From IMG/VR virus record IMGVR_UViG_2563366838_000005: a DNA stretch of 48,520 nucleotides, one strand, 5' to 3'. Positions within the stretch are counted from its first letter, which is position 1. Every line of letters begins with the position of its first letter. Under the pieces are notes generated by a model that worked only from the letters and a program-made list of their open reading frames with translations, ran no database searches and was not told the DNA's origin. The DNA is from a virus. Lineage: Duplodnaviria; Heunggongvirae; Uroviricota; Caudoviricetes. The translations under genes were made by a program, and so were the position numbers. Shown here piece by piece: positions 1 to 48,520 of the stretch.

Positions 1-95
1 ATTCTCATCTGGAGAAAACAACATACATCCAGACGTATGCGCAGCTTATGCGGTTGCGTAATGGTGGCAGCCTGAAATCAAATCTGTATGAGTCG
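1..95. repeat. Terminal direct overlap: bases 1-95 are identical to 48426-48520, indicating a circular or circularly assembled molecule with a unique length of about 48425 bp
   Basis: Exact 95-nt identity between window start and window end, read directly from the sequence. Confidence 0.9.
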
Positions 96-782
96 TTGAT
101 CCTCCCGATCATTGCCAAGACGCCAAGAGGAATTGATTTTGGTTCGGGGCAGGGAGACTACGCGCGAATGCTCAGGGCAAAGGGATATAACCTGCATGAT
201 CTCGAGCTTTTCCGCCGTAAGGGCGCTGGAAACACTCTGGATAGGGCCGCAACAAACCGGATGATTGATACGCTGGTGGACGACTTAAAAACGCGAGGGC
301 GTTACGACTACGTGATTTGCGATAGCGTTTTGAACTCGGTCGATAGTGTCGAGGCTGAATGGTCCGTTCTGACGGTTCTGAAAGGCCTGTGTAAAGCTGG
401 TGGGTCAATATTCTTTTCTGGCCGTAGCCGTGGAGAACTGGAAACAGTCCTGAAGCAAACACAAGCGGCGAGTTCCAAAAGCCGGCTTTATTTTATTGAT
501 CATGACGGTTTTACCGCGTTGTACCGGAAGGGGCACTGGTTTTACCAGAAGTTTCACTCTGATGAGGAAGTGAAGCAGTTGTGTCGTGTACATGGTTTCA
601 GGATTAAGCGGTCAATATTCAACTGTAAGAGCTGGTATTTGCACGTCATTAACGATGATTCCCTTAGTTGGGCGAGTCTGGAGAAAGCTGTTCGTTTTGA
701 GTTTGAGTTGCCGTTGCCTGGTGGTTCAACAATCGGACGATCTGATGATGTGCTGGCGGCTTTCCGGCCGTTGATTAAGTAG
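1..782 (+). CDS. 3' portion of wrap-around gene: ParB-N-like domain fused to class I SAM-dependent methyltransferase (continues from 47834..48520; in-frame ATG at 48 is internal)
   Basis: Reading frame from ATG 47834 stays open to window end and is in phase with ORF 48..782; C-terminal part has GxGxG motif I (IDFGSGQG) and a YDYVICD motif II-like strand; no DPPY/NPPY motif seen. Confidence 0.65.
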   Translation, partial: SHLEKTTYIQTYAQLMRLRNGGSLKSNLYESLILPIIAKTPRGIDFGSGQGDYARMLRAKGYNLHDLELFRRKGAGNTLDRAATNRMIDTLVDDLKTRGRYDYVICDSVLNSVDSVEAEWSVLTVLKGLCKAGGSIFFSGRSRGELETVLKQTQAASSKSRLYFIDHDGFTALYRKGHWFYQKFHSDEEVKQLCRVHGFRIKRSIFNCKSWYLHVINDDSLSWASLEKAVRFEFELPLPGGSTIGRSDDVLAAFRPLIK

Positions 783-798
783 TGTGTAGGAGGCGCTG

Positions 799-1518
799 GT
801 GGCTGACAGAATTGAGATAAAGATGGATTTTTCTTCTCAGGATATTCAACGACAACTCCAGCGCCTTGAAGAACGCGAATTGCCGTTCGCAATGGCGCTT
901 GCGGCAACCAGAACGGCAAAGGCTTCTCAGGCTGCGATTAAGAATGAAATTAATCGGGTATTTGACAGGCCCACGCCGTGGATTCAGAACTCTACTTACG
1001 TTTTGGCCGCAAAGAAGAGTGATCCTACAGCCATTGTGTATGCTCGTGAATGGGGAGGAACGCCAGCCCCTGTAACGTTGACTCCGCAAATCGAAGGTGG
1101 CCAACGACAGTACAAACGCTCAGAAGGGGCGCTAAGGGCTGGTGGATATTTGCCTAACGGCTGGCAGATTGCTCCTGGTCCCGGCGCAAAGCTGGACAAA
1201 TACGGGAATATTTCGCGGGGGCAATTACAGCAGGTCTTATCTGGCCTAAGAGTTCAGCGAGATGCGCATCAAAATCGCCGTCAGGGCAAGCCTACGGAGT
1301 TTTTTGTTGTTCGACCTGGTACAAGTAACCCGCTTCAACCAGGCGTCTGGCAGCGCGTTGGGCGGCGTCCTACGTTGATCCTTACGTTTATCCAGCAACC
1401 TAACTATTCGCAGCGTCTTGATTGGCATGGCGTGGCGCTGCGTGCTGGTGAGGATGCGTTTGCTGATGAAGTCACAAAGGCTATTGATGACATTCTTTCC
1501 AAGACCTTCTCTCGTTAA
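799..1518 (+). CDS. Hypothetical protein (239 aa), tightly linked downstream of the ParB-methyltransferase fusion
   Basis: Long ORF starting 17 nt after the previous stop; no motif I recognise. Confidence 0.5.
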   Translation: MADRIEIKMDFSSQDIQRQLQRLEERELPFAMALAATRTAKASQAAIKNEINRVFDRPTPWIQNSTYVLAAKKSDPTAIVYAREWGGTPAPVTLTPQIEGGQRQYKRSEGALRAGGYLPNGWQIAPGPGAKLDKYGNISRGQLQQVLSGLRVQRDAHQNRRQGKPTEFFVVRPGTSNPLQPGVWQRVGRRPTLILTFIQQPNYSQRLDWHGVALRAGEDAFADEVTKAIDDILSKTFSR

Positions 1519-1692
1519 TCATCGTGTGGTTGATGGTGTTGTTATGCAGAGTGTATTCACTGTGTTCTGTAGCGTCGCTCGCTGGCTGTCTGTGGGGGAG
1601 CACGAGCATCGTTTCATCGTCCGGCAGAATTGGGTCCTTCTGGACAAAAGCGTTGGATGCGGGTCATTCGAACCCCGATGTTCGGCTAGCTA

Positions 1693-2075
1693 AACGTGAA
1701 AAAAGTTAGGTTAAAAGTTGCGGTAAAAGAAATTTACTCATCTCATTGAAAAATATCGGGAAAACGTGATTTTTTGCTGTATTTGTGCTGGTAAAAAGAA
1801 AGTAGAAAATTTTCTTTTAGATCATCAAGATACGCGCAGATCTTTAACCAATGTGATGTTGTTCTGATAAAAATCGTTATAAATCATGCAAATACATCCA
1901 ATCTTTTAACCAAAACACCATCTCAAGATCCTTTTTACTTATAAAAACTTAATAAAATCAGATGATTATGCTGGTTTGTGTGATTTTTTATGAGTAAAAA
2001 GATCGTCATTTTTCTCTTTTAGTATCAATAAGTTAAACAGTTTTCTTTAACCTGTTGTGTTATGGCGGTTAAAAA
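1693..2075. promoter_or_regulatory. AT-rich ORF-free region upstream of packaging genes; candidate packaging site and/or late promoter
   Basis: About 380 bp with no ORF; three copies of TCTT(T)TAACC (near 1842, 1902, 2045) and four GATC sites. Confidence 0.3.
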
Positions 2076-2666
2076 ATGGCTCTAAAAATCGAATATTTAC
2101 CAGTCGGTAAGCTGCTCAGATACGCCAAAAATTCACGGACTCATTCAGATGAGCAGGTTGAACAGTTGGTGAACAGTATCCGTGAGTTCGGTTTCACTAA
2201 TCCTGTGCTGATCGATGAAAAGAATGAACTGATTGCGGGGCATGGTCGGCTTGCAGCAGCCGAAATTCTGGAAATGGATAAAGTTCCGGCGATTCGGTTG
2301 AGTAACCTTTCTGAAAAACAGAAGAAGGCTTACAGGATTGCAGATAACAAGCTGGCCTTAAATGCTGGCTGGGATATGCAGCTTCTGGCCGAAGAAGTCA
2401 AAGAGTTAATGGATGATGATTTTGATATTGATCTGCTTGGGTTTAATGATGCAGAGCTTGACGAAATGTTAAGCGATGAACAGCCGCAGGAAGAAGACGA
2501 TAATTCTTCCCCTGTTGTTCAAATTAAGTACCTGGCTATTGATAAAGAACGTATTCCCGCGACGGATATGGAAATTGCATTGTTGCTGGATGTTTATCGT
2601 CAGTACCACGACGCGCATGAAACGCATGAGGGATTTGTTCAGTATCTTGCTAATGGTTGCAAGTAA
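2076..2666 (+). CDS. ParB-like nuclease domain protein
   Basis: KNSRTHS and GHGRLAAA motifs typical of ParB N-terminal domain; paralog of 47211..47834. Confidence 0.75.
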   Translation: MALKIEYLPVGKLLRYAKNSRTHSDEQVEQLVNSIREFGFTNPVLIDEKNELIAGHGRLAAAEILEMDKVPAIRLSNLSEKQKKAYRIADNKLALNAGWDMQLLAEEVKELMDDDFDIDLLGFNDAELDEMLSDEQPQEEDDNSSPVVQIKYLAIDKERIPATDMEIALLLDVYRQYHDAHETHEGFVQYLANGCK

Positions 2667-3217
2667 TGGCCATCGTCAGTAAGTCAGAGTTTGCTCGCCG
2701 GAAAGGTATTTCTCCGGCAATGGTTACGAAGCTCTGTCGTTCCGGTCGCATTCCAGTGCTGAAAAGCGGCAAGCTGGATTTTGATAAAGCCAGTGCGGCT
2801 TATGAAGCGAGCCGACAGGTTGGTCGTGAGGTATCTGCTGAAAATGGAAAAAGAGGGCATGGGATATCTTCGGAACAACCAGAGTTACCCGCTGATGATG
2901 CCGGATTAGCTGGTGGTACTTCCGGTGTTGCGGTGCAATTCAACAAGGCTAAGACCGCAGAAAAAATTTATCAGGCAAAGCTGAAACGCCTTGAATTTGA
3001 AGAAAAGGAAGGCTCTCTCATCGCTAAAGATGCGGTCAGGGATGATGCATTTCTGGCAGCTAATGAATTGCGTAGCCGCTTATTTAGTATTGCTCCAAGA
3101 GCAGCTCCCCGTTGTGAAGGCAAAACAGCCAGGGAGATCGAACGCATTATTGAAGACGAGATTAATTTTGCGCTTCAGGCGCTCCAGGAATCCCGATTTA
3201 TTAAGCAGGAAGAATAA
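2657..3217 (+). CDS. Putative terminase small subunit
   Basis: 186 aa ORF directly upstream of large terminase with N-terminal HTH-like segment; assigned by position. Confidence 0.5.
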   Translation: MQVMAIVSKSEFARRKGISPAMVTKLCRSGRIPVLKSGKLDFDKASAAYEASRQVGREVSAENGKRGHGISSEQPELPADDAGLAGGTSGVAVQFNKAKTAEKIYQAKLKRLEFEEKEGSLIAKDAVRDDAFLAANELRSRLFSIAPRAAPRCEGKTAREIERIIEDEINFALQALQESRFIKQEE

Positions 3218-3222
3218 ACCTC

Positions 3223-5079
3223 ATGGGCGAAACAGTATGGAGCACCGCTTTTTTCCGTGCGCTTCGCCCTAAATCACGGCTAACTGTTTCCGAATGGGCT
3301 GATAAGTATCGTCATGTAGCGCCGGGAACGTCTCCAGAGCCAGGGCCGTGGCGTACAAGCCGAGTGCCATATTTGCGTGAACCAATGGATGTTATTGGTG
3401 ACGCTGATACAGAAACAGTAGTGATGCAATGTAGCTCGCAAATTGGTAAATCCGAATTACAGCTAAATGTTATGGGTTACTTTGCAGATCAGGAGCCATC
3501 TCCTCAGTTGATGATTTATCCAACGGTAGAGGCGGCTGAGGCTTTTTCAAAAGAGCGTATTGATCCGACGTTCAAATATTCCCCTGGTTTGAAACACAAG
3601 CTGCATGAAGGGAAAGAGGGGCGCGGTGCAGCCAAAAAGTCCAGCACGACTATACGTATGAAGCATTACGCTGGTGGATATATAGCACTTGTTGGTGCTA
3701 ATTCCCCAGCAGGTCTTGCATCCAGGCCAATTCGAATACTGTTAGCTGATGAGATTGATCGTTACGGTGTGACGCAGGAGGGCGACCCACTAAAACTAGG
3801 TATTCAGCGTACTACCAACTTTCATAATCGTAAGAAAGTTTTTGTTTCTACTCCTGTTTTGGAGGAAACGAGCAAAATCCACAAGTGGTTTAAGCTCTCC
3901 GATCAGCGTTACTACCATGTTCCTTGCCCATGTTGTGGCACCATGCAGGTGATGAAATGGTCGCAAGTCAGATGGGATAAGAGCGATTCAGGTGAGGCGT
4001 TACCGGAAACGGCCAGATATGAGTGCTGTGAGTGCGGCGGGATTATGCGCGGATCTGGTAAACCAGACGTTGATTGGTTGGCGAAGGGGGTATGGATAGC
4101 TGAACATACTGGAGTTAAAGGTATTGTTGGTTTTCATATTAACAGTCTTTACTCCCCGTGGGTTGCATTGTCAGAGCTGGTTGAAGAATTTACGGAAGCA
4201 ACCAGAAACCGCGATAAAAATGGATTAATGGAGTTTATTAACCTTAAGCTGGGTGAGCCATGGAAAGAGGATGCTAAAGACGATATCGATCCTGAATACT
4301 TGTTGCAACGCAGAATAAGGTTTGAAGAGTTTTTACCAGATGATGTTTTATTGTTAAGTGCTGGTGTTGACGTACAGGACACGTATTTAGTTTGTGAATT
4401 GGTCGGTTGGGGAAAAGGTAAGGAGTCATGGGGGATAGAATATAAAATATTCCCAGGTGATCCCGCACAAGATGTTGTCTGGAAACAACTTGATGAATAC
4501 TTACTCCGTAGCTGGTCATTCCGTGACGGTCGAAAATTACAGATTTCTTCCGTTTGTATTGACTCTGGTGGGCATTTTACGACAGAGGTATATCGCTTTA
4601 CTAAGCCGAGAGAATCAAGGCGAATATACTCTATCAGGGGGCGTGGTGGGGTAGGTTTACCATTTATAGGAAAGCCAAGTAATAATAACCGTGTGGGTGC
4701 TATGTTGTTTAATTTGGGGGTTGATGATGGTAAAGGGACCATCATGGCAAGAATTAAACTACATGATCCTGGTCCTGGTTATATGCATTTCCCATTAGAT
4801 TCTGACAGAGGATATGATACCGAATACTTTAAAGGATTATTATCAGAGAAGAAAATATTTGAATATAAAAATGGGCAGACAAAAGAAAAGTGGGTGAAAG
4901 TCTACGAGCGTAACGAGCCTCTTGATTGCCGTAACTATGCAACTGCCGCGATGGAAATTCTGAACCCTAATTTTAACTGGCTTGCCGAACAGGAAATGCG
5001 AGGTAATGTGTATGTGCAGAACTCGTCAGGTATACGTAGAAGACGCCGTAGAGTTATAAGTAAAGGCGTAACCATATAG
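3223..5079 (+). CDS. Terminase large subunit, lambda gpA-like
   Basis: 618 aa; size and sequence character match the GpA terminase family; followed by gpW-like and portal genes. Confidence 0.85.
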   Translation: MGETVWSTAFFRALRPKSRLTVSEWADKYRHVAPGTSPEPGPWRTSRVPYLREPMDVIGDADTETVVMQCSSQIGKSELQLNVMGYFADQEPSPQLMIYPTVEAAEAFSKERIDPTFKYSPGLKHKLHEGKEGRGAAKKSSTTIRMKHYAGGYIALVGANSPAGLASRPIRILLADEIDRYGVTQEGDPLKLGIQRTTNFHNRKKVFVSTPVLEETSKIHKWFKLSDQRYYHVPCPCCGTMQVMKWSQVRWDKSDSGEALPETARYECCECGGIMRGSGKPDVDWLAKGVWIAEHTGVKGIVGFHINSLYSPWVALSELVEEFTEATRNRDKNGLMEFINLKLGEPWKEDAKDDIDPEYLLQRRIRFEEFLPDDVLLLSAGVDVQDTYLVCELVGWGKGKESWGIEYKIFPGDPAQDVVWKQLDEYLLRSWSFRDGRKLQISSVCIDSGGHFTTEVYRFTKPRESRRIYSIRGRGGVGLPFIGKPSNNNRVGAMLFNLGVDDGKGTIMARIKLHDPGPGYMHFPLDSDRGYDTEYFKGLLSEKKIFEYKNGQTKEKWVKVYERNEPLDCRNYATAAMEILNPNFNWLAEQEMRGNVYVQNSSGIRRRRRRVISKGVTI

Positions 5080-5090
5080 AGGAAATATAA

Positions 5091-5330
5091 ATGAACAATG
5101 AAGCATTTTCTCTGACTGAAGCCAGAGAGATGTTATCTGTCTGGCGGGAAGCATATCGCGCTATTGCTATTGGCGGTCAGTCATATAAATTTGGTACGCG
5201 GCAGTTAACTCGTGCGGATTTATCAGAAGTCAGAAAAGAGATGGATTACTGGCGTAATGAAGTAGAAAGATTATCAGCAGGTATACGCCGAGGCCCACGA
5301 ATTAAACGAGTGGTGATAAGAGATTTATGA
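5091..5330 (+). CDS. Head-tail joining protein, gpW-like
   Basis: 79 aa between terminase and portal; C-terminal RRGP motif as in lambda W. Confidence 0.6.
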   Translation: MNNEAFSLTEAREMLSVWREAYRAIAIGGQSYKFGTRQLTRADLSEVRKEMDYWRNEVERLSAGIRRGPRIKRVVIRDL

Positions 5331-6901
5331 ATATTCTTGATCGAGTTATTGCGCCGTTTTCACCTCAGAGGGCATTAAATCGAGCTTTGGCAAGAAAACG
5401 GTTAGAAGCACTTGAAGGTATTAATAACCTTGGATATTCACGTCATGGTGCAAGCACTCATAAAAAATCATTAAGGGGTTGGTTTAGTAAAGCTGGTTCT
5501 CCTGATGATGATATTGTTAAAAATATAGATAAATTGCGTGAGCGTTCTCGTGATCTCTTCATGGGAAACCCGCTATCGGTTGGCGCAATAAAAACTATCA
5601 GGACAAACGTTGTTGGTTCCGGTTTAAAACTAAATGCGAACATTGATGCCGATTTCTTGGGGATGACGCAGGAAGAAGCGCGAGCATGGGAAAAGCATGT
5701 TGAGCGTGAGTTTAGATTATGGGCTGATTCTCCAAATTGTGATGCATCAAGAATGTGTACTTTTGGACAATTGCAATCATTGGTCCAAATATCTGCGTTA
5801 ACATCTGGCGATATATTTGCTGCGCTACCAGTTATTAAGCGTAAGGGTGTTATATATGATTTGTGCGTCTATTTAATTGAAGGTGATCGTGTTTGCAATC
5901 CAGAGGATCGTTTTATACCAAATCTTTACGGTGGCGTAGAGGTTGGTGAATTTAGCGAGCCTGTGGCGTACTGGGTTGCAAAACATCACCCAGCCGGGAC
6001 TTCTGGTTTTGTAACCCGCAAGTGGGAACGTATTCCCGCATATGGGAGTAAAACAGGAAGAAGAAATATTCTGCATGTCATGCAGGATTTTGAAAGGCCT
6101 GGGCAACGTCGTGGCGTTCCTGTCCTTGCTCCTGTTATTGAAGCATTGAAGCAGTTAGGACGATACACCGATGCTGAATTGGTTGCTGCGGTTGTGTCAG
6201 GGATGTTTACTGTCTTTATTAAAACAGACGCTCCTGATGGACCAGTCGGTGAATCGGGTATCCCTCAGTACGAGCAGATCGATAACCATGATGATAACAC
6301 CCAAGAAATGGGGAATGGCTCCATAGTAAGTTTGGGTGAAGGTGAGTCGATAGATACAGCAAATCCCGGGCGACCAAATACGGCATTTGATGGTTTTGTT
6401 GTCGCCATATGCCGTCAAATTGGGGCTGCTTTAGAACTCCCTTACGAACTCTTGGTAAAGCATTTTACAGCAAGTTATAGCGCAAGCAGGGCCGCATTAC
6501 TTGAAGCCTGGAAAATGTTCCGTATGCGACGTGACTGGATGGTTCAGTCATTTTGCCAACCGATCTATGAGGAATGGTTGGCCGAAGCCGTTGCTAAAGG
6601 TCGTGTTATTGCCCCTGGTTTTTTTTATGGGCCTGAATATCGCGCTGCATGGAGTGGCGCTCAATGGTATGGCCCATCACAAGGCCAATTAGATCCCCTT
6701 AAAGAAGTCAAAGCTGCAAAACTGCGTGTTGAGGAAACATTCTCTACCCGTGAAAAGGAAGCGGCTGAAATGTCAGGTCTTAACTGGGAAGAAACCGCAC
6801 AAATTTGTGGCAGAGAAGAGAATGCTCGCCGTGAGTTGGGGCTGATTACGCCTCCTGTTTCTGAGGTAAATGAACAAAATATGGAGACAGATGATGCCTA
6901 A
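5327..6901 (+). CDS. Portal protein, lambda gpB-like
   Basis: 524 aa ORF in the canonical position after gpW; overlapping start/stop with neighbours. Confidence 0.8.
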   Translation: MNILDRVIAPFSPQRALNRALARKRLEALEGINNLGYSRHGASTHKKSLRGWFSKAGSPDDDIVKNIDKLRERSRDLFMGNPLSVGAIKTIRTNVVGSGLKLNANIDADFLGMTQEEARAWEKHVEREFRLWADSPNCDASRMCTFGQLQSLVQISALTSGDIFAALPVIKRKGVIYDLCVYLIEGDRVCNPEDRFIPNLYGGVEVGEFSEPVAYWVAKHHPAGTSGFVTRKWERIPAYGSKTGRRNILHVMQDFERPGQRRGVPVLAPVIEALKQLGRYTDAELVAAVVSGMFTVFIKTDAPDGPVGESGIPQYEQIDNHDDNTQEMGNGSIVSLGEGESIDTANPGRPNTAFDGFVVAICRQIGAALELPYELLVKHFTASYSASRAALLEAWKMFRMRRDWMVQSFCQPIYEEWLAEAVAKGRVIAPGFFYGPEYRAAWSGAQWYGPSQGQLDPLKEVKAAKLRVEETFSTREKEAAEMSGLNWEETAQICGREENARRELGLITPPVSEVNEQNMETDDA

Positions 6902-7958
6902 TTGGTGGGAAATAAAAAATAGCACGGGTGAAGATGACTCTCCGGCTGAACTTTTAATCTACGGATATATTGGCGAATTTGATGAGGTTTCTTCTTCTGA
7001 CATAGTTAATAAATTAAAGGATATATCATCAAATGCTATCAACGTAAAAATTAATAGTTATGGTGGTTCTGTTTTTACTGCTCAAGCTATTCTTTCTTCA
7101 TTAAAACGTCATAAGGCTAATATTACTGTTTATATTGATGGTATTGCTGCATCGGCTGCAACCATTATTGCAATGGCAGGTGATAAAGTTGTTATCCCAT
7201 CTAATGCTATGATGATGATCCATAATCCGTGGACATTTGCTGCTGGTGATGCGGATGAACTACGTGATATTGCTGAGATGATGGATAAGATACGAGATAG
7301 TATTTTATCTGCATATAAGGAGAAAACAGGGCTTTCTGAGGATAAATTAATTGAACTAATGGATCAGGAAACATGGCTAAATGCAGAAGAGGCTGTAGAG
7401 CTTGGATTTGCTGACGAAGTTGAAAAACCAATGCGCTTATCCGCTTCTATAAAGGAAGGGATGCTTTCGCTCAATGGAATAACTTTTGAAGCATCAAGGT
7501 TTTCAAAATTACCTGATTCGCTCGCAAAGTTGCCACAAAATAAAAATGAATTATCTACTGAATTAAATGAACAAAATGAGGACGATGTTGTGACTCTTGA
7601 TGAATTAAAAAATAAACATCCAGAATTATACAATCAGGTTTTTAATGCTGGTAAAGACGAGGGCGTTAAATCAGAACGCGAGCGCATTGAAACAATCGAG
7701 AATAGCGTGATTCCAGGTCATGACGACCTGGTTAAGAATGCAAAATTCAAAACGGGAGTTTCTGCGGCTGAACTTGCTTTGGAAATTATGAATGCAGAGC
7801 GAGCGCGTAACAAAAACTTTCTTAATCAACGGCAAGAAGACGCAAATGAGGTGAATGATTCAGTTGATGTTAATCAACCAGAAAACAACGGAGATAAACA
7901 AGCTGAAGTAGTAAAAAATGTTATTGGGTCAGTATTTAAAAACCGCGATAAAAATTAA
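6870..7958 (+). CDS. Prohead serine protease, ClpP-like, with C-terminal scaffold-like region (alternative start 6891)
   Basis: YGGSV...GIAASAA...MMMIHNPW motifs typical of ClpP-family phage proteases; acidic coiled C-terminus. Confidence 0.75.
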   Translation: MNKIWRQMMPNWWEIKNSTGEDDSPAELLIYGYIGEFDEVSSSDIVNKLKDISSNAINVKINSYGGSVFTAQAILSSLKRHKANITVYIDGIAASAATIIAMAGDKVVIPSNAMMMIHNPWTFAAGDADELRDIAEMMDKIRDSILSAYKEKTGLSEDKLIELMDQETWLNAEEAVELGFADEVEKPMRLSASIKEGMLSLNGITFEASRFSKLPDSLAKLPQNKNELSTELNEQNEDDVVTLDELKNKHPELYNQVFNAGKDEGVKSERERIETIENSVIPGHDDLVKNAKFKTGVSAAELALEIMNAERARNKNFLNQRQEDANEVNDSVDVNQPENNGDKQAEVVKNVIGSVFKNRDKN

Positions 7959-7967
7959 GGTGAGTTT

Positions 7968-8351
7968 ATGCGAGAGTCTTTTTCATTTGAACCAGATAAT
8001 CTGATTATTTCTGGTGGTATGCCAGCAATTACAACAAGTATTAAACTTGCCAGCGGTAAAGTAAATCGAGGTGAGTTGCTTGCTTTTGTCAGTATTGATC
8101 AGACAACAAATGTTGTCACTGTAGCACCAATAAATCTCTCTGGTGAGGGGGTGGCAAAAGAACCGTATTGTATCGCTCAACACAGTATTGATGCGACTGA
8201 TTCAGCGCAAGTTGGAACAGCATGGCTGACCGGAATGTTCAATGCACATGCGGTTATCCTTCCTGAATCAGCAAAGATTGCCGATGTATATCTGGCTTGC
8301 CGGAAGGTTGGGATATTCCTTAACACCGCACAACAAAATCCATCTGCATAA
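7968..8351 (+). CDS. Putative head decoration protein (gpD-like)
   Basis: 127 aa ORF between protease and major capsid gene; assigned by size and position. Confidence 0.45.
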   Translation: MRESFSFEPDNLIISGGMPAITTSIKLASGKVNRGELLAFVSIDQTTNVVTVAPINLSGEGVAKEPYCIAQHSIDATDSAQVGTAWLTGMFNAHAVILPESAKIADVYLACRKVGIFLNTAQQNPSA

Positions 8352-8371
8352 TATAAAGAGGTCGTATTTTT

Positions 8372-9415
8372 ATGCCGAATATTGATATTTTTGAACGACG
8401 TACAATGCTTGAGCCTGTTATTCAGAATTTCAAGGCTCGTCGTTTTCTTCTTCGTACCTTTTTTCCTGGTGTTCAGACCTTTAATACAAAGAAAGTTGAT
8501 CTGGATTTTGTTCGCGGTGGCCGTACTATGGCTCCGTTTGTTGGTAAAGGTTTTGGCTCAAAAACCGTTGAGCGACGCGGCTTTGTAACGAGAACTCTGG
8601 AGCCACCACTTGTTGCACCTGATTTGGTAACAACAGCAGAGCTGCTTTTAAACAGGCTTCCGGGTGAGAATATTTACAACGCAAAATCGCCAGCAGAACG
8701 AGCCGCCGAGCAATTAGGTAAAGATTTGCTTGAGCTTGATGAAATGGTTAACCGCCGTGAAGAATGGATGTGTGCACAAGTCTTGTTTACGGGGCAGGTT
8801 GATATTGTTGGTGAAGGTGTGGATGACACAGTTTATTTTTGGCCTGAAGAGGAAGGAGATAAACCATATCTTGAACTGACAGGTGATGATTTATGGAGTG
8901 CTGCAAAATCAGATCCGTTGGTCAATGTTCGCAACTGGAAACGTCGGGTATCACTAACTTCAGGTTTTACACCTCGTGTTGCCGTAATGGGCGCAAAAGT
9001 TGTTGATGCTTTCGTTAAAAATGAAGCAGTAACTAAATATCTTGATAATCGCCGAAAAGAGCTTGGGTATATTGAGCCTAAGGAGTTAGAAGAAGGCGTA
9101 ACTCATTATGGCAATCTTGAAGGTGTCGATTTTTATGGTTACGACGAACTTATTCGCAATGATAAAACAGGAAAACCAGAACCATTAGTACCGGAAGATA
9201 AGATCCTCTTTGGCTCTCCTGGTCGAGGAACGATGCTGTATGGTGCTGTAGAGCTTGTAGATGACGCCGAAAAGACTCTAACGATTGTTGAGTCACCACG
9301 AGTTCCAGACACCTGGGTAACTCGTAAGCCGGCTGGCCGTTATGTTGCCATGAAGTCATCTCCACTGCCTAATCCTGGTGTGGCTGATGCCTATCTGGTG
9401 GCTAAGGTGGTTTAA
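8372..9415 (+). CDS. Major capsid protein, lambda gpE-like
   Basis: 347 aa; N-terminal FLLRTFFPG region resembles lambda E; strong SD; canonical position. Confidence 0.8.
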   Translation: MPNIDIFERRTMLEPVIQNFKARRFLLRTFFPGVQTFNTKKVDLDFVRGGRTMAPFVGKGFGSKTVERRGFVTRTLEPPLVAPDLVTTAELLLNRLPGENIYNAKSPAERAAEQLGKDLLELDEMVNRREEWMCAQVLFTGQVDIVGEGVDDTVYFWPEEEGDKPYLELTGDDLWSAAKSDPLVNVRNWKRRVSLTSGFTPRVAVMGAKVVDAFVKNEAVTKYLDNRRKELGYIEPKELEEGVTHYGNLEGVDFYGYDELIRNDKTGKPEPLVPEDKILFGSPGRGTMLYGAVELVDDAEKTLTIVESPRVPDTWVTRKPAGRYVAMKSSPLPNPGVADAYLVAKVV

Positions 9416-9808
9416 ATGGCCAGACTGATTAAAAACATTGATACGATAAGCCACGGCTCGCTAAAAGCGGGCCGTTTGCTTAATGGGCTAATGGATAACT
9501 CCAGAATTGCCGAACTGATTGCGTCAGGACATGCTATTGCCACCGAAGAGGATGGTGATTTGGCATCGGCCGGGGGCTATGATGCTGCTAAGTTAGCTTT
9601 TGAGCATGGATACGCATCTGCTGTTAATGATGCTGTGGACGCGGGGTTGATTACGCGAACGGAGGCGGGTAGCTGTGTATTCGAGGTTGAGTTTGAGGAT
9701 GATGGCGGCAATGAGGAAACGGTTGCTGATGATTCATCTGAATCTGTAGCTACTTCTGATACCAGTAATGCGAAAAAATCAACGCAAAAAAAAGGTAATA
9801 AGAAGTAA
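9416..9808 (+). CDS. Hypothetical head-associated protein with acidic C-terminus
   Basis: ORF immediately after capsid gene. Confidence 0.45.
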   Translation: MARLIKNIDTISHGSLKAGRLLNGLMDNSRIAELIASGHAIATEEDGDLASAGGYDAAKLAFEHGYASAVNDAVDAGLITRTEAGSCVFEVEFEDDGGNEETVADDSSESVATSDTSNAKKSTQKKGNKK

Positions 9809-10152
9809 TGAACTCCTTCAAAGAGGTTATAGCGCAAGATATTTCTGCAATATTCCTCAATGAAAAAGAGTTTGCCGATACATATAACATAGACGGCAAG
9901 GATATCCTTGCCGTTATTGATACAGACCTTATTCATGAGCGGAATAAACGCTCATATGCTGAGTTTGCAGAGGGAATAAATCAGGGGCAAATAATATTAT
10001 TTGTTTCAAGAAAAGATTTTCCTGTTCTCCCTGTCAAAGACCAGTCAATGAAAATCAACGGTAAAAATTATATTATTGATGAAGTATCAGATAATGTTGG
10101 TGTATTGGAAATAACTCTCACTGTTAATACTAACAGAGGAATGCCGATTTGA
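9808..10152 (+). CDS. Putative head completion / head-tail connector protein
   Basis: Position between head and tail modules, overlapping start. Confidence 0.4.
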   Translation: MNSFKEVIAQDISAIFLNEKEFADTYNIDGKDILAVIDTDLIHERNKRSYAEFAEGINQGQIILFVSRKDFPVLPVKDQSMKINGKNYIIDEVSDNVGVLEITLTVNTNRGMPI

Positions 10153-10634
10153 TTAATCTTTTGATAGATGCAATAAAAAATCGGTTGGAACATGAGGTTT
10201 TCCATGATTTATTAGTGCAGGGGCCTCCTTATGATGAAACAGACAGCGATATTAAATTGTTTGTTCCAACAATATTTAAAGGGTACTTGCCTCCTAAATC
10301 ACAACCATCTCCAGATAAACCGCCAGAATTTCCTCATGTGATTATCAGGCCCACGGAAGGAGGAATGCAGCCTGAAACGGATGAAGTTAAGGTTAAGTTT
10401 CTTCTAGGTGGTTTTTGTGAGGACCATACTGGATATGAATGGGTAATGGCTCTTCTTGAAAGGATGATGTTTCATTTTCAGGAGAAGCCTTTACTTGAAG
10501 AGAAATTTCTCTTTCAGGGTGATATCAGATGGCGAATGTTTGATGATCAACCATATCCATATTGGATAACGGAAGCAACTGGAACGTGGCTAGTATTAAA
10601 GCCTCAGAATATTCAGTCTCAGGAGTTTATCTAA
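10149..10634 (+). CDS. Putative tail completion / neck protein
   Basis: Position; translationally coupled. Confidence 0.4.
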   Translation: MINLLIDAIKNRLEHEVFHDLLVQGPPYDETDSDIKLFVPTIFKGYLPPKSQPSPDKPPEFPHVIIRPTEGGMQPETDEVKVKFLLGGFCEDHTGYEWVMALLERMMFHFQEKPLLEEKFLFQGDIRWRMFDDQPYPYWITEATGTWLVLKPQNIQSQEFI

Positions 10635-10925
10635 ATGGCTAATAAGAAAAGTAGTAAAGAAGATATAGAAAAGAAGGAAGATGTTGCTCAAACATTTGTA
10701 TATATAGGACCAACAATCCCTCAACTCTCAATTTTGAAGCATAAACTATTTAAGAATGGTTTATCTCCAGAGTGTAAAAAATTAATATCACATATTCCTG
10801 GTGCAAAGTGTTTGTTTGTGGCAACCAGTGATTTTGCAGATGCAGAAAAAAGACTTTCTGATAAAACCAGTGTCGAGTATGTAATGTACTCTAGAGTTTC
10901 TTCTTCTATCATGGAGATTAAATAA
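10635..10925 (+). CDS. Hypothetical protein upstream of tail sheath
   Basis: 96 aa ORF in operon context. Confidence 0.4.
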   Translation: MANKKSSKEDIEKKEDVAQTFVYIGPTIPQLSILKHKLFKNGLSPECKKLISHIPGAKCLFVATSDFADAEKRLSDKTSVEYVMYSRVSSSIMEIK

Positions 10926-12388
10926 TGGGATATCGCCACGGTATTTATATATCTGAGCTGGCTACATCTATAACTCCTCCAGTACAAGTTAGTGCTGGGT
11001 TGATTGTCGCATTTGGTACAGCTCCTGTTAATCAGTTAGAAGATCCAGCCTCAGCGGTAAATAAACCTATCATTGCTTATACATACGCAGAGGCCGTATC
11101 TAAAATAGGATATAGCACAAACTTCGAGAAATATACTTTAAGCGAAGTAATTAAAGTCGCATTTGGAATATATGGTGTTGCGCCAGTTGTATTTATTAAT
11201 GTGCTTGATCCAGCAAAGCATAAGAAAGACGTACCTGATGAGGTAGTAAAACTTTCTGGCGGGAAAGGTACGCTCTCTAACGATGGTGTCTTATATAAAT
11301 CTGTTGTTGTGAAAAAAGCAGATGGTGATTCGGCAGGATTAACGGTTGACACCGATTATGTGCTGGCGCTGGATGATAATGGCTATACGGTCATTACCGC
11401 TATTAGCGGAGGAAAAATTACCGAAAAAGACGCTACTCTTAAGGTTAGTTATACGCATCTTGATCCCGGTGCCGTAACTAAAAATGACATTATCGGTGGT
11501 GTGGATTCCAACACTAAAGCCAATACAGGGCTTGAGTTACTGTCTGATGTGTATCCCCGCTTCAAGTTGGTTCCTGGACAAGTGATTGCGCCTGGATTTA
11601 GTTCTGATAGTGAAGTTGGCCAGCTAATGGCGGCTAAAGCTGCGCTGATTAGTGAATTGTTCAAAGCAGAAGCTATCACCGATGCGCCGACTGATAAATC
11701 TACTATCAGTGATTATTCTGCTGTTCCTGAATGGAAGCAGAACAATAATCATATGGCAGCTAACCAGACAGTGTGCTGGCCGATGGTGAAACTTGGTGAC
11801 AATATTTACCATCACTCAACCCATTTAGCTGCAGCAACATGCTTGCTGGATAGTCAGTATGGTGATATTCCATCACGTTCTCCGTCAAATATAAAACTAC
11901 AGATGGACGGTGCTGTACGTAAAGATGGCAGTGAGGTATGGCTTAACATTAGCCAGGCAAACTACTTAAATGGACAGGGGATTGTAACAAGCCTTAATTT
12001 TGATGGTTGGAAATCATGGGGAAACCGTAATGCTATTTATCCAACATCTACAGACCCCAAAGACGCATTTCGTGTTTGCCGACGTATGTTTAACTGGGTG
12101 GGTAATACGTTAATTCTTTCGCATTGGTCAAAAATAGACAATCCTGCAAACCGTCGATTAATTGAATCGATTGTTACTAGTGCGAATATTTGGCTTAACG
12201 GCCTCACTGGTAATCAGGATATTGCAGGTGGTGTTGTTACCTTTGATCAGTCTGAAAACACGATTACGTCATTGATGGACGGGATTGTTAAATTCCATGT
12301 AAAAATGACACCATTCTCACCTGCCAGAGATATAGAGTTCGTCATGGAATATAATCCTGATTATCTGCTGAACTTGTTTTCTGAATAA
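10925..12388 (+). CDS. Contractile tail sheath protein
   Basis: 487 aa; followed by tube, chaperone and tape measure genes as in P2/Mu-type tails. Confidence 0.8.
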   Translation: MGYRHGIYISELATSITPPVQVSAGLIVAFGTAPVNQLEDPASAVNKPIIAYTYAEAVSKIGYSTNFEKYTLSEVIKVAFGIYGVAPVVFINVLDPAKHKKDVPDEVVKLSGGKGTLSNDGVLYKSVVVKKADGDSAGLTVDTDYVLALDDNGYTVITAISGGKITEKDATLKVSYTHLDPGAVTKNDIIGGVDSNTKANTGLELLSDVYPRFKLVPGQVIAPGFSSDSEVGQLMAAKAALISELFKAEAITDAPTDKSTISDYSAVPEWKQNNNHMAANQTVCWPMVKLGDNIYHHSTHLAAATCLLDSQYGDIPSRSPSNIKLQMDGAVRKDGSEVWLNISQANYLNGQGIVTSLNFDGWKSWGNRNAIYPTSTDPKDAFRVCRRMFNWVGNTLILSHWSKIDNPANRRLIESIVTSANIWLNGLTGNQDIAGGVVTFDQSENTITSLMDGIVKFHVKMTPFSPARDIEFVMEYNPDYLLNLFSE

Positions 12389-12404
12389 ATAATAGGAGGT
12401 TGCT

Positions 12405-12926
12405 TTGAGCAATCAAATTCCTGAGAGACTTATTAACTTTACAGTATACGGTGAAGGAAACCGTATTATCGGTGTTGCTGACGCAAAGCTGCCATCAATT
12501 GAGATGATGACAGAAACTGTTAGTGGTGCAGGTATCGCTGGAGAGCTTGAGAGCGGAACGCTGGGGCATTTCAAACCAATGACTGTCTCTCTTAAATGGC
12601 GAACTCTGACCTCTGCTGGTACAAAATTATTTCTATCCTCATCGCATCAGGTAGATTTTCGCGGTAGCCAGCAGGTTTATGATGCAGGAACAGGAAAATA
12701 TAAAACGGTTCCTATTCGGGCTTCAATGAAGCTAAACCCTAAAAAACTGGATTTAGGTTCGCTACAGGTGGCAAAGGCTACTGATTCAGAGAATGAATTT
12801 GAAGTTCTCTATATCAAATTATTTATTGATGGAAAAGAAGTCCTGGAAATTGATAAGTTGAACTTTATTTGTATCTTTGATGGTGAAGATATATTAAAAA
12901 GCGTTCGTGATGATTTAGGTTTATAA
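12405..12926 (+). CDS. Tail tube protein
   Basis: 173 aa directly after sheath gene. Confidence 0.7.
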   Translation: MSNQIPERLINFTVYGEGNRIIGVADAKLPSIEMMTETVSGAGIAGELESGTLGHFKPMTVSLKWRTLTSAGTKLFLSSSHQVDFRGSQQVYDAGTGKYKTVPIRASMKLNPKKLDLGSLQVAKATDSENEFEVLYIKLFIDGKEVLEIDKLNFICIFDGEDILKSVRDDLGL

Positions 12927-12935
12927 GGTGACAAA

Positions 12936-13217
12936 ATGGAAACCGTTAAATTAAGTAAAGAATATCGTTTTGAAGACTTTGAGCCGGTGACTGAACTCAA
13001 CCTTGATTTAGACAACCTAAAAGGCAGTGATATTTTAGAGGTATCGGACTTACTGCAATCTCAAGGGCATGTTTCAGTTCAAACATCACTTGATAATAAA
13101 GTCCATGCAGCCTTGGCTGCTCGCTGTATTGGTCGTCCAATAGAGTATCTGAATGGATTACCAGCGAAAGACTTTGTTAAAGTTTGTCAAAAGGTACAGA
13201 ATTTTTTGCTCTCGTAG
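12936..13217 (+). CDS. Tail assembly chaperone (short form)
   Basis: Small ORF between tube and tape measure; contains slippery T TTT TTG at 13202-13208. Confidence 0.6.
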   Translation: METVKLSKEYRFEDFEPVTELNLDLDNLKGSDILEVSDLLQSQGHVSVQTSLDNKVHAALAARCIGRPIEYLNGLPAKDFVKVCQKVQNFLLS

Positions 13218-13366
13218 GTTTTGATGAGCAAAAACCTATTGATAAGCAAATAATGAGGGCCGCGAGTTCTCTATCTCAATCATCTCAATCAACACCTATA
13301 TCCTACTGGCTTTCTCTTCGGTTGAGGCGAATCGTCGCATGGATTGACGTGTTTAATGAGGATTAA
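13184..13366 (+). CDS. Tail assembly chaperone -1 frameshift extension (likely expressed only as a fusion with 12936..13217)
   Basis: ORF in the -1 frame overlapping the 3' end of the chaperone gene and ending 6 nt before the tape measure start. Confidence 0.5.
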   Translation: MSKGTEFFALVGFDEQKPIDKQIMRAASSLSQSSQSTPISYWLSLRLRRIVAWIDVFNED

Positions 13367-13371
13367 TACTA

Positions 13372-16164
13372 ATGGCCAGCAATAAGAACTTTAAGCTGGC
13401 TTTTGAAATTGGCGGCAAAGTTGCCGCCTCTCTCCCCAAAAGTTTTACTACAGCTAATCAGGCTGTTGCTAAATTAAATGCAGAGCTTGCTGGGTTAACG
13501 AAAGAACATGGGGAAATTCAAAAGCTACAATCTGTAAAAGTAAAGGTTGGACAGACTGCCCTCGAATATCATAAAGCTGCCGCTCGCGTTGAAGAGTTAC
13601 AGAAGCAAATAAAAAACACGGCCAATCCAACCAGAGCGATGCTTCGTGACTTTGAGAAGGCAAAAACACATTCATCAAATTTACGAGCATCACTACGTTC
13701 TCAGCGTGAAGAACTGGCCGCTTTAAAGTCTGCCTATCAGGGAGCTGATACATCTGCCAGAGCTTTGGCCTCAAGAGAGAAAGAGCTTAAAGCCAGCATT
13801 GATCGTAATCGTGAGGCTCAGGCCCGTAGCGTTGAGCAGGTTAACCGCTACAGAACGGCTTTGGCTTTAGCCAGAGCAAATGTTCAGCAAGTGAAAAAAC
13901 AGCAGGAGGAACTTAACCGGGCATTAGAAAAACAACGTATTGATAAAATTAACAGCTATAAAAATGCGTTGGCTGAAGCACGGAAAAATGTTCTTGCAGT
14001 AAAACGTGCTCAGGAGGAGTTAAACCGCGCGTTGGAAAGGCAGCGTGAATTGAAGCGAGAGCATCTTGGTGAGGCAAAGAGTCAACTTGTAAGGTCAGGA
14101 TTACAAACTGGTGCTGTAGCGGCTGGTGCATTTGCTGCTGCTAACAATGCAGCAAATTTCAATCGTGAAAACAAAATGATTGGTCTTACGGCAGATATGA
14201 AGCCGGAAGAAGTTCAGGCGATGGGGCAGGCGATGCTTGTTACCGGAACGGCTACCAACCAGTTTGCATCTGATATTCAGGCCGCTCAGGGTTTTCTCGT
14301 CGCTGCTGGGCAGGATTATAAAGAGGCTCAGGCGAATCTACTAACTATTGGGCGAACAGCTACAGCTACTGGCTCTGATATCCTCGATGTCTCGAAAGCA
14401 TCATTTACATTAAGTGACTCATTGAAGATTGATCCATCTCAAATGAAGTCTGCAATGGGGATTCTGGTTCAGGCAGGGAAAGAGGGGAACTTTGAATTTA
14501 AAGATATGGCCAAAAATCTTCCTGTGCTTGGTGCTCAGTTCCAGGCATTAAAAATGGGAGGTAAAGAAGCAGCCGCGACGATGGGTGCAGCTTTGCAGAT
14601 AGCTCGCAAGGGGGCTGCAACTTCGGATGAGGCTGCTAATAATATGAACAACTTTTTGGCAAAAATACTTTCCCCTGAAACACTAAAAAAAGCAAAGAAA
14701 AATTTCGGTGTAGATTTATATAAAATTGTTACAACAGCGCAGAAAAAAGGGAAGAATCCATTCGAAGCTGCAATGCATTCTGTCATGAAAATGACTAAGA
14801 ACGGAGATCAGAAGTTACTTGGTGAACTATTTGGCGATATGCAGGTTCAGAACTTTGTTCGTCCGATGATTCAAAACTGGAAGGAATACCAGAGAATCAA
14901 AGCAACATCTCTTGGAGCTGGAAGTGCTGTTATTGACCGCGATTTTGCCAACATAACGAAAGATAATGCGGAGCGATTGAAACAATTACGTATTCAGGCT
15001 AGCAATGCATCATTAAGTTTTGGTCAGGCCTTGCAACCTGCTTTGAATGCCGCGCTTAGTGTTTTGGTTCCGCTGATTACAAAAATTAGTGAATTTGTAG
15101 CTAACAACCCCAATTTTGTGTCTCAGATAGTGATGGCGGCAGGTGCGTTTCTAACCATGAAAAGTGTGGTTATAGCGTGTAGGGTAGCTATGCTGGCTTT
15201 ATCTGTAGCGACAAAGCTAACACCCTTCGGGTGGATTCAGATGGCTATATCTGCGCTGGTTGCCGCAGGAATATTGCTCTATCAGAATTGGGATAAGATC
15301 AGAGATTATGCTGTCAGAGTTTGGCCTTCTGTTAAGGAATATACAGTTAAATCATTTGAGGCTATAAAAAACTTTATCTTAAACTTTGACCTCAATGGAT
15401 GGATTATATCTATGTTTGGTAAAGCATGGGATTATCTTTCCAACATAAACTGGAGTTCGGCAGGAGTAAGAATTTACAGTACATTAATTAGTGCTTTTAA
15501 ATGGATGTCTCCGCTTCCGTTCTTAATTAAAGCATTTAAAATTACAACAAATTACCTTTCTGGCATTAACTGGAGCGAAACAGGAAAGAAAATCATAGAT
15601 ACACTGGTATCTGTTTTTATGCGTTTTTCACCAGTTGGACTCTTTATAAGAGCATTCCAATCTGTAACGACTTATTTATCTGGAATAAACTGGAGTGAGT
15701 CAGGCGCAAAAATAATTGAGACGTTAATCACTGGGATAAAATCAAAAGCAAATGCTTTAATTAATGAAGTGAAAGGCGTTTTTTCTTCTGTACGTGAGTA
15801 TTTACCGTTCTCTGACGCGAAAAAAGGTCCATTCTCACAGCTAACAAAGTCAGGTGGTGCAATAATGACTACTCTGGCATCAGGTGTTAGCAGGAATAAC
15901 AGCTTACAGAATGCAATAGCAAGCAAGTTCGGGCAATCAAATTTATCACCTCACGGGATATCTGCCGCTGGGACTTCTGGACCTCGCCAGAACGTTAACG
16001 CTGTGGCTGGTGGAATAACCTATTCACCTGTAATCAATCTTCCGGCTGGTTCACCAAAGGAAACTGAGGCGGCAGCTAAAAGAGCATTAGATGCGGGATA
16101 TTCTGATTTTGAGAAGAAATTGAGTGCTCATATGTTCCAACAACGGAGATTAAGTTTTGGATGA
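13372..16164 (+). CDS. Tail tape measure protein
   Basis: 930 aa; long coiled-coil N-terminal region, hydrophobic central segments, repeated LSGINWSE-type motifs. Confidence 0.85.
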   Translation: MASNKNFKLAFEIGGKVAASLPKSFTTANQAVAKLNAELAGLTKEHGEIQKLQSVKVKVGQTALEYHKAAARVEELQKQIKNTANPTRAMLRDFEKAKTHSSNLRASLRSQREELAALKSAYQGADTSARALASREKELKASIDRNREAQARSVEQVNRYRTALALARANVQQVKKQQEELNRALEKQRIDKINSYKNALAEARKNVLAVKRAQEELNRALERQRELKREHLGEAKSQLVRSGLQTGAVAAGAFAAANNAANFNRENKMIGLTADMKPEEVQAMGQAMLVTGTATNQFASDIQAAQGFLVAAGQDYKEAQANLLTIGRTATATGSDILDVSKASFTLSDSLKIDPSQMKSAMGILVQAGKEGNFEFKDMAKNLPVLGAQFQALKMGGKEAAATMGAALQIARKGAATSDEAANNMNNFLAKILSPETLKKAKKNFGVDLYKIVTTAQKKGKNPFEAAMHSVMKMTKNGDQKLLGELFGDMQVQNFVRPMIQNWKEYQRIKATSLGAGSAVIDRDFANITKDNAERLKQLRIQASNASLSFGQALQPALNAALSVLVPLITKISEFVANNPNFVSQIVMAAGAFLTMKSVVIACRVAMLALSVATKLTPFGWIQMAISALVAAGILLYQNWDKIRDYAVRVWPSVKEYTVKSFEAIKNFILNFDLNGWIISMFGKAWDYLSNINWSSAGVRIYSTLISAFKWMSPLPFLIKAFKITTNYLSGINWSETGKKIIDTLVSVFMRFSPVGLFIRAFQSVTTYLSGINWSESGAKIIETLITGIKSKANALINEVKGVFSSVREYLPFSDAKKGPFSQLTKSGGAIMTTLASGVSRNNSLQNAIASKFGQSNLSPHGISAAGTSGPRQNVNAVAGGITYSPVINLPAGSPKETEAAAKRALDAGYSDFEKKLSAHMFQQRRLSFG

Positions 16165-16375
16165 TTATAGAACGGTTCAAGGGGACTCATGGGATAGTAT
16201 CGCTTTAAAGTTGTATGGTAATGAGTACCTGTCTTATCTTCTTATTGATGCTAATACTGAGCACCGCTTTACGGTGCTTTTTTCTGCGGGAATTATTCTT
16301 AAAGTTCCTGATGCTCCGGTTATGCCAATATCAGTAAACAATTTTCCTCCGTGGAGACGCAATAGTGTTACGTAA
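16157..16375 (+). CDS. Tail protein X-like (LysM-like)
   Basis: 72 aa with DSWDSIALKLYG motif characteristic of P2 gpX-like LysM proteins. Confidence 0.6.
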   Translation: MDDYRTVQGDSWDSIALKLYGNEYLSYLLIDANTEHRFTVLFSAGIILKVPDAPVMPISVNNFPPWRRNSVT

Positions 16376-17366
16376 AACGCTTTTTGATGTTATATATCAG
16401 AATGTAAATATTACCGCTCATATGTCACCTGATGTTTTGTCAATGTCTTATACAGATAATGAAGATGGTCAGGTCGATGATATTTCTATTATATTAAAAA
16501 ATGATGATGGGAAATGGTCTGGAGACTGGACACCTAAAAAGGGTGATTTTATTGATTTGAGCTTTAAGCCTATAAATCAAATCGTCCTTGAGTGCGGGAA
16601 ATTCCAGGTAGATGGCATAACTTGCTCTGGACCACCTTCTGCGGTTGAGGTAACTGCTGTTTCTGTTCCTGTTTCATCAGGCATTAGACGTGATTTAAAA
16701 AGTAATGCATGGGAAAAAACAACTCTTAAAGATATAGCAACTTCTATAGCTAAATTAGCTAACCTTGAACTGTTGTTTCTTATTGATGGTGATAGTAATC
16801 CATATTATGCGCGTGAAGATCAAATGGAGGAAAGCGATTTAAAATTTCTCCATCGACTTTGCCAGGATGAAGGGTTGTCGTTAAAGGTCACTGATAGCCA
16901 ATTAATAATATTTGCTCAAGAGATGTTTGAGCAAAAAGATCCTATCGCTACGCTTACGTTAGGTATTGATGAGATAATCAGATATAGCTTTAGCACACAA
17001 TCTACAGATTTGTATAAAAGTTGCACGTGCAAATATCGCGTACCTAAAAAAAGAAAGTCGCTTTCGTATACTTGGGTAGATCCATCCGTAGAAGAAGGGT
17101 CGAATCTTAAGATAAGAAAACTGGTAGCTAATTTAGATGAAGCAAAACGTAAGGCAAAGGCTGCTTTGCGGCTTAAAAATAGATATCAAAATACCGGATC
17201 TTTAGTATTGGTTGGAGACACCAGATTGGTAGCTGGTGTAACTATAAATCTGGAGGGATTCGGTTCATTTTCTGGAAAATATCTTATATCGAAAGCTGTG
17301 CATTCAATTGGGACTAGTGGTTATACCACCTCGATTGATGTCCGAAGAGTAATTAATGGGTATTAA
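16365..17366 (+). CDS. Baseplate hub / late control protein D-like
   Basis: 333 aa; C-terminal FGSFSGKYLISKAVHS motif typical of the gpD family. Confidence 0.7.
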   Translation: MLRKTLFDVIYQNVNITAHMSPDVLSMSYTDNEDGQVDDISIILKNDDGKWSGDWTPKKGDFIDLSFKPINQIVLECGKFQVDGITCSGPPSAVEVTAVSVPVSSGIRRDLKSNAWEKTTLKDIATSIAKLANLELLFLIDGDSNPYYAREDQMEESDLKFLHRLCQDEGLSLKVTDSQLIIFAQEMFEQKDPIATLTLGIDEIIRYSFSTQSTDLYKSCTCKYRVPKKRKSLSYTWVDPSVEEGSNLKIRKLVANLDEAKRKAKAALRLKNRYQNTGSLVLVGDTRLVAGVTINLEGFGSFSGKYLISKAVHSIGTSGYTTSIDVRRVINGY

Positions 17367-17368
17367 TT

Positions 17369-17989
17369 ATGAATGATTTAGAAACATTATTACGTCAGAC
17401 TATAAGAGTTGGCGTTGTTTCTGATATTGATGATGGTGATGTTACAGCAAGAGTTACTTTCGATGATCAGGATAACGTCACTTCGGCAAAGTTATCAGTT
17501 ATTGTGAAAAATACAGATAAGAATGCTGATTACTGGATGCCAGATATTGGTGAGCAAGTTTTGTGTATCTTTCATCCCGCGGGGCCGCAACAAGGTTTTA
17601 TTCTTGGTAGTTTTTATGATGAAACACAGAAGCCGCCATCTAATACTGTTAATAAACGCGTCATTAGATTTAATAACGGAACTCGTATTGAGATAGACAG
17701 AGAATCTAATTTACTCCTTGTTGATGCTGTCGGAGATGTAACCATTAAGGCTACAGGAACCGTAACTATTGATGCTCCAGAAACCATCATTACCGGAAAT
17801 GCTACAGTTGAAGGATTACTAACCTTCAAAGGTGGAATGAAAGGATCTTCTGCTGGAGGTGTTGCAGCTACAATTTCTGGGAATGTTAAGGTTGTTGGTG
17901 GTGATATAGATGTTGATGGGATTAAATCTAAAGGCCACCATCACACAGCTCAGGGGGAATACGCTCCGACAACGGAGGCTCAGGCATGA
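17369..17989 (+). CDS. Baseplate spike protein, gpV-like
   Basis: 206 aa after D-like gene; C-terminal HHHTAQGEY segment. Confidence 0.65.
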   Translation: MNDLETLLRQTIRVGVVSDIDDGDVTARVTFDDQDNVTSAKLSVIVKNTDKNADYWMPDIGEQVLCIFHPAGPQQGFILGSFYDETQKPPSNTVNKRVIRFNNGTRIEIDRESNLLLVDAVGDVTIKATGTVTIDAPETIITGNATVEGLLTFKGGMKGSSAGGVAATISGNVKVVGGDIDVDGIKSKGHHHTAQGEYAPTTEAQA

Positions 17990-18453
17990 TTGTGGGTATG
18001 CTTGGTACAATGCCTTTTGTTGCCTCATCAATAGTGGTGAATACGTTCAACAATTTTAAAAGGACGTCAAAGCGTCGTGTAGCGCGCCATGATGTTATTG
18101 GGCTTAAACCTGTTCTGGAGGATATAGGTCCAGATCTGGATGAAGTTAGTTTTAATATGCGGTTGGATACAACACTTGGCATTGTTCCATTGGCTGCGCT
18201 TTCATTACTTAGGACAATGCAATCAATTCAGGAAGTAAATCCTGTTGTAATTGGTATTCAGTATTTTGGTAATTTTATAATTACAGATATAGAGGAATCA
18301 TGGACTTATTTCGGTCCAACTGGGAATCCACGAGTGATTATCGTCGGCATTAAATTACAGGAAGTCGGACAGACCTCTCTGAAAGAAGCATTAGTTGATA
18401 TTGCTGGCAATATAGAGTCAAAAACTAGAAGTGCGTTAGGTAAATTATTATGA
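17986..18453 (+). CDS. Baseplate/tail protein, unassigned (possibly gpU-like)
   Basis: 155 aa ORF inside baseplate cluster. Confidence 0.45.
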   Translation: MIVGMLGTMPFVASSIVVNTFNNFKRTSKRRVARHDVIGLKPVLEDIGPDLDEVSFNMRLDTTLGIVPLAALSLLRTMQSIQEVNPVVIGIQYFGNFIITDIEESWTYFGPTGNPRVIIVGIKLQEVGQTSLKEALVDIAGNIESKTRSALGKLL

Positions 18454-18770
18454 ATAATACGTTTACCATATCATCACCTTCTTACTCGATTGATTGGTCG
18501 CCCAAAACAGTTGTAGAAGAAGTTTTGCAAAATGTCTCTACTATTATTAATACTCAAATTGGCACTGTACCATATGCCAGAAAATTAGGAATTAATTCAA
18601 GTCTTGTTGATAGCTCTAGTCCAATTTTTATTGCTACAGCAACACGAGAAATAATTCAAAAAATTAGTGAGTTTGAGCCTAGAGCGATTATCCATTCTGT
18701 TACTTTTGAAAGAACGGACGTTTCTGATGGTTTTATTAGGCCAAAACTTGTGATAGGAGTTAGAGAATGA
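18450..18770 (+). CDS. Baseplate wedge protein, gpW/gp25-like
   Basis: 106 aa, size and position upstream of J-like gene. Confidence 0.65.
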   Translation: MNNTFTISSPSYSIDWSPKTVVEEVLQNVSTIINTQIGTVPYARKLGINSSLVDSSSPIFIATATREIIQKISEFEPRAIIHSVTFERTDVSDGFIRPKLVIGVRE

Positions 18771-19891
18771 CGTTGCCGCGTGGTGGTTTGCCAGATATTA
18801 CTTTCGCAGATTCTAACCCGACTGATATAACAACTCGTTCAATCAGGGCTTTTGAGAGTATAACAGGTGAAACATTAGCACCTGCTGATCCACGTAGATT
18901 ATTCATCTTATCATTGTGTGAGATTATTATACAGCAAAGAAAAGCTATCGATTTTTCTGCAAAACAAAACCTTCTTACATATGGTGAAGGTGAATATCTC
19001 GACCATATAGGCTATCTGACGGATACGCCTAGGCTGGAAGCTCAATCTGCCTTGACTACATTTGAGTTTAATCTGTCAACAAAATTATCGGGGATATATA
19101 CAATACCTGCTGGCACTCAAGTTTCAACTGGAAATGGTGTTATTTTCCAAACAGATATTTTGTTGGAAATACCTGCTGGGAAAACAGTTGGTACAGTCTC
19201 AGGATATGCTGTTATACCTGGTTTATCTGGGAATGGCTTTTTACCAGGGCAAATAAATGAGTTGGTGACTCCGTTGCCGTATGTTTCCAGAGTAAGGAAT
19301 GTAACAACATCTAATTCTGGTGCTGATACGGAGTCAGATGATAATTATGCTGAAAGAATAAAACTGTCGCCGGAAAAATTGTCTACAGCAGGGCCGGAGG
19401 ATTCTTATAAATATTGGACAAGAACAGCCAATCAGAATATAAAAGATGTGAATGTATATACACCATCGCCCGGAATTGTAGAAATCCGTTCTTTGTTAGA
19501 GAACGGAGATATACCTTCTGATGAACTATTAGAGCAGATAAATAGCGTTCTCTCTGCAACTAATATTCGACCATTCACAGATAAAGTTCTTGTTAAGAAA
19601 CCAGAGAGCATTGAATACGATATAATAATTAAATACTGGATTAACTCATCGGACAAAAACAGAACAACTTTAATTCAAAGTGAGGTTGAGAAAGCTATTG
19701 ATGAGTATAAACAATGGCAACGTTCGGTTATGGGAAGAGATATAAATCCAGATGAAATTATTCAACGTTTAAAAAATGCTGGGGCTAAAAGATTAGAAAT
19801 ATCAAGTCCTGTTTTTAATGTGGTTGGAGAGACACAGGTCGCCAGAGAGAGAAATATAAATTGCCAGTATGCGGGGTTAGAGGATGGCTGA
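18767..19891 (+). CDS. Baseplate protein, gpJ-like
   Basis: 374 aa following W-like gene. Confidence 0.7.
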   Translation: MTLPRGGLPDITFADSNPTDITTRSIRAFESITGETLAPADPRRLFILSLCEIIIQQRKAIDFSAKQNLLTYGEGEYLDHIGYLTDTPRLEAQSALTTFEFNLSTKLSGIYTIPAGTQVSTGNGVIFQTDILLEIPAGKTVGTVSGYAVIPGLSGNGFLPGQINELVTPLPYVSRVRNVTTSNSGADTESDDNYAERIKLSPEKLSTAGPEDSYKYWTRTANQNIKDVNVYTPSPGIVEIRSLLENGDIPSDELLEQINSVLSATNIRPFTDKVLVKKPESIEYDIIIKYWINSSDKNRTTLIQSEVEKAIDEYKQWQRSVMGRDINPDEIIQRLKNAGAKRLEISSPVFNVVGETQVARERNINCQYAGLEDG

Positions 19892-20465
19892 TATCTTTAA
19901 TGTTAGCTTGTTGGATGTTTTACCTCCTAACTTAGCTAGCGATCCCAACGTGATAGCTATGTCGAAAGCTATTGATGATGAACTACAAGCAATTAACAAT
20001 TTAATATATAAGACAGAAATATATAGCGTTGTTGATAACCTGGACTCAGTTGTTCTCGATCATTTAGCTTGGCAATGGAATGCTGATACATGGAGGGATA
20101 GTTGGCCTGTATCGTTAAAGCGTTCTGTTTTTAAATCAATAATACGAACAAAGCGAATAAAGGGTACAAGGGCAGCGGTTGAAGATGTAGTAAATAGCTT
20201 GGGTGGAGAGGTAAACATAACAGAATGGTTTGAAACATCACCACCTGGCGAACCATATACAGCCTCAATTGTTGCTTCGATTAACTCTTTTGATGGTGCT
20301 GTTCCTTCGAAAGAGATGTTGGAGGATACGTTAAGAAGTATCAAGAGTGCAAAGTCGGCAAGAACACTATTTACATTTTCGCAAGCAACCAATGTTTCAG
20401 GTGGTGTTGGTATTGTCGGTGCTTTCCAGCCTGTGTCTTATGTACGATTAATTGGTGAGTGCTAA
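19884..20465 (+). CDS. Baseplate/tail protein, gpI-like
   Basis: 193 aa between J-like and tail fibre genes. Confidence 0.6.
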   Translation: MADIFNVSLLDVLPPNLASDPNVIAMSKAIDDELQAINNLIYKTEIYSVVDNLDSVVLDHLAWQWNADTWRDSWPVSLKRSVFKSIIRTKRIKGTRAAVEDVVNSLGGEVNITEWFETSPPGEPYTASIVASINSFDGAVPSKEMLEDTLRSIKSAKSARTLFTFSQATNVSGGVGIVGAFQPVSYVRLIGEC

Positions 20466-20495
20466 TTTGCGATTTGTTAATCCAAGGAATTAAGC

Positions 20496-23300
20496 GTGAG
20501 TAAATTATTATTTACGATGACTGACGCCGGGCGTAAGGCGCTGGTTAATGCCAACAAGACTGGAACAAATAAAGTTGAGATCGTTTCTGTTGGTTTAGGT
20601 AGTAGATATTATGCCACATCAACCACACAAACAAAAATAACAGATGAAATAAAGCGACTTACCACAATAGGAGGCAAAGTCGTTTCTCCTGATACCATTC
20701 ATGTAACTGCGAAGGATGATAGTAAAGATGAGTATGTTGTCCATACAATAGGTTTGTATACAAATAAAGGAACATTGTTTGCTGTATACTCGCAAGAACA
20801 AGTAATAATAAATAAAGCATCTTCTACAATTGCTTTAATATCAAGTGATATAGCAATTAAAAATCTTGATACTAAAAACATTACATTTGGTGATGTTGAG
20901 TTTATTAACCCTCCCGCAACCGAAACTGTTGTTGGAGTAGCAAGATTTGCTAATGAACAAGAAATTGATGCAGGTACAGATGATTCCCTGGCTGTTTCAG
21001 CAAAGCGGCTTAAGCAAGCTATTGTAAAACATGAGCAATCACGTAATCATCCTGATGCAACTTTAACATCAAAAGGCATTGTTCAACTCAGTAATGCCAC
21101 CAATAGCACGTCTGAAAAGCTCGCAGCGACGCCTAAGGCTGTTAAGGCTGCATATGACCTGGCTAACGCTAAATACACCGCACAGGACGCTACCACGGCG
21201 CGAAAAGGGATTGTTCAGCTCAGTAGTGCCACTAACAGTACGTCTGAAACGCAGGCGGCAACGCCAAAAGCGGTCAAGGCAGCAAATGACAACGCAAATT
21301 CACGTCTGGCGAAAAATCAGAACGGTGCAGATATCCAGGATAAATCAGCTTTTCTGGACAATGTTGGCGTTACTAGCCTGACGTTTATGAAAAACAATGG
21401 CGAAATGCCGGTTGATGCCGACCTGAATACATTTGGTCCCGTTAAGGCTTATCTGGGGATCTGGTCTAAAGCTACCTCAACTAACGCAACACTGGAGAAA
21501 AATTTCCCGGAAGATAATGCTGTCGGTGTGCTTGAGGTTTTTGCTGCCGGCAATTTTGCAGGTACTCAACGCTTTACCACGGGAGACGGCAATGTATACA
21601 TGCGTAAACTCGCCAGTAAGTGGAATGGCACTGATGGTCCGTGGGGCGTATGGCGTCACACTCAATCTGCTACCCGCCCTTTGAGTACGACTATAGACCT
21701 GAATACGCTTGGAGCCGCCGAGCATCTTGGTTTATGGCGTAACAGTAGCTCGGCTATAGCTTCATATGAACGCAATTATCCAGAGGAAGGCGGCTTTGCT
21801 CAGGGGACGCTTGAGATCCTCGAAGGCGGGAATTATGGAAGAACGCAACGTTATACCACTCGCCGTGGAAATATGTATGTCCGCTGCCTTGCGGCAAGCT
21901 GGGATGCATCAAATCCGCAGTGGGAACCGTGGTTAAGAGTCGGTCATCAGTCAGAGAGTCGTTATTACGACGGGGATTTGAATGATGTGACTTCACCAGG
22001 TATTTACAGCGTTACAGGTAAAGCGACCAATGGTCCAATACTGGACGGAAACGGCGTGACAGTCCTCGGTATTCTGGAAGTGTTGAGGCGCTTTGATGGT
22101 GTTAACGTATGGCAGCGTTATACAACTGCCGGAACAGGTACAACCCTTAAAGGTCGCACGTTTGAGCGCGTTTTTACCGGCAGCTCATGGAGCGAATGGC
22201 GGGAAGTCTACACCTCGTATTCACTTCCCCTGAATCTGGGTATCGGCGGTGCAGTGGCAAAGCTCACCAGCCTGGACTGGCAGACCCACGACTTTGTGCC
22301 GGGCAGTCTGATAACCGTTCGGCTTGATAACATGACCAACATTCCCGACGGTATGGACTGGGGCGTCATTGATGGCAACCTGATAAACATCGCAGTTGGT
22401 CCGAGTGATGATTCCGGTACGGGGCGCTCAATGCATGTATGGCGCAGCACTGTAAGTAAAGCGAATTACCGCTTTTTTATGGTGCGTATTTCAGGAAATC
22501 CGGGAAGCCGCACGATCACGACAAGACGTGTGCCAATTATCGACGAAGCTCAGACATGGGCGGCGAAACAGACATTCAGCGGTGGTCTTTCTGGTGAACT
22601 GTCCGGCAATGCGGCTACAGCTACAAAGCTGAAAACGGCAAGGACAATTAACGGCGTAAAATTTGACGGCTCGGCAAATATTGAAGCATTTCCGCCAGGT
22701 GTTCCGTTGCCGTGGCCATCAGATACACCACCTGCGGGCTATGCAATTATGCAGGGGCAGACGTTTGATAAGGCAGCATATCCGAAACTGGCTATAGCCT
22801 ATCCTTCTGGTGTTATTCCAGATATGCGCGGCTGGACAATCAAGGGCAAACCCGCCAGTGGGCGTGCCGTATTGTCACAGGAACAGGACGGGATTAAATC
22901 GCATACTCACAGTGCCAGTGCGTCAAATACGGATTTGGGAACGAAAACAACCAGTTCGTTTGATTACGGCACGAAGACGGTCAGTACGTTTAATCATGGC
23001 ACAAAATCAACGAACAATACGGGCAATCATACGCACACTGTCGGTGGTGTTTATGGCGGCGACTCTGTCGGTGGAAAACAGCGTGTACAGGCTTCAGGAA
23101 ACAATCAGGTGTCCAGCACCGCCGGAGCGCACGCCCATACGGTGGATATTGGTCAGCATAACCACACTGTAGGTATTGGTGCCCATGCACACACTGTAGC
23201 ATTAGGTGCGCACGGACACACCATCACGGTAAATGCTACGGGTAATACCGAAAACACCGTCAAAAACATCGCATTTAACTATATTGTGAGGCTTGCATAA
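20496..23300 (+). CDS. Tail fibre protein with internal repeats and His-rich C-terminal tip
   Basis: 934 aa; tandem GIVQLSxATNSTSE..ATPKAVKAA repeats, three ~80 aa DLNT..G(I/L)W repeats, C-terminal HTH/HAH/HNH/HGH repeat series. Confidence 0.85.
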
Positions 23301-23875
23301 TGGCTTTCAGAATGAGTGCAGAAGCACAAACTATCCGCGTTTTCAATTTACTTGATGGAACCAATGAATTTATTGGCGAAAGTGACGCATATATCCCACC
23401 GTATACTGGTCTGCCTGCAAACAGTACAGATATTGCACCGCCTGATATTCCGGCGGGTTATGCAGCCGTTTTCAATGCAGATGAAATGAAATGGGAACTG
23501 ATGGAAGACCATCGCGGAAAGACCGTCTATGAAACGAAAACGGGAGCAGCCATTTATATTTCTGAACTTGGCGTATTACCTCCAGACGTGACAGCCATTT
23601 CCCCGGAGGGGGATTATCAGAAATGGAACGGCAATGCGTGGGTGAATGATGAGAATGCAGAGCGTGATGCGCTTGTCAGAGCGGCTGACTCTCAGAAGAA
23701 AGAGCTGATTGCATATGCAGGTGAAATTATTGCCACTCTGCAGGATGCTGTCGATTTAGATATGGCTACCGAGGAAGAAAAGTTAAGCCTGACACACTGG
23801 AAAAAATACCGTGTGCTACTGAATCGCGTTCAGCCGGAAAATGCCCCTGATATCGAATGGCCAGAATTAGTGTAA
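23300..23875 (+). CDS. Tail fibre assembly protein (Tfa-like)
   Basis: 191 aa immediately after the fibre gene, start overlapping its stop. Confidence 0.75.
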
Positions 23876-23896
23876 AGGCAAGATGATTTAAGGAAC

Positions 23897-23925
23897 AAAA
23901 CCGCCAATATGTTTATTAGCGGTTT
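23897..23925 (+). terminator. Candidate terminator at end of late operon
   Basis: 7 bp stem aaaccgc/gcggttt followed by T-run; long loop makes it weak. Confidence 0.3.
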
Positions 23926-24187
23926 TGCATTAAGTCAAAACAACCCTTTAACGGAGCTGGCCGCGCTGTTAAGGGATGATGTCACCTTATCTTTGAAGCC
24001 GGACAGCATATTGCTGAACGATGAGTTTACCGCAGGTTTCTGGCTGGGAATCATTGACTGGAGTTAGGCCAGTAGTATGATGCTCGCAAAACGAGATCCA
24101 ATTTAGATCCTTTTACTGGTGGATTATCGTTCGATCAGTGAGAGACTTCGTGCATGACCGAAAGTGTTGTGGTAGAGTTCTCTTAAA

Positions 24188-24202
24188 ACCACGTAACGTG
24201 GT
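24188..24202. promoter_or_regulatory. ACCAC-N5-GTGGT palindromic operator upstream of repA
   Basis: accacgtaacgtggt; same palindrome family as in the cI/cro intergenic region. Confidence 0.4.
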
Positions 24203-24245
24203 TATGATTGTGGGTGTCTGGTTGGAAAGTGACCAGATATGGAAA

Positions 24246-24354
24246 CAAAAAGCCCGCAGATAAATCTGCGGGCTTCTTGCGACATCCACGGAAAACCAAC
24301 AACAACAATCCATGGGCGCCTCGACAACTCCCATTATACGTTGGTTTTCCGTGG
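24246..24354 (-). ncRNA. Candidate CopA-like antisense RNA over the repA leader
   Basis: Minus-strand hairpin plus T5 at 24246-24274 and a 15 bp perfect inverted repeat (24286-24300 / 24340-24354) just upstream of the repA start. Confidence 0.3.
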
Positions 24355-24370
24355 ACGCAAGAGCGAACAT

Positions 24371-25219
24371 ATGGATAGACCAATGCCGTCTCTACGTTCA
24401 GCTTACGTTTGTAATTTGTCGCCGGAGTTCCAGCCTCCAAAGCACCATACGCACAAGCTGCCGCTGGTGTTATCTGATGCTTTACAGCGCATTAATGGGC
24501 GTGATCTTACGTGTGAGGTTGCGTTCTACGTTAATCAACCGTCAGAGCGGAAGCGCCGGATAAACGAGCATCGTCGTCGGGCGATTAATGCTGTGATCGC
24601 TGCGATTTTGCACCATGTAAACATCATTTCTAAGCGGGTTCTGGCTAGTGCTGAGGCGTTGGCTGATTTTTGCGGCCTGTCTACCGTATCCGAAGCTGGG
24701 AACAAGTCTATAACGCGCTGTACAAGGGCGTTGTCGCAACTGAAAGCGTTAGGTTTTATTGATTATGAACGTCGCTGGGATCGGGTGAATAAACAGTATT
24801 GGCCAGCGAAAATAGAGATTCGTGATCAACTGCTGGAAACCGTTGGTATTACTGAACAAGCATGGAGACGTGCGGTTAGCCAGAAACTTAATTACTTCAA
24901 TGCGAAGAATAGCGAACGGCTTAAAAAAGCGATAACGGAGGCTGATTATAAGCGTATTGTTATTCAGGAGCAGATGGAGAATGTATGGCGTCAGAGGAAG
25001 ACGGCCAGAGAGATAAAGGCAAAACAGAAAGCAGCGGAGAGAGCTGCGCGTCTTGTTCGGGAAAAGGGAGAGGCCGAACTTCGTCATCAAATCACCAGAG
25101 AGGTTAGTCAGGAATTTGCTGATGGCATGTATCCTGGTGCTGACCTTGCATATTTACGATCCCTCGTTGAGCAGCGTTATAACAGGTTAAGAAAGACCTG
25201 GAAATCACTCCAACATTAA
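24371..25219 (+). CDS. repA: Plasmid replication initiator RepA, IncFII RepA1-like (ORF also open from 24239)
   Basis: Segment CGLSTVSEAGNKSITRCTRALSQLKALGFIDYE resembles IncFII RepA1 as recalled; basic C-terminal region; internal ATG at 24371 gives a 282 aa product. Confidence 0.7.
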   Translation: MDRPMPSLRSAYVCNLSPEFQPPKHHTHKLPLVLSDALQRINGRDLTCEVAFYVNQPSERKRRINEHRRRAINAVIAAILHHVNIISKRVLASAEALADFCGLSTVSEAGNKSITRCTRALSQLKALGFIDYERRWDRVNKQYWPAKIEIRDQLLETVGITEQAWRRAVSQKLNYFNAKNSERLKKAITEADYKRIVIQEQMENVWRQRKTAREIKAKQKAAERAARLVREKGEAELRHQITREVSQEFADGMYPGADLAYLRSLVEQRYNRLRKTWKSLQH

Positions 25220-25850
25220 CCCACCTGAATGATGAATCCGGTTTTACCGGAGGATTATCTACGTCGCAATAAAATATCTGTTCAAAAAACAATCTAAATT
25301 AATTTTCTCTAAACCTGAACACAGCAAAAATATCGCCTTTACAGGCATCGGCTAATAAAGTTATCCACAGTTCTGATATGTATATGCAAATGGTTTTTTA
25401 TAATAGATGCACTAAACAAATAAATGCAAAATCACTTTCTTTTATTAAGACTTTCTTTATTTAACTTACACAGGCTTTGCCTGTGAATATGTTCGCCCTT
25501 GCAGCGAGCTAAAGCTCGCGCCGGTTCGAGTCGCTACGCTCAAATATACCTCCTCCGGCACTTGCCGGAGGCATGGAGCAGCCTGATCATCCTTTTCGAA
25601 ACGGCACGTTTCGAACTATACAAAATCAATTTATATAAGGCCGAAATAAGGCCTACGGCCGGGCTTTGCAGGAGGAAGGGGCGAGCCTTATCAATAAACG
25701 TCGATAAATACGCACACAGTAGCCATCAGAACGCGATAAAATGTAAGAAACATCATTTCCTATTAGACATAGAAAACTTGTCTTATACGCAATGTAGTAA
25801 ATTTCTATTGCCACATAGGAAAAGATTTCCTACCATCGTAGATATAATAA
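25220..25850. promoter_or_regulatory. Candidate replication origin region downstream of repA
   Basis: AT-rich stretch, consensus DnaA box TTATCCACA at 25361-25369, several GC-rich hairpins at 25500-25660. Confidence 0.5.
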
Positions 25851-26150
25851 ATGGAGATGGTTATGGATAAAGATACTGTTTTAAAAATGTTGAATCCGGC
25901 TTGTTTAAAAAAAGCGGATGAATGGGAATCTCCTACATGTGGAGAAGTTCGGGCAGTCATTGGCCTGACCGGAATGAGCGGCTCGCAGTTAGCCAAAAAA
26001 CTAGGCTTAAAAGATAGTCGCAATGTTCGCAACTGGCAGATGTTAAAGGAGTCCACATCCAGATCCAGCATTCCGTATGCAGCCTGGGCGCTGCTGTGTT
26101 ACTTCGCTGGGTTAGGGTTAATCTTCATTGATAACAAAACAGATGTTTGA
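25851..26150 (+). CDS. Hypothetical protein with possible HTH
   Basis: 99 aa ORF; LTGMSGSQLAKKLGL segment resembles an HTH. Confidence 0.4.
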   Translation: MEMVMDKDTVLKMLNPACLKKADEWESPTCGEVRAVIGLTGMSGSQLAKKLGLKDSRNVRNWQMLKESTSRSSIPYAAWALLCYFAGLGLIFIDNKTDV

Positions 26151-26437
26151 AACATGCAAATATGAGGTTTGTTATGGAACTTGTACGCAAAACACGCAAA
26201 GAGTTCTTGGACCTGTATCGCATGGGAGCTTTCACTTGTGTTGTGGCTACCCAGGACGAAGTGACAAAAAGCTGGCGGCTTTTTGCTCTCAATAAAAAAG
26301 GGATTGCCGTTTTCATTGAAAAAGCCCGTGGTGGTATCCGCGAATGGGCGGGATTGAATTATGTGGCTGATTTTTGCGCAGCTATGGGGATTCGTCGCTG
26401 GGAAGTCCATATGCCAGGAGTAAAGTCACAAAAATAG
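26147..26437 (+). CDS. Hypothetical protein
   Basis: 96 aa ORF overlapping the previous stop. Confidence 0.4.
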   Translation: MKHANMRFVMELVRKTRKEFLDLYRMGAFTCVVATQDEVTKSWRLFALNKKGIAVFIEKARGGIREWAGLNYVADFCAAMGIRRWEVHMPGVKSQK

Positions 26438-26681
26438 GGCTTTCGCGTCGAAAATGAGGCGAAACTGAAAACGAGATTTCATTAACAAATAAGCAACATA
26501 AAAAACGGTGGAAAACGCCCAGGAAAACATGATCTTTTGAGCGGATTTTTTAGATCCGACAATGAACGGTGATCCGGTGGTGCCGATAACGTCCATTATG
26601 TTAAATAGCCCCGTTTTTCTTGAAATTATAACCTACGGGTTATATAGTCAGTGGTATAAACTACAGGTTATAGGATTGAGC

Positions 26682-27029
26682 ATGTGGACGGTACTTTTTA
26701 GCCAGCGATTTGACGACTGGCTAAATGAGCAAGAAGAGGCTCTTCAGGAAAAGGTTTTGGCTGATTTGAAAAATCTACAGGTTTACGGACCTGAGTTACC
26801 CAGGCCATATGCCGATACCGTAAAAGGTTCTCGGTACAAAAATATGAAAGAGCTTCGCGTTCAGTTTTCTGGCCGTCCGATAAGAGCCTTTTATGCGTTC
26901 GATCCGATTCGTCGGGCCATCGTTCTTTGTGCAGGAGACAAAAGTAACGATAAGCGGTTTTATAAAAAACTGGTGCGTATAGCTGAGGATGAGTTTGCAG
27001 CACATCTGAACACACTGGAGAGCAAGTAA
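26682..27029 (+). CDS. higB: Type II toxin, RelE/ParE superfamily (HigB-like)
   Basis: 115 aa from ATG 26682 with SD; KELRVQF..RAFYAF..IVLCAGDKSNDKR pattern; followed by overlapping HTH antitoxin; palindromic operators upstream. Confidence 0.7.
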   Translation: MWTVLFSQRFDDWLNEQEEALQEKVLADLKNLQVYGPELPRPYADTVKGSRYKNMKELRVQFSGRPIRAFYAFDPIRRAIVLCAGDKSNDKRFYKKLVRIAEDEFAAHLNTLESK

Positions 27030-27328
27030 TGAGAACATTAGATGAGGTGATTGCCAGCCGTTCACCTGAAAGCCAGGCGCGAATTAAAGAAATGGCAGAT
27101 GAGATGATTCTTGAGGTCGGCTTGCAGATGATGCGTGAAGAACTCCAGTTATCACAAAAACAGGTTGCTGAGGCGATGGGTATAAGCCAGCCAGCAGTAA
27201 CAAAGCTGGAGCAGCGCGGAAATGATTTAAAGCTGGCGACATTAAAGCGTTACGTTGAAGCTATGGGAGGCAAATTAAGCCTGGATGTTGAGCTTCCTAC
27301 AGGAAAGCGAGTAGCGTTCCATGTCTAA
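27029..27328 (+). CDS. higA: HTH antitoxin, HigA-like (XRE family)
   Basis: 99 aa; LSQKQVAEAMGISQPAVTKLE HTH; start overlaps toxin stop. Confidence 0.75.
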   Translation: MRTLDEVIASRSPESQARIKEMADEMILEVGLQMMREELQLSQKQVAEAMGISQPAVTKLEQRGNDLKLATLKRYVEAMGGKLSLDVELPTGKRVAFHV

Positions 27329-27361
27329 CATAATGTAAGGCCCCATTGGGGCCTTACTTAT

Positions 27362-27646
27362 TTACTTACCATTTTTGCGGTTTTTTTCGGACTTCATAAG
27401 CTGGCTAACGCGCCCAGGTGTGATATTTAACATGCGGCTTACTTCAGCTTGTGATCCTACTTCCTCTACTAGCGATGCAACATAGCGAGATTTTCCTGAG
27501 GAGGTTAATCCATTATATGTTGCTCGTGCGACTTTTCCCTGAGCTTCTCTCATATCAACTAATGCCTGAGCAACCTGCTCAAAACCTTTAATTGTTACTT
27601 CTGTTAATGCTCGAATAGCATCAATTTCAGATTTTGGTTTAGCCAT
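27362..27646 (-). CDS. Putative DNA-binding regulator (C-terminal HTH)
   Basis: 94 aa; SRMLNITPGRVSQLMK HTH-like segment; divergent from conserved promoter copy 1. Confidence 0.5.
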   Translation of the reverse strand: MAKPKSEIDAIRALTEVTIKGFEQVAQALVDMREAQGKVARATYNGLTSSGKSRYVASLVEEVGSQAEVSRMLNITPGRVSQLMKSEKNRKNGK

Positions 27647-27800
27647 TTGGCACCTCCAATTGTTTAAAATGTGTTAATTGTAAAATTCAGCCGATACCAT
27701 GTTCAATGGTATACCATTGCTGAAATGTCTTTTTCAAGACCTTGCCAATAAGCTAAACAAAAATGTTTAATGTGCAGCCTAAAAAAGCACCAGTCACTAT

Positions 27801-27913
27801 TATTTATATAATTATAGATTTATATAAAAAGTGCTTTACGGGTGGGAAAAAATTTCCTAAGGTTATACCCGAAACCGAGCGATACCCGCCCTGGTTAAAC
27901 CGGAGATAACCCG
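27801..27913 (+). promoter_or_regulatory. Conserved promoter/leader block, copy 1
   Basis: Near-identical to 37201-37320 and 45221-45336: TATAATTATAGATTTATATAA motif, TTTAC(A/G)-17 nt-TAAGGT, conserved leader ending GGAG-N8-ATG. Confidence 0.55.
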
Positions 27914-28294
27914 ATGAGCATGATTAAAATCCGCAAAAACGCTTTCCTTAAAATTCAAACTATCCTGGCTGGTTCTGTCGGCGTGATTTGCCGTTCTTCT
28001 TCAAGCCGCATCGATGACGGCTACGATGATGAGTATCGTGTGTCCTCGTGCGATGAGGCTTTAACCTGGCTGAAGGAGAATCAGGAACGTGCCCAGGTAT
28101 ATCTGGAAACAGAGAACGGCAATCAGATGCTGCGTATTAGCGGTCGTTATGGATTTGAAACTACATTCATGGCCTATTTTAATCAGGCTTACTTTGACAA
28201 GGAGCTGGCCTGGTACACTGACCGCATGAGCAAAAGCGAGCCAGCCCCGATTACACCGCCGAACAATAAACCATTTTTATTCCTCGTTAAGTAA
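27914..28294 (+). CDS. Hypothetical protein (126 aa) driven by conserved promoter copy 1
   Basis: ORF starts exactly at the end of the conserved block. Confidence 0.5.
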   Translation: MSMIKIRKNAFLKIQTILAGSVGVICRSSSSRIDDGYDDEYRVSSCDEALTWLKENQERAQVYLETENGNQMLRISGRYGFETTFMAYFNQAYFDKELAWYTDRMSKSEPAPITPPNNKPFLFLVK

Positions 28295-28357
28295 ACACAA
28301 TGCGCAAAGTGTCATTTTGACACTTTGCGAGTGTTAATATTGTTCGAGGAGGATGCT

Positions 28358-28537
28358 ATGACGGGTTATGAATTGAAATTATGGCGTCGTGGGATGAATT
28401 GGACGCAGGAGCGAGCCGCTGAAGAGTTTGGGATATCGTTGGCTACATATAAGCGATATGAGAAGGGTGAGCCGCCGAGGGTCATTGAGATGGCCATTCG
28501 CGTTCTGTCGTTTGACGATATGGTTAAGGATCTTTAA
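28358..28537 (+). CDS. Small HTH protein (XRE-like)
   Basis: 59 aa from ATG 28358 with GAGGAGG SD; WTQERAAEEFGISLATYKRYE HTH. Confidence 0.55.
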   Translation: MTGYELKLWRRGMNWTQERAAEEFGISLATYKRYEKGEPPRVIEMAIRVLSFDDMVKDL

Positions 28538-28677
28538 CACCTTGATAAAGATGCGATTCTGTTAAGGCTGCAAACCCTTGTATGGGAAAAGGTTAAAGTG
28601 TCGTCAGAATTGGAACAAGGGATCAAATGATCCTTTACGGATCGTTTTATGGTGGTGTAATGTAAGCGCCAGAAAGA

Positions 28678-28704
28678 CAAAAACCGCCTTGCCGGGCGGT
28701 TTTC
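28678..28704. terminator. Hairpin terminator, A-run upstream and T-run downstream (possibly bidirectional)
   Basis: aaaaccgcc ttgccgg gcggtttt. Confidence 0.5.
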
Positions 28705-29265
28705 AGTCTGAAATTTAAATCTTGCTTGGTAGGCTGGATTTAAAAAGACACCTCTTGATTGGGGCGGCTTTCTTGCGTCTAAAGATAATCAAATCTTTTT
28801 GCGCCTGCAACCCCTTTTTTACTGGTGCCCATTTCAGACTCACGCTCGCGTCGTTGTCTTTGCCACTTCGTTGGGTTCGGTGTTTTTGGGCGAAGTGGCG
28901 CGCGGGTATGCGTACAAGGGGAAAGTGTGCTGACGCAAGCCAGGAACAGCGATCTAAACTAAGTCGAGTCTGAGAAAGGCAGGAGTGCGACAACTCGCCT
29001 GTGCTCTATGAGCAGAAGAAGGTATATCAGACGACCAATGGCATGATTGTGGGCCACAGGGCGCACACGGCGGCGAAGCATTGGAAACGATGTGGAGCTA
29101 TCTGGTGGCATGAGTTCCGGTACTCGATCTCGAGCTTTTTTTGATGCTTTTGAGAAGGGGCCGGAACTCCGGTAAAGGGCACCTTGTATGGGGGGAGGGG
29201 GGGTTGTGTCTTAAGGAAGATCTAATACGATATTGCTTTACCCTTATATCTAAAAGGAGATTTCT

Positions 29266-29901
29266 ATGGGGATGCTGGTGGCGTTTATTATTAGCCTGAT
29301 TTTGTGTTTCTTCGTAGTTCGTGGCGCATATCGGAAACAATGTGCCTCGTCTTCTGGTGGTAAGTTCAAAGCTGTTTTAGTGAGTGGCTTTCTCGGGATT
29401 GCAACTTTTGTAGTTGTTAATACTCTTGCGGCTGTGACCTTGATCCCAGAAGACTCTAACACTGCGGCTACTACCGGAGCTGCTTTTGATGGTGTGACCG
29501 TAGATAAGTTTAAGAAGTTATATAATGATGACCTTGAAGGCATCGCTACATCAGGAAAAACCACCTCCACTATAAGAATTAAGTCTGTTAAACAAGGTAA
29601 CAACACCGTTGAATTTGCCATCAACTCATCTGTTAACGGTCGGGCTAGAGTTGATAAGGATGGGAAGATTTCTGAGTTATTATGGCGAGTATCCAAGCCT
29701 AACTCTGATTCCTTGCTTTCTATGGCCGTAGCAGTTGAAGTCTTGGATGCGTCAAGTGAAAGAGACACCGTGATTGCGCAGTTAGAGCAGATTGTTAAAT
29801 CTGGTATGCAGAAAGCTGAGTTCAAGACTAAGAGAGGCGAGTATTACGTTTCTCGTGACAAATCAGGGCATGTATCGCTACTGATTACACCGAAATATTA
29901 A
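29266..29901 (+). CDS. Membrane-anchored hypothetical protein (211 aa)
   Basis: AGGAG SD; two N-terminal hydrophobic segments; stop followed by hairpin terminator. Confidence 0.6.
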   Translation: MGMLVAFIISLILCFFVVRGAYRKQCASSSGGKFKAVLVSGFLGIATFVVVNTLAAVTLIPEDSNTAATTGAAFDGVTVDKFKKLYNDDLEGIATSGKTTSTIRIKSVKQGNNTVEFAINSSVNGRARVDKDGKISELLWRVSKPNSDSLLSMAVAVEVLDASSERDTVIAQLEQIVKSGMQKAEFKTKRGEYYVSRDKSGHVSLLITPKY

Positions 29902-29910
29902 GAATTGAAG

Positions 29911-29937
29911 AAGCGCCCAAATCGGGCGCTTTGTTTT
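29911..29937. terminator. Terminator hairpin between convergent genes
   Basis: agcgccc aaat cgggcgct followed by ttgtttt; sits between convergent stops at 29901 and 29936. Confidence 0.6.
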
Positions 29938-31087
29938 ATGGTTTTGCACCTGCGGCCAGTTTATCCGCAGATATTTTTATCAGTTCCTGTAGTGTCTTGG
30001 CTGGCAGGTTTGCATCCAGAACGCTGAGTATGCTGTTGTGATCAGCTTGGTCGACTACTTTGCCTGTCGGTGGTAGTAGCTTGAGCTGAGGATTCAGGTT
30101 TTCGTCAAAGCTGATAAGTGCTCTGGCGTTTCTGAGCAGATCAAGAAGTAAGGCTGATATCACATTTTCCTGAGTCATTGCTGGCAGATTTAGCACCGCT
30201 TTGGTTTTCCCTGTTGCCTTGTCAAACTCCTTGATTAGTTCCTTCCTGTAGTTCGGTTCCGTTAATAGCCGATTATGCTCTGTTGCCGCGCGGATAATCG
30301 TTTTTTCCTGGTACAGTCGTTTAGCCAGATCGCGCTCGTACTGTGTTTTTAACACGCTGCTGATAGCGTTAAAGGCTTCAATGTAGGCCAGCTTGATATC
30401 CTTCACGCCTGGACCGTCGATACTTTCCATGAGCAAGGTAAATCCGTCTTTTGTCATGCGATAGATTGTTATTTCGCGGTCGCTTCCTTCCAACGGTCGT
30501 TGCTCTTTAAAGAAATGACGCGCCGCAGCTGTGCGAGGAATGCGTAACGCATCGATGGCCATAACGATGGAATTGTTTGTGGTGCTGAATGCTTGGGCAA
30601 CATCGGCTGAGGTTGTGAGTGGCTCGTTGTTGCACACCTTAACGTAATACATTGGTTTGGCGTTGAGCGTATCGACAACCTCACGAGCATTGTTTGGTGA
30701 GACGGTTACGGTCGCGGCCGTTTGCGCGTTCTGGCTGAAATAGCAGTCTTCCAGCCGTTCGAACACATCCCACGCCTGATCGGTTTCGAGCATTTTAGCG
30801 TGACGTGCAGCCCCGCGTTCTGTCCAGAGGATGAGAGAGCGAGTTTTGGGGGAAATTTGTACCTCATTTTGTGACTCGTTTAAAACTAGTCGCAAATTTT
30901 TGAGTTCATCACCAACAGCTTTAAAGAAGTGCTTCCCCTCAATGAACCGAGTTTTATTTTCATGGTGATTTTGCTGTATACGGATTGCTTCTGTTCCATA
31001 AAGGCGGGCGAGTAGCTCAGTTGTGATTACTGGAATCTGATTATGCAGGATAGGCTGTAGGGTGTTAACGGTCCGAAGCGTTTTCAT
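29936..31087 (-). CDS. Phage antirepressor / regulatory protein (ORF6N-like N-terminus, Rha-like C-terminus)
   Basis: 383 aa; domain layout recalled from antirepressor families; start overlaps upstream small ORF. Confidence 0.65.
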   Translation of the reverse strand: MKTLRTVNTLQPILHNQIPVITTELLARLYGTEAIRIQQNHHENKTRFIEGKHFFKAVGDELKNLRLVLNESQNEVQISPKTRSLILWTERGAARHAKMLETDQAWDVFERLEDCYFSQNAQTAATVTVSPNNAREVVDTLNAKPMYYVKVCNNEPLTTSADVAQAFSTTNNSIVMAIDALRIPRTAAARHFFKEQRPLEGSDREITIYRMTKDGFTLLMESIDGPGVKDIKLAYIEAFNAISSVLKTQYERDLAKRLYQEKTIIRAATEHNRLLTEPNYRKELIKEFDKATGKTKAVLNLPAMTQENVISALLLDLLRNARALISFDENLNPQLKLLPPTGKVVDQADHNSILSVLDANLPAKTLQELIKISADKLAAGAKP

Positions 31088-31371
31088 TTTGCACCTCCCA
31101 TAACTACTTTGGTTACGAGGGAGATTTTTGCGTCAGAAACAGCGTTATCGTTGCTGGCGATGCGCATAGCTTCGCGCTCGATGATTTCAGCCAGGCGGAA
31201 TTTATCGGCGTATGAGGCTTTCTTGAGAAGGATCTTTACGAGATTGACGTAATAGTCATGGGGTAAGTTTGTCATGATGATAGTTCCAGTTTTGATATTG
31301 GAATAATCACCACCGCTGACGCCAATCAGTGAGGTGGTGAGACGTACAGGGTTGGCGTAACCGGTCATCAT
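31084..31371 (-). CDS. Hypothetical protein translationally coupled to antirepressor
   Basis: 95 aa ORF whose stop overlaps the antirepressor start. Confidence 0.45.
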   Translation of the reverse strand: MMTGYANPVRLTTSLIGVSGGDYSNIKTGTIIMTNLPHDYYVNLVKILLKKASYADKFRLAEIIEREAMRIASNDNAVSDAKISLVTKVVMGGAK

Positions 31372-31441
31372 GATACCCGGCGAGCCTTACGGCTCCCCCG
31401 CACGCCCCACCATAATTCGGGTGTAGCTGTGCTTTACGCAT

Positions 31442-31462
31442 AAAAAAACCGCTAACGCGGTA
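31442..31462 (-). terminator. Candidate minus-strand terminator in antirepressor operon leader
   Basis: On minus strand: 5 bp stem accgc/gcggt, 4 nt loop, then T7. Confidence 0.35.
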
Positions 31463-31608
31463 TGCGCCATGATGATTATCGGGACGCCAATCCCGACCGT
31501 AGATTTTGCTACGGCTCGGAAAGTGTCCACCAATGGCGCATTCATGTCAATACGGCAGGATTTTAACAGAGACAACCACATAGCGTGGGTTTATTGGTAG
31601 GCAGAAAC

Positions 31609-31635
31609 AAAAAAACCGCCCTATTGAGGACGGTT
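31609..31635 (-). terminator. Candidate minus-strand terminator in ORF-poor region
   Basis: On minus strand: 8 bp stem with one G-U pair, 6 nt loop, then T7. Confidence 0.45.
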
Positions 31636-32032
31636 CTTTCGTGCTGATCGGATTCGCGGTCCTTTCAGCATTACGTTGTTGTATAAACAACCACGCAAGC
31701 ACAAGCAGCAAGTTAATTTTACCCAAAAGGTAATAATAGTCCACTATTATGCTTCAAAAAATTGTGGTTCTTGTTGTGCCTGCAAACTCACAGATTGTGG
31801 GTAGGTTACTGATTTTGTGAAAATAAACGAGTTTTTTCGTTTAATTTCTTTCCTATTACTAATCTTAAAATAATCGTAAAATACCTGTGGACCTTCCCGC
31901 CGATTCGCACCCGGGCACCGACTTTAGGGGAGGATTCTCCGTTGCCGTACATGCAAGCACAAGCAGCCGTGCTTGCTCTCGCGTTGTTTTCGTCGGTGGG
32001 GATGCCGTGAAACGGCCTGTAAGGGCCATACA

Positions 32033-32155
32033 ATGAAAAAATACTGTATGTGTATTTTTATCGTTGTTACTGGGGCTTTGTTTACGCCACATGGGGAGGG
32101 TTGGAAGATTACTGATAACGCTCTGAATGTGACGATAAACATTAGCAGCAAGTAG
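32033..32155 (+). CDS. Candidate small hydrophobic peptide (40 aa)
   Basis: ATG 32033; hydrophobic core CMCIFIVVTGALF; strong terminator 6 nt after the stop; weak SD. Confidence 0.3.
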   Translation: MKKYCMCIFIVVTGALFTPHGEGWKITDNALNVTINISSK

Positions 32156-32160
32156 CGATT

Positions 32161-32185
32161 AGGCCCCTTCGGGGGCCTTTTTTTA
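32161..32185 (+). terminator. Rho-independent terminator
   Basis: aggcccc ttcg ggggcct followed by T7. Confidence 0.7.
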
Positions 32186-32194
32186 TGGCTGAAT

Positions 32195-32377
32195 TTAAAC
32201 GCTGGAGCGCATTAAGCCTTTCAGAACTGCTTCACGTACCCATTCTGGCCTGGTGGATAGCAGGGCAAATAAGCAGCCAGCTTGCAGCCGTTTGAGGTCG
32301 GTTAGACGAGTTTTCAGTAACCGTGTATATTGTTGCTCGGACATAACAAATTCCCCTTGTTGTGTCGCGACGGCCAA
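32195..32377 (-). CDS. Hypothetical small protein downstream of par genes
   Basis: 60 aa ORF only. Confidence 0.3.
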   Translation of the reverse strand: MAVATQQGEFVMSEQQYTRLLKTRLTDLKRLQAGCLFALLSTRPEWVREAVLKGLMRSSV

Positions 32378-32406
32378 CAGTTGGCGCTGGAGGCCGTCAC
32401 CTTCTC

Positions 32407-32655
32407 TTACTTCTGGTTGTATTGAGCCTTGAGTAACTCAAAAGACTTTGTCAGCACTTCTTTCAATGACATATCCATTGAGCTGGCGAACGTTTTGTAC
32501 TCGCGTTTAAATTCAGGGTCGACGTTAAACGCCATTTGTGCCCCACCTGATTTGGTTCTGGTTGGCGTTTCAGTCGGGTCGAAAACCTGCGGTTGTTCGA
32601 TCGATGGCGGTACGCCTTTGCTGTTCTTCTTTGGTGGTTTTGATGGTGCGGCCAT
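32407..32655 (-). CDS. Partition protein, ParG-like ribbon-helix-helix
   Basis: 82 aa; C-terminal NVDPEFKREYKTFASSMDMSLKEVL resembles ParG RHH; immediately downstream of ParA. Confidence 0.65.
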   Translation of the reverse strand: MAAPSKPPKKNSKGVPPSIEQPQVFDPTETPTRTKSGGAQMAFNVDPEFKREYKTFASSMDMSLKEVLTKSFELLKAQYNQK

Positions 32656-32698
32656 GTGTATCCCCTCTTATATAAATCTATAAAACTATAATTATATA

Positions 32699-33367
32699 TT
32701 ATGCGGCAGTAGTCAGAGCCTCAAGCTGGTTGATAATCCCCTGAATAACGTCGTCTGCCTTTTTGCGTGGCGCAACGTATGAGCACTCAATGAGGCTTAA
32801 GCCCTTATCCTGAGCTTTGCTCAGAGCTGGCTTGTGGGGAATGTACTTATCGACAACAAAGTATGGCGTATTAGCCAGGTACTCTTGGGCTTCAATATAG
32901 TCAGCTTCGTTTTCAGCCGCGCCGGAAAACACCATGCAAATTTTCTTGATTGGTACACCCTTTTTAACGATGCCGTGAGCAGTGTTAACGGTGGTTTCCA
33001 GGTCATCGGTAGAGAATCGGGTTGGCAAAATAACCATATCCAGAAATTCAGATAGCTTCGGTACTGATTCAGATGCGTAGGCACCGCCATCGACGATAAC
33101 CAGGTCGTATACTTCTGATTCGATGATTTTCTGGACTTGTGATGGTGTGCCGCACGGCTGCGCCGCGATTGCTGGTTCGATATTGTTGGCCATTCTGCGT
33201 TGTACCCAACGCGTTACCGTTCCGTTAAGCACATCCATATCGATCAGGCATACATTCCAGCCAGCCTTTGCATAAGCAACTGCTAAAGCACGGGCAATTG
33301 TTGATTTGGTTACGCCGCCTTTTCCGTTGAAAATACCTACAGAGATAGTCATTTGTCGAGACTCCAT
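32699..33367 (-). CDS. parA: Partition ATPase ParA (type Ib)
   Basis: 222 aa; deviant Walker A GIFNGKGGVTKST; paired with a small RHH protein. Confidence 0.85.
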   Translation of the reverse strand: MESRQMTISVGIFNGKGGVTKSTIARALAVAYAKAGWNVCLIDMDVLNGTVTRWVQRRMANNIEPAIAAQPCGTPSQVQKIIESEVYDLVIVDGGAYASESVPKLSEFLDMVILPTRFSTDDLETTVNTAHGIVKKGVPIKKICMVFSGAAENEADYIEAQEYLANTPYFVVDKYIPHKPALSKAQDKGLSLIECSYVAPRKKADDVIQGIINQLEALTTAA

Positions 33368-33480
33368 GTGTTTGGTTATATAATTCTATAAATCTATATT
33401 TATAGAACGAGGTAAGCATAACCAACTTTTTGGCTGATGAAAAGCGTTTTATATAATTATATAAAACTATAATCATATAA
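33368..33480. promoter_or_regulatory. Candidate partition site / par operator with TATA-rich iterons
   Basis: Two clusters (about 33375-33405 and 33445-33478) of CTATAA/TTATAG-type ~8 bp repeats upstream of parA; a third between parG and parA (32663-32698). Confidence 0.45.
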
Positions 33481-33502
33481 GCGGGCGTTAGCCCGCTTGC
33501 AG

Positions 33503-33877
33503 TCAGAGGTCAGCTATCGTTGATATCAGTTGATTTGCTAGCTGTCGCTGTTTACGTGAGAGGGTTAGAGCAGCTTCTGAGCGGTCGCTAAGAGGGGGGT
33601 TTTCATCAAGAATCATGAGGCATACAGAAATAATAGCCCTGTTATATGCCATCAATGGCTGGCACAGCTTCGATACCGCTGGCACATCGTATTGTAAGGC
33701 CGTTTTGAGGCAGACTTTTTGTTCTGATGCCAGATGAAGGATAGATTCTATCCAGTCGATATCTTTCTCATTATCAATGATTTGGCATAACATACACTCA
33801 ATCGCTATGTTCAACGCTTGGATTTCGATTCCAGCAGTGATCAGAGTTTCGTTTTTATTGGCTGTATGTAATTCCAT
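33503..33877 (-). CDS. Hypothetical protein
   Basis: 124 aa ORF between cI and parA. Confidence 0.45.
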   Translation of the reverse strand: MELHTANKNETLITAGIEIQALNIAIECMLCQIIDNEKDIDWIESILHLASEQKVCLKTALQYDVPAVSKLCQPLMAYNRAIISVCLMILDENPPLSDRSEAALTLSRKQRQLANQLISTIADL

Positions 33878-33912
33878 GCGTAGCCTCTTTTATACTTTTA
33901 CATGTTGTCAAA

Positions 33913-33927
33913 ACCACAAAATGTGGT
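33913..33927. promoter_or_regulatory. ACCAC-N5-GTGGT palindrome downstream of cI (operator and/or terminator)
   Basis: accacaaaatggtggt-type palindrome (accacaaaatgtggt) followed by T-run. Confidence 0.4.
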
Positions 33928-33969
33928 TTTTTTGAGCGTAGAAATGCACGGCTTTCGCCGTGCTGTGTA

Positions 33970-34626
33970 TCATAACCAGTTGACAACACTAACTACGCGG
34001 CCAAGAACTTTATAACGCTTAAATTCCTCGTTATTCAGATGCTTAGTGTTCATTTCAGCATCCCTTTCGGTTGACAGCATAACAGCATTGTCACCCGGTA
34101 TGACTCTACAGTGCCTCAAAACAACCAGGCCATTTCTGTCTTCAAGGGCATAGATCCCCTCATGAATCTCTGTATCGTCTGTATTAATCAGGACTTGGGA
34201 GCCTGGGGATATTGTTGGTGACATTAACTCATCGTTGCTCTGGAGAACTGACAGAGACGATGGGTTGATGTTCTTGCTTCGTAGAATCTCCTGTTCTATC
34301 GCCAGCACTGGCTTTTCTCCGGCGTGCGATGCTATGTCATTTTTTATAGCTACAAGCCCAGGAATAACAGGAGCGTTAGTATTCTGGGGTGGGAACGGGT
34401 TATCTGTTAAGCACGCGATATAAGGCGCTGATGCTTTCAGGGCGTGCGCGATTTTCTTGATGGCAGGTATAGATGGTTGTCTTAATCCGGCCTCATAGTT
34501 CTGCAAGGTGCTTAAGCCTATTCCAGTGACTTGCTGGAGATCTCCGGCAGTCATGCCGGATTGTTTCCGTAGAGTCTGAATGCGCAGACCTATTTCTTTC
34601 TTGATGTTCTCGTCGTTGCTTTTCAT
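33970..34626 (-). CDS. CI-like prophage repressor (N-terminal HTH, C-terminal S24 LexA-like peptidase domain)
   Basis: 218 aa; HTH GMTAGDLQQVTGIGLSTLQNYE; C-terminal domain with S24-like layout; divergent from Cro-like gene. Confidence 0.8.
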   Translation of the reverse strand: MKSNDENIKKEIGLRIQTLRKQSGMTAGDLQQVTGIGLSTLQNYEAGLRQPSIPAIKKIAHALKASAPYIACLTDNPFPPQNTNAPVIPGLVAIKNDIASHAGEKPVLAIEQEILRSKNINPSSLSVLQSNDELMSPTISPGSQVLINTDDTEIHEGIYALEDRNGLVVLRHCRVIPGDNAVMLSTERDAEMNTKHLNNEEFKRYKVLGRVVSVVNWL

Positions 34627-34800
34627 GTCTCATCAATCGTGAATGGTGGGTTATTTATACATTACCACATTTAGTGGTTTTCACATGGTAAGACGAGAGG
34701 TGGACCACAAATAGAAGGTTATTTTTTGTTTTGCCCATTGAAAAACTCACGATATGTGGTTTTAATACCACATATCGTGGTTTTAACTGGAGTTCGTTAA
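34627..34800. promoter_or_regulatory. Immunity-region operator/promoter region between cI and cro-like genes
   Basis: ACCAC-N5-GTGGT at 34664-34678 and 34767-34781, the latter within a 13 bp perfect inverted repeat (34748-34760 / 34767-34779). Confidence 0.55.
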
Positions 34801-35295
34801 ATGACCTTTCAGGAGTGGGTTGACGAAAATGGAGGCCAAATTGGTGTTGCCAGAAAGTTTGGCTTTACGTCATCACTGATTGGTGCCTGGTATCGCTTCG
34901 AGAGATTCCCTCGTGCGGATAACCTGACGCTGCTGGTGGCGTATTCGGAAGGCCGGATTAACGTCCAGCAATGGGCGGCAGATTTTGCCGAACGTCAGCG
35001 CCAGCGTAGCGATGGCACATCGGTTCGGCAGAACAAGATCAAAGGGAATCTCCCTGTTAACTGCTTATCAAGGCTGAAAGCGGTTTTCTCTGAGTTGGGG
35101 ATGCCTGCGGAGCGTTGCAATCTACGCGGTCCGCGATTCATTGCTCGCTGGAAACACTCACACGTAACCGTTTCAGAGGTTCGTGATGCGATTACCGTGC
35201 TGGAGCTTAAGAATAAAGATTCCAGCGATATCGAGCTGATTCATAAGGAGATTAGCAACGCCCGGCGTTCAGCACTTGGGAGGCTTGAGGAATGA
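34801..35295 (+). CDS. Cro-like HTH regulator with C-terminal extension
   Basis: 164 aa; N-terminal Cro/YdaS-like HTH; divergent from cI. Confidence 0.5.
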   Translation: MTFQEWVDENGGQIGVARKFGFTSSLIGAWYRFERFPRADNLTLLVAYSEGRINVQQWAADFAERQRQRSDGTSVRQNKIKGNLPVNCLSRLKAVFSELGMPAERCNLRGPRFIARWKHSHVTVSEVRDAITVLELKNKDSSDIELIHKEISNARRSALGRLEE

Positions 35296-35807
35296 TGATT
35301 CTGGCCTTCTTTGGTGATAATCACCAGATTCAATCGAAGGTGGTGCACTACCTTGATCAAACGATTAAAGGATTTGCTATCGATCATATTGATAACGATA
35401 GCAAACATCTATCTGTAGATCAGAAAATTGGACGTGTGCAGCGACTGGTTGCCAGCCGTAACAGACGTGACACCGTAACAGTAGTCACGGGGATAACGGA
35501 GGTCATGGAGTACCAGATGTTGCTGCATCGTGGAGCTGTTTTCTGCGTTCTTCCTGGCATTCTGCCAGCAATTCTTGCTCGTGGTTTTGTCCCTATTGAT
35601 GAGTCGTTTTTATATGTAACCCCAAGCCGTTCCCTTCTGGATACGGAGGCGAAGCGTCGCATTTATATGATGCCGGACGAGGCATTTTCTGAATGTTACC
35701 GCCGTGAAATGAGGTTGGGTAAACGAGAAGTGTCTGTTGTTCGTGATGGCAGGTTTTTAAGAAGCCGCACGGTGAAAAGCACCAGAAATGACGGGGGCCA
35801 TCAATGA
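35292..35807 (+). CDS. Hypothetical protein
   Basis: 171 aa ORF, translationally coupled. Confidence 0.45.
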   Translation: MMILAFFGDNHQIQSKVVHYLDQTIKGFAIDHIDNDSKHLSVDQKIGRVQRLVASRNRRDTVTVVTGITEVMEYQMLLHRGAVFCVLPGILPAILARGFVPIDESFLYVTPSRSLLDTEAKRRIYMMPDEAFSECYRREMRLGKREVSVVRDGRFLRSRTVKSTRNDGGHQ

Positions 35808-36037
35808 GTAGTTATGTTCGCGGTGCTGCGATGCATTGCCAGAATCCCCAATTCTGGCGCTTTCTGACCAGTAAAACAGGGAAGAACGTTTCAAACAGTT
35901 CTGAGGCCTCTGTGATTCTGCGTGAGTTTTGCGGGATCTCATCCCGTAAAGAGCTGGCAAAGAACTACGCGGCCAGAAGCATGTATGTCCAGTTAATCAA
36001 CGAGTTCAACCTCTTTATCAATGGTAAGGGGCGCTGA
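35804..36037 (+). CDS. Hypothetical protein
   Basis: 77 aa ORF, overlapping start/stop. Confidence 0.4.
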   Translation: MSSYVRGAAMHCQNPQFWRFLTSKTGKNVSNSSEASVILREFCGISSRKELAKNYAARSMYVQLINEFNLFINGKGR

Positions 36038-36441
36038 TGAACGGACGTACACCAACGAAGAAAGAGAAACTTTATATACAAGCGGTGCTCACTCACGTGG
36101 GTTGCATAGCTTGCATTATTGATGGCCGTGAAATTGAGAATCCAGAGCTGTGGACGGAGCTACATCACGATCCTGATTACGGCAGCGTTGATGAGAATTG
36201 CCACTTCCATAGCTTTGGGTTGTGCGCACCACATCATCGCGGTGTTGTGCCTGGTGGTGGGCGCGTGCCTCCGCATATTGCCGTTCGTCACCCTCCCCTG
36301 AGTAATTGTGCTCGCTTTGTTGAGCGTTATGGCACCGATGAATTTTTGTGTGCGCAGACGTGGGAGCTGTTGCCGCAGTCAGTTAAAGACGAAATTGGGT
36401 TTGATCTTAGTCTTGGTGAAGTACCAGGGGATACCAAATGA
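36037..36441 (+). CDS. Cys/His-rich putative nuclease (HNH-like)
   Basis: 134 aa with CIACIIDG, ELHHDPD, CHFHSFGLCAPHH motifs. Confidence 0.4.
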   Translation: MNGRTPTKKEKLYIQAVLTHVGCIACIIDGREIENPELWTELHHDPDYGSVDENCHFHSFGLCAPHHRGVVPGGGRVPPHIAVRHPPLSNCARFVERYGTDEFLCAQTWELLPQSVKDEIGFDLSLGEVPGDTK

Positions 36442-36770
36442 GATATACCGGCTTTCGCAAACCAGCGACCAGGAAAAGCAAATACGGCAATAAAAAAACT
36501 GTTGTCGATGATATCTCTTTTGATAGCAAAAAAGAGGCTGATTACTACTGCGAACTGAAGCTACTGAGAAAAGCTGGCCGCGTTGTGACGTTTCTTATGC
36601 AGGTGCCTTTTCATCTGCCAGGTGGTGTCGTTTATAAACTTGATTTCATGGTGTTTTATGACGATGGGACGATTGATTGTGTCGACACTAAAGGTGTGCG
36701 AACAGACGTCTACATCATGAAGAAAAAGCAGGTAGAGGCGCTTTATCCCGTCACGATACGGGAGATCTGA
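36438..36770 (+). CDS. DUF1064-like protein, putative nuclease/resolvase
   Basis: 110 aa; YGNKKTVVDDISFDSKKEADYY..YKLDFMVF..VDTKG pattern recalled for DUF1064. Confidence 0.5.
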   Translation: MRYTGFRKPATRKSKYGNKKTVVDDISFDSKKEADYYCELKLLRKAGRVVTFLMQVPFHLPGGVVYKLDFMVFYDDGTIDCVDTKGVRTDVYIMKKKQVEALYPVTIREI

Positions 36771-36773
36771 ACA

Positions 36774-37151
36774 GTGAGACGCGATCTGGATAGCTTGTTT
36801 GAGCTATGGGCGCTGTGGGTGCGCAATGGCTGCAACGCCCGTAGCGGTTTCGCGTCGATGTTAGAAATGATGATGGTTACGCGCTGCCAGTTTACCGGAG
36901 GGGGCGGCGCACCAAATGACTCACTGGAAACCAGTATAGAGGGAGCGGTGACGGCCCTCACGGTAGTTGATGAGACTGCGGCGCTGGTTGTCCGAATTGA
37001 ATACGGGGCGTGGGAGATTCGGGGCCTCGACATAAATGCACCGCATATTGATAAAGCCCACGCCCTTTCTCTTAGCCTCAGACAGTATCGCCGGAAGCTG
37101 GCAAAAGCCAGGGCGTATGTTGTCGACTATTTGAAAAAGCGAAGAGAGTAA
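36774..37151 (+). CDS. Possible antitermination protein Q-like regulator
   Basis: 125 aa; weak resemblance (ELWALWVRNG, basic C-terminus) to small Q proteins; lies just upstream of conserved promoter copy 2. Confidence 0.3.
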   Translation: MRRDLDSLFELWALWVRNGCNARSGFASMLEMMMVTRCQFTGGGGAPNDSLETSIEGAVTALTVVDETAALVVRIEYGAWEIRGLDINAPHIDKAHALSLSLRQYRRKLAKARAYVVDYLKKRRE

Positions 37152-37200
37152 AAGTGTCATTTTGAGCTGTTTTGATGGTGTGTAGACATCGGGAACATCG

Positions 37201-37320
37201 AAAATCTATAAATATATAATTATAGATTTATATAAAAAGTGCTTTACAGGTGGGAAAAAATTTCCTAAGGTTATACCCGAAACCGAGCGATACCCGCCCT
37301 GGTTAAACCGGAGAAATCTG
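37201..37320 (+). promoter_or_regulatory. Conserved promoter/leader block, copy 2
   Basis: Near-identical to copies 1 and 3; upstream AAATCTATAA-N8-TTATAGATTT inverted repeat. Confidence 0.55.
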
Positions 37321-38388
37321 ATGAATAAACAAGTAATTATTTCTGACTGGATCAACAACCCTAACAGCCTGTTAAGCACTGATACTGGCTACCTATTACG
37401 CCATGTTAATGGTCGTATGGTCAAAAGCGATGAGCACGAAACCTTTTTCTTTGTTGAAGATGATGGGCGTATCTATGAGGATGGTTACTCTTATGAAGCC
37501 CAAACTGGTTGTATCCCTGCGGAGCTGGTGGACGTAACAGAAGATCTGCGCAAAGCATGGCTTGAACAGCAGCAGCGCGGAGATGATTACGTAAACACCT
37601 ATCAGGAACGCCAGAACGCGCGTCTTGCCCGATATATTGCTCGTGCAGAAAAAGCCAGAAAAGAAGGTGCGGTAGCGCATAAGCGAGCGCATGACCTGTT
37701 GGATGTGATCCCGTTAGGCCAGCCGATTTTAGTTGACCATTATAGCGCGAAAGGCCATCGCCGCCGTTTGTCTAAAGCTGATGCGTTATTAAGAAAAGCG
37801 TTTGTTGAATGCGAAAGTAAAGCATCACACTACGAGAGCAAAGCCGCAGGTGTTGGTCGTAATGGAATTTCGTCTGATGATCCTGATGCGCTATTTAAGT
37901 TGCTTCGTAAGCTGCAAGGCTGCATGAAGTCACACGTCAAAATGAAGGCCGCAAATAAGGCCATTCGCAAATACAAAAAAGACCAATTACAGCAGCTTTC
38001 TGCATTAATCGATCTCAGGTTTACAGAAAGCGAAGCCAAAGAGTTACTGGCCGGAGATTTCTGTGGGCACATCGGATTCCCTTCATACGCACTGAGCAAC
38101 AATAACGCCGAGATCAAACGACTACAGAGCCGTATTAAGGAGCTTGAATCGGTCAAGTCTGTAACAGGAGCACAGCGCGAAGAATACGACGACTTTTCTA
38201 TGGAGATAGATCCAGAGGATAACCGCATCCTGTTTTATTTCCCTGGCAAACCAGAGGCAAACATTCGTTCGCTGCTTAAATCACGTGCCTTTAAGTGGAG
38301 TCCAACCCGTAATGCATGGGTTCGCAAGATTACTCCAAATGCCCTGGCTGATGCCCGATATCTGAAAGAATCGCTATTGAAAGCCTGA
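37321..38388 (+). CDS. DUF3560-like hypothetical protein (355 aa)
   Basis: GQPILVDHYSAKGHRRR motif recalled as typical of DUF3560; starts exactly after conserved block. Confidence 0.5.
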   Translation: MNKQVIISDWINNPNSLLSTDTGYLLRHVNGRMVKSDEHETFFFVEDDGRIYEDGYSYEAQTGCIPAELVDVTEDLRKAWLEQQQRGDDYVNTYQERQNARLARYIARAEKARKEGAVAHKRAHDLLDVIPLGQPILVDHYSAKGHRRRLSKADALLRKAFVECESKASHYESKAAGVGRNGISSDDPDALFKLLRKLQGCMKSHVKMKAANKAIRKYKKDQLQQLSALIDLRFTESEAKELLAGDFCGHIGFPSYALSNNNAEIKRLQSRIKELESVKSVTGAQREEYDDFSMEIDPEDNRILFYFPGKPEANIRSLLKSRAFKWSPTRNAWVRKITPNALADARYLKESLLKA

Positions 38389-38399
38389 CAGTAAGCCTA

Positions 38400-38419
38400 C
38401 GGCGGGATGTCTCCCGCCG
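38400..38419 (+). terminator. Hairpin terminator followed by AT-rich iteron-like motif
   Basis: cggcggga tgtc tcccgccg, 8 bp stem. Confidence 0.45.
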
Positions 38420-38444
38420 TATATAGAATTATATATTTATATAA

Positions 38445-38747
38445 ATGTATAAGGACGCCTCGACAATGAAACGCAAAATTATTAACCCCCAAGATGTGAT
38501 TAATTTCCTGACCGATCACCCATGTTCAAAAGTGGACGTAATCGCGGAGCACATTGGTGTGTCGCAGAACTCTATGCGTTGCAGACTGAGAAGCATGGTT
38601 GCCGAAGGACAGATAACAACCAGGAAAATAAATGGTTGCCTGTACTACTCCGCTAAACCGGAATTGCCATTTGGCATGAATCCTAACTCCATGTTGTTTA
38701 ACACCTTATTAGCCAAAGTTAAGCCGTTGAGAGGGGCTGTGGCATGA
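38445..38747 (+). CDS. Hypothetical protein, possible winged-helix DNA-binding (alternative start 38466)
   Basis: 100 aa ORF; segment VDVIAEHIGVSQNSMRCRLRSMVAEGQI resembles a wHTH. Confidence 0.4.
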   Translation: MYKDASTMKRKIINPQDVINFLTDHPCSKVDVIAEHIGVSQNSMRCRLRSMVAEGQITTRKINGCLYYSAKPELPFGMNPNSMLFNTLLAKVKPLRGAVA

Positions 38748-39109
38748 GCATCAAAACCCATACCGGAATAATCATTACCAATGATGGTGAGAAAAAAGTG
38801 AAGTTGCGCGAGACGCCGACAACCTGGTGTGTTGGTCCGAAAGAAACATATCGCAAGGAAGATGGCCGTCGTTGTGGGGCACCACTTTCCCGCCGTCGCC
38901 TCCTTTTGAGCACGATAAAACCTATCGGGCAGGTTGAGCAACCAACGACTCCGGTAACGAAGATTTCAGACAAGAGTCTGGCAAACCTGATCTCCGATGC
39001 GGACAAGGTGCTGGAGCGGAACACCCCCGTTGCAGATGAGGAATGGTGGCAGGATTTCCGAGCAGCAATGCTAGAGCTTCAGGAACGTCGTCGGGAGGAG
39101 TTGAAGTGA
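38744..39109 (+). CDS. Hypothetical protein
   Basis: 121 aa ORF overlapping neighbours. Confidence 0.4.
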   Translation: MSIKTHTGIIITNDGEKKVKLRETPTTWCVGPKETYRKEDGRRCGAPLSRRRLLLSTIKPIGQVEQPTTPVTKISDKSLANLISDADKVLERNTPVADEEWWQDFRAAMLELQERRREELK

Positions 39110-39813
39110 GCAAGATGAAAGAGCGCGGCATGATTTTTAATGATGCGATGGTCAGGGCCATCCTCGAAGGCAGGAAGACGCAGACTCGCCGACCTGTAAA
39201 AAATGTCAGGGCCGATAACTGCCTGGTTATCCGTAAACCGACAAAGAAACGCAATGGTGTCTATACCCACGTTATGGATGCACCTGAACATGGTTTATGT
39301 CCGTTCGGTAACGTTGGTGATCGCATATGGGTCCGTGAAGCGTGGGCGATATTAGGCAATGAGGATGGTTGCAGTGTGGACTGGAACGACAACCTTTGTC
39401 GTGGCGATGAGAAGAACGCAGCAAGGATTTATCGGGCCAGTTGCGAGCAAAAGCCTGGTGATTACGGCCTGTGGTCGATACCCGATGATGCCGACTGGAA
39501 ACCTCACACTGTGAATGAAAAGTTTGATGGCGGGTGGTGTCCATCAATTCACATGCCGCGCTGGGCTTCGCGTATTTTGCTGGAAATTACCGACGTGCGT
39601 GTGGAACGGCTGCATGACATGAGCGAGGCAGATGCTAAAGCGGAAGGCGCATCTCCGGCGACGTACAAGATTACACCGCCGGAAGCTGTTTATCGCGTTG
39701 GCTTTGGTGATATCTGGCGCGGTATTTACGGGCAAGAGAACTGGCTATCTAACCCGTGGGTATGGGTAATTGAGTTTAAGCGTATTCAGGAGGCAACCAG
39801 TGAGCGAAATTAA
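39106..39813 (+). CDS. Conserved phage hypothetical protein
   Basis: GTG 39106 after GGAGG SD (or ATG 39112); N-terminal MIFNDAMVRAILEGRKTQTRR motif. Confidence 0.45.
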   Translation: MSKMKERGMIFNDAMVRAILEGRKTQTRRPVKNVRADNCLVIRKPTKKRNGVYTHVMDAPEHGLCPFGNVGDRIWVREAWAILGNEDGCSVDWNDNLCRGDEKNAARIYRASCEQKPGDYGLWSIPDDADWKPHTVNEKFDGGWCPSIHMPRWASRILLEITDVRVERLHDMSEADAKAEGASPATYKITPPEAVYRVGFGDIWRGIYGQENWLSNPWVWVIEFKRIQEATSERN

Positions 39814-40396
39814 TTACCAGGCACTGCGTGAGGCAGCAGAAGCAATAAAAGTCGTGGCAACGCCGCAAAAATTGCTCGCGTTTCGTATGAAGGTCACACC
39901 GCAGGTTGTGCTGGCGCTACTGGATGAAATTAAGCGGCTGGAGGACACAAATATCGATGCTATGTGCCGAATTGCGGAGTATGAGACTAATCTCGCTGCG
40001 CTGGTGGTGGAGAACGACGGACTGAAACACGCAATGGCCGTAACTCTTGAGCATGTGTCGGTCACGGATGCAGGGCAGGCTGGTGTTGCTGCAATGATTA
40101 TCAATGATGCCCTACACCACAGCGAAACTCCAGCTACCGATGCTTTTCTGGCTGAAATTCGTGCGGAAGCACGCAACGAGGGGATTAACTATACCGCCAG
40201 CCGTCTTGCTGCTGCGTTCAATCACGGATTTATCAATAAGTCTTTGCGTGAAGTTTTCGACGTTACGCGCATGATTCTGTCAGCGAAAGAAGAGTTGGCT
40301 AATGAACCGTACCCGATTGATGGCCTGTCCGGTGAATATGCGGAGAAATCCCTTGAAGAATGGGCGGAACAGATTCGCAAAGGAGTTCAGTTATGA
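39800..40396 (+). CDS. Ea22-like protein, paralog 1
   Basis: GTG 39800 after AGGAGG; N-terminal INYQALREAAEA..VVLALLDEIKRLE shared with 40623..41285. Confidence 0.55.
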   Translation: MSEINYQALREAAEAIKVVATPQKLLAFRMKVTPQVVLALLDEIKRLEDTNIDAMCRIAEYETNLAALVVENDGLKHAMAVTLEHVSVTDAGQAGVAAMIINDALHHSETPATDAFLAEIRAEARNEGINYTASRLAAAFNHGFINKSLREVFDVTRMILSAKEELANEPYPIDGLSGEYAEKSLEEWAEQIRKGVQL

Positions 40397-40626
40397 GCAT
40401 CCGAACTGAACATGGATTTGGTCCTTCAACAGTCGAAGTCGAATGGCTTGATGATTGCCCTAAGTGCCAGCACGGCAAAGCCAAGGTAACAGGATGGTCG
40501 GTAACCAAAGATTCTTTGTGGGCGGGTGATGAGGCTGTCTGTTCCAAATGCGGTCACAAAGGTGAAATCGATGCTGATGGAGAGAATGCCTGGGTGGAAT
40601 GGGACGAAATCGAGGAGGCACAATGA
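40393..40626 (+). CDS. Small zinc-ribbon protein
   Basis: 77 aa with CPKC...CSKC pair. Confidence 0.5.
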   Translation: MSIRTEHGFGPSTVEVEWLDDCPKCQHGKAKVTGWSVTKDSLWAGDEAVCSKCGHKGEIDADGENAWVEWDEIEEAQ

Positions 40627-41285
40627 GCAAAATTGACTATCAGGCACTGCGTGATGCGGCAGAAAAGGCAACACAGGGTGAATGGGTCGCATTTATTTCG
40701 CCGGGCAAATACGGCACGTACGCCGTACACACACCAGGTGATAATCATCACGGAGATATTGTCGACTGGCCAGGATTCGACGAACAGAAAAACGCAGAGA
40801 ACAACGCTCGTTATATCGCAGCTTTCAACCCTGAAGTAGTGCAGGCATTACTGGATGAACGGGAAAGAAACCAGCAATACATCAAATCACGCGACCAGGA
40901 GAACGAGGAAATTGCGCTAACGGTAGGGAAGCTGCGTGTTGAGCTGGAAGCCGCAGAGAAGCGCAACGCAAAATTACAAAGCGAGAATGCATACATCCGC
41001 AACCGGTACAAAGAACTGGACCTGTTAATCGGGAAAAACATTCTGGTCATGCAGGCTGCGATTATCGAATGGCAGGCAACTGGCGACGCTAAGAGCGGAC
41101 TGGCATGGATTTATAACACACTGTTTGGCCCAGGCGAATTGCCGGACGAATCTGAGAAAGATGCTCAGGCCTACTTTAATCGCAAATATGCACCGATTGA
41201 CGAAAAGCTTATGGAGCTTCACAAGTGGTTTTGGGAACAAAGTAAAGCCGAGCGCGCCGCTGGCATTGGCGTGAAGGGGGAATGA
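40623..41285 (+). CDS. Ea22-like protein, paralog 2
   Basis: ATG 40623 after GAGGAGG; N-terminal IDYQALRDAAEKA..VVQALLDERERN. Confidence 0.55.
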   Translation: MSKIDYQALRDAAEKATQGEWVAFISPGKYGTYAVHTPGDNHHGDIVDWPGFDEQKNAENNARYIAAFNPEVVQALLDERERNQQYIKSRDQENEEIALTVGKLRVELEAAEKRNAKLQSENAYIRNRYKELDLLIGKNILVMQAAIIEWQATGDAKSGLAWIYNTLFGPGELPDESEKDAQAYFNRKYAPIDEKLMELHKWFWEQSKAERAAGIGVKGE

Positions 41286-41641
41286 GTATGGCTTTTGTAT
41301 CAATCATAACTGGTGGCAGAGGTCGCAAGCGTGACACGGCAGGAATATCCGTTAGATATTCAAAATCAGGATCTGTGCAGTGCTATATCGGAGTTGATGT
41401 CAGATCGAACAGTCGATTTATTTTCGTTGAGTTGGATGAGGAAAACAGGCAGATCAGGGTGATGCCAACCTCGGATGAAAAGGGTGCAAAGATGTCTGGT
41501 GCAAGCAGAGGGACATTCTCAGTAACTAAAAAGTTTGGGGATGTGGTTATACCTTCAGGACATAAAAAAGCTTTCATCGAGCTGGAAAAAAATGCTGATG
41601 GTTGGTGGTACGGTAAATATCAAGAAGGGGATACGGCATGA
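41282..41641 (+). CDS. Hypothetical protein
   Basis: 119 aa ORF. Confidence 0.4.
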   Translation: MSMAFVSIITGGRGRKRDTAGISVRYSKSGSVQCYIGVDVRSNSRFIFVELDEENRQIRVMPTSDEKGAKMSGASRGTFSVTKKFGDVVIPSGHKKAFIELEKNADGWWYGKYQEGDTA

Positions 41642-42012
41642 TCACTATTACCAAAGAGCGACTGCTGACAATCAAGCAGTGGCGCGAAACATACGGACCT
41701 GATAGCAACGTTGTACTGCCAGCAGAAGAAGCGGAAGAACTGGCACGAATTGCACTTGCATCGCTGGAAGCAGAACCGGTGGCGTGGATGCGTGATGACG
41801 CAGATGGTCGTGAGTATAACGCTCGCAATGAATTTTCTGGTGGAGGGGGAGGAGTTCCACTCTACGCCACCCCTCCAGTGCCAGTAGTACCGGAAGAAAA
41901 ACCAATGCCTAATCCTCTTAGCATGTACGCGGTTGATGCTGTTGCCGCTATTGCAGAGGTGAGAGGCTGGAATGCCTGCCGCGCGGCTATGCTTCATGGG
42001 AAAGGAAAGTGA
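41638..42012 (+). CDS. Hypothetical protein, paralogous to 42014..42289
   Basis: Shared N-terminal TKE(R/Q)L..I...RE and (E/A)PVAW motifs. Confidence 0.4.
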   Translation: MITITKERLLTIKQWRETYGPDSNVVLPAEEAEELARIALASLEAEPVAWMRDDADGREYNARNEFSGGGGGVPLYATPPVPVVPEEKPMPNPLSMYAVDAVAAIAEVRGWNACRAAMLHGKGK

Positions 42013-42013
42013 T

Positions 42014-42289
42014 ATGGCTACTTTTACCAAAGAGCAATTGATTGCCCATATTCGTGAACGTAAGGAAGCGCGCCAGAGAATGTTGGATACGGTAACTATT
42101 AACCCCGGATTTCGTGAATATCTTGAAAGAGAGCTTGCTACAGATGAAATTGCACTGGCATCCCTGGCATCTGCACCTGTTGCATGGCTAGTTGGAGGGC
42201 GTTTGTTCACAACTGAGATAGCTGCGGGGATGTACGCTAGTGAGGTGAGGAAAGCAGTTAAGCCGCTATTCTTTTCTGCACTACTGTGA
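42014..42289 (+). CDS. Hypothetical protein, paralog of 41638..42012
   Basis: ATG 42014 after AGGAAAG; shared motifs with preceding gene. Confidence 0.4.
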   Translation: MATFTKEQLIAHIRERKEARQRMLDTVTINPGFREYLERELATDEIALASLASAPVAWLVGGRLFTTEIAAGMYASEVRKAVKPLFFSALL

Positions 42290-42434
42290 GTATTGTTTTT
42301 TTATTGATCGATCAACCACATTTTGAAGGTTTTTTTATGAAGAAACCTTGTTTTAGGTGGTAACTGGGTGTAGTGTTTCATTTAACGTAGTAAAACTGCG
42401 TTAAGCGATTACCGCGTAATTTGTTGCTTTATGA

Positions 42435-42465
42435 AGCCCTGCCTTTTCGGCGGGGCTTTTTTTTA
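42435..42465 (+). terminator. Rho-independent terminator immediately upstream of holin gene
   Basis: 9 bp stem agccctgcc/ggcggggct with one G-U pair, loop ttttc, then T8. Confidence 0.55.
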
Positions 42466-42477
42466 ACGAGGATTTCA

Positions 42478-42873
42478 ATGTCAGCAGAACCAATTTCCGG
42501 TACGGCCGTTGCTGCTGGTGGCCTGATGGGTGCCAGCGTTTTTGGTATTGCAACTGGTATTGATTACGGCGTTGTATTCGGGGCATTTGCTGGCGCTGTT
42601 TTCTATGTTGCTACAGCGGTGAATATTAGCCGTCTCAAGCTGATTGGCTATTTCTTTACATCGTTCATTGTTGGAGTGATTGGAGCGCCGTTAGTTGGCT
42701 CATTTCTTGCCAAATGGACCAGCTACAACGATCGTCCTCTGGATGCGCTTGGTGCGGTTATTGTGGCTGCATTGACCATTAAAATCCTCACGTTCGTAAA
42801 CAGCCAGGATCTCGGTAGCATCTTTGGAATGCTTTCCCGCTTACGTGGAGGGGGTTCAAATGGTAAGCAGTGA
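42478..42873 (+). CDS. Putative holin (multi-TM membrane protein)
   Basis: 131 aa from ATG 42478 with GAGGA SD; several hydrophobic helices; first gene of lysis cassette. Confidence 0.55.
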   Translation: MSAEPISGTAVAAGGLMGASVFGIATGIDYGVVFGAFAGAVFYVATAVNISRLKLIGYFFTSFIVGVIGAPLVGSFLAKWTSYNDRPLDALGAVIVAALTIKILTFVNSQDLGSIFGMLSRLRGGGSNGKQ

Positions 42874-43156
42874 CCCGTCAGCACTGATTAATGCGGTGCT
42901 TTGCACAGTAATAGTAATGGCGCTGATGCTTTATCGACGGAAAGACTCCAGGCATCGTCCATTTGTTTCCTTTCTGGCTTATATCTACGTCATTGTATAC
43001 GCCAATGTTCCCTTCCGTTATGTGTTCGGTCTTTATCAAGAATCCCACTGGCTGGTGGTTATTGGAAATCTGATTATCTGCATCGTTGTTCTGTATTTCA
43101 GGGGCAATCTGGCGCGGATAGTTGACGCATTAGGGTTTAATCATGACCAAAGATGA
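42860..43156 (+). CDS. Lysis-associated membrane protein (second holin or antiholin candidate)
   Basis: 98 aa from ATG 42860; three hydrophobic segments; overlaps endolysin start. Confidence 0.45.
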   Translation: MVSSDPSALINAVLCTVIVMALMLYRRKDSRHRPFVSFLAYIYVIVYANVPFRYVFGLYQESHWLVVIGNLIICIVVLYFRGNLARIVDALGFNHDQR

Positions 43157-43685
43157 GATTTTTAACAGCATTCTTGGAAAAGAGGGCGGCTATGTGGATC
43201 ACCCTGACGACAAGGGAGGCCCAACAAAGTGGGGCATTACTCAGAATACTGCCCGTGCTCACGGATACCGTGGCGATATGCGAGATCTGACGCGAGAACA
43301 GGCTCTGATGATTCTTGAAGGTGATTATTGGTATGGGCCTCGTTTTGACCAGGTGGCGCAATTTTCCCCTGATATTGCGGCTGAGATGTGCGATACGGGC
43401 GTCAACATGGGGCCGACTGTGGCTACGAAGATGCTTCAACGTTGGCTGAATGTTTTCAACCGTGGCGGGAAGTTGTATCCAGATATGGATGTGGATGGGC
43501 GAATCGGCCCGCGCACCATTGCGGCATTACGTGCTTATCTTGGGAATCGGGGAAAAGACGGCGAACGGGTAATGCTGACGGCCCTGAACTGTACGCAGGG
43601 CGACCGTTATCTGGACCTGGCGGAGAAACGCGAAGCAAATGAGTCGTTTGTCTATGGCTGGATGAAAGAGCGAGTGGTGGTATGA
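43143..43685 (+). CDS. Endolysin, GH108-like N-terminal domain with peptidoglycan-binding C-terminal domain
   Basis: 180 aa; N-terminal EGGYVDHPDDKGGPTKWGIT motif characteristic of GH108 lysozymes. Confidence 0.75.
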   Translation: MTKDEIFNSILGKEGGYVDHPDDKGGPTKWGITQNTARAHGYRGDMRDLTREQALMILEGDYWYGPRFDQVAQFSPDIAAEMCDTGVNMGPTVATKMLQRWLNVFNRGGKLYPDMDVDGRIGPRTIAALRAYLGNRGKDGERVMLTALNCTQGDRYLDLAEKREANESFVYGWMKERVVV

Positions 43686-43960
43686 CTGGTTTGAAAGCCG
43701 TTTTGTCATTTATCGGCACCGTTATATTGGTTGCATTCGGTGCGTTTGGTTTTGGTCGTATGAAGGGGCGAGAAAAGGCCGAAGATGAAGCTGAAAAGCA
43801 GCGCATTAATGAGAATGCAGCCGCCGTAAAAGCCACTGCGGAGCGGCGTATAGAAGTGACAAAAGAGGTGGGCAATGTACAGCAGAGTGTTAACCATATG
43901 GCTGATGACGATGTTGATCGCGAGCTGCGGGAGTCGTGGAAGCGTCCCGGTGGTGGTTGA
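43682..43960 (+). CDS. i-spanin (Rz-like)
   Basis: 92 aa; N-terminal TM helix, charged coiled region; start overlaps endolysin stop. Confidence 0.6.
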   Translation: MTGLKAVLSFIGTVILVAFGAFGFGRMKGREKAEDEAEKQRINENAAAVKATAERRIEVTKEVGNVQQSVNHMADDDVDRELRESWKRPGGG

Positions 43961-44084
43961 TACCGCCTGTGATTGGGTAAAGCCCATCTACCTGACTGAT
44001 CACGATATCGATGTTATGGACCGCCAGACAAAGAAAGATATTCTGGCTCATAACAGGGCATGGGAAATCAACTGCCCCAAGTAA
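43875..44084 (+). CDS. o-spanin (Rz1-like lipoprotein)
   Basis: 69 aa; lipobox LIASC; starts in an alternate frame inside the i-spanin gene. Confidence 0.6.
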   Translation: MYSRVLTIWLMTMLIASCGSRGSVPVVVDTACDWVKPIYLTDHDIDVMDRQTKKDILAHNRAWEINCPK

Positions 44085-44253
44085 TATATATTTCTATAAT
44101 TATATAAATATATAGTTACAACATTCTATGCGCTTTTCTCATGGGCGCACGCATCAACCATGTTTGTCTGATATGCCGCCGCGCCCAAAAATCCTGAATT
44201 TATTGGCTGGGATTTTCGTGCGCGGCGCCACACCAGACAAACAGATCAAATAT

Positions 44254-44329
44254 GGCCCCTTAGCTCAGTGGTTAGAGCAGGCGACTCATAATCGCACGGT
44301 CATCGGTTCAAATCCGGTAGGGGCCACCA
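44254..44329 (+). tRNA. tRNA with CAU anticodon, most like tRNA-Ile2 (lysidine type); could be scored as tRNA-Met
   Basis: 76 nt cloverleaf with 7 bp acceptor stem, D-arm GCTC/GAGC, anticodon loop CTCATAA, T-loop TTCAAAT, encoded CCA; resembles E. coli ileX as recalled. Confidence 0.8.
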
Positions 44330-44637
44330 ATTCACTCTCACACATAAAGATAAGCGCGGTGGAGTTACTTCCTTCGTGCTCATCTTTATGCGTGCCTGGT
44401 GCGCATTTCGGGCGAACGTGGGGCTAAGTTACAGGCAGGGCCTGTTATCCGCAAAGGGGTAAAAGCTGGAGCGGCACGGAACTGTAGCCGTGTTACCAAA
44501 ACAGCGTTGTCGGGCGATATCCGGCACACAACAGGCAAGGGCATTAATCAGTCTGGTTAGTGCCCTTTTCGTTGCGTCTGCTGTAGAGCTGGCCAGCGTT
44601 ATGACTGCCGGAGATAAGCGCCGGAGGCACAACTAAC

Positions 44638-45225
44638 ATGGAGGCAATTGCATTGTTTAATCTGATTTATGCAGATCCCCCCTGGGAATACAAAGATAAG
44701 TGTAAGGATGGGAATCGTGGAGCTGGTTTTAAGTATCCAACGATGAAAGCTGAGGATATTGCTCGTATTCCTGTCTGGCAGCTTGCTAATCCTGAATCGT
44801 GTTTGTTGGCCATGTGGTGGGTTCCGACTCAGCCAGAAGAAGCGTTGCTGGTGGTGAAAGCATGGGGATTCAGGCTTATGACCATGAAGGGCTTCACATG
44901 GAACAAATGTGGTAGCCGACAACCAGATAAGCTGGTGATGGGGATGGGGCATATGACTCGTGCAAACAGTGAAGATTGCTTGTTTGCGGTAAAAGGCAAA
45001 TTGCCGACCCGCCTTGATGCGGGGATCATTCAGTCGTTTACATCGCCTCGTCTGGAGCATTCTCGGAAGCCTGATGTGGTTCGTGACAAGCTGGTAAGGC
45101 TGTTAGGTGATGTTCCTCGTATTGAGCTGTTTGCTCGCGGTGATTTACCTGATGGTTGGCATGGCTGGGGCAACCAGTGCAATGGAAGTATCCAGTTGCA
45201 TGATGCTCTCTGGCAAGTGGTATAG
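44638..45225 (+). CDS. DNA adenine methyltransferase, MT-A70-like
   Basis: 195 aa; IYADPPWEY catalytic motif near N-terminus. Confidence 0.7.
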   Translation: MEAIALFNLIYADPPWEYKDKCKDGNRGAGFKYPTMKAEDIARIPVWQLANPESCLLAMWWVPTQPEEALLVVKAWGFRLMTMKGFTWNKCGSRQPDKLVMGMGHMTRANSEDCLFAVKGKLPTRLDAGIIQSFTSPRLEHSRKPDVVRDKLVRLLGDVPRIELFARGDLPDGWHGWGNQCNGSIQLHDALWQVV

Positions 45226-45336
45226 AATTATATAATTATAGATTTATATAAAAGTGCTTTACAGGTGGGAAAAAATTTCCTATGGTTATACCCGAAACCG
45301 AGCGATACCCGCCCTGGTTAAACCGGAGATAACCCG
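45221..45336 (+). promoter_or_regulatory. Conserved promoter/leader block, copy 3
   Basis: Near-identical to copies 1 and 2 (TTTACA-17 nt-TATGGT variant), ends at ATG 45337. Confidence 0.55.
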
Positions 45337-45606
45337 ATGAAAGTACAAGACCGTGAAGTAGTAAAAAACCTCCTGCAATACCTGACCTCAAAAAACCTGA
45401 CTGGCAGCGTTGAGTTCCGTGAAGCGTTAAAACATTTCAACGTCACTACGGTTTATCGTTGGGAAAACAAACATTCTGAAAGACCGTATGTGGTGGATGT
45501 TTTTGCGCCTGATATTGAGTGCGGTTTTGAGCGTCATTCGTTCAAGGAGAAACATTCTGCTGATTTTTTTTGTGAGGTTGTATGTGCGGCAGGAGATGAT
45601 GAGTGA
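45337..45606 (+). CDS. Hypothetical protein (89 aa) driven by conserved promoter copy 3
   Basis: ORF begins at end of conserved block. Confidence 0.5.
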   Translation: MKVQDREVVKNLLQYLTSKNLTGSVEFREALKHFNVTTVYRWENKHSERPYVVDVFAPDIECGFERHSFKEKHSADFFCEVVCAAGDDE

Positions 45607-45803
45607 TGCGTATTTCCTTCAAACGTGCGACTGAGCAGCAACGCAAAGAGTTCCTGGCTGATGATGTAGCGGCCGTTTATGACCTCATGAAAGAGGTTGT
45701 GGAATCAGGGAACTACACGGCGGCAAAGATGCTTAAACTGCAATTCTTGCTGGGCGACCTGAAATACAAATCCGAAGTTGTCGCCGGACGACGCGAGCAT
45801 TAA
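45603..45803 (+). CDS. Hypothetical protein
   Basis: 66 aa ORF overlapping the previous stop, followed by terminator. Confidence 0.4.
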   Translation: MMRISFKRATEQQRKEFLADDVAAVYDLMKEVVESGNYTAAKMLKLQFLLGDLKYKSEVVAGRREH

Positions 45804-45826
45804 ACCGTAACGATAACGAACAACGA

Positions 45827-45853
45827 GCCTCGGCAATTGCCGGGGCTTTTTTA
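45827..45853 (+). terminator. Rho-independent terminator
   Basis: 8 bp stem gcctcggc/gccggggc with one G-U pair, loop aatt, then T6. Confidence 0.6.
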
Positions 45854-45877
45854 CATCCAGACAAAGGAGAACATGGG

Positions 45878-46177
45878 ATGCCTTCGACAAGCACCAAAAA
45901 AGAAATGGCGGTTAGTGATGTGCTTTACGCGCTTTCGACTATATGTGACGGAGCAATGATGAGGATGAAAGTCCTCCATGAAGCATACGGAAAAAGTCAC
46001 GATGAGGCAGCTAAAGAGTGCCTGAATGAGATTGTGGACTTCATTGATAGCCATCGTTCAGTTATATCGCGTCAACCGACAGCGTCGTCCATCACGATTA
46101 GCGCACCGGTTATCAATATATCAGTAACTGCGGCATGTAAATCAGCAGCGGAAGATGATCGTGCTTATGCCGAGTGA
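45878..46177 (+). CDS. Hypothetical protein
   Basis: 99 aa ORF. Confidence 0.4.
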   Translation: MPSTSTKKEMAVSDVLYALSTICDGAMMRMKVLHEAYGKSHDEAAKECLNEIVDFIDSHRSVISRQPTASSITISAPVINISVTAACKSAAEDDRAYAE

Positions 46178-46367
46178 TTTGTTCTGGTTTCCGCTTCCAA
46201 TAAGAGATTTGTTGGTATTTCTAGCTGGCGCTTACGTCTGGAGAAAAGCGAAAGACACCTCGTTATCTTTGAGGTTTGTCTTAGCTATATCGGTAGGAAC
46301 CGCGCTGGGGACGGCGTATCTCTTGACATTACTGGAGATATTCATTGAAGAATGGATAGTTTCATGA
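46155..46367 (+). CDS. Small membrane protein
   Basis: 70 aa with two hydrophobic helices. Confidence 0.4.
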   Translation: MIVLMPSDLFWFPLPIRDLLVFLAGAYVWRKAKDTSLSLRFVLAISVGTALGTAYLLTLLEIFIEEWIVS

Positions 46368-46516
46368 ATGGTGTTGGCATTTTTCTGATGGTTGTGGCCG
46401 TGTGTTTTTGTATCTCGCTGGTGGTTATCGCTGGTGTCCTGTGGCGCATCTTAGTGGCGCAGAGGGCTTTTCGGCTTAAGCGGGAGCAAATGCGCCTTGA
46501 TTTATATCGAAAGTAA
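46364..46516 (+). CDS. Candidate small membrane peptide (50 aa)
   Basis: ATG 46364 overlapping previous stop; hydrophobic N-terminus and basic C-terminus; terminator follows. Confidence 0.3.
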   Translation: MNGVGIFLMVVAVCFCISLVVIAGVLWRILVAQRAFRLKREQMRLDLYRK

Positions 46517-46524
46517 CTCTTACA

Positions 46525-46554
46525 GCCTCGCGGTGTCGCGGGGCTTTTTATTTT
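46525..46554 (+). terminator. Rho-independent terminator
   Basis: 8 bp stem gcctcgcg/cgcggggc, loop gtgt, then T-run. Confidence 0.6.
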
Positions 46555-46565
46555 CAGGTGATGTT

Positions 46566-46976
46566 ATGGAAAAGAAAGAAGATAAACCGATTGCCATTGG
46601 TGCAGAGTCTGTTCCGTTTAAGTTTGAATTATCCCAACTGGTAACAATGCGTATCAGTGAAGAGTGGGGAGAAGTTCAAGCCCGTGCTCAGTATGCAAAT
46701 GGCGAAAACCAGTATCTGATTCACTATCAGGCGGCTGATGGCCGTGCTACCACAGAGTGGTTCGGTGAGTCGATGCTGATTGCGATGGAGGATAAACGTC
46801 ATCCTGGCTGCCCTGTTTTTGCCTGTATTGATTTGCCAGAAGGCGCGGTACTTGAAGACGACAAAGAAGAATGGTCGCCTGATGGCGAACTTGTCATTAC
46901 CGGAATCGTGGATGGTAAGCCGGAATATTCCCGTATTGAGGTAAATAACGGCCACATCTGTTTGATCCCTGCGTAA
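46566..46976 (+). CDS. Hypothetical protein
   Basis: 136 aa from ATG 46566 with AGGTG SD. Confidence 0.45.
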   Translation: MEKKEDKPIAIGAESVPFKFELSQLVTMRISEEWGEVQARAQYANGENQYLIHYQAADGRATTEWFGESMLIAMEDKRHPGCPVFACIDLPEGAVLEDDKEEWSPDGELVITGIVDGKPEYSRIEVNNGHICLIPA

Positions 46977-47210
46977 CGCATTACAGCAGCTCTTGTGCTA
47001 ATCAGGGGCTGCGATAATGCGCAAACCAAAGCTGCCTCATTAACTCCTGCTCGCTGTGGAGTTAATGCTGGTGGCTTTTTTATTACTGGAAGGTGGGCGA
47101 CCGCCGTCAGTTGCGACCTGACGACAGTCATTCATACCCACAGGGTGCCGTGGATACAAACCGAGGCCCACTTGCTTGCACAAGCGAGGGGATTTTAGCG
47201 GATAAACGGC

Positions 47211-47834
47211 ATGACAAAACATCTTAATGTGGTTTCTTTACCACTTTCTGTGTTGATTGGTTATGAAAAGAACGCTCGCACACACTCCGTGGAGCAGGTA
47301 GATCAGATTGTTGCCAGCATACAGGAGTACGGATGGACTAATCCGATCCTGATAGACGAGAACAACGTTGTAATTGCTGGTCATGGTCGAATTGCTGCGG
47401 CCACTCAGTTGGGGATGGATGATGTTCCCTGCATTGTTCTGGCTGGGCTAACGGAGAATCAGAAGAAGGCATATCGTCTGGCCGACAACCGTATTCCGCT
47501 GAATGCTGGTTGGGATGAAGAGTTGTTAAGCGCGGAGCTTGCAGATCTTGCGGCCGATGATTTTGCTCTGGACTCAATTGGTTTTACTCAGCGCGAACTG
47601 GATAACTTATTGAGTGCGGCAGTCTACGATGACACAGAGGGTATGGATATCCCATTTGAGAAGGATGAGGCCAAATCAGGCGTAAAAGTTCAGTACCTGT
47701 CATTTGGAGGTCATAAAATCCCGGCAACGGATGAGGAAGCGGATCGTTTTGACTGCGCGGTGTCTCGTTATGTTGATGATAATGGCAGCTATATCGGATT
47801 TGTATCCGCATTGCTGGCTGGGGAGGTGTGCTGA
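47211..47834 (+). CDS. ParB-like nuclease domain protein (paralog of 2076..2666)
   Basis: KNARTHS and GHGRIAAA motifs; stop overlaps the start of the next gene. Confidence 0.75.
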   Translation: MTKHLNVVSLPLSVLIGYEKNARTHSVEQVDQIVASIQEYGWTNPILIDENNVVIAGHGRIAAATQLGMDDVPCIVLAGLTENQKKAYRLADNRIPLNAGWDEELLSAELADLAADDFALDSIGFTQRELDNLLSAAVYDDTEGMDIPFEKDEAKSGVKVQYLSFGGHKIPATDEEADRFDCAVSRYVDDNGSYIGFVSALLAGEVC

Positions 47835-48520
47835 TGCTTCACCTCAATTACGACATAACGCACCTACGCGGCGCGGAATATAACCCGCGTTTTATCGGTG
47901 AGGATGATCTTGCGAGGCTGGCGGAAAGCGTCAGGGAGCTGGGGCTTGTGAAGCCATTGATAGTGCGCGGCGATTTGCTGGTGGCGGGACACCAAAGGAC
48001 GAAGGCGCTACGTAAGTTGGGAATAACGCGTGCTGCGGTGTATGTGTTGCCCTGTGAAACGACGGTATACGACGAAGTACGGTTTAACCAACTGCATAAC
48101 GGAACGGATTTTGATAGCGGAGATGAGCGTTGCAGGGTGTCCGGTCTGGAAGATAAGCATGGTTTTGTTCAGGTATCGGCAAGCCAGATCTCAGGCAATA
48201 TGCGCGCGAAAATGGCATATGTTCGAAAGAACATAGCGGAACTGGTTATCAAGTATGGTCCGTGGGGTGGTTGTGTTGCTACTCAGTCTGGTGAGGTTAT
48301 TCACTGTGCTCAGTATGCATTAGCAGCGAAAATGACGCGCACACCGCTAACGGTGTTTGTGATCCCTGATGTTGAGAAGGAAAAATACCAAAGTTATCTG
48401 AATAAAACTTATGGTGTATTTGAGTATTCTCATCTGGAGAAAACAACATACATCCAGACGTATGCGCAGCTTATGCGGTTGCGTAATGGTGGCAGCCTGA
48501 AATCAAATCTGTATGAGTCG
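47834..48520 (+). CDS. 5' portion of wrap-around gene: ParB-N-like domain of the ParB/methyltransferase fusion (runs off window end, continues at 1..782)
   Basis: ATG 47834 overlapping previous TGA; GHQRTKAL ParB-like motif; no stop before window end; frame continuous with 48..782. Confidence 0.65.
   Translation, partial: MLHLNYDITHLRGAEYNPRFIGEDDLARLAESVRELGLVKPLIVRGDLLVAGHQRTKALRKLGITRAAVYVLPCETTVYDEVRFNQLHNGTDFDSGDERCRVSGLEDKHGFVQVSASQISGNMRAKMAYVRKNIAELVIKYGPWGGCVATQSGEVIHCAQYALAAKMTRTPLTVFVIPDVEKEKYQSYLNKTYGVFEYSHLEKTTYIQTYAQLMRLRNGGSLKSNLYES

Follow-up and report, generated by a model that had tools for sequence, protein, structure and literature searches.

P1 is the prototype of the circular phage-plasmids. 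The described elements closest to the DNA analyzed here (a stretch of 48,520 nucleotides, hereafter the window) are pECO-b75 (NZ_CP009861), the 48,488-bp plasmid of E. coli ATCC 25922 (CP009073), the phages vB_YpM_39, vB_YpM_41 and vB_YpM_44 (OR545053-55), deposited as phages isolated on Y. pestis, and the partial Escherichia phage vB_EcoM-613R2. The window shows 98-99% identity over 85-91% of its length to these three phages and to about 58 E. coli plasmids of 47-50 kb. The circle is covered 85% by vB_YpM_39 and 91% by pECO-b75, in segments that are mostly 96-99% identical, and 55 of the 70 vB_YpM_39 proteins are present in the window full-length at 90% identity or more. A comparison with a plasmid collection (PLSDB), as proposed in the preliminary description, returned about 58-59 plasmids at 95% identity or more, from human, animal and environmental hosts or sources. 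The structural module was found in 72 of 5,426 complete E. coli genomes, where plasmids carry it at 92 places and a chromosome at 1; the records listed, roughly 70 distinct ones out of 72, all measure 31-94 kb. These near-identical closed plasmids agree with the preliminary description, which had read the element as a complete circular phage-plasmid, that is, an extrachromosomal prophage. The comparisons make it very likely that the window represents one complete temperate contractile-tailed phage that, as a prophage, is a circular plasmid of low copy number, and that it is an isolate of a tight Escherichia family; virion output and plasmid upkeep of this copy are deduced from its relatives. 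The element is of a known type and an ordinary one: its family is widespread among E. coli genomes, that of the reference strain ATCC 25922 among them, and falls outside the ten named phage-plasmid types.

The virion genes lie on the plus strand. A probable cos site has the 12-nt cohesive end GGTCATTCGAAC at 1662..1673 (plus strand), and 400 bp of AT-rich non-coding DNA separate it from the packaging genes. The site is suggested by the gpA-type terminase downstream and by the linearization of two GenBank records, since the linear records of vB_YpM_39 and vB_YpM_44 differ only by which end has these 12 nt. Virion DNA would be linear, with 12-nt cohesive ends cut here by the terminase, and the circle would form after injection. 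The packaging and head module (2076..10925) encodes a ParB_N protein (2076-2666), a putative small terminase (2666-3217), TerL (3223-5079; Pfam GpA_ATPase, 7e-76, and GpA_nuclease, 1e-84), a DUF6148 protein in the gpW position (5091-5330), a lambda-family portal (5327-6901; Phage_portal_2, 7e-101), a ClpP-type protease (6894-7958; CLP_protease, 4e-32), a decoration-like protein (7968-8351; HDPD, 0.002, below the cut-off), capsid protein E (8372-9415; Phage_cap_E, 1.5e-55) and four connector genes. All are full-length and 98-100% identical in amino acids to vB_YpM_39. The head had been described as gpA/W/B/C/D/E-like, which holds for the gpA-type terminase, portal, protease and capsid E, whereas the gpW and gpD equivalents are unmatched or weakly matched.

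The contractile tail module (10925..23875) runs in the order sheath, tube, chaperones, tape measure, small protein, gpD-like hub, V spike, GpU, gp25/W, J, I, fibre (20496-23300) and fibre assembly protein (23300-23875). Pfam matches include Phage_tube (3e-43), Phage_TAC_7 (E chaperone), Phage_GPD, Phage_base_V, Phage_P2_GpU (1.6e-21), Baseplate_J (5e-53), Tail_P2_I (5e-26) and Caudo_TAP (2e-38). The sheath has no Pfam match and is 53.6% identical to the 'tail protein' occupying the sheath position in Vibrio phage phi 2. An intact lysis cassette (42478..44084, plus strand) consists of a holin (42478-42873; Phage_holin_8, 5e-36), a 3TM holin (42860-43156; Phage_holin_3_7, 1e-16), a GH108 endolysin (43143-43685; Glyco_hydro_108, 1.6e-25, and PG_binding_3, 8e-26) and a spanin-like pair (43682-43960 and the overlapping 43875-44084), the second member having a lipobox, LIASC, read from the translation. 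The full virion and lysis gene set that had been claimed is thus matched by protein families, with a head, a P2-family tail, two holins and the endolysin.

A phage-derived cryptic plasmid, kept as a plasmid while this copy is domesticated or decaying and gives no infectious particles, has to be weighed against a complete phage. Some relatives have IS elements in structural genes (IS1203 splits the terminase gene in NZ_CP173475, and IS21 is in NZ_CP032259), truncated relative records of 31-39 kb exist, the fibre cassette of the window is unlike that of the deposited phage isolates, and a literature report of induction for the pECO-b75/vB_YpM_39 family was not found. However, all 23 genes of head and tail as far as the fibre have matches in the deposited phages isolated on Y. 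pestis, and they, the lysis genes, CI and the antirepressor Ant are all full-length. Most genes compared (head, tail, lysis, CI) are 98-100% identical to those of the deposited phages (Ant 87%), and no frameshifts or IS elements were found in the window. The replacement fibre and its assembly protein are also intact and about 90-93% identical in nucleotides to working P2-like phages (about 93% in the segment 21203-22636). A cryptic plasmid is thus unlikely.

It is also evident that the molecule is closed. Bases 1-95 are exactly identical to 48426-48520, and no further copy of the opening 40-mer exists in the window; the unit length is therefore 48,425 bp, and the terminal duplicate (1..95, without strand) is an assembly overlap closing the circle. 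The junction lies within a single open frame of 457 aa (47834..48425, then 1..782, plus strand) encoding a ParB_N-methyltransferase fusion (Methyltransf_23 and ParB_N), and neither the closed plasmid pECO-b75 (record 20414->20415) nor the Yersinia phage vB_YpM_39 (47366->47367) has a break in the sequence there. No family match to an integrase, resolvase, transposase or protelomerase was obtained among the about 90 ORFs of the window, and six-frame tblastn on the window with 12 integrase/invertase/transposase/protelomerase-type probes gave a best E of only 0.14. The preliminary description had the closure by the 95-bp identity and the lack of integrase, transposase and protelomerase right, and the assembly artefact it named as a refutation is contradicted. 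An integrated prophage or a part of a longer replicon, with the overlap produced by a repeat during assembly, is highly improbable: a terminal overlap alone is no proof of circularity, and one place in the 5,426 genomes was scored chromosomal, but the overlap falls in unique coding DNA and makes one gene whole, the junction is contiguous in independent closed plasmids and a phage genome, no integrase or att-type features were found in the window, and 92 of 93 places are on plasmid-sized records.

The plasmid replicon (24054..25470, plus strand) begins with a promoter-like site from the promoter scan (24054-24081) and an operator palindrome upstream of repA from the operator search (24188-24202). 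The repA ORF (24239-25219, plus strand; PF02387, 1.3e-43) likely has its true start at the ATG at 24371, giving 282 aa, and is followed by the DnaA box TTATCCACA (25361-25369), unique in the window, although a single match arose by chance in 38 of 100 shuffles, and by an AT-rich origin-like stretch (25380-25470). RepA scores 231.5 bits on NF040977 RepA_IncFII_LM (cut-off 70) and 78.6 bits on the incFII equivalog (cut-off 446.9). By these profiles it is a member of the IncFII/IncL-M superfamily and only a distant relative of IncFII RepA, so the IncFII-like replicon proposed earlier stands at the superfamily level and not as IncFII proper. The repA leader (24246-24358) forms two long hairpins, and its minus strand, with a fold of -68 kcal/mol (z = -8.8) and a terminator, could specify a countertranscript, for which the promoter scan found no promoter. 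IncFII replicons (R1/R100 repA-copA-oriR) likewise have a RepA of the same Pfam/NCBIfam superfamily, a structured antisense-type element over the repA leader, and an origin-like DnaA box and AT-rich DNA downstream of repA. In contrast, the RepA here is only about 31% identical to that of real IncFII replicons, over 39% of its length, no CopA family match was obtained in the window by RNA-family search, there is no CopB, and a phage-type operator stands where R1 has its CopB-controlled promoter. Theta replication would be started by RepA at the origin just downstream of repA, and the structured countertranscript across the leader would limit RepA synthesis.

Downstream of the replicon lies a dif/cer-like XerC-XerD site, GGTGCCGATAA-CGTCCA-TTATGTTAAAT (26579..26606, plus strand), a candidate multimer resolution site that differs from the E. 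coli dif arms at two positions (chance expectation 0.01) and is identical in three of three relatives compared. Because host XerCD would resolve dimers here, the element would need no recombinase of its own. The HigBA addiction module of the preliminary description is present at 26682..27328 (plus strand), toxin gene first, as a Gp49/HigB-like toxin (26682-27029; PF05973, 2e-22) and an HTH antitoxin (27029-27328; HTH_3, 4e-10); the RefSeq name of the pECO-b75 HigB homologue is RelE/ParE family toxin. A timP/timR-like type I system (31603..32183, on both strands) has a timP/ryfA-like mRNA (31887-32183, plus strand; Rfam ryfA, 141.8 bits, cut-off 80) with a 40-aa hydrophobic ORF (32033-32155, plus strand), and a candidate TimR-like RNA (about 31709 to 31603, minus strand) with a promoter-like site at 31743-31716 and a terminator at about 31603-31634 that was read by eye and is unlisted by the terminator scan. 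Since the 18-nt box 31692-31709 repeats the 5'UTR bases 31950-31967, the minus-strand RNA would be complementary to the UTR, and the layout agrees with timP/TimR as described (PMC7667032). HigB, and probably the TimP-like membrane toxin, would kill plasmid-free segregants.

The partition locus (32407..33480, minus strand) contains parA (33352-32699 within the ORF 32699-33367; CbiA, ParA and MipZ families, with weak matches to ParF of TP228), the gene of an 82-aa partner (32655-32407) and AT-rich repeat arrays (33376-33407 and 33449-33480) as candidate centromere and operator; arrays of the AT-rich 8-mer unit also occur at six other intergenic sites. The order is that of the type Ib systems TP228 ParF-ParG and pSM19035 delta-omega: a small Walker ParA, here of 217 aa, precedes a protein of roughly 80 aa, and short repeat arrays lie upstream of the operon. 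The partner resembles type Ib partners in its disordered basic N-terminus (residues 1-40 predicted disordered) and a C-terminal strand-helix-helix-like segment, in which two helices are predicted. It gave no family match in profile searches, and no match to ParG or omega could be detected, either in sequence or in fold. A ParG-like partner is plausible by this analogy; the ParAG assignment made earlier thus stands for ParA and a small partner, but not for sequence similarity to ParG. The two proteins would segregate copies by acting on the repeat arrays.

The immunity region (33970..34800, minus strand) encodes a CI-like repressor (34626-33970; HTH_3, 4.5e-11; Peptidase_S24, 0.0018, below the cut-off), and manual motif alignment suggests that CI would be unable to self-cleave. 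ACCAC-N5-GTGGT operators lie in the divergent control region (34664-34678 and 34767-34781, with an imperfect copy at 34745-34759), and another perfect copy (33913-33927) overlaps a promoter for ORF 33877-33503; these sites are conserved in three of three relatives compared. The antirepressor operon (29936..31589, minus strand) starts with an operator-like site from the operator search (31575-31589), followed by an IsrK-like RNA (31515-31442; Rfam isrK, 70.9 bits, cut-off 50), a C4 antisense RNA (31417-31330; Rfam C4, 81 bits, cut-off 45), an Ash/icd-like small ORF (31275(31371)-31084; Phage_ASH, 1e-5) and the antirepressor (31087-29936; ORF6N, 5e-20, and Phage_pRha, 4e-12). Lysogeny would be maintained by CI through operators at the early promoter and the antirepressor operon as well as next to the par region and ahead of repA, and induction would most likely occur via the C4/IsrK-controlled antirepressor rather than repressor self-cleavage. 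The probable cos, the dif-like Xer site, the timP/timR-like toxin, the C4/IsrK antirepressor operon and the repressor operators upstream of repA are additions to the preliminary description. That an ordinary IncF-type plasmid and an integrative prophage recently and accidentally formed a cointegrate, and no stable kind of element, is hardly credible: the morphogenesis module also occurs in the integrase-bearing phi 2, the RepA family is typical of conjugative plasmids and GC content differs between modules of the window, but 58 plasmids and three deposited phages share the RepA-CI-Par-virion combination at 97-100% identity, no plasmid RepA outside the family exceeds 36% identity to this RepA among the matches listed, and predicted repressor operators wired into the replicon and par regions argue for long co-evolution.

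The early operon (34801..42289, plus strand; Pfam and PHROGs) has many unknowns besides a protein whose N-terminus, by eye alone, may be Cro-like, a Ref-like nuclease (36037-36441), DUF1064 (36438-36770), a DUF3560 protein (37321-38388) and Ead/Ea22-like proteins. No replication initiator, helicase or primase was recognizable in it by Pfam or PHROGs, probes for lambdoid O/DnaC and VP882 Rep gave no match, and no lytic replication function was identified in the window. A tRNA-Met with anticodon CAT (44254..44329, plus strand; ARAGORN; Rfam tRNA, 67 bits) is also annotated in vB_YpM_39 and vB_YpM_44. The late-proximal accessory genes (44638..48425, plus strand) comprise an MT-A70 methyltransferase (44638-45225; MT-A70, 3e-22), a ParB_N protein (47211-47834), the junction ORF and small unknowns.

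The closest relatives share 98-99% nucleotide identity with the window across the virion module, replicon, par, cI, early and lysis regions, with RepA 98.5% and CI, ParA and the ParA partner 100% identical in amino acids, and with the same Xer site and operators; the three Yersinia phages have the same RepA, Par, HigBA and CI genes. The accessory segments, about 9-15% of the circle, are mosaic. The segment 29217-29954 encodes a 211-aa membrane protein and is unmatched in the three relatives compared. Where the Yersinia phages have Hin and an invertible fibre cassette, the window contains a fibre H-G cassette of P2 type, and of hin just the final 30 nt. Further away, Vibrio phage phi 2 (KJ545483) has 21 genes for packaging, head and tail, from the ParB_N/methylase gene to tail protein I, that are colinear with those of the window and encode proteins of 27-66% amino acid identity. 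The lambda-type head joined to a P2/Mu-type tail, described earlier as a chimeric arrangement, is confirmed as a combination but is not a fresh chimera: by this comparison it is an old conserved module common to the integrative phi 2. With two integrases, an excisionase, an O-like replication protein and DnaC, and without RepA, Par or TA genes, phi 2 is the integrative counterpart of the element. Myovirus phage-plasmids of the VP882/HAP-1 group likewise have P2-family tail proteins and ParA, yet give only nine weak protein matches (20-42% identity); VP882 is unlike the element in its head, and it encodes a large Rep protein and a protelomerase, its prophage being linear. P1 shares the phage-plasmid lifestyle of the element; in both, operators of the repressor are scattered over the genome, a C4 antisense RNA precedes an icd-like ORF and the antirepressor, and a Ref-like nuclease is encoded. 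Unlike P1, which has pac/headful packaging, Cre/lox and an iteron RepA or RepL, the element is half the size, has virion genes of no sequence relationship, an inferred cos, a proposed host Xer site in place of Cre/lox and neither initiator, and its repressor is a lambda-type HTH protein.

The first 95 bases of the window are exactly identical to its last 95, and this 95-nt sequence is found at no other place in the window. Removal of one copy leaves a unit of 48,425 bp with 44.8% G+C, in which the join falls inside a single 457-aa open reading frame (47834..48425, then 1..782) encoding a ParB N-terminal domain and a methyltransferase domain, with no repeat at the join. The join-spanning sequence is contiguous in the closed E. 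coli plasmid pECO-b75 (NZ_CP009861; 20414 to 20415) and in the genome of the Yersinia phage vB_YpM_39 (47366 to 47367). Because the join lies in an intact reading frame and is contiguous in two independent records, the terminal overlap looks like the usual sign of a circular path in the assembly graph rather than an artefact of a longer contig, and the complete circular molecule proposed in the preliminary description is borne out. The absence of integration machinery also holds: no integrase, serine recombinase, transposase or protelomerase was matched among about 90 window ORFs in Pfam, PHROGs or NCBIfam, and a six-frame tblastn search of the window with two tyrosine integrases, an excisionase, a plasmid tyrosine recombinase, Hin, a protelomerase, four transposases and two resolvases as probes gave a best E value of 0.14. 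A dif/cer-like XerC-XerD site, GGTGCCGATAA-CGTCCA-TTATGTTAAAT, is located at 26579-26606, directly upstream of higB; it departs from the E. coli dif arms at two positions (chance expectation 0.01) and is identical in three relatives. As the element has no recombinase of its own, the action of host XerCD at this site is the most economical account of multimer resolution, and this candidate Xer site may in turn explain why no such recombinase is carried.

The structural half of the window (1-24000) is 98.6-99.1% identical over 96% of its length to E. coli plasmids of 47-50 kb and 98.7% identical to the Yersinia phages vB_YpM_39, vB_YpM_41 and vB_YpM_44 (OR545053-55), and the accessory half gives block-wise matches to the same plasmid and phage records; alignment to pECO-b75 takes in 91% of the circle and alignment to vB_YpM_39 takes in 85%. 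With a structural module 99.3% identical to the family over 17.2 kb (at least 95% nucleotide identity being the family threshold) and the same RepA, CI (a lambda-type HTH repressor) and operators, the window belongs to the family of pECO-b75, the E. coli ATCC 25922 plasmid (CP009073) and vB_YpM_39; its RepA and CI are 98.5% and 100% identical in amino acids to those of vB_YpM_39. A 17-kb core (3223-20465) is present in 72 of 5,426 RefSeq complete E. coli genomes, with 92 plasmid locations and a single chromosomal one. The approximately 70 distinct records that were listed, out of 72, all measure 31-94 kb, and the chromosomal location is not among them. The quality-control strain ATCC 25922 ("Seattle 1946") is a carrier (48,488 bp), and one of its deposits, CP032086 (94,204 bp), is a head-to-tail dimer. 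RepA is found at 95% identity or more in 59 plasmids, and the CI-operator region at 97-100% identity in 58 PLSDB plasmids, all of which are of this family and typed as non-mobilisable. Some relatives have taken up IS elements (in NZ_CP173475 an IS1203 lies in the terminase gene, and NZ_CP032259 carries an IS21), and shortened relatives of 31-39 kb exist.

The phage vB_YpM_39 was deposited with Y. pestis EV76 as its host, and the window encodes 55 of its 70 proteins at full length and at least 90% identity. These include the products of all 23 head and tail genes as far as the fibre, together with RepA, HigBA, ParA with its partner (an 82-aa protein encoded after parA), CI and the products of the four lysis genes. 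Family profiles and this comparison together confirm the earlier claim of a full virion and lysis gene set alongside plasmid replication, partition and toxin-antitoxin genes: the 23 head and tail genes and four lysis genes, with the packaging genes, reside on one molecule with RepA (matched by PF02387 and NF040977) and with ParA and its partner. That the relatives lie on plasmids at 92 places, as opposed to 1 on a chromosome, and that no integration module is found mark the element as probably extrachromosomal, its location in hosts being taken from those relatives. The formation of infectious particles, as opposed to a phage-derived plasmid that no longer makes them, is supported only through near-identical phages deposited as isolates on Y. 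pestis EV76.

The head had been described as lambda-like throughout (gpA/W/B/C/D/E), and this is correct for three of its components. The large terminase is of the gpA type (Pfam ATPase 7e-76, nuclease 1e-84), the portal is of the lambda gpB family (7e-101) and the capsid protein is of the gpE family (1.5e-55), whereas no gpW, gpC (S49) or gpD homologue could be assigned: the gpW position is occupied by DUF6148, the protease is of the ClpP type in Pfam with a marginal S49 match, and the decoration protein shows a weak HDPD match (E = 0.002) below the cut-off. In the tail, Pfam identifies the P2-family tube, E chaperone, GpU, GPD hub, V spike, gp25/W, J, I and the fibre assembly protein, so that the P2 families FII, E, U, D, V, W, J, I and G are all represented, W and E weakly; the sheath has no Pfam match. 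The gene order is sheath-tube-E-T-X-D-V-U-W-J-I-H-G, which is Mu-like and identical to that of Vibrio phage phi 2 (KJ545483), and is not the P2 order (V-W-J-I-H-G ... FI-FII-E-T-U-D). The contractile P2/Mu-type tail joined to this head thus stands as described, but the combination is not new, being already present in phi 2, where 21 of these virion genes occur in the same order at 27-66% amino acid identity; phi 2 differs in that it also encodes integrases, an excisionase and replication proteins of the O/DnaC type. In nucleotides, the fibre segment 21203-22636 matches P2-like phages at about 93% identity, and it has 49-52% G+C, versus about 38% in the adjoining tail genes. The fibre C-terminus and assembly gene (20496-24054) make up a P2-type cassette, about 90-93% identical in nucleotides to Peduovirus phages and higher in G+C. 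In its place the Yersinia phages have a Hin invertase and an inverted fibre cassette, and the hin remnant in the window is limited to the last 30 nt (24025-24054).

The deposited records of the Yersinia phages also bear on the packaging ends. The linear record of vB_YpM_39 starts with GGTCATTCGAAC followed by CCCGATG and ends in GGATGCG, whereas that of vB_YpM_44 starts with CCCGATG and ends in GGATGCG followed by GGTCATTCGAAC; the end holding these 12 nt (window 1662-1673) is the sole difference between the two. A 12-nt stretch that switches ends between two records is the pattern expected of a 12-nt cohesive end and fits a gpA-type terminase. On the evidence of these deposited records, window 1662-1673 would be a 12-nt cohesive end of the lambda type, some 400 bp ahead of the packaging genes. 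Three ParB_N-domain proteins, one of them a methyltransferase fusion, and an MT-A70 methyltransferase flank the packaging region (2076-2666, 44638-45225, 47211-47834, and 47834-48425 with 1-782), and the same ParB_N/methylase gene heads the packaging module of phi 2.

Plasmid stabilization appears to involve two addiction systems. The HigBA system claimed earlier is verified by a HigB/Gp49 toxin (PF05973, 2e-22) encoded upstream of an HTH antitoxin (HTH_3, 4e-10), the two genes abutting at 27029. The locus at 31603-32183 contains an RNA of the ryfA/timP family (Rfam, 141.8 bits) that encodes a 40-aa hydrophobic peptide; upstream and on the opposite strand lies an 18-nt box complementary to the timP-like 5'UTR, preceded by a promoter-like site and followed by a terminator that was read by eye and not listed by the terminator scan. 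A ryfA mRNA, a small hydrophobic ORF, a divergent complementary sRNA and a terminator are thus all discernible, and the locus reproduces the published timP/TimR layout (PMC7667032). It looks like a TimP/TimR-type type I toxin-antitoxin, which would be a second addiction system beside HigBA. Other accessory features are a tRNA-Met (CAT) at 44254-44329, just past the lysis cassette and conserved in the Yersinia phages, and a segment (29217-29954) that is missing from both pECO-b75 and vB_YpM_39, the two relatives compared. This segment holds a 211-aa ORF (29266-29901) with two N-terminal membrane helices and no match in Pfam, NCBIfam or PADLOC, which could be a moron or superinfection-exclusion gene. 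A PADLOC search of ten proteins without assigned function found no defence system.

As to partition, ParA is a small Walker-type ATPase of 217 aa with CbiA, ParA and MipZ matches and weak similarity to ParF of TP228 (chains 4dzz and 5u1g, 3e-4), as expected for a type Ib ParF-ParG system. The ParA half of the proposed ParAG system is therefore upheld, but the ParG half finds no counterpart by sequence or fold: the 82-aa partner has no sequence match in Pfam, NCBIfam or PDB and nothing significant in Foldseek. Its single-sequence model, in which a basic, disordered stretch takes up the N-terminal 40 residues and two helices come next, would be compatible with a ribbon-helix-helix protein. Upstream of parA there are AT-rich arrays. 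When up to 2 mismatches are allowed, the AT-rich motif TATAGAWTTATATAA, which is made of 8-bp units, is found 22 times against 0.16 expected, and it clusters in seven intergenic sites just upstream of genes, parA and the partner gene included (27804-27839, 32668-32682, 33376-33471, 37215-37247, 38422-38451, 44084-44114 and 45221-45261), with an exact 33-nt repeat at 27807 and 37215. These arrays may be a class of promoter or binding arrays for the small Par partner, as for omega of pSM19035.

The replicon is IncFII-like at the superfamily level and not IncFII proper. RepA (24239-25219) matches PF02387 (1.3e-43) and NF040977 RepA_IncFII_LM (231.5 bits, cut-off 70), but it scores only 78.6 bits against the IncFII equivalog TIGR03474 (cut-off 446.9) and is about 31% identical to a genuine IncFII RepA over 39% of its length. 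Among the matches listed, the nearest RepA outside the family is 36% identical and is borne by an Enterobacter plasmid, which is an ordinary conjugative-type KPC plasmid and not a phage-plasmid. Since the family profiles match RepA only from residue 53-58 onwards, and since 24371 has an ATG preceded by AGAG, the true RepA is probably a protein of 282 aa starting there. The 113 nt preceding this ATG fold into two long hairpins, and on the minus strand (-68 kcal/mol, z = -8.8) the fold closes with a terminator-like hairpin and a U run. This minus-strand element suits a countertranscript and is a candidate for one; the promoter scan found no promoter for it. Around repA there was no CopA match at the gathering threshold or at E <= 1, and other Rfam matches were at chance level. 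A consensus DnaA box, TTATCCACA, is found at 25361-25369, 142 bp past repA, followed by AT-rich DNA; because at least one such match is seen in 38 of 100 shuffles, a single match is not above chance, and the support that the box lends to a putative origin downstream of repA comes from its position.

Immunity appears to be controlled by the CI-like protein (33970-34626, minus strand), which is divergent from the early operon and matches HTH_3 at 4.5e-11 and S24 only at 0.0018. The palindrome ACCAC-N5-GTGGT has four perfect copies and four copies with one mismatch in the window (0.69 expected by chance at up to one mismatch; no shuffle reached 8). Two perfect operators (34664-34678 and 34767-34781) lie in the divergent control region at the early promoter, a third (33913-33927) overlaps a TTGACA just downstream of cI in a promoter adjoining the par region, and the fourth (24188-24202) lies between a promoter-like site and the repA leader. 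One of the mismatched copies (31575-31589) is upstream of the antirepressor operon; the other three (16631, 21855 and 47240) are inside coding regions and are taken as chance matches. Both pECO-b75 and the two Yersinia phages compared carry the four perfect sites at unchanged positions, and three unrelated loci lack them. Operator and repressor show no variation from which covariation could be read, one immunity type being shared by all 58 family plasmids.

The antirepressor operon (29936-31589, minus strand) begins with two RNAs in tandem, one IsrK-like (70.9 bits) and one a C4 antisense RNA (81 bits); an Ash/icd-like ORF and an antirepressor with ORF6N and Rha domains come after them. Such an arrangement is known from the P1 immI locus and the Gifsy-1 IsrK-AnrP locus, and here it stands in an element whose main repressor is lambda-like. 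By manual alignment, CI has L-M-S-P-T where LexA-type repressors have S-M-x-P-T, and Arg at the position of the catalytic Lys, so that it seems to lack the S24 catalytic pair. The single-sequence model of CI has pLDDT below 50 for the C-terminal domain, and neither BLASTP of CI against the VP882 repressor nor phmmer of its C-terminal domain against PDB gave a match. No LexA box is present near ant, the sole CTGT-N8-ACAG match lying inside a structural gene. The altered S24 motif and the lack of a LexA box near ant favour, with low certainty, an induction driven by the antirepressor.

The operator at repA suggests that the plasmid replicon may be derepressed for lytic replication. The early operon (34801-42289) encodes a Ref-like nuclease, DUF1064, DUF3560 and otherwise proteins without an assigned family in Pfam or PHROGs, with no recognisable replication initiator, helicase, loader or primase, and six-frame tblastn of the window with lambdoid O protein, DnaC, VP882 Rep and SSB probes found none of them. 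The only large protein of this operon is the DUF3560 protein (37321-38388), which has a partial match to a PHROG labelled primase. From the conserved operator palindrome between the upstream promoter and the repA leader, and from the failure to find a separate lytic replication gene, one could propose that a single IncFII-superfamily replicon serves both plasmid maintenance and lytic replication and is switched by the phage repressor, a reading that we consider rather improbable. Under such a single replicon, loss of the repressor would free repA from copy control, and the same repressor would co-regulate the antirepressor operon and the par-side promoter. Taken together, a host Xer site used instead of a recombinase encoded by the element, two toxin systems, an antirepressor under RNA control and operators for the repressor at repA would make it a compact system in which to study how a phage merges with a plasmid backbone into a single regulatory unit.

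The main outcome is the correct classification of the element, a phage-plasmid recognisable from raw sequence in a first-pass description. About 1.3% of complete E. coli genomes carry the family, as does ATCC 25922, and some members are deposited as Yersinia pestis phages; in the literature searched we found no paper naming or characterising it, and in 50,697 phage records no capsid protein outside the family exceeds 46.6% identity. Pfeifer et al. 2021 may have included the family in their heterogeneous VP882 community. The current typing scheme recognises ten phage-plasmid types (AB_1, cp32, N15, P1_1, P1_2, pCAV, pKpn, pMT1, pSLy3 and SSU5_pHCM2), and 48 kb falls outside every size range except that of N15, 40-66 kb (PMC12977533); the N15 type is ruled out in turn, as six-frame tblastn finds no protelomerase in the window. 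Because the family lies outside the ten types recognised by current typing tools, surveys probably undercount it. VP882 itself was rejected as the closest relative, being remotely related with 9 weak matches only, and HQ103, a pseudolysogenic Yersinia phage, is P2-like and unrelated. Like P1, N15 and SSU5, the window is a phage-plasmid, and it adds a further isolate to a family of which sequence databases already contain many members.

Follow-up and report, generated by a model that had tools for sequence, protein, structure and literature searches.

A tandem ParB-fold methyltransferase and its acidic ParB-like partner form a mobile phage cassette

A protein composed of two ParB/Srx folds and a class I SAM methyltransferase, together with an acidic ParB-like protein encoded directly upstream of it (ParB1), forms a mobile cassette found in phages of many phyla. 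The fusion is a real, widespread and already catalogued architecture, and the genes of the pair usually lie next to those of the terminase. As the best available guess at its function, with a probability of about 40%, we propose that the cassette methylates phage DNA at a late stage, before it is packaged, in a reaction gated by a nucleotide.

Fusion gene and domain architecture

The window, that is the whole stretch of 48,520 nucleotides that was analysed, represents a circular 48,425-bp myovirus phage-plasmid from E. coli, which encodes RepA and ParA and replicates as a plasmid. Its final 95 nt (48426..48520) are identical to its first 95 nt (1..95), an exact overlap that is a mark of circular assembly and adds no sequence. 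A first-pass annotation had described a gene running across the circular junction, and this is borne out as a single ORF, but the overlap has to be removed beforehand: joining position 48520 directly to position 1 gives 1469 nt that run out of frame into stop codons, whereas 47834..48425 followed by 1..782 (plus strand) gives 1374 nt, encoding 457 aa and a stop. The same ORF is uninterrupted in Yersinia phage vB_YpM_39 (46775..48148) and in E. coli phage vB_EcoM-613R2, and is contiguous in 72 complete E. coli genomes, with 76 of 77 places being plasmid-borne.

Domain 1 (aa 1-95; 47834..48118) had been called ParB-like on account of a GHQR motif, and rightly so. GHQR lies at aa 52, Pfam ParB_N matches aa 7-68 with 24.3 bits, slightly below its cut-off of 26.3, and a profile built from 32 homologues retrieves from the PDB Spo0J (6sdk, 1e-8 over aa 6-81) and several ParB/Noc structures. 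Most homologues carry a precomputed PF02195 match, and by family profile domain 1 belongs to the ParB-CTPase fold (PF02195), a nucleotide-binding fold. Its three nucleotide-pocket boxes read YNPR (Box I), AGHQR (Box II) and DExRFNQxHN (Box III). In 30 lineage representatives from several phyla, down to 30% identity, Y16-N-P-R19, A51-G-H-Q-R55 and D80/N85/H88/N89 are invariant, H53 and Q54 absolutely so. The N-terminal fold and the boxes are shared with the canonical CTP-dependent clamps ParB, Spo0J and Noc; unlike these, the fusion has GHQR instead of GERR in Box II and has no HTH, C-terminal dimerisation domain or ParA-binding motif.

The earlier description of a ParB domain fused to a methyltransferase was correct as to both domains but overlooked a second, degenerate ParB/Srx fold between them (aa 96-200; 48119..48425 and 1..8). 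This region is a ParB/Srx fold rather than an HTH, and it does not contain the GxxR arginine, reading IHCAQ instead. A linker and the methyltransferase occupy the rest (aa 201-457 and the stop codon; 9..782). No recognisable target-recognition domain, HTH or C-terminal clamp-closing domain was found in the fusion. Sulfiredoxin, the serine kinase SerK and SbnI are ParB/Srx enzymes too (identity 4-12%), but none of them is tandem or fused to a methyltransferase. The whole protein matches phrog_5475 (E 5.9e-265, residues 1-457 against 1-457 of a 458-residue profile), a family annotated in the database as 'unknown function'.

Methyltransferase type and related ParB systems

Methyltransf_23 (PF13489) matches aa 231-398 with 31.9 bits against a cut-off of 27, and the domain has the Rossmann-like fold, GxGxG motif I and acidic residue after strand 2 of class I SAM methyltransferases. 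The two elements picked out by the first-pass annotation are in place, IDFGSGQG at aa 242, containing motif I (DFGSGQG), and YDYVICD at aa 299; E266 follows strand 2 and D305-x-V-x-N-S310 follows strand 4. The reported absence of a DPPY/NPPY motif also holds, and more widely: [DNS]PP[YFW] occurs neither in the fusion nor in 32 aligned and 80 further viral homologues. The profile search, which had been named beforehand as a possible refutation of this view, did not place the domain in a standard DNA N6/N4 family, and the combination of a DNA amino-methyltransferase profile match (PF01555, PF02384, PF05063) with motif IV was not found in the fusion. For DNA C5-cytosine methyltransferases, the fusion has no Pfam or fold match, and PC[QH] is absent from it and from the 32 aligned homologues, a test that rests on the catalytic PCQ cysteine motif of a family also defined by its ENV motif; C304 of the fusion is not conserved among homologues. 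The nearest matches are instead small-molecule, tRNA and other non-DNA enzymes. The 32-homologue profile finds UbiG (1.4e-6) and, weakly, Hen1 in the PDB, Trm9 and METTL6 are among the best structural matches, and no DNA methyltransferase is present among the structural or sequence neighbours. The domain is basic (+9, family median +6) and abundant in invariant arginine and aromatic residues, which together fit a polyanionic nucleotide or nucleic-acid substrate.

The ParB-Methyltransf_23 architecture is not new, being represented by PHROG 5475 and by published work. As far as its available text goes, the study of Kaljevic et al. (PNAS 2025; PMC12704722) lists ParB–Methyltransf_23 (PF02195 + PF13489) as a phage-enriched fusion, and these proteins are equivalent to PHROG 5475, combining both Pfam domains in a single chain and being likewise enriched in phages and prophages. 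One gut-phage and one bacterial example were purified in that study; the phage protein is one of 11 NTP binders with an R-to-A pocket control, a group that does not include the bacterial one. The study states that SAM-methyltransferase fusions bind ATP, and by elimination the nucleotide bound by the phage example would be ATP. As the accessible part of the paper gives no sequence, our fusion is likened to the tested proteins by domain architecture alone. Its description there is at the domain level ('predicted DNA methyltransferase', with 'perhaps anti-defense' as a guess); the word 'tandem' appears nowhere in the main text, and in that accessible part we found no mention of a second ParB/Srx fold, an acidic ParB partner, terminase synteny or the lack of a DNA-methylase motif.

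ParB-N6/N4 methylase fusions (PF02195 + PF01555; phrog_498; PADLOC MTase_II, PDLC03229) likewise combine an N-terminal ParB domain with a SAM methyltransferase and reside on mobile elements. Their catalytic domain has a DPPY-type motif IV, whereas the present one is of Methyltransf_23 type and without that motif, and they do not share its tandem ParB folds. M.EcoGIX and M.BceJIV are examples of such DNA methyltransferase fusions. A further precedent is 5mYOX176/ParB176, a ParB-dependent phage thymine dioxygenase (O'Toole et al., PNAS 2026; PMC13229309), in which stand-alone phage ParBs without a DNA-binding domain activate, and are required for, a DNA-modifying enzyme acting on dsDNA; the corresponding ParB/dioxygenase clusters are often near terminase genes. 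By its description ParB1 would resemble ParB176, as it stands alone beside an enzyme and matches no DNA-binding family. 5mYOX176, however, is an Fe/2OG dioxygenase not fused to ParB and proven to act on DNA, in contrast to the methyltransferase studied here, which is fused and for which a DNA substrate is inferred.

ParB1, terminase synteny and distribution

The two stand-alone ParB-like proteins flanking the fusion, recognised already in the first-pass annotation, both belong to phrog_620 and are 48% identical. ParB1 (47211..47834, plus strand; 207 aa, net charge -20; phrog_620 4e-74, ParB_N 23.9 bits) ends in a stop codon that overlaps the start of the fusion by 1 nt, so that the genes are translationally coupled. 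ParB2 (2076..2666, plus strand; 196 aa, net charge -19; phrog_620 4.6e-75, ParB_N 33.7 bits) opens the terminase operon. Both show clear homology to the first ~150 aa of ParB-N6/N4 methylase fusions (for ParB1, phrog_498 1.7e-50 and PADLOC MTase_II 3e-37). In Pfam, ParB1 gave no match to a DNA-binding domain family, and its strong acidity makes it unlikely to bind DNA itself.

A ParB1 homologue lies upstream of the fusion, adjacent or overlapping, in 26 of 27 viral lineages and 28 of 33 prophage loci. The conserved partner of the fusion is ParB1 only. The earlier view of the module as including both flanking ParB-like genes and the 239-aa ORF at 799..1518 is therefore upheld for ParB1 but not for the others: ParB2-type genes go with the terminase operon, as in Vibrio phage X29, a close relative that packages without the fusion and has the same order of ParB-like gene, TerS and TerL. 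Part of the synteny signal is thus unspecific to the fusion.

The terminase genes downstream are TerS (2657..3217, plus strand; phrog_57, 7.4e-42) and, by homologous ORFs, a GpA-type TerL (3223..5079, plus strand). The latter ORF is 100% and 99.8% identical to its Yersinia and E. coli phage counterparts, the E. coli one being annotated terminase large subunit; the plasmid counterpart carries the PGAP name 'phage terminase large subunit family protein', and a homologue in a related IMG/VR locus matches GpA_ATPase (9.2e-78) and GpA_nuclease (1.5e-86). The location just upstream of terminase noted at first is general, with terminase genes directly downstream of the cassette in 24-25 of 28 lineages. 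Three unrelated families, of GpA, Terminase_6/3 and TerL_ATPase type, accompany it, and this breadth, which takes in T4-like terminases that package by headful, argues against modification of one specific packaging site and for a shared late timing or position. The observation made in the first-pass annotation is confirmed, and its interpretation as a packaging-linked module is partly supported, the terminase synteny across lineages lending it real comparative weight.

Prophages of at least 8 phyla carry the ParB1-fusion pair; identity across 8 phyla is 30-60%, and this conservation points to a universal substrate. The family is limited to phage-plasmids, phages and prophages, and was not found in conjugative plasmids; its carriers include integrated prophages and non-plasmid phages. 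Most sequenced phages lack it, the fusion being present in 7 of 50,697 records.

Possible functions of the cassette

In the late DNA methylation that we propose, domain 1 would bind a nucleotide, probably ATP, and so gate the methyltransferase, and domain 2, its phosphate-binding arginine lost, would probably cap or partner domain 1. The basic class I SAM-dependent methyltransferase, of small-molecule/RNA type, would have as its target replicated phage DNA or a nucleotide moiety within DNA, and would act ahead of packaging; its chemistry would belong to neither the exocyclic-amino (DPPY) nor the C5 (PCQ) class. The fusion would be expressed late and made together with ParB1, which may be its activator or regulator, and the cassette would serve DNA modification and defence evasion in the manner of ParB-N6-adenine methylase fusions and of ParB-activated thymine dioxygenases. 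Consistent with this are the pocket motifs invariant in 30 lineages (YNPR, AGHQR, N85/H88/N89), the phage fusion among the NTP binders in the available text of PMC12704722, the homology between ParB1 and the N-terminal part of genuine ParB-DNA-methylase fusions, the adjacency of ParB1 to the fusion, the terminase genes downstream whatever their family, and the ParB-activated enzyme acting on dsDNA (PMC13229309). The basic, Arg/aromatic-rich methyltransferase domain and the conservation across at least 8 phyla agree with it, as does the fact that lysis genes and head genes bracket the cassette on one strand, in a region that also houses an MT-A70 methylase. Against it stand the absence of DNA methyltransferases among the neighbours of the domain, the lack of a target-recognition, HTH or clamp-closing domain, the acidity of ParB1, and, in the accessible part of PMC12704722, the bacterial fusion missing from the binders. 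Moreover, the phage already encodes a canonical DNA methylase (the MT-A70 protein, with DPPW), and the terminase-side position may merely be a common slot for accessory genes, the ParB-like/TerS adjacency being found in the fusion-less X29 as well.

A bolder and doubtful proposal is that a small-molecule-type methyltransferase, which a tandem, ATP-binding ParB fold and an acidic ParB activator would both deliver and gate, would methylate DNA in a manner of no known dedicated DNA methyltransferase family (ring nitrogen, oxygen or phosphate backbone), or would methylate the nucleotide in the ParB pocket. If true, either version would reveal a novel enzymatic role for the ParB fold and a novel phage chemistry of modification or counter-defence, shared by phages of at least 8 bacterial phyla.

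It is possible, though we would not expect it, that the fusion methylates a nucleotide or small molecule and that the tandem ParB/Srx folds serve in catalysis or in binding the substrate, as in sulfiredoxin, SerK and SbnI. The ParB module would hold an NTP or nucleotide-derived metabolite and the methyltransferase would methylate it, perhaps after phosphotransfer, which could alter the nucleotide pool or neutralise a nucleotide-based host immune signal. The lack of a DNA-recognition domain and the invariance of H53 and Q54 suit this reading, a universal metabolite would explain the conservation across 8 phyla, and ATP binding is reported for the architecture in the available text of PMC12704722. 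However, no metabolic gene is conserved alongside, the sole conserved partner being a homologue of a DNA-methylase module, and genes of metabolism or anti-signalling do not usually occupy a late position so tightly next to terminase. No immune signal is known to be inactivated by methylation. That the target is RNA or protein (tRNA, rRNA, or a phage or host protein, for example of packaging or capsid), with the ParB folds as an NTP-dependent switch, seems unlikely. Trm9, METTL6 and the weak Hen1 matches point that way, a basic domain suits RNA, the phage has a tRNA-Met(CAT) gene ~3 kb upstream, and co-location with structural and packaging genes suits a virion protein; yet the tRNA enzymes match no better in structure than small-molecule enzymes, the phage tRNA does not accompany the cassette in other lineages, and a host-specific protein target is hard to square with 30-60% identity, 8 phyla and three terminase families.

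Phage P1 pac cleavage is controlled by Dam methylation, and by analogy the module might methylate a packaging site (cos/pac), a substrate suggested in the first-pass annotation, or DNA ends and so control terminase cutting, which we consider improbable. The cassette lies ~880 bp from a candidate 12-nt cohesive end, GGTCATTCGAAC (1662..1673), deduced from Yersinia phage records, of which vB_YpM_39 and vB_YpM_41 run from window position 1662 round to 1661 and vB_YpM_44 runs from 1674 round to 1673. This candidate terminus, with which a GpA-homologous TerL is compatible, would separate the cassette from the flanking terminase operon, and has a ParB paralogue on each side. Between it and ParB2, an AT-rich region (1709..2075) holds all 5 GGTTAAARR matches of the window within 367 bp, against 2.15 expected window-wide; these are candidate cosB-like (terminase small-subunit) or ParB-binding sites. 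The terminase synteny is very strong, but the GpA, Terminase_6/3 and TerL_ATPase systems are unrelated and have no common site, X29 packages without the fusion, and few phage records carry it at all. Finally, we give almost no credence to the ParB-like genes being partition (centromere-binding) proteins of the phage-plasmid with an incidental methyltransferase, for all that the element replicates as a plasmid and that some records annotate them as 'chromosome (plasmid) partitioning protein ParB'. TIGR00180 scores are 16 (fusion), 29.8 (ParB1) and 40.1 bits (ParB2) against a cut-off of 58.45, no HTH domain or ParA-binding motif ([LFI]G[KR]G[LFI]) was found in them, the plasmid ParA is encoded elsewhere with its own small downstream gene, and the cassette also occurs outside plasmids.

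The 239-aa ORF (799..1518, plus strand), which had been thought unrecognisable and has no match in Pfam or NCBIfam, does match PHROG 1924 (2.8e-97), labelled 'minor tail protein'. It lies outside the conserved cassette, its homologue missing beside the fusion in most other lineages. It is the last gene ahead of the genome end, and in Pseudomonas phages F10, MD8 and JBD68 its homologues likewise occupy the far right end.

An intact fusion gene and its protein family

The first and last 95 nt of the window are identical (1-95 = 48426-48520, an exact overlap), so the contig is a circular assembly, 48,425 bp long once this terminal overlap is counted a single time, and these 95 nt must be dropped from any feature that spans the ends. 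Joined directly from 48520 to 1, the ParB-methyltransferase fusion gene measures 1469 nt, with a broken frame and many stops; with the overlap removed (47834..48425 + 1..782), it is a clean ORF of 1374 nt encoding 457 aa. The same ORF is unbroken in Yersinia phage vB_YpM_39 (46775..48148), in E. coli phage vB_EcoM-613R2, and in 72 complete genomes of E. coli, with 76 of the 77 copies there being plasmid-borne. The end-spanning gene proposed in the first-pass annotation is real and intact in these phage and plasmid records, although the overlap had been overlooked in joining it.

A Pfam search of the fusion protein detected ParB_N at aa 7-68, marginally under the cut-off, and Methyltransf_23 at aa 231-398, over the cut-off. 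A profile built from 32 homologues matched Spo0J/ParB/Noc structures at the N-terminus and UbiG-like O-methyltransferases at the C-terminus, and these profile matches indicate a ParB fold followed by a degenerate ParB fold and a methyltransferase. The description as a ParB-N domain joined to a methyltransferase was therefore incomplete, the second ParB fold having been missed. In this second domain, IHCAQ occupies the position of GHQRT in domain 1, and the phosphate-binding arginine is thus absent. The motifs GHQR, IDFGSGQG, and YDYVICD are present as reported, at residues 52, 242, and 299, respectively. Among the PHROGs, the fusion matches phrog_5475 ("unknown function") from end to end (5.9e-265). 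Neither NCBIfam nor PADLOC holds a family specific to it, and the sole PADLOC match was that of the ParB part to a ParB-methylase model.

The methyltransferase is non-canonical, as had been proposed: Pfam and profile searches placed the C-terminal domain in no standard DNA N6/N4 family, and by every test available it bears no DNA-methylase signature. The motif that follows strand 4 in this family is D305-x-V-x-N-S310, in which D305, V307, and S310 are invariant even among members with 30-36% identity.

A word-indexed search yielded 774 relatives of the fusion; nearly all of the best 120 are about 460 aa long and have the same two Pfam domains. An exhaustive search of 1.84 billion cluster representatives (E <= 1e-30) gave 240 matching clusters at 50% identity; of the 150 listed, almost every one has 450-490 aa and aligns across its whole length. 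The family is spread over at least eight phyla. Prophages of Gamma- and Alphaproteobacteria, Bacillota, Bacteroidota, Planctomycetota, Chloroflexota, Chlorobiota, and Hydrogenedentes carry copies, and among isolated phages the gene is found, for example, in Bacteroides phage BS-TP3 (35% identity) and in a Brochothrix phage (27%). Scored across 30 lineage representatives, the invariant residues of the first ParB fold are YNPR (Box I), AGHQR (Box II), and D80/N85/H88/N89 (Box III); those of the linker are YG.F.Y...Q..AQ..R; and those of the methyltransferase are motif I, D300, D305/V307/S310, D364, G375, and Q380. This intact and invariant pocket argues, at the level of sequence, for nucleotide binding that would be functional, and conservation over so many hosts speaks for a substrate that is universal. 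In two unrelated contexts, a Bradyrhizobium prophage (L004, 9054-13165) and a metagenomic phage (L009, 7381-8973), the fusion lies near GGACT/AIG2-like genes, and in the latter an Amidoligase_2 gene is also nearby.

An acidic ParB-like partner and a fixed place ahead of the terminase

To learn about the genomic neighborhood of the fusion, 80 IMG/VR loci were grouped into 30 lineages by clustering at 70% identity. A stand-alone ParB-like ORF on the same strand lies directly upstream of the fusion in 26 of the 27 lineages with enough upstream DNA (68 of 69 loci), usually overlapping the fusion start, and such a partner is also found in 28 of 33 prophage loci and in BS-TP3. In the window, the stop of this partner, ParB1 (47211..47834), and the fusion start overlap by one base. 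The partner is acidic and the fusion basic: net charge is -20 for ParB1, -19 for the second stand-alone ParB-like protein, ParB2 (2076..2666), and -15 as the family median of partners, against +11.6 for the fusion overall and +9 for its methyltransferase domain. ParB1 and ParB2 have a pI of 4.3-4.5 and a net charge of about -20, with the negative charge concentrated in aa 96-150, and the contrast with the basic fusion is kept across the family (loci L014-L133).

That two stand-alone paralogs flank the fusion was borne out, ParB1 and ParB2 being 48% identical. Both are clearly homologous to true ParB-DNA-methylase fusions (phrog_498) over the first ~150 aa of the latter, and the PADLOC model MTase_II matches them at 3e-37 and 2e-40, respectively. 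Vibrio phage X29 carries a ParB2-type gene followed by the small (TerS) and large (TerL) terminase subunits, the latter 63% identical, and lacks the fusion. Since the order is kept in this relative, a stand-alone ParB-like gene regularly comes first in this terminase operon, so that ParB2 goes with the terminase operon and ParB1 with the fusion; a dedicated role of ParB2 with the fusion was for this reason judged unlikely. In X29 (L094, 1-3300), the genes lie in the order ParB-like, TerS, TerL at the left genome end.

The position just upstream of terminase was likewise upheld, TerS lying at 2657..3217 and a GpA-homologous TerL at 3223..5079. By Pfam, 24 of 28 lineages have a terminase large subunit as the first large ORF downstream of the fusion, and BLAST adds one more; the families represented are GpA (8), the Terminase_6/Terminase_3 clan (13), and TerL_ATPase/TerL_nuclease (3). 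Taken with the partner counts, this indicates that ParB1 and the fusion move as a unit, a cassette that retains its place immediately before the packaging genes irrespective of the packaging machinery. ORF239 (799-1518, + strand; 239 aa) adjoins the fusion only in close relatives and was rejected as a member of the cassette. Called unrecognisable at first, it is PHROG 1924; in Pseudomonas phages F10, MD8, and JBD68, no further gene separates its homologue from the right end of the genome, and only some of the homologues are annotated as "minor tail protein". Apart from this identity, the second ParB fold, and the overlap, the feature is real and was accurately described.

Two Yersinia phage records end at window position 1661 and begin at 1662, and a third ends at 1673 and begins at 1674, which suggests a candidate 12-nt cohesive end, GGTCATTCGAAC, at 1662-1673, compatible with a GpA-homologous terminase. 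Read in this way, ParB1, the fusion, and ORF239 would form the right end of virion DNA, and ParB2, TerS, and TerL the left end. All five window copies of GGTTAAARR lie within 1709-2075, the AT-rich gap between the candidate cohesive end and ParB2, and could, judging by their placement, be binding sites for TerS or a ParB-like protein.

The lysis genes precede the cassette and share its strand, a placement like that of late accessory genes in lambdoid phages, and no promoter-like or strong terminator-like site was found between ParB1, the fusion, ORF239, and the terminase operon. Upstream of ParB1, two strong intrinsic-terminator-like hairpins (45825-45848 and 46524-46545, + strand; 9-10 bp stems, 7 G-C pairs, T tails) punctuate small accessory genes, which suggests late read-through by antitermination. 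An MT-A70 DNA adenine methyltransferase gene with a DPPW motif (44638..45225, + strand; PF05063, 3.4e-23) sits 2.6 kb upstream of the cassette, so the phage already has a conventional DNA methylase. The single phage-encoded tRNA (44254-44329, + strand), with a CAT anticodon, is tRNA-Met according to ARAGORN, and PGAP names its homologue tRNA-Ile in one plasmid record. A near-identical direct repeat of ~115 bp (27803-27920 and 45221-45340) holds a promoter-like TTTACA-17-TATGGT, a ribosome-binding site, and an ATG, and appears to serve as one leader for two small genes that differ from each other, with starts at 27914 and 45337.

Possible substrates of the methyltransferase

ParB-fold proteins are general NTP-binding modules that have been reused far beyond chromosome segregation, and we know of almost no phage ParB fusion with a known function. 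The fusion family offers a good entry point, being rigidly conserved in at least eight phyla, with an obligate partner, a fixed place by the packaging genes, and a catalytic domain in no DNA-methylase family.

A survey of the ParB-CTPase fold (Kaljevic et al., PNAS 2025, PMC12704722) counts Methyltransf_23 (PF13489) as one of the domains with the strongest enrichment in phage fusions and describes these prophage-enriched fusions as having "predicted DNA methyltransferase activities", "perhaps in anti-defense". One bacterial example (DDZS01000068.1-24) and one gut-phage example (uvig_65837_18) were purified there; the R->A pocket mutants in the protein table number exactly 11, as do the NTP binders, and the phage Methyltransferase23 fusion, a candidate orthologue of the window fusion, is among them, the text assigning ATP binding to fusions with a SAM methyltransferase. 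Mechanistically, a ParB-like partner of a DNA-modifying enzyme has its best precedent in phage stand-alone ParBs without a DNA-binding domain, which activate a cognate thymine dioxygenase, specifically on dsDNA, in clusters that co-occur with terminases (O'Toole et al., PNAS 2026, PMC13229309). A literature search for a ParB-like protein with a SAM-dependent methyltransferase near terminase in prophages found none. The fusion is a member of a catalogued, functionally uncharacterised family, and its architecture is in itself no surprise. As far as we found, new here are the tandem ParB/Srx architecture, the obligate acidic ParB partner, the terminase synteny regardless of terminase family, the set of residues invariant across phyla, and the exclusion of all standard DNA-methylase families.

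We tentatively favor, with a probability of roughly 0.4, a late-expressed methyltransferase that would be gated by ATP or another NTP and would act on replicated phage DNA ahead of packaging, with ParB1 as its putative activator or regulator. Methylation of DNA is favored by the homology of ParB1 to DNA-methylase modules, by analogy with the ParB-activated dioxygenase, by a late terminase-proximal place common to a bona fide DNA methylase, by a basic catalytic domain rich in Arg and aromatics, and by the need for a universal substrate. Its main weakness is that the catalytic domain shows no likeness to a DNA methylase and that the fusion has no visible DNA-binding or target-recognition domain. 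The strongest rival, which we hold to be rather doubtful, is a nucleotide or small-molecule substrate held by an enzymatic-type ParB/Srx module, and an RNA or protein target seems unlikely. The marking of specific packaging sites, as first proposed, is more improbable still, weakened by the fact that the cassette serves three unrelated terminase families and that close relatives package without it; a partition role of the cassette proteins was rejected and is excluded. If methylation of DNA by the fusion is the correct reading, the family would represent a new methylation chemistry or a new way to deliver a methyltransferase to DNA; if DNA is not the target, its ParB fold would be one of the rare enzymatic ones, with a nucleotide, RNA, or protein as the object of its action.

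A phage-plasmid as host element

The E. coli plasmids carrying the fusion are ~48 kb among those listed. PGAP annotation of one of them gives myovirus genes (sheath, tube, baseplate, portal, ClpP-type protease, and capsid) as well as genes for RepA, ParA, and a toxin-antitoxin pair of the RelE/ParE type, indicating that the element is a phage-plasmid. Nearly all of the 63 plasmids matching the fusion are phage-plasmids of ~47-50 kb. The pSLy3 phage-plasmid group was dropped as the home of the element, pSLy3 being 114 kb, and an anti-restriction context in the leading region of conjugative plasmids was rejected because all 63 plasmid matches are non-mobilizable.

Plasmid NZ_CP009073.1 (48,488 bp) of E. 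coli ATCC 25922 carries the fusion at 35140-36510 with 99.3% identity. Since this reference strain carries the phage-plasmid and inducible phage isolates exist, the fusion is easy to test, making this well-defined and widespread family experimentally accessible and one that could reveal new modification chemistry. The main stretch of the window without a BLAST match to plasmid NZ_CP070025.1 is the tail-fibre region (21283-24026), at whose place that plasmid has opposed tail-fibre-assembly genes and a recombinase, pointing to variable host-range cassettes among otherwise ~99% identical elements.

Follow-up and report, generated by a model that had tools for sequence, protein, structure and literature searches.

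A probable lambda-type cos site with an expanded cosB-like arm upstream of the terminase genes of a phage-plasmid of E. coli, Salmonella and Yersinia

The segment 1632-2075 of the window, i.e., of the whole 48,520-nucleotide stretch of viral DNA analyzed here, is probably a lambda-type cos site composed of the subsites cosQ, cosN and a cosB-like arm, which as a whole is the best explanation of the region. An earlier note had proposed a packaging site within 1693-2075; the gap does correspond to the cos region, but the predicted cleavage site is 1662-1673, which lies outside that interval and about 20 bases upstream of it, and a further conserved element was found at 1632-1638. The interval 1693-2075 is best read as an expanded cosB, a putative terminase-docking arm, and the mechanism would be ordinary lambda-type packaging.

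The element is a phage-plasmid of about 48 kb, widespread in E. coli, Salmonella and Yersinia. About 1.3% of complete E. coli genomes carry it, that of the reference strain ATCC 25922 among them, and in 71 of the 72 E. coli genomes with the element it is in the plasmid state. In line with the previous description of an AT-rich, non-coding stretch, GC content was 0.30 across 1674-2075 compared to 0.448 for the whole window, and the region forms part of a gene-free gap of 557 nt (1519-2075) where no gene is annotated in sister records either. A 10-aa open reading frame at 1990-2022 was rejected as coding, not being conserved in relatives, and an Rfam scan of 1400-2300 yielded no RNA family. With regard to the gene context, terminase genes are located downstream as had been stated, but the immediate upstream gene encodes a PHROG 1924 protein and not a ParB or methyltransferase protein (Table 1). 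The MT-A70 adenine methyltransferase gene predicted in that description was confirmed by Pfam. Our literature search found no paper that describes the cos of this element; papers on HQ103 and on ETEC phage-plasmids were discarded as dealing with unrelated elements.

The position of cosN is indicated by the places where related genomes start and end. The records of phages vB_YpM_41 and vB_YpM_39 start at window position 1662, and that of vB_YpM_44 runs from 1674 around to 1673; as these Yersinia phage records are flagged circular, their start points are only an indirect sign of physical ends. In Vibrio relatives (TerL identity of 63-66%), the break falls at the homologous base: both ends of the phage XM1 record contain the homologous 12-mer, and the X29 record breaks at the same spot. 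The IMG/VR contig L104 and the Logan contigs L179 and L180 likewise start at the homologous base. When a cosN profile was built from eight distant relatives, with the window left out, 1658-1692 was its sole significant match in the window (E 1e-6; next match, E 0.31), and the same core was found upstream of terS/terL, on the + strand, at more than 30 loci from several phyla. A 5'-protruding polarity of the 12-nt end is proposed because of lambda, of Serratia phage vB_SspM_BZS1 (PMC7556043) and of the 12-mer at both XM1 record ends. Fill-in of a 5' overhang could account for the latter arrangement.

Upstream of cosN, the heptamer GGGTCCT occurs once in the window, where about 2.5 occurrences would be expected on both strands, and it shows no variation in 10 close copies. 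The identical heptamer, which we take to be the cosQ of lambda, is found in that phage at the identical offset of -30. In about 35 relatives, GGGTCCT, AGGTACT or AGGTTCT is present at about -30. CosQ has been described as a highly conserved element of 7 bp (PMC4669245). The comparison shows conservation of the lambda cosQ heptamer, the 30-nt spacing and a recognisable cosN core in gpA-type phages of several bacterial phyla.

Table 1. Features of the putative cos region and neighboring genes (window positions; offsets relative to the left cohesive end; L numbers denote related loci)
Feature	Position	Strand	Offset	Sequence	Remarks
ParB-methyltransferase gene	ends at 782
PHROG 1924 protein, 239 aa	799-1518				directly upstream of the gap
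cosQ-like heptamer	1632-1638	+		GGGTCCT	30 nt upstream of the first cohesive-end base
cosN core	1658-1694	+		GCG / GGTCATTCGAAC / CCCGATGTTCGGCTAGCTAAAC	putative staggered nicks flank 1662-1673
Cohesive end, 12 nt	1662-1673	+		GGTCATTCGAAC	putatively 5'-protruding
Spacer with A-tract	1695-1708	+		GTGAAAAAAGTTA	between cosN and first repeat; AAAAAGTTAGGTTAA conserved in relatives
Repeat S1	1709-1717	+	+48	GGTTAAAAG	placed as lambda R3; invariant in 10 close copies
Repeat S2	1722-1730	+	+61	GGTAAAAGA	kept at +59 in L100, +62 in L096-L101
Repeat S3	1790-1799	+	+129	GGTAAAAAGA	kept at +127 in L100, +130 in L096-L101
Fast-evolving, dispensable segment	1800-1889	.			holds S4 and GATC 1820, 1839
Repeat S4	1841-1849	-	+180	TCTTTAACC (GGTTAAAGA on - strand)	first copy of the earlier note; position and inverted orientation kept, +180 in L100, +183 in L096-L101
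Repeat S5	1902-1911	-	+241	TCTTTTAACC	second copy of the earlier note; aligned copy in L100, degenerate in L096-L101; invariant in 10 close copies
Degenerate repeat S6	1931-1938	-	+270	CTTTTTAC(TT)	aligns with CTTTTTACC in L101; weak
IHF-consensus-like	1956-1968	+		AATCAGATGATTA	1 mismatch; position conserved; suggestive only
Degenerate repeat S7	1994-2001	+	+333	(GA)GTAAAAAG(A)	aligns with GGGTAAAAAGA in L096-L101
Perfect IHF consensus	2023-2035	+		TATCAATAAGTTA	perfect match at the same place in L099
Repeat S8	2044-2052	-	+383	TCTTTAACC	third copy of the earlier note; aligned copies in L099 and L096-L101; L100 at +385
ParB/Srx N-terminal-domain protein, 196 aa	2076-2666	+			Pfam ParB_N 3.8e-8; PHROG 620, 4.6e-75
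Small terminase TerS, 183 aa	2666-3217	+			PHROG 57 terminase small subunit, 1.4e-41
Large terminase TerL, lambda gpA family	3223-5079	+			Pfam GpA_ATPase 7.1e-76, GpA_nuclease 1.1e-84
MT-A70 gene	44638-45225				Pfam 3.4e-23

Direct reading recovered the three TCTT(T)TAACC copies reported previously (S4, S5 and S8). The full set is larger than these three, with no fewer than 6-8 oriented copies of GGT(T)AAA(A)G, the further sites being GGTTAAAAG at 1709, GGTAAAAG at 1722 and GGTAAAAAG at 1790 on the opposite strand and degenerate copies at 1931 and 1994. Considering either strand, the TTTAACC core is found 11 times in the window, five of them in the 402 nt of 1674-2075, compared to a mean of 0.12 per 402 nt in local dinucleotide shuffles; we regard the repeats as real because none of 5000 shuffles reached the observed count. 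The idea that they form part of the packaging site stands insofar as they very probably belong to its terminase-recognition part.

The layout of the array, three elements in + orientation followed by three in - orientation, keeps its positions in L100, L177 and L096-L101, while the repeat sequence itself has drifted to GGTTAACAAA in L100 and L177 and to GTTAACAC in the Vibrio phages and L015. The first repeat is placed between +45 and +50 in every lineage; at this distance, Nu1-type TTTCCG or ATTTCGTTACG motifs occur in relatives and R3 occurs in lambda. This first site keeps a fixed distance to cosN across lineages, whereas its distance to the downstream start codon ranges from 103 to 555 nt. 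Among the 10 close copies, no position varied in the TTTAACC-type sites, compared to about 12% in the spacers, and substitutions clustered in 1800-1889 and on to about 1925. The plaque-forming phage vB_YpM_44 has 1800-1889 deleted and has thus lost one repeat copy and two GATC sites; since this 90-nt piece is dispensable, not every repeat copy is needed.

We also examined the candidate protein partner of the array, TerS. Its AlphaFold model contains an N-terminal MerR/Nu1-type winged helix-turn-helix (N-domain pLDDT about 88-90), for which the best folds in Foldseek were RacA, Xis, BldC and the gpNu1 DNA-binding domain 1J9I, all with E > 0.1; the match to 1J9I had a probability of 0.90 and a TM of 0.60. 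These values give moderate support to a Nu1-like winged helix-turn-helix in the modeled N-domain. BLASTP detected no similarity between TerS and lambda Nu1, and a PDB sequence search with TerS retrieved nothing meaningful. The recognition helix tracks the repeat type, with SHVWVSKL accompanying GTTAACAC, SRPAVTKL accompanying GGTTAACAAA and SPAMVTKL accompanying GGTTAAAAG, a comparison that shows cosB repeats apparently drifting together with the TerS recognition helix. The small terminase probably binds the repeats.

Other parts of the arm recall lambda as well. The spacer between cosN and S1 is a possible counterpart of lambda I2, which spans about bp 18-50 and contains poly-dA/dT segments (PMC4856287). 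As for IHF, the site at 1956 has a counterpart between +294 and +299 in every close or intermediate relative, and lambda I1 also scored as a one-mismatch site in the same scan. In the S3-S4 interval, the consensus is perfect in L099, has one mismatch in L096-L101 and L100 (+157 to +160) and is degenerate in the window. The five consensus matches in the window compare with 3.6 expected, which is statistically weak. IHF may have a role at the arm.

According to the proposed mechanism, the gpA-family large terminase would nick cosN with a 12-nt stagger, leaving GGTCATTCGAAC. The adjoining arm of about 400 bp would offer 9-12-bp GGT(T)AAA(A)G(A) elements, three of them directed away from cosN (+48, +61 and +129) and the inverted ones at +180, +241 and +383 being the TCTT(T)TAACC copies, with two degenerate copies and the IHF-like sequences between. 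By analogy with R3/I1/R2/R1 of lambda, these elements would be bound by the winged-helix N-domains of the small terminase, the DNA probably being bent or looped, and the bound small terminase would anchor TerL over cosN for the initiation of packaging. Terminase may then be kept on the left end while packaging proceeds along concatemers, and cosQ would serve termination.

The likeness to lambda extends to a gpA-family TerL, a 12-nt stagger and GGGTCCT exactly 30 nt before the left end, a conserved TTCG.CTA block immediately to the right of the nick, a first repeat, putatively of small-terminase type, at about +50, oppositely oriented repeats interspersed with IHF-like sequences, a MerR/Nu1-type N-domain in TerS and the order cos, terS, terL (PMC4669245). 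This contrasts with the cohesive-end sequence, which differs, with the repeat (GGT(T)AAAAG here, CGTTTCC in lambda), and with an arm about three times longer than cosB that carries at least 6-8 repeats in about 400 bp, compared to three in 120 bp. Moreover, a ParB/Srx gene here separates cosB from terS, and TerS lacks detectable sequence similarity to Nu1. The cos shares 29 of 70 positions with that of lambda in an ungapped comparison, a value that random windows exceed, and the family profile picks up neither the lambda nor the BZS1 cosN. On account of this low identity and of the missed profile match, no cosN homology to lambda is claimed beyond the shared blocks, and the link to lambda rests on the cosQ heptamer with its offset, the 12-nt stagger, the protein families and the architecture.

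Among relatives with known ends, Serratia phage BZS1 has 12-nt 5' cohesive ends, identified with PhageTerm and verified by PCR (PMC7556043), which fall at the corresponding place in the family alignment, with an offset of 1 nt. BZS1 shares a homologous TerS (E 1e-10), a TerL with 37% identity, GGGTCCT at about -31, CTAGCTA right of the end and three GGTAACA repeats at +46 to +72. It differs in its 74-nt arm, in which three tandem repeats directly precede terS and no ParB-like gene is present, and in that it integrates rather than being a plasmid. The Vibrio myophages X29, phi 2, Rostov 7 and vB_VpaM_XM1, which belong to the proposed 'Weiviridae' (PMC11432961), have the same trio of ParB-like, TerS and TerL genes, a homologous cosN (GGTGCTCGCGAC) coinciding with the record ends, cosQ at -30 and five GTTAACAC/G repeats from +49 on. 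Their arm differs in measuring about 140 nt, in having nearly all repeats in one orientation and in lacking GATC. The XM1 paper contains no discussion of termini.

If correct, this assignment tells where the genome of a widespread phage-plasmid of E. coli, Salmonella and Yersinia physically ends and where its packaging signal lies. Such knowledge would help to orient genomes correctly, to build cosmid-like or transduction tools and to spot satellites that might copy this cos.

The gene between the array and terS raises the question of whether another protein occupies the repeats. The ParB/Srx-like protein encoded at 2076-2666 might bind them, instead of or together with TerS, in a centromere-like complex beside cosN acting as an extra packaging-specificity or regulatory factor, which we consider unlikely. 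Its gene separates the array from terS in every lineage with a long GGTTAA array (the element, the Vibrio phages, L015, L100 and L177), arrays tend to be larger (5-11 copies) where it is present, and centromere sites often adjoin parB genes. However, L103 has the gene at the same position and yet a single repeat, and GGTAAC-type repeats stand directly before a homologous terS with no ParB-like gene in BZS1 and L021/L105. The first site at +48 matches the lambda TerS site R3. In the 196-aa protein, nothing beyond the N-terminal (Srx-like) domain was detectable: the match to Spo0J/Noc N-domains is confined to residues 21-88, and neither an HTH nor another DNA-binding domain came to light; the homologues of the protein among the matches listed were all at least 99% identical. 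Two more ParB/Srx paralogs of the element are fused or adjacent to a methyltransferase, suggestive of a role in DNA modification rather than at a centromere.

What this ParB/Srx gene wedged between cosB and terS does is a question of wider interest. The protein would be a third packaging-initiation component in the clade if it loaded on, or spread from, the GGTTAA-type repeats, a proposal we rate as quite unlikely. Were it true, the protein would couple the plasmid and packaging states of the phage-plasmid, for example by masking cos during plasmid maintenance or by recruiting terminase late in infection, a ParB-family function not described for cos phages.

Compared with the docking-arm reading, we find it very improbable that the array serves mainly transcriptional control, as a late promoter or as activator or repressor sites for the ParB-like/terminase/head operon, and lies beside cos by chance. 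A long intergenic gap does precede a long co-oriented operon, and short motifs repeated in both orientations are typical of operator arrays. However, scanning 1400-2300 disclosed no sigma-70-like promoter (shuffled expectation, 1.9) and no terminator, and read-through from the upstream genes, which have the same orientation, is possible. The motif lacks a regulon-like spread, with three of the four GGT[TA]AAAAG matches in the genome lying in this region, and the register of the first site is fixed to cosN and not to the start codon. A different promoter-like cassette is reiterated elsewhere in the element; an Rfam scan of it gave a chance miRNA match only.

The earlier note had further pointed to four GATC sites within about 200 bp and to methylation-sensitive recognition of the packaging site. 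The sites are indeed there (1820, 1839, 1927 and 2001, all inside 185 bp), and they suggested a mechanism in which host Dam or MT-A70 adenine methylation would control recognition or cleavage, as at P1 pac. P1 packages by the headful mechanism with PacA/PacB, giving permuted, redundant DNA, and its pac consists of GATC-containing hexamer repeats under the control of Dam methylation. Repeats and GATC near packaging genes superficially resemble that arrangement, the MT-A70 gene is present, sites 1927 and 2001 are retained in some relatives, and local shuffles of this AT-rich DNA give about 0.9 sites on average, with 0.9% of them reaching four, a mild excess. Against this, about two clusters of four GATC within 185 bp are expected per window under random placement and two were seen; 80% of random placements contained at least one, and GATC is under-represented in the window as a whole (135 compared to 168 ± 12).

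Conservation of the GATC sites was also low. Sites 1820 and 1839 differ between copies sharing more than 98% identity, with GATA at 1820 in vB_YpM_41 and GAAC at 1839 in vB_YpM_39, and both are deleted in the viable vB_YpM_44. Relatives with 77-91% TerL identity have zero to four GATC at shifting positions, and the homologous arm has one in L101 and none in L100 or the Vibrio phages. GATC falls outside the repeat unit (compare AGATCTTTAACC, CAATCTTTTAACC and TTTTCTTTAACC) and is found next to a single one of the three TCTT(T)TAACC copies (TCTTTAACC-type). A P1-like pac site was ruled out by the gpA-type TerL, as opposed to PacA/PacB, and by the fixed, unique cohesive ends in related genomes. 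The GATC sites appear to be incidental, no link of MT-A70 to the site emerged, and control by methylation is extremely improbable.

Iterons or a centromere for plasmid replication or partition are just as improbable, for, despite plasmid maintenance in nearly all E. coli carriers and a resemblance of AT-rich DNA with iterated motifs and GATC to some plasmid origins, an iteron origin was rejected with repA about 24 kb away and the repeat motif absent near it, a parS centromere was rejected with only a ParB_N domain at hand and a ParA-family gene, accompanied by a small partner ORF of its own, about 16 kb off, and the array, in fixed register with cosN, has the same architecture in lytic or non-plasmid relatives (Vibrio phages and the integrating BZS1).

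As a minor observation on the docking arm, a hairpin with the repeats symmetric about +155 was tried and rejected: it fits the window, and the relatives loosely, and its center is deleted in vB_YpM_44. It is kept as a loose analogy.

The region upstream of the terminase genes was 98.6–99.6% identical to Yersinia phages vB_YpM_39, 41 and 44 and to Escherichia phage vB_EcoM-613R2. The vB_YpM_41 and vB_YpM_39 records start with GGTCATTCGAAC/CCCGATG at window position 1662 and finish with ...GGATGCG, and that of vB_YpM_44 starts with CCCGATG at 1674 and finishes with ...GCGGGTCATTCGAAC; the offset between the two linearisations is exactly 12 nt. Among distinct relatives, the nearest were Vibrio myophages (X29, phi 2, Rostov 7, XM1 and others; TerL identity 63–66%), which also carry the ParB-like, TerS and TerL trio and in whose linear records the break falls on the homologous base. 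The XM1 record starts with GGTGCTCGCGAC/CCCGCG and has the same 12-mer at its right end, and the X29 record finishes with ...GGTGCTCGCGA and starts with CCCCGG. This base is likewise the start of an IMG/VR contig (L104) and of two independent Logan contigs (L179, L180). With regard to the window itself, its first 95 nt (1–95) exactly repeat its last 95 nt (48426–48520), and it is therefore a circular assembly (unique length 48,425 nt), opened arbitrarily inside the ParB-methyltransferase gene.

The core GCG/GGTSnnnnnnRS/CCCGnnTTTCGkCTAGCTryA was found on the coding strand, 0.5–2.1 kb upstream of terL, in more than 30 loci, which were recovered by TerL alignment from collections of genomes and viruses and whose hosts belong to Pseudomonadota, Bacillota and Bacteroidota. 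To guard against circularity, the cosN profile was rebuilt from eight distant relatives only; it matched window positions 1658–1692 at E 1e-6, the next match in the window being at E 0.31. The heptamer GGGTCCT, which we take to be lambda's cosQ, has its sole copy in the window 30 nt before the cohesive end, and stands at the identical offset in lambda (NC_001416, bp 48473–48479). Almost every relative examined had GGGTCCT, AGGTACT or AGGTTCT at about −30, and cosQ has been described as a highly conserved 7-bp element (PMC4669245). Judged from these sequences, the lambda cosQ–cosN geometry seems to be conserved well beyond the classical lambdoid phages. The core and the heptamer at about −30 were common to gpA-type terminase loci assigned to Pseudomonadota, Bacillota, Bacteroidota and others (loci L010–L089 and L094–L173).

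An ungapped comparison of the lambda and window cos sequences gave 29 identities in 70 positions, which is not significant alone, and the profile from the eight distant relatives matched the cosN of neither lambda nor Serratia phage vB_SspM_BZS1 (BZS1). Given this weak alignment and the failure of the profile to find lambda, the link to lambda depends on the cosQ heptamer with its offset, on the 12-nt stagger, on the families of the terminases and on the architecture. BZS1, whose TerS is homologous to that of the window (E 1e-10), has 12-nt 5' cohesive ends that were called with PhageTerm and verified by PCR sequencing (PMC7556043). To within 1 nt, its end coincides with the corresponding position of the window; GGGTCCT is at −31 in this phage, and CTAGCTA follows on the right-hand side. 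In the family alignment, the published BZS1 cohesive end (GCATTGCGCGCC) is out of step by one nucleotide, and the spacing from the end to CTAGCTA is 11 nt rather than 12; the 1-nt shift may be genuine or may reflect a ±1 PhageTerm call.

The interval 1693–2075 lies inside a gene-free gap, and terL is followed by genes for a lambda-type portal, a ClpP-like protease and head proteins. GC content was 0.30 in the AT-rich arm vs 0.448 window-wide. The earlier note had proposed this interval as a candidate packaging site. Its sequence details (repeats, GATC positions, low GC, MT-A70 gene) were correct on re-reading, and its interpretation is partly supported: the gap is the packaging site, of the lambda cos type, but the cut site falls outside the interval, which is probably the terminase-anchoring, cosB-like arm. 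Within 4 kb around cos there are three paralogs with a ParB/Srx N-terminal domain, of which one is fused with a SAM-methyltransferase domain (Methyltransf_23), and the post-cos paralog has no partner domain.

Coordinates of the features discussed (window positions)
Feature	Position	Remarks
239-aa gene	799–1518	PHROG 1924; upstream of gap
Gene-free gap	1519–2075	557 nt
cosQ heptamer	1632–1638	
cosN core	1658–1694	
Cohesive end (inferred cut site)	1662–1673	
Repeat GGTTAAAAG	1709	opposite strand
Repeat GGTAAAAG	1722	opposite strand
Repeat GGTAAAAAG	1790	opposite strand
Repeat TCTTTAACC	1841, 2044	
Repeat TCTTTTAACC	1902	
Degenerate repeat copies	1931, 1994	
Extra repeat copy	2067	overlaps start codon; not kept in relatives
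GATC sites	1820, 1839, 1927, 2001	
ParB/Srx N-domain protein	2076–2666	downstream of gap; co-oriented with terS and terL
Small terminase TerS	2666–3217	PHROG 57
Large terminase TerL	3223–5079	gpA family
MT-A70 gene	44638–45225	
Other ParB/Srx paralogs	47211–47834; 47834–48520 joined to 1–782	
Cassette copies (~112 nt)	about 27803–27916, 37211–37323, 45227–45339	+ strand

The TTTAACC core of the repeats occurs 11 times in 48.5 kb (both strands), five of them within 402 nt past cosN, vs a mean of 0.12 in local dinucleotide shuffles, none of 5000 of which reached five. Counted from the first base of the cohesive end, three copies of the element (+48, +61 and +129) face away from cosN, and three others (+180, +241 and +383) face it. 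Among ten close copies compared, the TTTAACC-type sites, cosQ and cosN were invariant, and about 12% of spacer positions varied. In the isolated phage vB_YpM_44, 90 nt of the cos arm (1800–1889) are cleanly deleted, with loss of the repeat at 1841 and of two GATC sites, and substitutions among near-identical copies concentrate in 1800–1925; this part of the arm is dispensable and fast-evolving.

The arms of relatives carried lineage-specific short motifs at +46 to +52: a TTTCCG type, as in lambda R3, in loci L115, L117 and L129; ATTTCGTTACG in L033, L077 and L083; three copies of GGTAACA in BZS1; and a GGT(T)AAC or GGTTAAA type in the clade of this element. Two related loci, L100 (TerL 77% identity) and L177 (TerS 55% identity), showed the layout of the window with a sharper unit, TAGGTTAACAAAT, which in L100 is forward at +45, +59 and +127 and reverse at +180, +255, +308, +322, +385, +459, +479 and +526. 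Relatives at 87–91% TerL identity had GGT(T)AAAAG units at +48, +62, +130, +183, +319, +333 and +386. Positions are kept while the sequence drifts, as expected for sites co-evolving with a binding protein. In TerS, the putative recognition helix of the winged helix-turn-helix (wHTH) reads SHVWVSKL with the repeat GTTAACAC (Vibrio phages, L015), SRPAVTKL with GGTTAACAAA and SPAMVTKL with GGTTAAAAG. The TerS structural model was confident in its N-terminal domain (pLDDT ~88–90), whose best structural matches were MerR/excisionase-type wHTH domains, including the gpNu1 DNA-binding domain 1J9I (probability 0.90), all with E-values >0.1. This covariation, the wHTH model and the invariant sites among close copies point to TerS as the putative binder of the repeats. 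Sequences resembling the IHF consensus, which is statistically weak, were positionally conserved (+157 to +160 in relatives; +295 and +362 here). According to published work, cosB-bound TerS anchors TerL for cosN nicking, and the R3–cosN distance is critical (PMC4669245, PMC9026076). In most relatives, 80–340 nt separate cosN from terS, and terL comes next, an order also seen in lambda; this element has an unusual, expanded cosB-like arm, and a ParB/Srx gene is interposed between that arm and terS.

A serious rival to TerS is the adjacent ParB/Srx-like protein, which could itself bind the repeats. However, it showed no DNA-binding domain beyond ParB_N, GGTAAC-type repeats precede the homologous terS in BZS1 and locus L021 with no ParB-like gene nearby, and L103 has the ParB-like gene and only one repeat. 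That the repeats form a promoter or operator region is weakened by a negative promoter scan, the absence of the motif elsewhere in the genome, and an array in register with cosN rather than with the downstream start codon. This element is a phage-plasmid. Of 5426 complete E. coli genomes, 72 contain window 1500–2200 at 97–99.9% identity, 71 of them on a circular plasmid of ~47–50 kb (including pATCC25922_4 of E. coli ATCC 25922). An ori or parS was weighed for this reason, and is unlikely because repA and the ParA-family gene lie 16–24 kb away and non-plasmid relatives show the same architecture beside cosN.

As for the methylation-sensitive recognition considered in the earlier note, we found no support. 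Four GATC sites in 185 bp are at chance level (about two such clusters expected per window under random placement, two seen), and the repeat unit contains no GATC. vB_YpM_41 has GATA at 1820, and vB_YpM_39 has GAAC at 1839 and a new GATC at 1900; related loci L096–L101 carry one to four GATC at partly different places, and the homologous arms of L100 and the Vibrio phages have none. GATC is under-represented in the window (135 vs 168 ± 12 in dinucleotide shuffles, every shuffle having at least 135), which may point to the motif being selected against rather than used.

The cos region also occurred in E. fergusonii, E. albertii and one Klebsiella plasmid. The RefSeq annotation of a plasmid copy of the element (NZ_CP117232.1, 1–48488) lists repA, a ParA-family gene, a RelE/ParE toxin–antitoxin pair, an XRE repressor, Ref nuclease, holins, tRNA-Ile and a P2/Mu-like contractile tail. 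A cassette of ~112 nt (TATATAATTATAGATTTATATAAAAAGTGCTTTACAGGTGGGAAAAAATTTCCTAAGGTTATACCCGAAACCGAGCGATACCCGCCCTGGTTAAACCGGAGA...ATG) is present in the window in three near-identical copies, which end at the start codons of three different genes. It resembles a repeated unit of promoter, structured leader and ribosome-binding site; an Rfam scan of the cassette gave no match, and its leader folded better than shuffles (z = −2.9). At 45426–48163 of NZ_CP117232.1, convergent tail-fibre-assembly genes, a truncated inverted tail-protein gene and a serine recombinase resemble a Cin/Gin-type invertible host-range segment.

Follow-up and report, generated by a model that had tools for sequence, protein, structure and literature searches.

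An operator-like motif of the immunity region recurs at the predicted promoter of an IncFII-family repA gene and may link phage immunity to plasmid replication

The operator-like palindrome of a phage immunity switch is found again directly behind the predicted promoter of the replication gene repA. We consider it likely that these ACCAC-N5-GTGGT sites are operators of the CI-like immunity repressor, which would also act on the repA promoter and on copy number; the immunity repressor thus probably throttles plasmid replication as well. The window, i.e. the whole stretch of DNA analysed, is a circular, myovirus-type phage-plasmid of ~48.5 kb, a prophage of E. coli. The element is present in 71 of 5,426 complete E. 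coli genomes, plasmid-borne in every case, and apart from repA no replication initiator is recognisable anywhere in it.

The pattern ACCACNNNNNGTGGT (ACCAC-N5-GTGGT) has exactly four copies in the window, starting at 24188, 33913, 34664 and 34767, against 0.03 expected, and none of 100 dinucleotide-preserving shuffles reached four. The first-pass annotation had listed all four palindromes, and an exact pattern search returned them at the same coordinates; its degenerate copy at 31575-31589 was also recovered, with one mismatch, along with three coding-region matches that resemble noise. A repeat finder to which the pattern had not been supplied arrived at the same motif family. When 12 immunity-region sites, and not the repA site, were used to train a PWM, six positions in the window scored 20-31 bits (33913, 34767, 24188, 34664, 34746 and 31575), the seventh-ranked match of 13 bits marking the start of the background. 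In the Salmonella and Citrobacter relatives the top five PWM matches fall on the same five positions, and in a Klebsiella locus, which ends before repA, the top four are the four switch-side positions. Two sites had previously been placed in the gap between cI and the cro-like gene; both are present, but the count was too low, the site at 34746-34760 and the variant at 34704-34719 having been overlooked. Another copy of this variant lies at 42315, upstream of the lysis genes.

Table 1. Features of the window discussed in the text, in order of position.
Feature	Coordinates	Strand	Basis and remarks
Promoter P1, sigma-70-like TTGACT-16-TATGAT, towards repA	24054-24081	+	Promoter scan, 10/12 matches
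Dam site pair GATCC-N6-GATCC, between P1 and P2	24095-24110		Single in window, 0.05 expected
Predicted repA promoter P2, extended -10 TGgTAGAGT	24170-24178	+	Invariant across lineages, flanks diverge; start inferred from consensus
O(repA), operator-like palindrome ACCACGTAACGTGGT	24188-24202		Exact match; 29.4 bits; kept in five lineages
Predicted CopA-like countertranscript unit	24242-24360	-	Folding; conserved promoter, loop and terminator
repA, IncFII-family replication initiator, 278 aa	24383-25219	+	Pfam IncFII_repA; RefSeq annotation
P1-like immI module	29936-31528	-	Rfam and Pfam
Antirepressor, ORF6N and pRha domains	29936-31087	-	Pfam; downstream of C4 RNA
Ash-like ORF	31084-31371	-	Part of immI module
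C4 antisense RNA	31330-31417	-	Rfam C4, 81 bits (gathering score 45)
a1/b1 targets and isrK-like RNA	31442-31528	-	isrK, 70.9 bits (gathering score 50)
O(ant), one-mismatch site ACCACATAGCGTGGG	31575-31589		20.2 bits; directly upstream (- strand) of c4-ant operon
O(L-like), perfect palindrome ACCACAAAATGTGGT	33913-33927		Exact match; flanked by orf124 and the cI terminator hairpin
cI-like repressor gene, 218 aa, XRE-type HTH and S24-like C-terminal domain	33970-34626	-	Pfam
cI-side switch operator, ACCACATTTAGTGGT	34664-34678		Exact match; 25.8 bits
Variant site ACCACAAATAGAAGGT, switch region	34704-34719		2 copies in window, 0.02 expected
Tandem operators 34746-34760 (CTCACGATATGTGGT) and 34767-34781, 21 bp apart	34746-34781		Bracket PR -10
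orf164, first gene of rightward (lytic) operon, 164 aa	34801-35295	+	N-terminus weakly P22-Cro-like

Five syntenic lineages were compared (A-E: E. coli; Salmonella/Citrobacter; Yokenella/Klebsiella; Serratia; and a fifth), of which A-C share ancestry around these sites and are not independent observations. Throughout lineages A-C all 10 bases of the half-sites are constant, in contrast to the 5-nt spacer (GTAAC, GTTGT or GATGT) and the downstream flank. The sites of lineages D and E are asymmetric, combining a strong GT[G/A]GTT half with a weak second one. The repA copy could also be a chance match, or a small RNA or DNA hairpin with no regulatory protein as partner: hairpins can arise from short palindromes, and the PR pair was marked as terminator-like in the scan. 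However, the low chance expectation, half-sites that are invariant rather than co-varying, halves in lineage D (ACCCC / GTGGT) that cannot pair although the strong one is kept, and the lack of a T-run after the repA site make this explanation extremely unlikely.

By the PWM trained on immunity-region sites only, the repA site equals the switch operators in strength (background ≤13 bits). It starts 9 nt past TGnTAGAGT in the window, at about +3 to +18 of the predicted promoter, and follows this invariant extended -10 element after 9-10 nt in all five lineages. In the distant lineages this offset is fixed despite a RepA identity of ~30% and a differing linker; in Serratia p2, L027 and L028-30, CI and RepA are 30-33% and 27-37% identical to their window counterparts, respectively. 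The constant offset from the -10 element through a changing linker points to selection for a promoter-proximal position, rather than simply for a site in the neighbourhood. With lineage-specific PWMs, again built without the repA site, the latter was the best non-training match in the 46.7-kb Serratia plasmid (19.9 bits) and in L029 (13.8 bits) and the second-best in L028, and it was weak in L027 (12.5 bits). The motif also co-varies, as the switch sites and the repA site of lineage E both read ACTAC/GTAGT. At the level of sequence, these tests of chance, site strength, conservation and co-variation support the proposal of the first-pass annotation that an immunity regulator acts at repA. The distance of ~170 bp that it gave for the upstream site is, more exactly, 181 nt from the start at 24383 and only 37 nt from the in-frame ATG at 24239; both starts occur in RefSeq records, and the 24383 form (278 aa) aligns across lineages.

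The fixed position of the site also helps to judge whether the repressor binds at 24188 for long-range looping or storage while hardly affecting repA transcription or copy number directly. Lambda forms a loop between OL and OR, higher-order repressor complexes could gain stability from single remote operators, and the copy number of IncFII-type replicons, as in R1/R100, is set mainly by antisense RNA. An offset held constant in five lineages nevertheless argues for an action at the promoter itself, which renders looping or storage alone improbable.

The surroundings of the site resemble in part an IncFII-type control region. Lineages A, B, D and E retain P1 at a distance of 88-96 nt before TGnTAGAGT, and a GATC pair of equal spacing is found in all lineages. 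Between the promoters and repA there is no copB-like ORF, and the interval of ~90 nt between P1 and P2 holds no ORF. RepA matches PF02387 (IncFII_repA) with E = 1.3e-43 and 149.8 bits (cut-off 22.9), and the Serratia relative was typed as IncFII by MOB-suite; the identity to classical IncFII RepA is ~32%, over part of the length only. The predicted countertranscript has a -35 element TTGCGT (24360-24355) and a -10 element TATAAT (24338-24333) and would yield an RNA of ~85 nt that ends in a terminator hairpin (24250-24275) followed by a U-run. Its fold z-scores are -8.7 and -6.2. Across lineages, 7 base pairs show compensatory changes, and the promoter hexamers, the loop sequence and the terminator are all retained. 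The Rfam CopA model gave no match to the window at E ≤ 1. An ATG at 24312 in the repA leader, a candidate leader peptide start, is not conserved in lineage D.

In the immunity switch, the tandem operators form a 34-bp palindrome centred on the PR -10 element (TTTAAT, 34761-34766; -35 TTGAAA, 34738-34743), and the 21-bp operator pair recurs in lineages B, C, D and E. The CI-like protein matches Pfam HTH_3 at 4.5e-11, and its PDB matches are XRE/SinR/C-protein HTH domains. Its recognition helix, STLQNYEAG, is invariant in all lineages, and its homologues are confined to this phage-plasmid family (13 clusters, all on 46-49 kb contigs or fragments). The C-terminal domain scores 18.4 bits with Peptidase_S24, below the cut-off of 23.3 bits, and a by-eye alignment with LexA revealed no Ser/Lys dyad in it. 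In this alignment, lineages A-C read DELMSPTI for GDSMEPTI (Ser to Leu) and VLRH for VKRL (Lys to Arg); lineages D and E likewise do not have the Ser motif, the stretch in D being DDLLDEV. This repressor is apparently not capable of self-cleavage.

The second candidate for binding the motif is the product of orf164. It has no Pfam match, no PDB sequence match and no recognised DNA-binding domain, and it belongs to phrog_7452, a family without function annotation; its match to P22 Cro is weak (hhalign, E = 0.0015, probability 17%). CI and orf164 always co-occur, so that the comparative data fit either protein as the binder. If the repA-proximal site were used mainly by this Cro-like protein and not by CI, replication would be modulated after induction and not in lysogeny. 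This would fit the position of orf164 as the first gene after PR, the likeness of its N-terminus to P22 Cro, a putative HTH segment that is conserved across lineages, and lambda-type switches, where operators are common to Cro and CI. However, besides the missing domain, switching off the sole recognisable initiator during lytic growth would be counter-productive, and in phiKO2, the closest characterised analogue, Cro binds one switch operator only and not the repA operators, which are bound by CB (PMC4997575). A main role of orf164 at repA thus seems quite unlikely, and the CI-like repressor is the better candidate.

O(ant) lies 47 nt upstream of the a1/b1 match of the P1-like immI module, for which Rfam c4-a1b1 gave 41 bits, below the gathering score of 46.7. 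Homologues of this site score 18.1 bits in L026 and 18.3 bits in Citrobacter L035. Neither the placement of the 31575 site before a P1-type c4-ant operon nor the apparently non-cleaving CI had been part of the first-pass annotation. As CI apparently does not have the residues for self-cleavage, the antirepressor is the likely trigger.

O(L-like) is the highest PWM match in every element of lineages A-C (30.9-32.5 bits), and the neighbouring orf124 adjoins the partition genes. The location of the highest-scoring site close to the partition gene cluster could mean that the sites are dispersed, centromere-like partition sites of the ParA-associated DNA-binding protein, an 82-aa ParG-like protein, and that their proximity to promoters is secondary; N15 has four scattered centromeres near promoters. 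However, each lineage has AT-rich repeat arrays of its own directly upstream of parA (TATAATTATATAA-type in lineages A-C, TAAAGATT in lineage D, GATATAAAGATAT in lineage E). Small ParA proteins with a ribbon-helix-helix partner usually have their centromere/operator arranged in this way, and the ACCAC motif changes little across lineages whose parA repeats differ. Moreover, conservation of orf124 does not extend from lineage A to lineage D, and three to four sites cluster at the PR/cI promoters, with a 21-bp spacing typical of repressor operators. A partition function is therefore very unlikely. The repressor probably also controls the c4-ant antirepressor operon and the orf124 promoter.

In N15 and phiKO2, the operators of CB lie in the cB/cro switch and also over the repA promoter, where binding of CB represses repA and reduces copy number; CB does not have LexA-type self-cleavage motifs, and induction is by an antirepressor (PMC4997575). 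The window resembles these phages in that the motif of the immunity switch recurs at the replication-initiator promoter, here known from sequence. N15, however, is linear and siphovirus-type, with a large multidomain RepA beside cB and a T-A-N10-T-A motif at its two OL sites, whereas the window element is circular and myovirus-type, with an IncFII-family RepA, a predicted antisense RNA and one operator of the type ACCAC-N5-GTGGT 10 kb from cI. Since RepA belongs to IncFII_repA, the CI homologues are confined to their own family and there is no homology to N15 RepA or CB, the element is an analogue and not a member of the N15 group. In the IncFII plasmids R1/R100, PrepA is repressed by CopB and CopA acts as an antisense RNA (Nordstrom's reviews). 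The window shares with them the RepA family, tandem promoters, a repressor-type site at the proximal promoter, and a predicted countertranscript stem-loop and terminator over the leader, but it holds no copB gene and its operator matches a phage repressor motif.

As in lambda cI/cro, the repressor gene and the lytic operon diverge, several operators occupy the gap, one lies beyond cI, and a helical-phase pair covers PR; unlike in lambda, CI has no Ser/Lys dyad, the first lytic gene encodes a product of 164 aa and not a small Cro, and the remote operators are at replication and antirepressor genes. P1 has a C1 operator at its antirepressor operon (Op51). C1 has 22 dispersed operators, one of them for RepL (PMC8546580). 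The window is similar in having the operator motif dispersed over a plasmid prophage, including the replication gene, and a genuine C4 RNA and antirepressor behind a repressor-type site. However, C1 is unrelated to the XRE-type CI, recognises an asymmetric 17-bp operator and controls a separate lytic replicon, not the plasmid replicon, while the window seems to have one initiator.

From these data we infer the identity of the binder, the transcription starts, the repression itself and its effect on copy number. A CI dimer would bind two 5-bp half-sites with centres 10 bp apart, at the divergent cI/PR switch and at single remote operators at the repA promoter (24188), the c4-ant operon (31575) and the orf124 promoter region (33913). 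Bound at +3 to +18 of P2 and downstream of P1, the repressor would reduce the amount of repA mRNA, either by preventing initiation or as a roadblock, in the place of CopB of IncFII plasmids, and the CopA-like antisense RNA would then fine-tune RepA synthesis. Full repression of repA would be lethal to the plasmid, so that any repression would have to be partial. Because cI is located on the plasmid, the repressor dose would track copy number, which would give negative feedback in lysogeny. Inactivation of CI by the antirepressor would release repA and the lytic operon together, and replication would rise for lytic growth.

As a more tentative possibility, which we regard as doubtful, the CopB slot of an IncFII-type replicon may have passed to the phage immunity repressor, so that the level of one protein both reports copy number and sets immunity. 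If so, a drop in copy number would de-repress replication and, via the c4-ant operon under CI control, drive the element towards induction. This would amount to a 'replicate or leave' decision coupled to dosage, to which looping among at least six operators over 10 kb might lend stability. The principle of an immunity repressor acting on replication is known from N15/phiKO2 and P1; it would be new for an IncFII-like replicon with predicted antisense-RNA control.

The first-pass annotation had claimed four exact copies of an ACCAC-N5-GTGGT palindrome, two of them in the switch between cI and the putative cro-like gene (orf164), one downstream of cI and one upstream of repA. The exact motif ACCACNNNNNGTGGT is present at precisely these positions, compared with 0.03 expected copies and with none of 100 shuffles reaching four, and the degenerate copy proposed at 31575 is found with one mismatch. 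Without a pattern being supplied, a repeat finder recovers the same family and two more members in the cI/orf164 gap. One of these is separated by 21 bp from the site at 34767; the two sites flank promoter PR (TTGAAA-17-TTTAAT) on both sides and jointly form a 34-bp palindrome. The other is a variant, ACCAC-N5-GAAGGT.

A position weight matrix (PWM) was trained on 12 immunity-region sites from three related lineages, with all repA sites excluded. The repA site obtains the third-best score in the window, as would be expected if it belonged to the operator family of the switch. In Salmonella Weltevreden plasmid 3 and Citrobacter relatives the top five matches are the same five positions, and in a K. 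aerogenes locus that stops short of repA (L036) the top four are the four switch-side positions. One-mismatch matches at 16631, 21855 and 47240, as well as the 47219/47240 pair, were treated as noise, as they lie within coding sequence and score ≤13 bits. The two weak matches of this pair lie within the 5'-most part of a ParB/Srx-domain gene (start 47211), at a spacing of 21 bp, and are probably coincidental.

Operator-like sites and neighbouring features of the window, with scores of the PWM trained on immunity-region sites
Feature	Position	Sequence	PWM (bits)
Predicted upstream repA promoter, near-consensus, ~90 nt further upstream	24054-24081	TTGACT-16-TATGAT	
Dam-site pair and third GATC	24095-24136	GATCC-N6-GATCC	
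Predicted extended -10 of repA	24170-71, 24173-78	TG, TAGAGT	
repA site	24188-24202	exact motif	29.4
Separate palindrome	27696-27710	ACCATGTTCAATGGT	
immI module (-)	31330-31528		
Site upstream of immI	31575	one mismatch	20.2
ryfA match (+)	31887-32183		
parA-flanking repeats (- strand reading)	33375-33480	TATAATTATATAA / TATAGAATTATATAA	
Site downstream of cI	33913	exact motif	30.9
Switch site	34664	exact motif	25.8
Variant switch site (repeat finder)	34704-34719	ACCAC-N5-GAAGGT	
Switch site (repeat finder)	34746-34760	CTCACGATATGTGGT	25.3
Switch site	34767	exact motif	30.3
Variant site	42315-42330	ACCAC-N5-GAAGGT	
Strong terminator	about 42433-42462		
Weak match pair	47219-47254		
Next best match after 31575			13.2

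The variant occurs twice in the window (0.02 expected), and both positions are kept in lineages A-C. A strong terminator, itself followed by the holin gene, comes ~120 nt after the second copy, an arrangement resembling the PR'-tR' late control of lambda; in Serratia, two sites spaced by 21 bp precede the holin gene. A separate perfect palindrome, followed by another ACCAT, is located near a small HTH gene in the gap between the divergent ORFs 27362-27646 (-) and 27914-28294 (+), and may be the operator of a different regulator.

The window is an essentially complete circular phage-plasmid of 48.5 kb, 97-99% identical to non-mobilizable E. coli plasmids of ~47-50 kb and to the Yersinia phages vB_YpM_39/41/44. 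In its annotated relative NZ_CP024865 the capsid module includes a head decoration protein, the tail is contractile and the tail-fibre segment invertible, and lysis genes are present. This relative further encodes a repA of the IncFII family, a small ParA, a toxin-antitoxin pair (HigB/RelE) and the immunity region. The repA control region was found in 71 of 5,426 complete E. coli genomes (~1.3%), plasmid-borne every time, and the reference strain ATCC 25922 carries one member, plasmid NZ_CP009073.1; the family also occurs in Salmonella, Citrobacter, Klebsiella and Serratia, the Yersinia members being phages. The pSLy3 group, a 114-kb SSU5-type element, was rejected as part of the family. A literature search turned up no publication on either this family or vB_YpM_39/41/44. 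In the heteroimmune Serratia marcescens member p2 (CP083756, L024), an insertion immediately before the repA control region (22462-24062 of that locus) brings in a resolvase gene and blaTEM-1; hence, resistance genes can be part of the family's cargo.

At least five syntenic lineages share the gene order repA - TA - ant - parA - orf124 - cI <> orf164, with RepA of lineages D and E being only ~27% identical to each other. The site upstream of repA is kept in every lineage where repA is visible. Its ten half-site bases are constant in lineages A-C, whereas variation is seen in the spacer and the downstream flank. Lineage E has ACTAC/GTAGT in most of its switch sites too, and the repA site therefore follows the switch motif. 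With lineage-specific PWMs, again built with the repA site excluded, this site is the top non-training match across the 46.7-kb Serratia plasmid (19.9 bits), and among the non-training matches it ranks second in L028 and first in L029 (13.8 bits), both of lineage E; in L027, of lineage D, it is weaker (12.5 bits). A role of the palindromes as hairpins or terminators was rejected, as the half-sites stay invariant instead of showing compensatory changes, and lineage D has lost the pairing. Outside the family, the closest RepA (37% identity) was of no use for co-variation; it is encoded on a K. quasipneumoniae plasmid with type IV secretion (conjugative-transfer) genes, mobilizable by MOB-suite typing.

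Lineages of the phage-plasmid family, with protein identities to the window and the repA-upstream site
Lineage	Members	CI	RepA	repA-upstream site
A	E. coli (window)	reference	reference	ACCAC GTAAC GTGGT
B	Salmonella/Citrobacter	65%	86%	ACCAC GTTGT GTGGT
C	Yokenella/Klebsiella-type	62%	81%	ACCAC GATGT GTGGT
D	Serratia marcescens p2, L027	33%	29-37%	ACCCC GAAAT GTGGT and CTCCC AATTT GTGGT
E	L028-L030	30%	~32%	ACTAC AAAAC GTAGC

In every lineage the repA site starts 9-10 nt past an invariant TGnTAGAGT, which has the form of an extended -10 promoter, while the linker differs among lineages A-C, D and E. With all transcription starts inferred from consensus, this spacing would place the operator over about +3 to +18 of a predicted start near 24185. 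The TATGAT directly after the site (24203-24208) was rejected as the -10 element of repA, as it reads TACGAT in the related locus L001 and is unrelated in lineages C-E. The second predicted promoter further upstream has been retained in lineages A, B, D and E, and a conserved GATCC-N6-GATCC pair comes after it; transcripts of both predicted repA promoters must cross the operator. The GATC pair, with a third GATC between the two predicted promoters, has equal spacing in all lineages, and lineage D contains up to nine GATC within 230 nt upstream; the cluster could serve in SeqA/Dam sequestration of the repA promoter. On the minus strand further downstream, a TTGCnT-16/18-TATAAT promoter and a loop GGAGUUGUCGAGGC, both conserved, are accompanied by a terminator that shows compensatory changes; the three together predict a countertranscript of ~85 nt running from 24326 to 24242. 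The Rfam model of CopA, the antisense RNA of IncFII copy control, does not match it, and no ORF resembling the repressor CopB is present in the repA control region.

Two proteins are candidates for binding these sites. CI, encoded at 33970-34626 on the minus strand, has an XRE-type HTH with the recognition helix STLQNYEAG invariant in all lineages; the two preceding residues are GL in A-C and PR in D and E, paralleling the sites of the latter two lineages, which are looser and asymmetric. For orf164, the other candidate, no domain is recognised, and the profile match to P22 Cro is weak. Both always co-occur, CI homologues were confined to this family in a protein search, and scans of genome contigs found no integrated prophages combining the same CI with another Cro; the comparison can therefore not separate the two. 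HTH proteins sharing TLQNYEAG in the compared loci L031-L033 were uninformative, being small regulators with different operators, apparently from Firmicutes as judged by eye. The placement of the sites and the precedent of phiKO2, where CB binds the repA operators and Cro does not (PMC4997575), favour CI as the likely binder over orf164. The C-terminal domain of CI resembles S24 weakly, and in a manual alignment the Ser/Lys dyad is missing from it, apparently in all lineages, so that induction probably depends on the antirepressor. At these positions the CI of the window has DELMSPTI where GDSMEPTI is expected and Arg where Lys is expected. No LexA box was found near ant or cI; the single match in the window, at 10121, is at chance level.

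The site at 31575 precedes a P1-type immI module by 47 nt, with counterparts of the site in lineage C members, L026 and the Citrobacter locus L035. In this module Rfam detects a1/b1 targets (41 bits, just below the gathering score), an isrK-like RNA (70.9 bits) and the C4 antisense RNA (81 bits), followed by an Ash-like ORF and the ORF6N/pRha antirepressor gene, here on a non-P1 phage-plasmid. A strong full-length ryfA match (141.8 bits, gathering score 80) sits in the stretch that separates the partition genes from the c4-ant operon; chromosomal ryfA is linked to a small toxin/antitoxin RNA pair. The site at 33913 has the cI terminator hairpin on one side and orf124 on the other. Dispersed palindromes of this kind might also be read as centromeres, yet lineage-specific AT-rich repeat arrays upstream of parA and a ParG-like 82-aa protein encoded downstream argue against this for the ACCAC sites. 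In the window two clusters of repeats lie on either side of the parA promoter region; as each lineage has its own repeat type, they are likely the centromere/operator of the small ParA and ParG-like system.

For the ACCAC sites as operators, we propose that during lysogeny CI would partly repress repA at the promoter, with the antisense RNA setting translation. Since cI dosage would track copy number, this would amount to CopB-like feedback. Inactivation of CI by Ant would then release the lytic operon, the ant operon (positive feedback) and repA together. No second replication initiator was recognisable, the sole find being a DUF3560 protein with a partial 'primase' PHROG match; RepA would thus also drive lytic replication. 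The principle of a prophage repressor acting on repA is already established in N15/phiKO2, where binding of CB to OL1/OL2 at repA reduces the copy number (PMC4997575). One repressor with dispersed operators, including one at a replication gene, resembles P1, in which C1 binds 22 dispersed operators, one of them that of RepL (PMC8546580). New are an IncFII-like, antisense-controlled replicon with a phage repressor predicted in the CopB slot, the 10-kb distance, and a P1-type c4-ant module combined under the same motif.

A phage-plasmid must combine maintenance at low copy number with run-away replication in the lytic cycle, and in this family one initiator appears to serve both. The sites provide a concrete wiring diagram for an uncharacterised phage-plasmid family, readily testable in ATCC 25922. 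If confirmed, the N15 logic of a repressor controlling repA would have evolved independently on an antisense-RNA replicon, by replacement of CopB, and the sites would define a six-site repressor regulon tying together replication, the antirepressor and the lytic promoters.

Follow-up and report, generated by a model that had tools for sequence, protein, structure and literature searches.

We propose, with a probability of about 55%, that the leader of the repA gene described here is a copy-number control module in which an antisense RNA would strip the left arm (L) of a long leader hairpin from its right arm (R), leaving the freed R to bury the repA start codon or codons. The evidence is computational and consists of structures in the leader, their covariation, conserved promoter and terminator signals, and a hotspot of variability, all within a window of 48,520 nucleotides (the whole stretch of DNA that was analysed). 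The features on which the argument is built are listed below in window positions.

24054-24081, plus strand: predicted sense (repA) promoter, TTGACT, 16-nt spacer, TATGAT (10 of 12 consensus matches), leader start at ~24088
24217-24237, plus strand: small hairpin TCTGGT/ACCAGA with a variable loop, from leader fold prediction
24243-24328, minus strand: predicted antisense RNA of ~80-86 nt, with an 8-nt free 5′ tail GUUGUCGA, stem-loop SL1 and stem-loop SL2 (terminator)
24246-24279, minus strand: intrinsic-terminator hairpin of the predicted antisense RNA, then a U-tract at 24251-24243
24320-24309 paired with 24292-24281, loop 24308-24293, minus strand: SL1 of the predicted antisense RNA, from fold prediction
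24276-24300 (24276-24281 and 24285-24300), plus strand: left arm L, wholly covered by the predicted antisense RNA
24292-24311, no strand assigned: hypervariable stretch, forming the antisense SL1 loop and, in the sense hairpin, the internal loop on the 5′ side
24312-24334, plus strand: apical stem ATGGG/CCCAT with the 13-nt loop CGCCTCGACAACT, from leader fold prediction
24333-24360, minus strand: predicted antisense promoter (PWM), -35 TTGCGT (24360-24355), 16-nt spacer, -10 TATAAT (24338-24333)
24340-24361, plus strand: right arm R, outside the predicted antisense RNA
24370-24385, plus strand: alternative partner of R in the refolding prediction, holding both candidate starts (24371 and 24383)
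24383-25219, plus strand: repA, 278 aa from the conserved ATG or 282 aa from 24371
25361-25470, no strand assigned: candidate oriR, with the sole perfect DnaA box in the window (25361-25369), then a stretch of 26-33% GC

The element resides in an E. coli phage-plasmid of ~48 kb with tail fibre genes upstream of it, which agrees with the placement in a phage genome made in the earlier note on this DNA. Its carriers include more than 60 plasmids of ~48 kb that are non-mobilizable, as well as three myophages of Yersinia; in E. coli ATCC 25922 it lies at 12930-13250 of the plasmid NZ_CP009073.1. Of 5,426 complete E. coli genomes, 71 have a plasmid with a member of the family; scans of genome contigs with RepA peptide patterns and with a DNA motif returned no matches. 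No description of the replicon was found in the literature on the Yersinia phages, on the accessions or on IncFII antisense control in phage-plasmids, the paper on vB_YpM_HQ103 being concerned with a different, 32-kb phage. By its sequence, RepA is a member of the IncFII/IncL-M initiator superfamily (PF02387, 8e-44, 150.5 bits, cutoff 22.9; NF040977, RepA_IncFII_LM, 232 bits, cutoff 70), the characterised members of which are all under antisense RNA control (PMC12361487, PMC10724649). It falls below the cutoff of the IncFII equivalog TIGR03474 (79.3 versus 446.9 bits) and is not of IncFII sensu stricto, that is, of the R1/R100 type. The nearest plasmid RepAs outside the lineage are ~37% identical in one comparison, the RepA of locus L016 is 63% identical, and no relative was found in the PDB.

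Two in-frame ATGs precede the body of repA, at 24371 and 24383. The former had been taken as the start in the earlier note and is indeed one of the two, but the start conserved in relatives is 24383. The ATG at 24239, used by PGAP (326 aa) and in many records, was rejected because it is missing in Salmonella, L012 and L017 and because the extension would be encoded by the hairpins; this is a systematic annotation error, in which an unconserved RepA ATG engulfs the whole predicted regulatory RNA gene. Also rejected was AAGAG (24359-24363) as a conserved Shine-Dalgarno sequence: the GCAAG(A)GCGAA block is kept in subgroup 2 of the relatives, where no start codon follows it, so that the antisense -35 region explains the block better. 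The predicted sense promoter is the top plus-strand PWM match at the same relative position in the window, L003, L004 and L017, has the equivalent TTGACG-16-TAGAAT in subgroup 2, and lies just downstream of ~24036, where homology within the family starts.

Within the leader, a perfect inverted repeat (24285-24300/24340-24355) has arms of 16 nt that are 100% complementary and 39 nt apart, one base longer than the 15-bp repeat reported previously. It is the sole perfect inverted repeat of at least 14 nt with a spacer of at most 80 nt in the 48.5-kb window, and a perfect repeat of 15 nt arose in none of 60 first-order Markov simulations. An extra 6-bp helix (CTTGCG, 24276-24281, with CGCAAG, 24356-24361) lengthens the repeat beyond a small internal loop, and the fold energy of the sense leader (24088-24400) has a z-score of -6.8. 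Pairing is kept at 98% in L:R, the apical stem and the terminator hairpin across 13 distinct subgroup-1 leaders, with 4 compensated pairs as against 0-1 in slid controls. The covariance model of subgroup 1 recovers the same architecture at full length in subgroup 2 (27-43 bits, E from 1e-5 to 4e-10), whose RepA is only ~60% identical. Double changes are present there in 23 of 38 pairs and 96% of cells are paired. Alignment A5 was fitted to the model, and since few lineages are independent, many compensated cells go back to a small number of events. Furthermore, L:R, a covarying hairpin of the sense repA leader, carries U.G pairs that work on the plus strand only and that the antisense strand would turn into C.A mismatches; the 16-bp repeat belongs to the structure of the sense mRNA. 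A palindrome acting at the level of DNA (operator or cruciform) was dismissed because the arms change sequence yet stay complementary, with strand-specific wobbles.

The core CCTCGACAACTCC (24319-24331) of the apical stem-loop is common to the window and subgroup 2 and complementary to the 5′ tail of the predicted antisense RNA, although its invariance cannot be weighed because the core formed part of the retrieval patterns; loci L022-L061 in particular were retrieved with a pattern forcing conservation of 24316-24342. Pairing of the apical loop with the start region in a pseudoknot was considered and discarded, as no conserved complementary partner was found for the loop (Salmonella lacks both GGAGU, at 24425 in the window, and UUGUCG, at 24417). 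Farther upstream, Salmonella, L012 and L017 retain the stem of the small hairpin at 24217-24237 although its sequence differs among them, and its loop differs between E. coli plasmids.

On the minus strand, the hairpin 24246-24261/24264-24279 is 94% complementary, has a core 9-bp stem GCCCGCAGA/TCTGCGGGC with a 4-nt loop, and is followed on its 3′ side by TTTTTGTTT (24251-24243). The earlier note had seen here a minus-strand terminator with a T5 tail, an observation borne out by a tract slightly longer than that (T5GT3) and by the conservation of the terminator with compensatory change: its stem pairs are 100% kept, with an A-U to G-C replacement in L012 and three pairs changed in subgroup 2. 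Rfam aligns the hairpin to terminator stems of unrelated families (the CsrC 3′ hairpin, E=2.8e-4, and the Thr_leader terminator); these sub-threshold look-alikes, together with the trpB motif (E<=10, 23500-25500), were set aside as sharing the hairpin-plus-terminator shape and not homology. Likewise, the matches of covariance model R1 on the minus strand and at 45819-45874 comprise the terminator hairpin only. A simple terminator scan missed the hairpin, a false negative caused by maximal stem extension, which absorbs the T-run.

An RNA ending at this terminator could start from TTGC[GA]T-16/18-TATAAT, the top minus-strand PWM candidate in all nine leaders tested. Its position is constant, within the inverted repeat and between the apical stem and R, and subgroup 2 carries TTGCAT-18-TATAAT in the same place. 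The hexamers are invariant and the spacer, which is R itself, covaries. TATAAT is invariant in every subgroup-1 leader retrieved through RepA or BLAST and in L018 and L021 of subgroup 2, most other subgroup-2 loci having been retrieved with a pattern that specifies ATTATA; relatives of the PK-repBA type also have ATTATA at the equivalent place, ahead of the leader peptide. As sequence signals, the conserved promoter and an intrinsic-terminator hairpin 54-95 nt downstream on the minus strand are present in all relatives. Since no other conserved promoter was seen on the minus strand than this one within the repeat, the RNA is predicted to begin at ~24325-24328 and to be ~80-86 nt long, with the left arm only, in place of the ~90-110 nt expected earlier. 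The fold of tail, SL1 and terminator is predicted for 24 of 24 variants (18 from subgroup 1 and 6 from subgroup 2), with an energy of -41.1 kcal/mol (z = -5.5) for the predicted RNA. Pairing reaches 99% in SL1 and SL2, where 3 pairs are compensatory; in addition, SL1 contains 3 invariant G.U pairs that exist on the minus strand only, being C.A on the sense strand. The predicted RNA is fully complementary to the terminator hairpin of the leader, to L, to the hypervariable internal loop and to half of the apical loop, and not to R. A countertranscript pairing with the repA leader is the best reading of the region, and such an RNA is probably made and probably represses RepA.

It is highly improbable that the minus-strand RNA is instead one of 90-110 nt whose start lies within the coding region of repA and which, in the way that CopA includes its stem-loop II, includes the 16-bp hairpin in full. 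Although the minus strand folds very well over 24237-24362 (-68 kcal/mol, z = -9.2), there is no conserved promoter-like site upstream on that strand, where the best candidate, TAGAGA-17-TATGTT, scores 8.2 bits versus 11.5 for the internal promoter and is absent in relatives; moreover, the L:R wobble pairs are sense-specific and the CopA model has no match.

Variability among the plasmids is concentrated in one stretch. In 24292-24311, 14 of 20 columns vary among 11 BLAST-retrieved plasmids, compared with 0-3 per 20 elsewhere in 24036-24811, and the loop is represented by at least 11 alleles among near-identical plasmids (otherwise 98-100% identical). The stretch is predicted to be unpaired in both RNAs, with probabilities of 0.97 in the sense and 0.90 in the antisense. 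It is A/C-rich and repeat-like, with (CAA)n and A-runs, and slippage may contribute to its variability. In I-complex plasmids, nucleotides of the antisense RNA loop and of the interior loop decide incompatibility (PMC10724649); the stretch is a candidate specificity (incompatibility) determinant.

A rival reading has no dedicated antisense RNA at all. The hairpin at 24246-24279 might separate the tail-fibre module from the replicon as an insulator or bidirectional terminator, the long hairpin might serve the sense leader purely in cis (for stability or as a translational operator), and TATAAT might be conserved for structural or other reasons. Pointing in that direction are the weak -35 of the antisense promoter (3 of 6 consensus matches; absent from the list of a generic promoter scan), the A-tract on one side of the 24246-24279 hairpin and T-rich tail on the other, and the sense-specific U.G wobbles, which show selection on the sense RNA fold. 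Yet TATAAT is invariant although the sense fold places it in an internal loop, unpaired, and its distance from the conserved TTGC[GA]T is fixed; SL1 has its minus-strand-specific G.U pairs, the hotspot is confined to the segment that would be transcribed both ways, and countertranscripts are used by all characterised members of the Rep superfamily. We regard the absence of an antisense RNA as distinctly unlikely.

How a countertranscript could repress RepA is suggested by refolding. When L is removed or blocked, 24339-24353 is predicted to pair with 24370-24385 at -19.7 kcal/mol; equivalent R:start-region helices form in L003, L004, L012 and L017, the alternative helix being predicted for every subgroup-1 leader, and in subgroup 2 without L, R pairs around the AUG of the first ORF. 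When sense and antisense RNA are cofolded, they form a full duplex together with the R:start-region hairpin, at an energy 83 kcal/mol better than that of the two monomers apart. The probability that AUG 24383 is unpaired changes from 0.77-0.92 to 0.02 in the switched state, and mean accessibility of positions -15 to +5 drops in 9 of 9 sequences; near the first ATG (24371) it goes up slightly once L is blocked, and the SD-like AAGAG is itself paired in the free leader. Compared with shuffles, the energy of the R:start-region duplex has p-values of 0.013-0.03 for four sequences of subgroup 1, of 0.2 for L012 and of 0.09-0.75 for subgroup 2, and z-scores for the 3′ halves of the leaders range from -0.9 to -3.4. 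The R:start-region hairpin is followed by CCGUCUCUAC, with no U-tract, and no sense attenuator was found upstream of rep; the sole plus-strand terminator-like site in the terminator scan is inside repA, at 24642. Repression through sequestration of the start region by R is only moderately supported by these predictions. The conserved ATG at 24312 and the frame status of ATG 24371 are left unaccounted for by the refolding model.

The proposed switch would operate as follows. The sense repA mRNA would start at ~24088, and its leader would fold L (24276-24300) onto R (24340-24361), keeping the start region open. From a constitutive-looking promoter within the same hairpin, the antisense RNA of ~80-86 nt would be transcribed up to the terminator at 24279-24246. 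First contact would be made between unpaired segments, namely the antisense 5′ tail (P(unpaired) 0.99) with the sense apical loop (0.86), and the hypervariable SL1 loop with the sense internal loop. The duplex would then spread and strip L off R, and the freed R would pair with 24370-24385, burying the repA start codon or codons, so that RepA synthesis would fall as the antisense RNA, and hence copy number, rises. Which plasmids cross-react, and thereby the incompatibility type, would be set by the hypervariable loop.

The same antisense RNA could act mainly by other routes, through RNase III cleavage and leader decay or through interference between convergent promoters, with refolding playing a minor part. 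The predicted duplex is perfectly paired over ~86 bp, and a long perfect duplex of this size would be a substrate for RNase III; the convergent promoters are ~300 bp apart, and the statistical support for the refolding helix is modest. Nevertheless, a cut within the duplex would detach L from R anyway, so that refolding would follow in any case. Control in R1 does not require cleavage by RNase III. Start-region accessibility drops in all nine sequences alike, which also argues against this alternative; we hold it to be rather unlikely.

Alternatively, following the logic of IncFII and I-complex plasmids, the antisense RNA could block a leader ORF, starting at ATG 24312 in the duplexed region, whose translation opens the structure for repA. 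That ATG is invariant in subgroup 1, its ORF always runs through R and the repA start (32-83 codons), and leader peptides are the rule in R1 and in relatives of the PK-repBA type (PMC12361487). However, the ORF has no Shine-Dalgarno sequence and lies downstream of the hypervariable A/C stretch, its end is variable and away from the start of repA, and in L012 it is in another frame with respect to repA. Its amino-acid changes track stem covariation and not peptide conservation, subgroup 2 has neither the ATG nor the ORF (a stop comes within 10 codons there), and none of the Rfam models PK-repBA, PK-repZ and CopA has a match. Control through this ORF appears quite improbable.

Phage-plasmids are common, and how they set their copy number and exclude their relatives has been little studied. 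If the L-stripping model holds, it would provide a concrete control circuit for one phage-plasmid family, and the 20-nt hypervariable loop would be a predictor, readable from sequence, of incompatibility or superinfection cross-reaction. It would also mean that an IncFII-type initiator can exchange its control module for one of another build and yet remain 60% identical as a protein.

Compared with the CopA-CopT-tap system of R1/R100 (IncFII), the initiator belongs to the same superfamily (PF02387), and a short countertranscript gene lies within the repA leader, read from a promoter that comes after the target when followed in the sense direction (PMC12361487). An RNA with two stem-loops is predicted and negative post-transcriptional control proposed here too, and a candidate oriR with a DnaA box follows repA. 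The earlier reading stands as regards a likely countertranscript and the IncFII/IncL-M superfamily of RepA, but in neither sequence nor structure is the RNA CopA-like. CopA (RF00042) had no match in 23500-25500 at E<=10 with permissive filters, and weak matches (34-37 bits) were obtained in L016 and L072. No conserved short ORF ending at the repA start, as expected of a tap-like leader peptide, was found; a frame-1 ORF ending at 24378 was rejected as a tap/RepY-like peptide for want of a conserved start or stop. Nor was a copB-like gene found upstream, where, in what is a weak test, the only ORF is one of 41 codons with a GTG start (24138-24263), which overlaps the terminator hairpin and in whose stretch relatives carry 1-nt indels. 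Unlike in R1/R100, the long sense hairpin houses the antisense promoter, the loop for recognition, which is variable, belongs to the 5′ stem-loop, the 3′ stem-loop is a plain terminator, and the proposed action is refolding of the leader and not a block of leader-peptide translation.

With RNAI of the I-complex and IncL/M plasmids, the region shares a minus-strand terminator hairpin in the leader, ATTATA (TATAAT on the minus strand) shortly after the target, and a structure, predicted in the present leader, by which the start of rep is occluded; there, loop nucleotides set incompatibility (PMC10724649). In contrast to those plasmids, the window and subgroup 2 have no short leader ORF with a stop codon overlapping the start of rep, and the activator is apparently an RNA arm, L, titrating the sequestering arm R, in place of leader-peptide translation and a pseudoknot. 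By sequence inspection, the apical loop has the CGCC of a GGCG/CGCC pseudoknot, with no conserved GGCG in 24353-24400 (it occurs in L012 only). PK-repBA (RF01089) matches L072 with 56.7, L016 with 49.3 and L073 with 38.6 bits (gathering score 45), and neither RF01089 nor PK-repZ (RF01087) matches the window (E<=10) or L021 of subgroup 2 (E<=0.1). Outside the lineage, the nearest relatives of RepA still have a pseudoknot leader of the classical kind, so that a replacement of the control module seems to have taken place. A tentative scenario, in which we have limited confidence, is that this phage-plasmid lineage swapped an ancestral module of pseudoknot and leader peptide for the L-stripping riboregulator, and that the hypervariable loop diversifies under selection, yielding many mutually compatible replication or immunity types.

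In the attenuation of pT181 and pIP501, and in the occlusion of the rep RBS induced by RNAI in pSK41, binding of the antisense RNA to an upstream segment frees a downstream segment to form an inhibitory structure. Rep families and hosts are unrelated to those considered here, without any sequence or Rfam relationship, and the inhibitory structure of pT181 and pIP501 is a transcription terminator, of which there is none after R. The logic predicted for the repA leader is nevertheless the same, that of refolding induced by a countertranscript.

On its plus strand, the window encodes an IncFII-family RepA (PF02387, E = 8e-44), which qualifies under NCBIfam RepA_IncFII_LM with 232 bits and, at 79 bits, falls short of the cutoff of 447 for the strict IncFII equivalog. 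About 500 nt without a convincing gene lie between the tail-fibre assembly gene and repA. The 1.4-kb segment of this locus is shared, at 97-100% identity, by over 60 plasmids that are non-mobilizable, measure ~47-50 kb and come from E. coli, E. albertii, E. fergusonii and Klebsiella. It is also present in three Yersinia myophages (vB_YpM_39, 41 and 44), and 71 of 5,426 complete E. coli genomes carry it, every time on a plasmid. Because the segment is common to plasmids and Yersinia myophages and always plasmid-borne in E. coli, the host element is a phage-plasmid.

Features of the repA locus in the window
20496-23300, plus strand: tail fibre gene
23300-23875, plus strand: tail-fibre assembly protein gene (PF02413)
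24333-24338, reverse complement: predicted antisense -10
24355-24360, reverse complement: predicted antisense -35
25361-25369: DnaA box TTATCCACA, the only perfect one in the window, ~140 nt past the repA stop

Homology between family members begins only at ~24036. Upstream neighbours vary: many plasmids and the Yersinia phages have a hin-type invertase there, the related locus L001 a transferase, and the window a 52-codon remnant ORF (region 23880-24046). In the window, 23894-24025 match the tail-fibre/invertase junction of P2-like phages at 87-89% identity. Within the tail-fibre assembly gene, a sub-threshold Rfam IS009 match (23643-23841, 52 bits, gathering score 117), found likewise in the relative L021, probably reflects homology of the gene rather than an sRNA. 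About 1.3 kb downstream of repA (26562-27328) lie genes for a RelE/ParE-family toxin and an HTH domain-containing protein, presumably its antitoxin, as labelled in the annotation of the identical plasmid NZ_CP032259.

Leaders alignable with the window, retrieved through RepA or BLAST, form subgroup 1: the Salmonella types L003 and L004/L005/L011, loci L012 and L017, ten PLSDB plasmids (L062-L071) and IMG/VR loci. A metagenome motif scan that forces conservation of 24316-24342 added L022-L034 to subgroup 1, and the invariance of this core therefore carries no weight in them. Subgroup 2 was reached through RepA (L018, L019, L021) and the motif scan (L037, L040, L042, L050, L052); its RepA is ~60% identical, and its leader is unalignable yet has the same layout. 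Between control cassette and repA, subgroup 2 carries an ORF of 158-162 aa (L021 2516-3004; L018 2528-3004), a paralogue of the RepA N-terminal half (31% identity, E = 4e-17); its stop codon and the repA ATG overlap as ATGA, suggesting that it is a truncated copy of RepA with coupled translation.

The perfect inverted repeat that an earlier, sequence-only note had pointed out before repA is real, with 16-nt arms at 24285-24300 and 24340-24355 separated by 39 nt, and is lengthened by pairing of CTTGCG (24276-24281) with CGCAAG (24356-24361). It is the sole perfect inverted repeat of at least 14 nt with a spacer of at most 80 nt in the 48.5 kb, and none of 60 Markov simulations produced one of 15 nt. 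Equally real is the hairpin that the note read as a minus-strand terminator: 24246-24279 has a 9-bp G+C-rich core, after which the minus strand reads TTTTTGTTT. A generic terminator scan missed it only because the maximal stem absorbs the T-run, and Rfam aligns it with terminator stems of unrelated families. Other strong hairpins in the window lie at 28303-28329 (GCAAAGTGTCA-TTT-TGACACTTTGC), 34748-34780 (CACGATATGTGGT with ACCACATATCGTG) and 45827-45853 (GAGCCTCGGCAATTGCCGGGGCTTTTTT), the last plus-strand terminator-like and weakly matching the covariance model described below.

Both strands fold much better than shuffles (minus strand z = -9.2; sense leader z = -6.8). In a set of 13 distinct subgroup-1 leaders, pairing is kept at 98% over the terminator hairpin, the 6-bp extension, the helix between left arm L (24276-24300) and right arm R (24340-24361), and the apical stem; at four pairs both sides have changed in compensation (0-1 in slid controls), and none of 500 shuffles matched the observed covariation score. 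Compensation includes CGG/CCG in the window, CAG/CTG in Salmonella and CCGG/CCGG in L017; in the upper stem A-T has become T-A, and the L012 terminator stem has G-C for A-T. A covariance model built from subgroup 1 detects subgroup-2 cassettes at full length (27-43 bits, E 1e-5 to 4e-10); in the model-fitted alignment, which leans toward the structure and spans two subgroups with few independent events, 96% of cells pair, and both sides are altered in 23 of the 38 pairs. Several L:R pairs form as U.G in plus-strand RNA, where the minus strand would have C.A; it is therefore in the sense mRNA that the long hairpin is under selection.

On the minus strand, the scan of nine leaders gave one and the same best sigma-70 candidate within 360 nt every time (TTGCGT-16 nt-TATAAT in subgroup 1, TTGCAT-18 nt-TATAAT in subgroup 2). 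Given the positions of its -10 and -35, the predicted promoter lies within the inverted repeat, with the right arm as its spacer; the hexamers are invariant, whereas the spacer and the left arm covary. In the window, the block GCAAG(A)GCGAA resembles a Shine-Dalgarno sequence; we rejected that assignment in favour of the -35 region, because subgroup 2 keeps the block equally well with no start codon after it. The predicted RNA of ~80-86 nt would start at ~24325-24328 and end in the U-tract 24251-24243 (minus strand). It thus holds the left arm only, at odds with the extent proposed earlier. The same fold is predicted for 18/18 subgroup-1 and 6/6 subgroup-2 versions: a free 8-nt 5' tail (GUUGUCGA) followed by two stem-loops, SL1 and the terminator SL2 (-41.1 kcal/mol, z = -5.5 in the window). 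SL1 is 97.5% paired, one pair showing four pair types, and contains three G.U pairs that never vary and would mismatch on the sense strand; each strand thus bears its own wobble signature, U.G in L:R on plus and G.U in SL1 on minus. We put the probability that this antisense RNA exists at roughly 0.75-0.8.

Variation concentrates in one part of the leader. In 11 plasmids retrieved by BLAST only, 14 of 20 alignment columns covering 24296-24311 vary, against 0-3 per 20 columns elsewhere in 24036-24811; counting three variable columns in 24276-24295, the hotspot covers ~24292-24311. The larger leader set shows the same pattern. At least 11 alleles, differing in length and sequence, occur in plasmids otherwise 98-100% identical. 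In predicted SL1 the hotspot forms the apical loop, in the sense hairpin the 5' internal loop (each at least 0.9 unpaired by prediction), and subgroup-2 variable positions again fall within the SL1 loop. As antisense-RNA loop and interior-loop nucleotides determine incompatibility in I-complex plasmids (PMC10724649), the hotspot is plausibly a specificity determinant; its A/C-rich, repeat-like sequence suggests that slippage may contribute.

Annotation by PGAP disagrees on the RepA start among the window, L001 and L062-L071: 326 aa (24239), 282 aa (24371) or 278 aa (24383). ATG 24239 is missing in Salmonella and other relatives, and the unconserved 326-aa form would be translated across both the terminator hairpin and the long hairpin. 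The start favoured earlier, 24371, matches the repA frame in the window and L017 but not in Salmonella and L012, whereas ATG 24383 (MPSLRS...) is kept in all relatives. The apical stem holds ATG 24312, which never varies within subgroup 1; the ORF that it opens (MGASTTPIIRW..., 24312-24563) has no SD, always reads past the repA start with variable ends (32-83 codons), and is not present in subgroup 2. Further 5' in the sense leader, before the antisense terminator, two GATCC motifs 7 nt apart (24095-24113) and a perfect palindrome, AACCACGT-A-ACGTGGTT (24187-24203), are kept in Salmonella relatives and could be Dam/SeqA or repressor sites. Downstream, the DnaA box adjoins a stretch of 26-33% GC; this region (25361-25470) is the likely oriR, in the same layout as in IncFII replicons.

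Complementarity of the predicted antisense RNA extends over the terminator hairpin, L, the hotspot and half of the apical loop, and not over R. With this segment removed or blocked, R (24339-24353) is predicted to pair with 24370-24385 (-19.7 kcal/mol), which contains both candidate start codons. We propose a switch on the basis of this pairing and the lower start accessibility once L is covered: L:R pairing would be the ON state, and capture of L by the antisense RNA would free R to pair with the start region, the OFF state. Cofolding of sense leader and antisense RNA gives a full duplex plus the R:start hairpin, 83 kcal/mol more stable than the monomers; for AUG 24383 the predicted probability of being unpaired is then 0.02 instead of 0.77-0.92, and mean accessibility of -15 to +5 falls in 9/9 leaders, by 0.11-0.30. 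Equivalent helices in L003, L004, L012 and L017 show wobble-compatible changes, one altered on both sides, and in subgroup 2 R is predicted to refold around the AUG of the first downstream ORF. Against shuffles, the R:start duplex gives modest statistics (p = 0.013-0.03 in four subgroup-1 leaders, 0.2 in L012, 0.09-0.75 in subgroup 2), and the refolding step is inferred from these predictions. Cleavage of the long duplex by RNase III and interference between promoters may contribute alongside refolding or act in its place. The full model including refolding seems to us slightly better than an even bet.

In plasmid R1, CopA blocks translation of the tap leader peptide and CopB is present (PMC12361487). 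The window differs: the Rfam CopA model finds nothing in 23500-25500 even at E<=10, and there is no tap-like ORF and no copB. The earlier proposal of a countertranscript acting on an IncFII-family repA in a phage-plasmid appears right in kind, whereas its CopA-like family does not hold and its mechanism is probably wrong. Outside the cassette lineages, the nearest RepA relatives are L016 (63% identical, conjugative context), L072 (a pKPC_UVA01-type plasmid, 37%) and L073.

Rfam PK-repBA scores in the leaders of RepA relatives (gathering score 45)
L016 2863-2989: 49.3 bits, above the gathering score
L072 544-663: 56.7 bits, above the gathering score
L073 553-678: 38.6 bits, below the gathering score

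On the minus strand, weak CopA-like matches occur in L016 and L072, and a 17-codon leader peptide of L072 ends in a stop that overlaps the rep start. Neither the window nor subgroup 2 has a PK-repBA match, a CopA-like match or a rep-overlapping leader peptide; common to these relatives, the window and subgroup 2 is ATTATA (minus-strand TATAAT) just downstream of the target. Because the RepA of L016 is 63% identical yet its leader is classical, control module and initiator seem to have different histories; on the simplest reading, the phage-plasmid lineage swapped a pseudoknot and leader-peptide device for an RNA arm titrating a sequestering arm. Countertranscript-induced refolding operates in pT181/pIP501 and pSK41. 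The switch proposed here is similar in logic, without homology and with no terminator after R.
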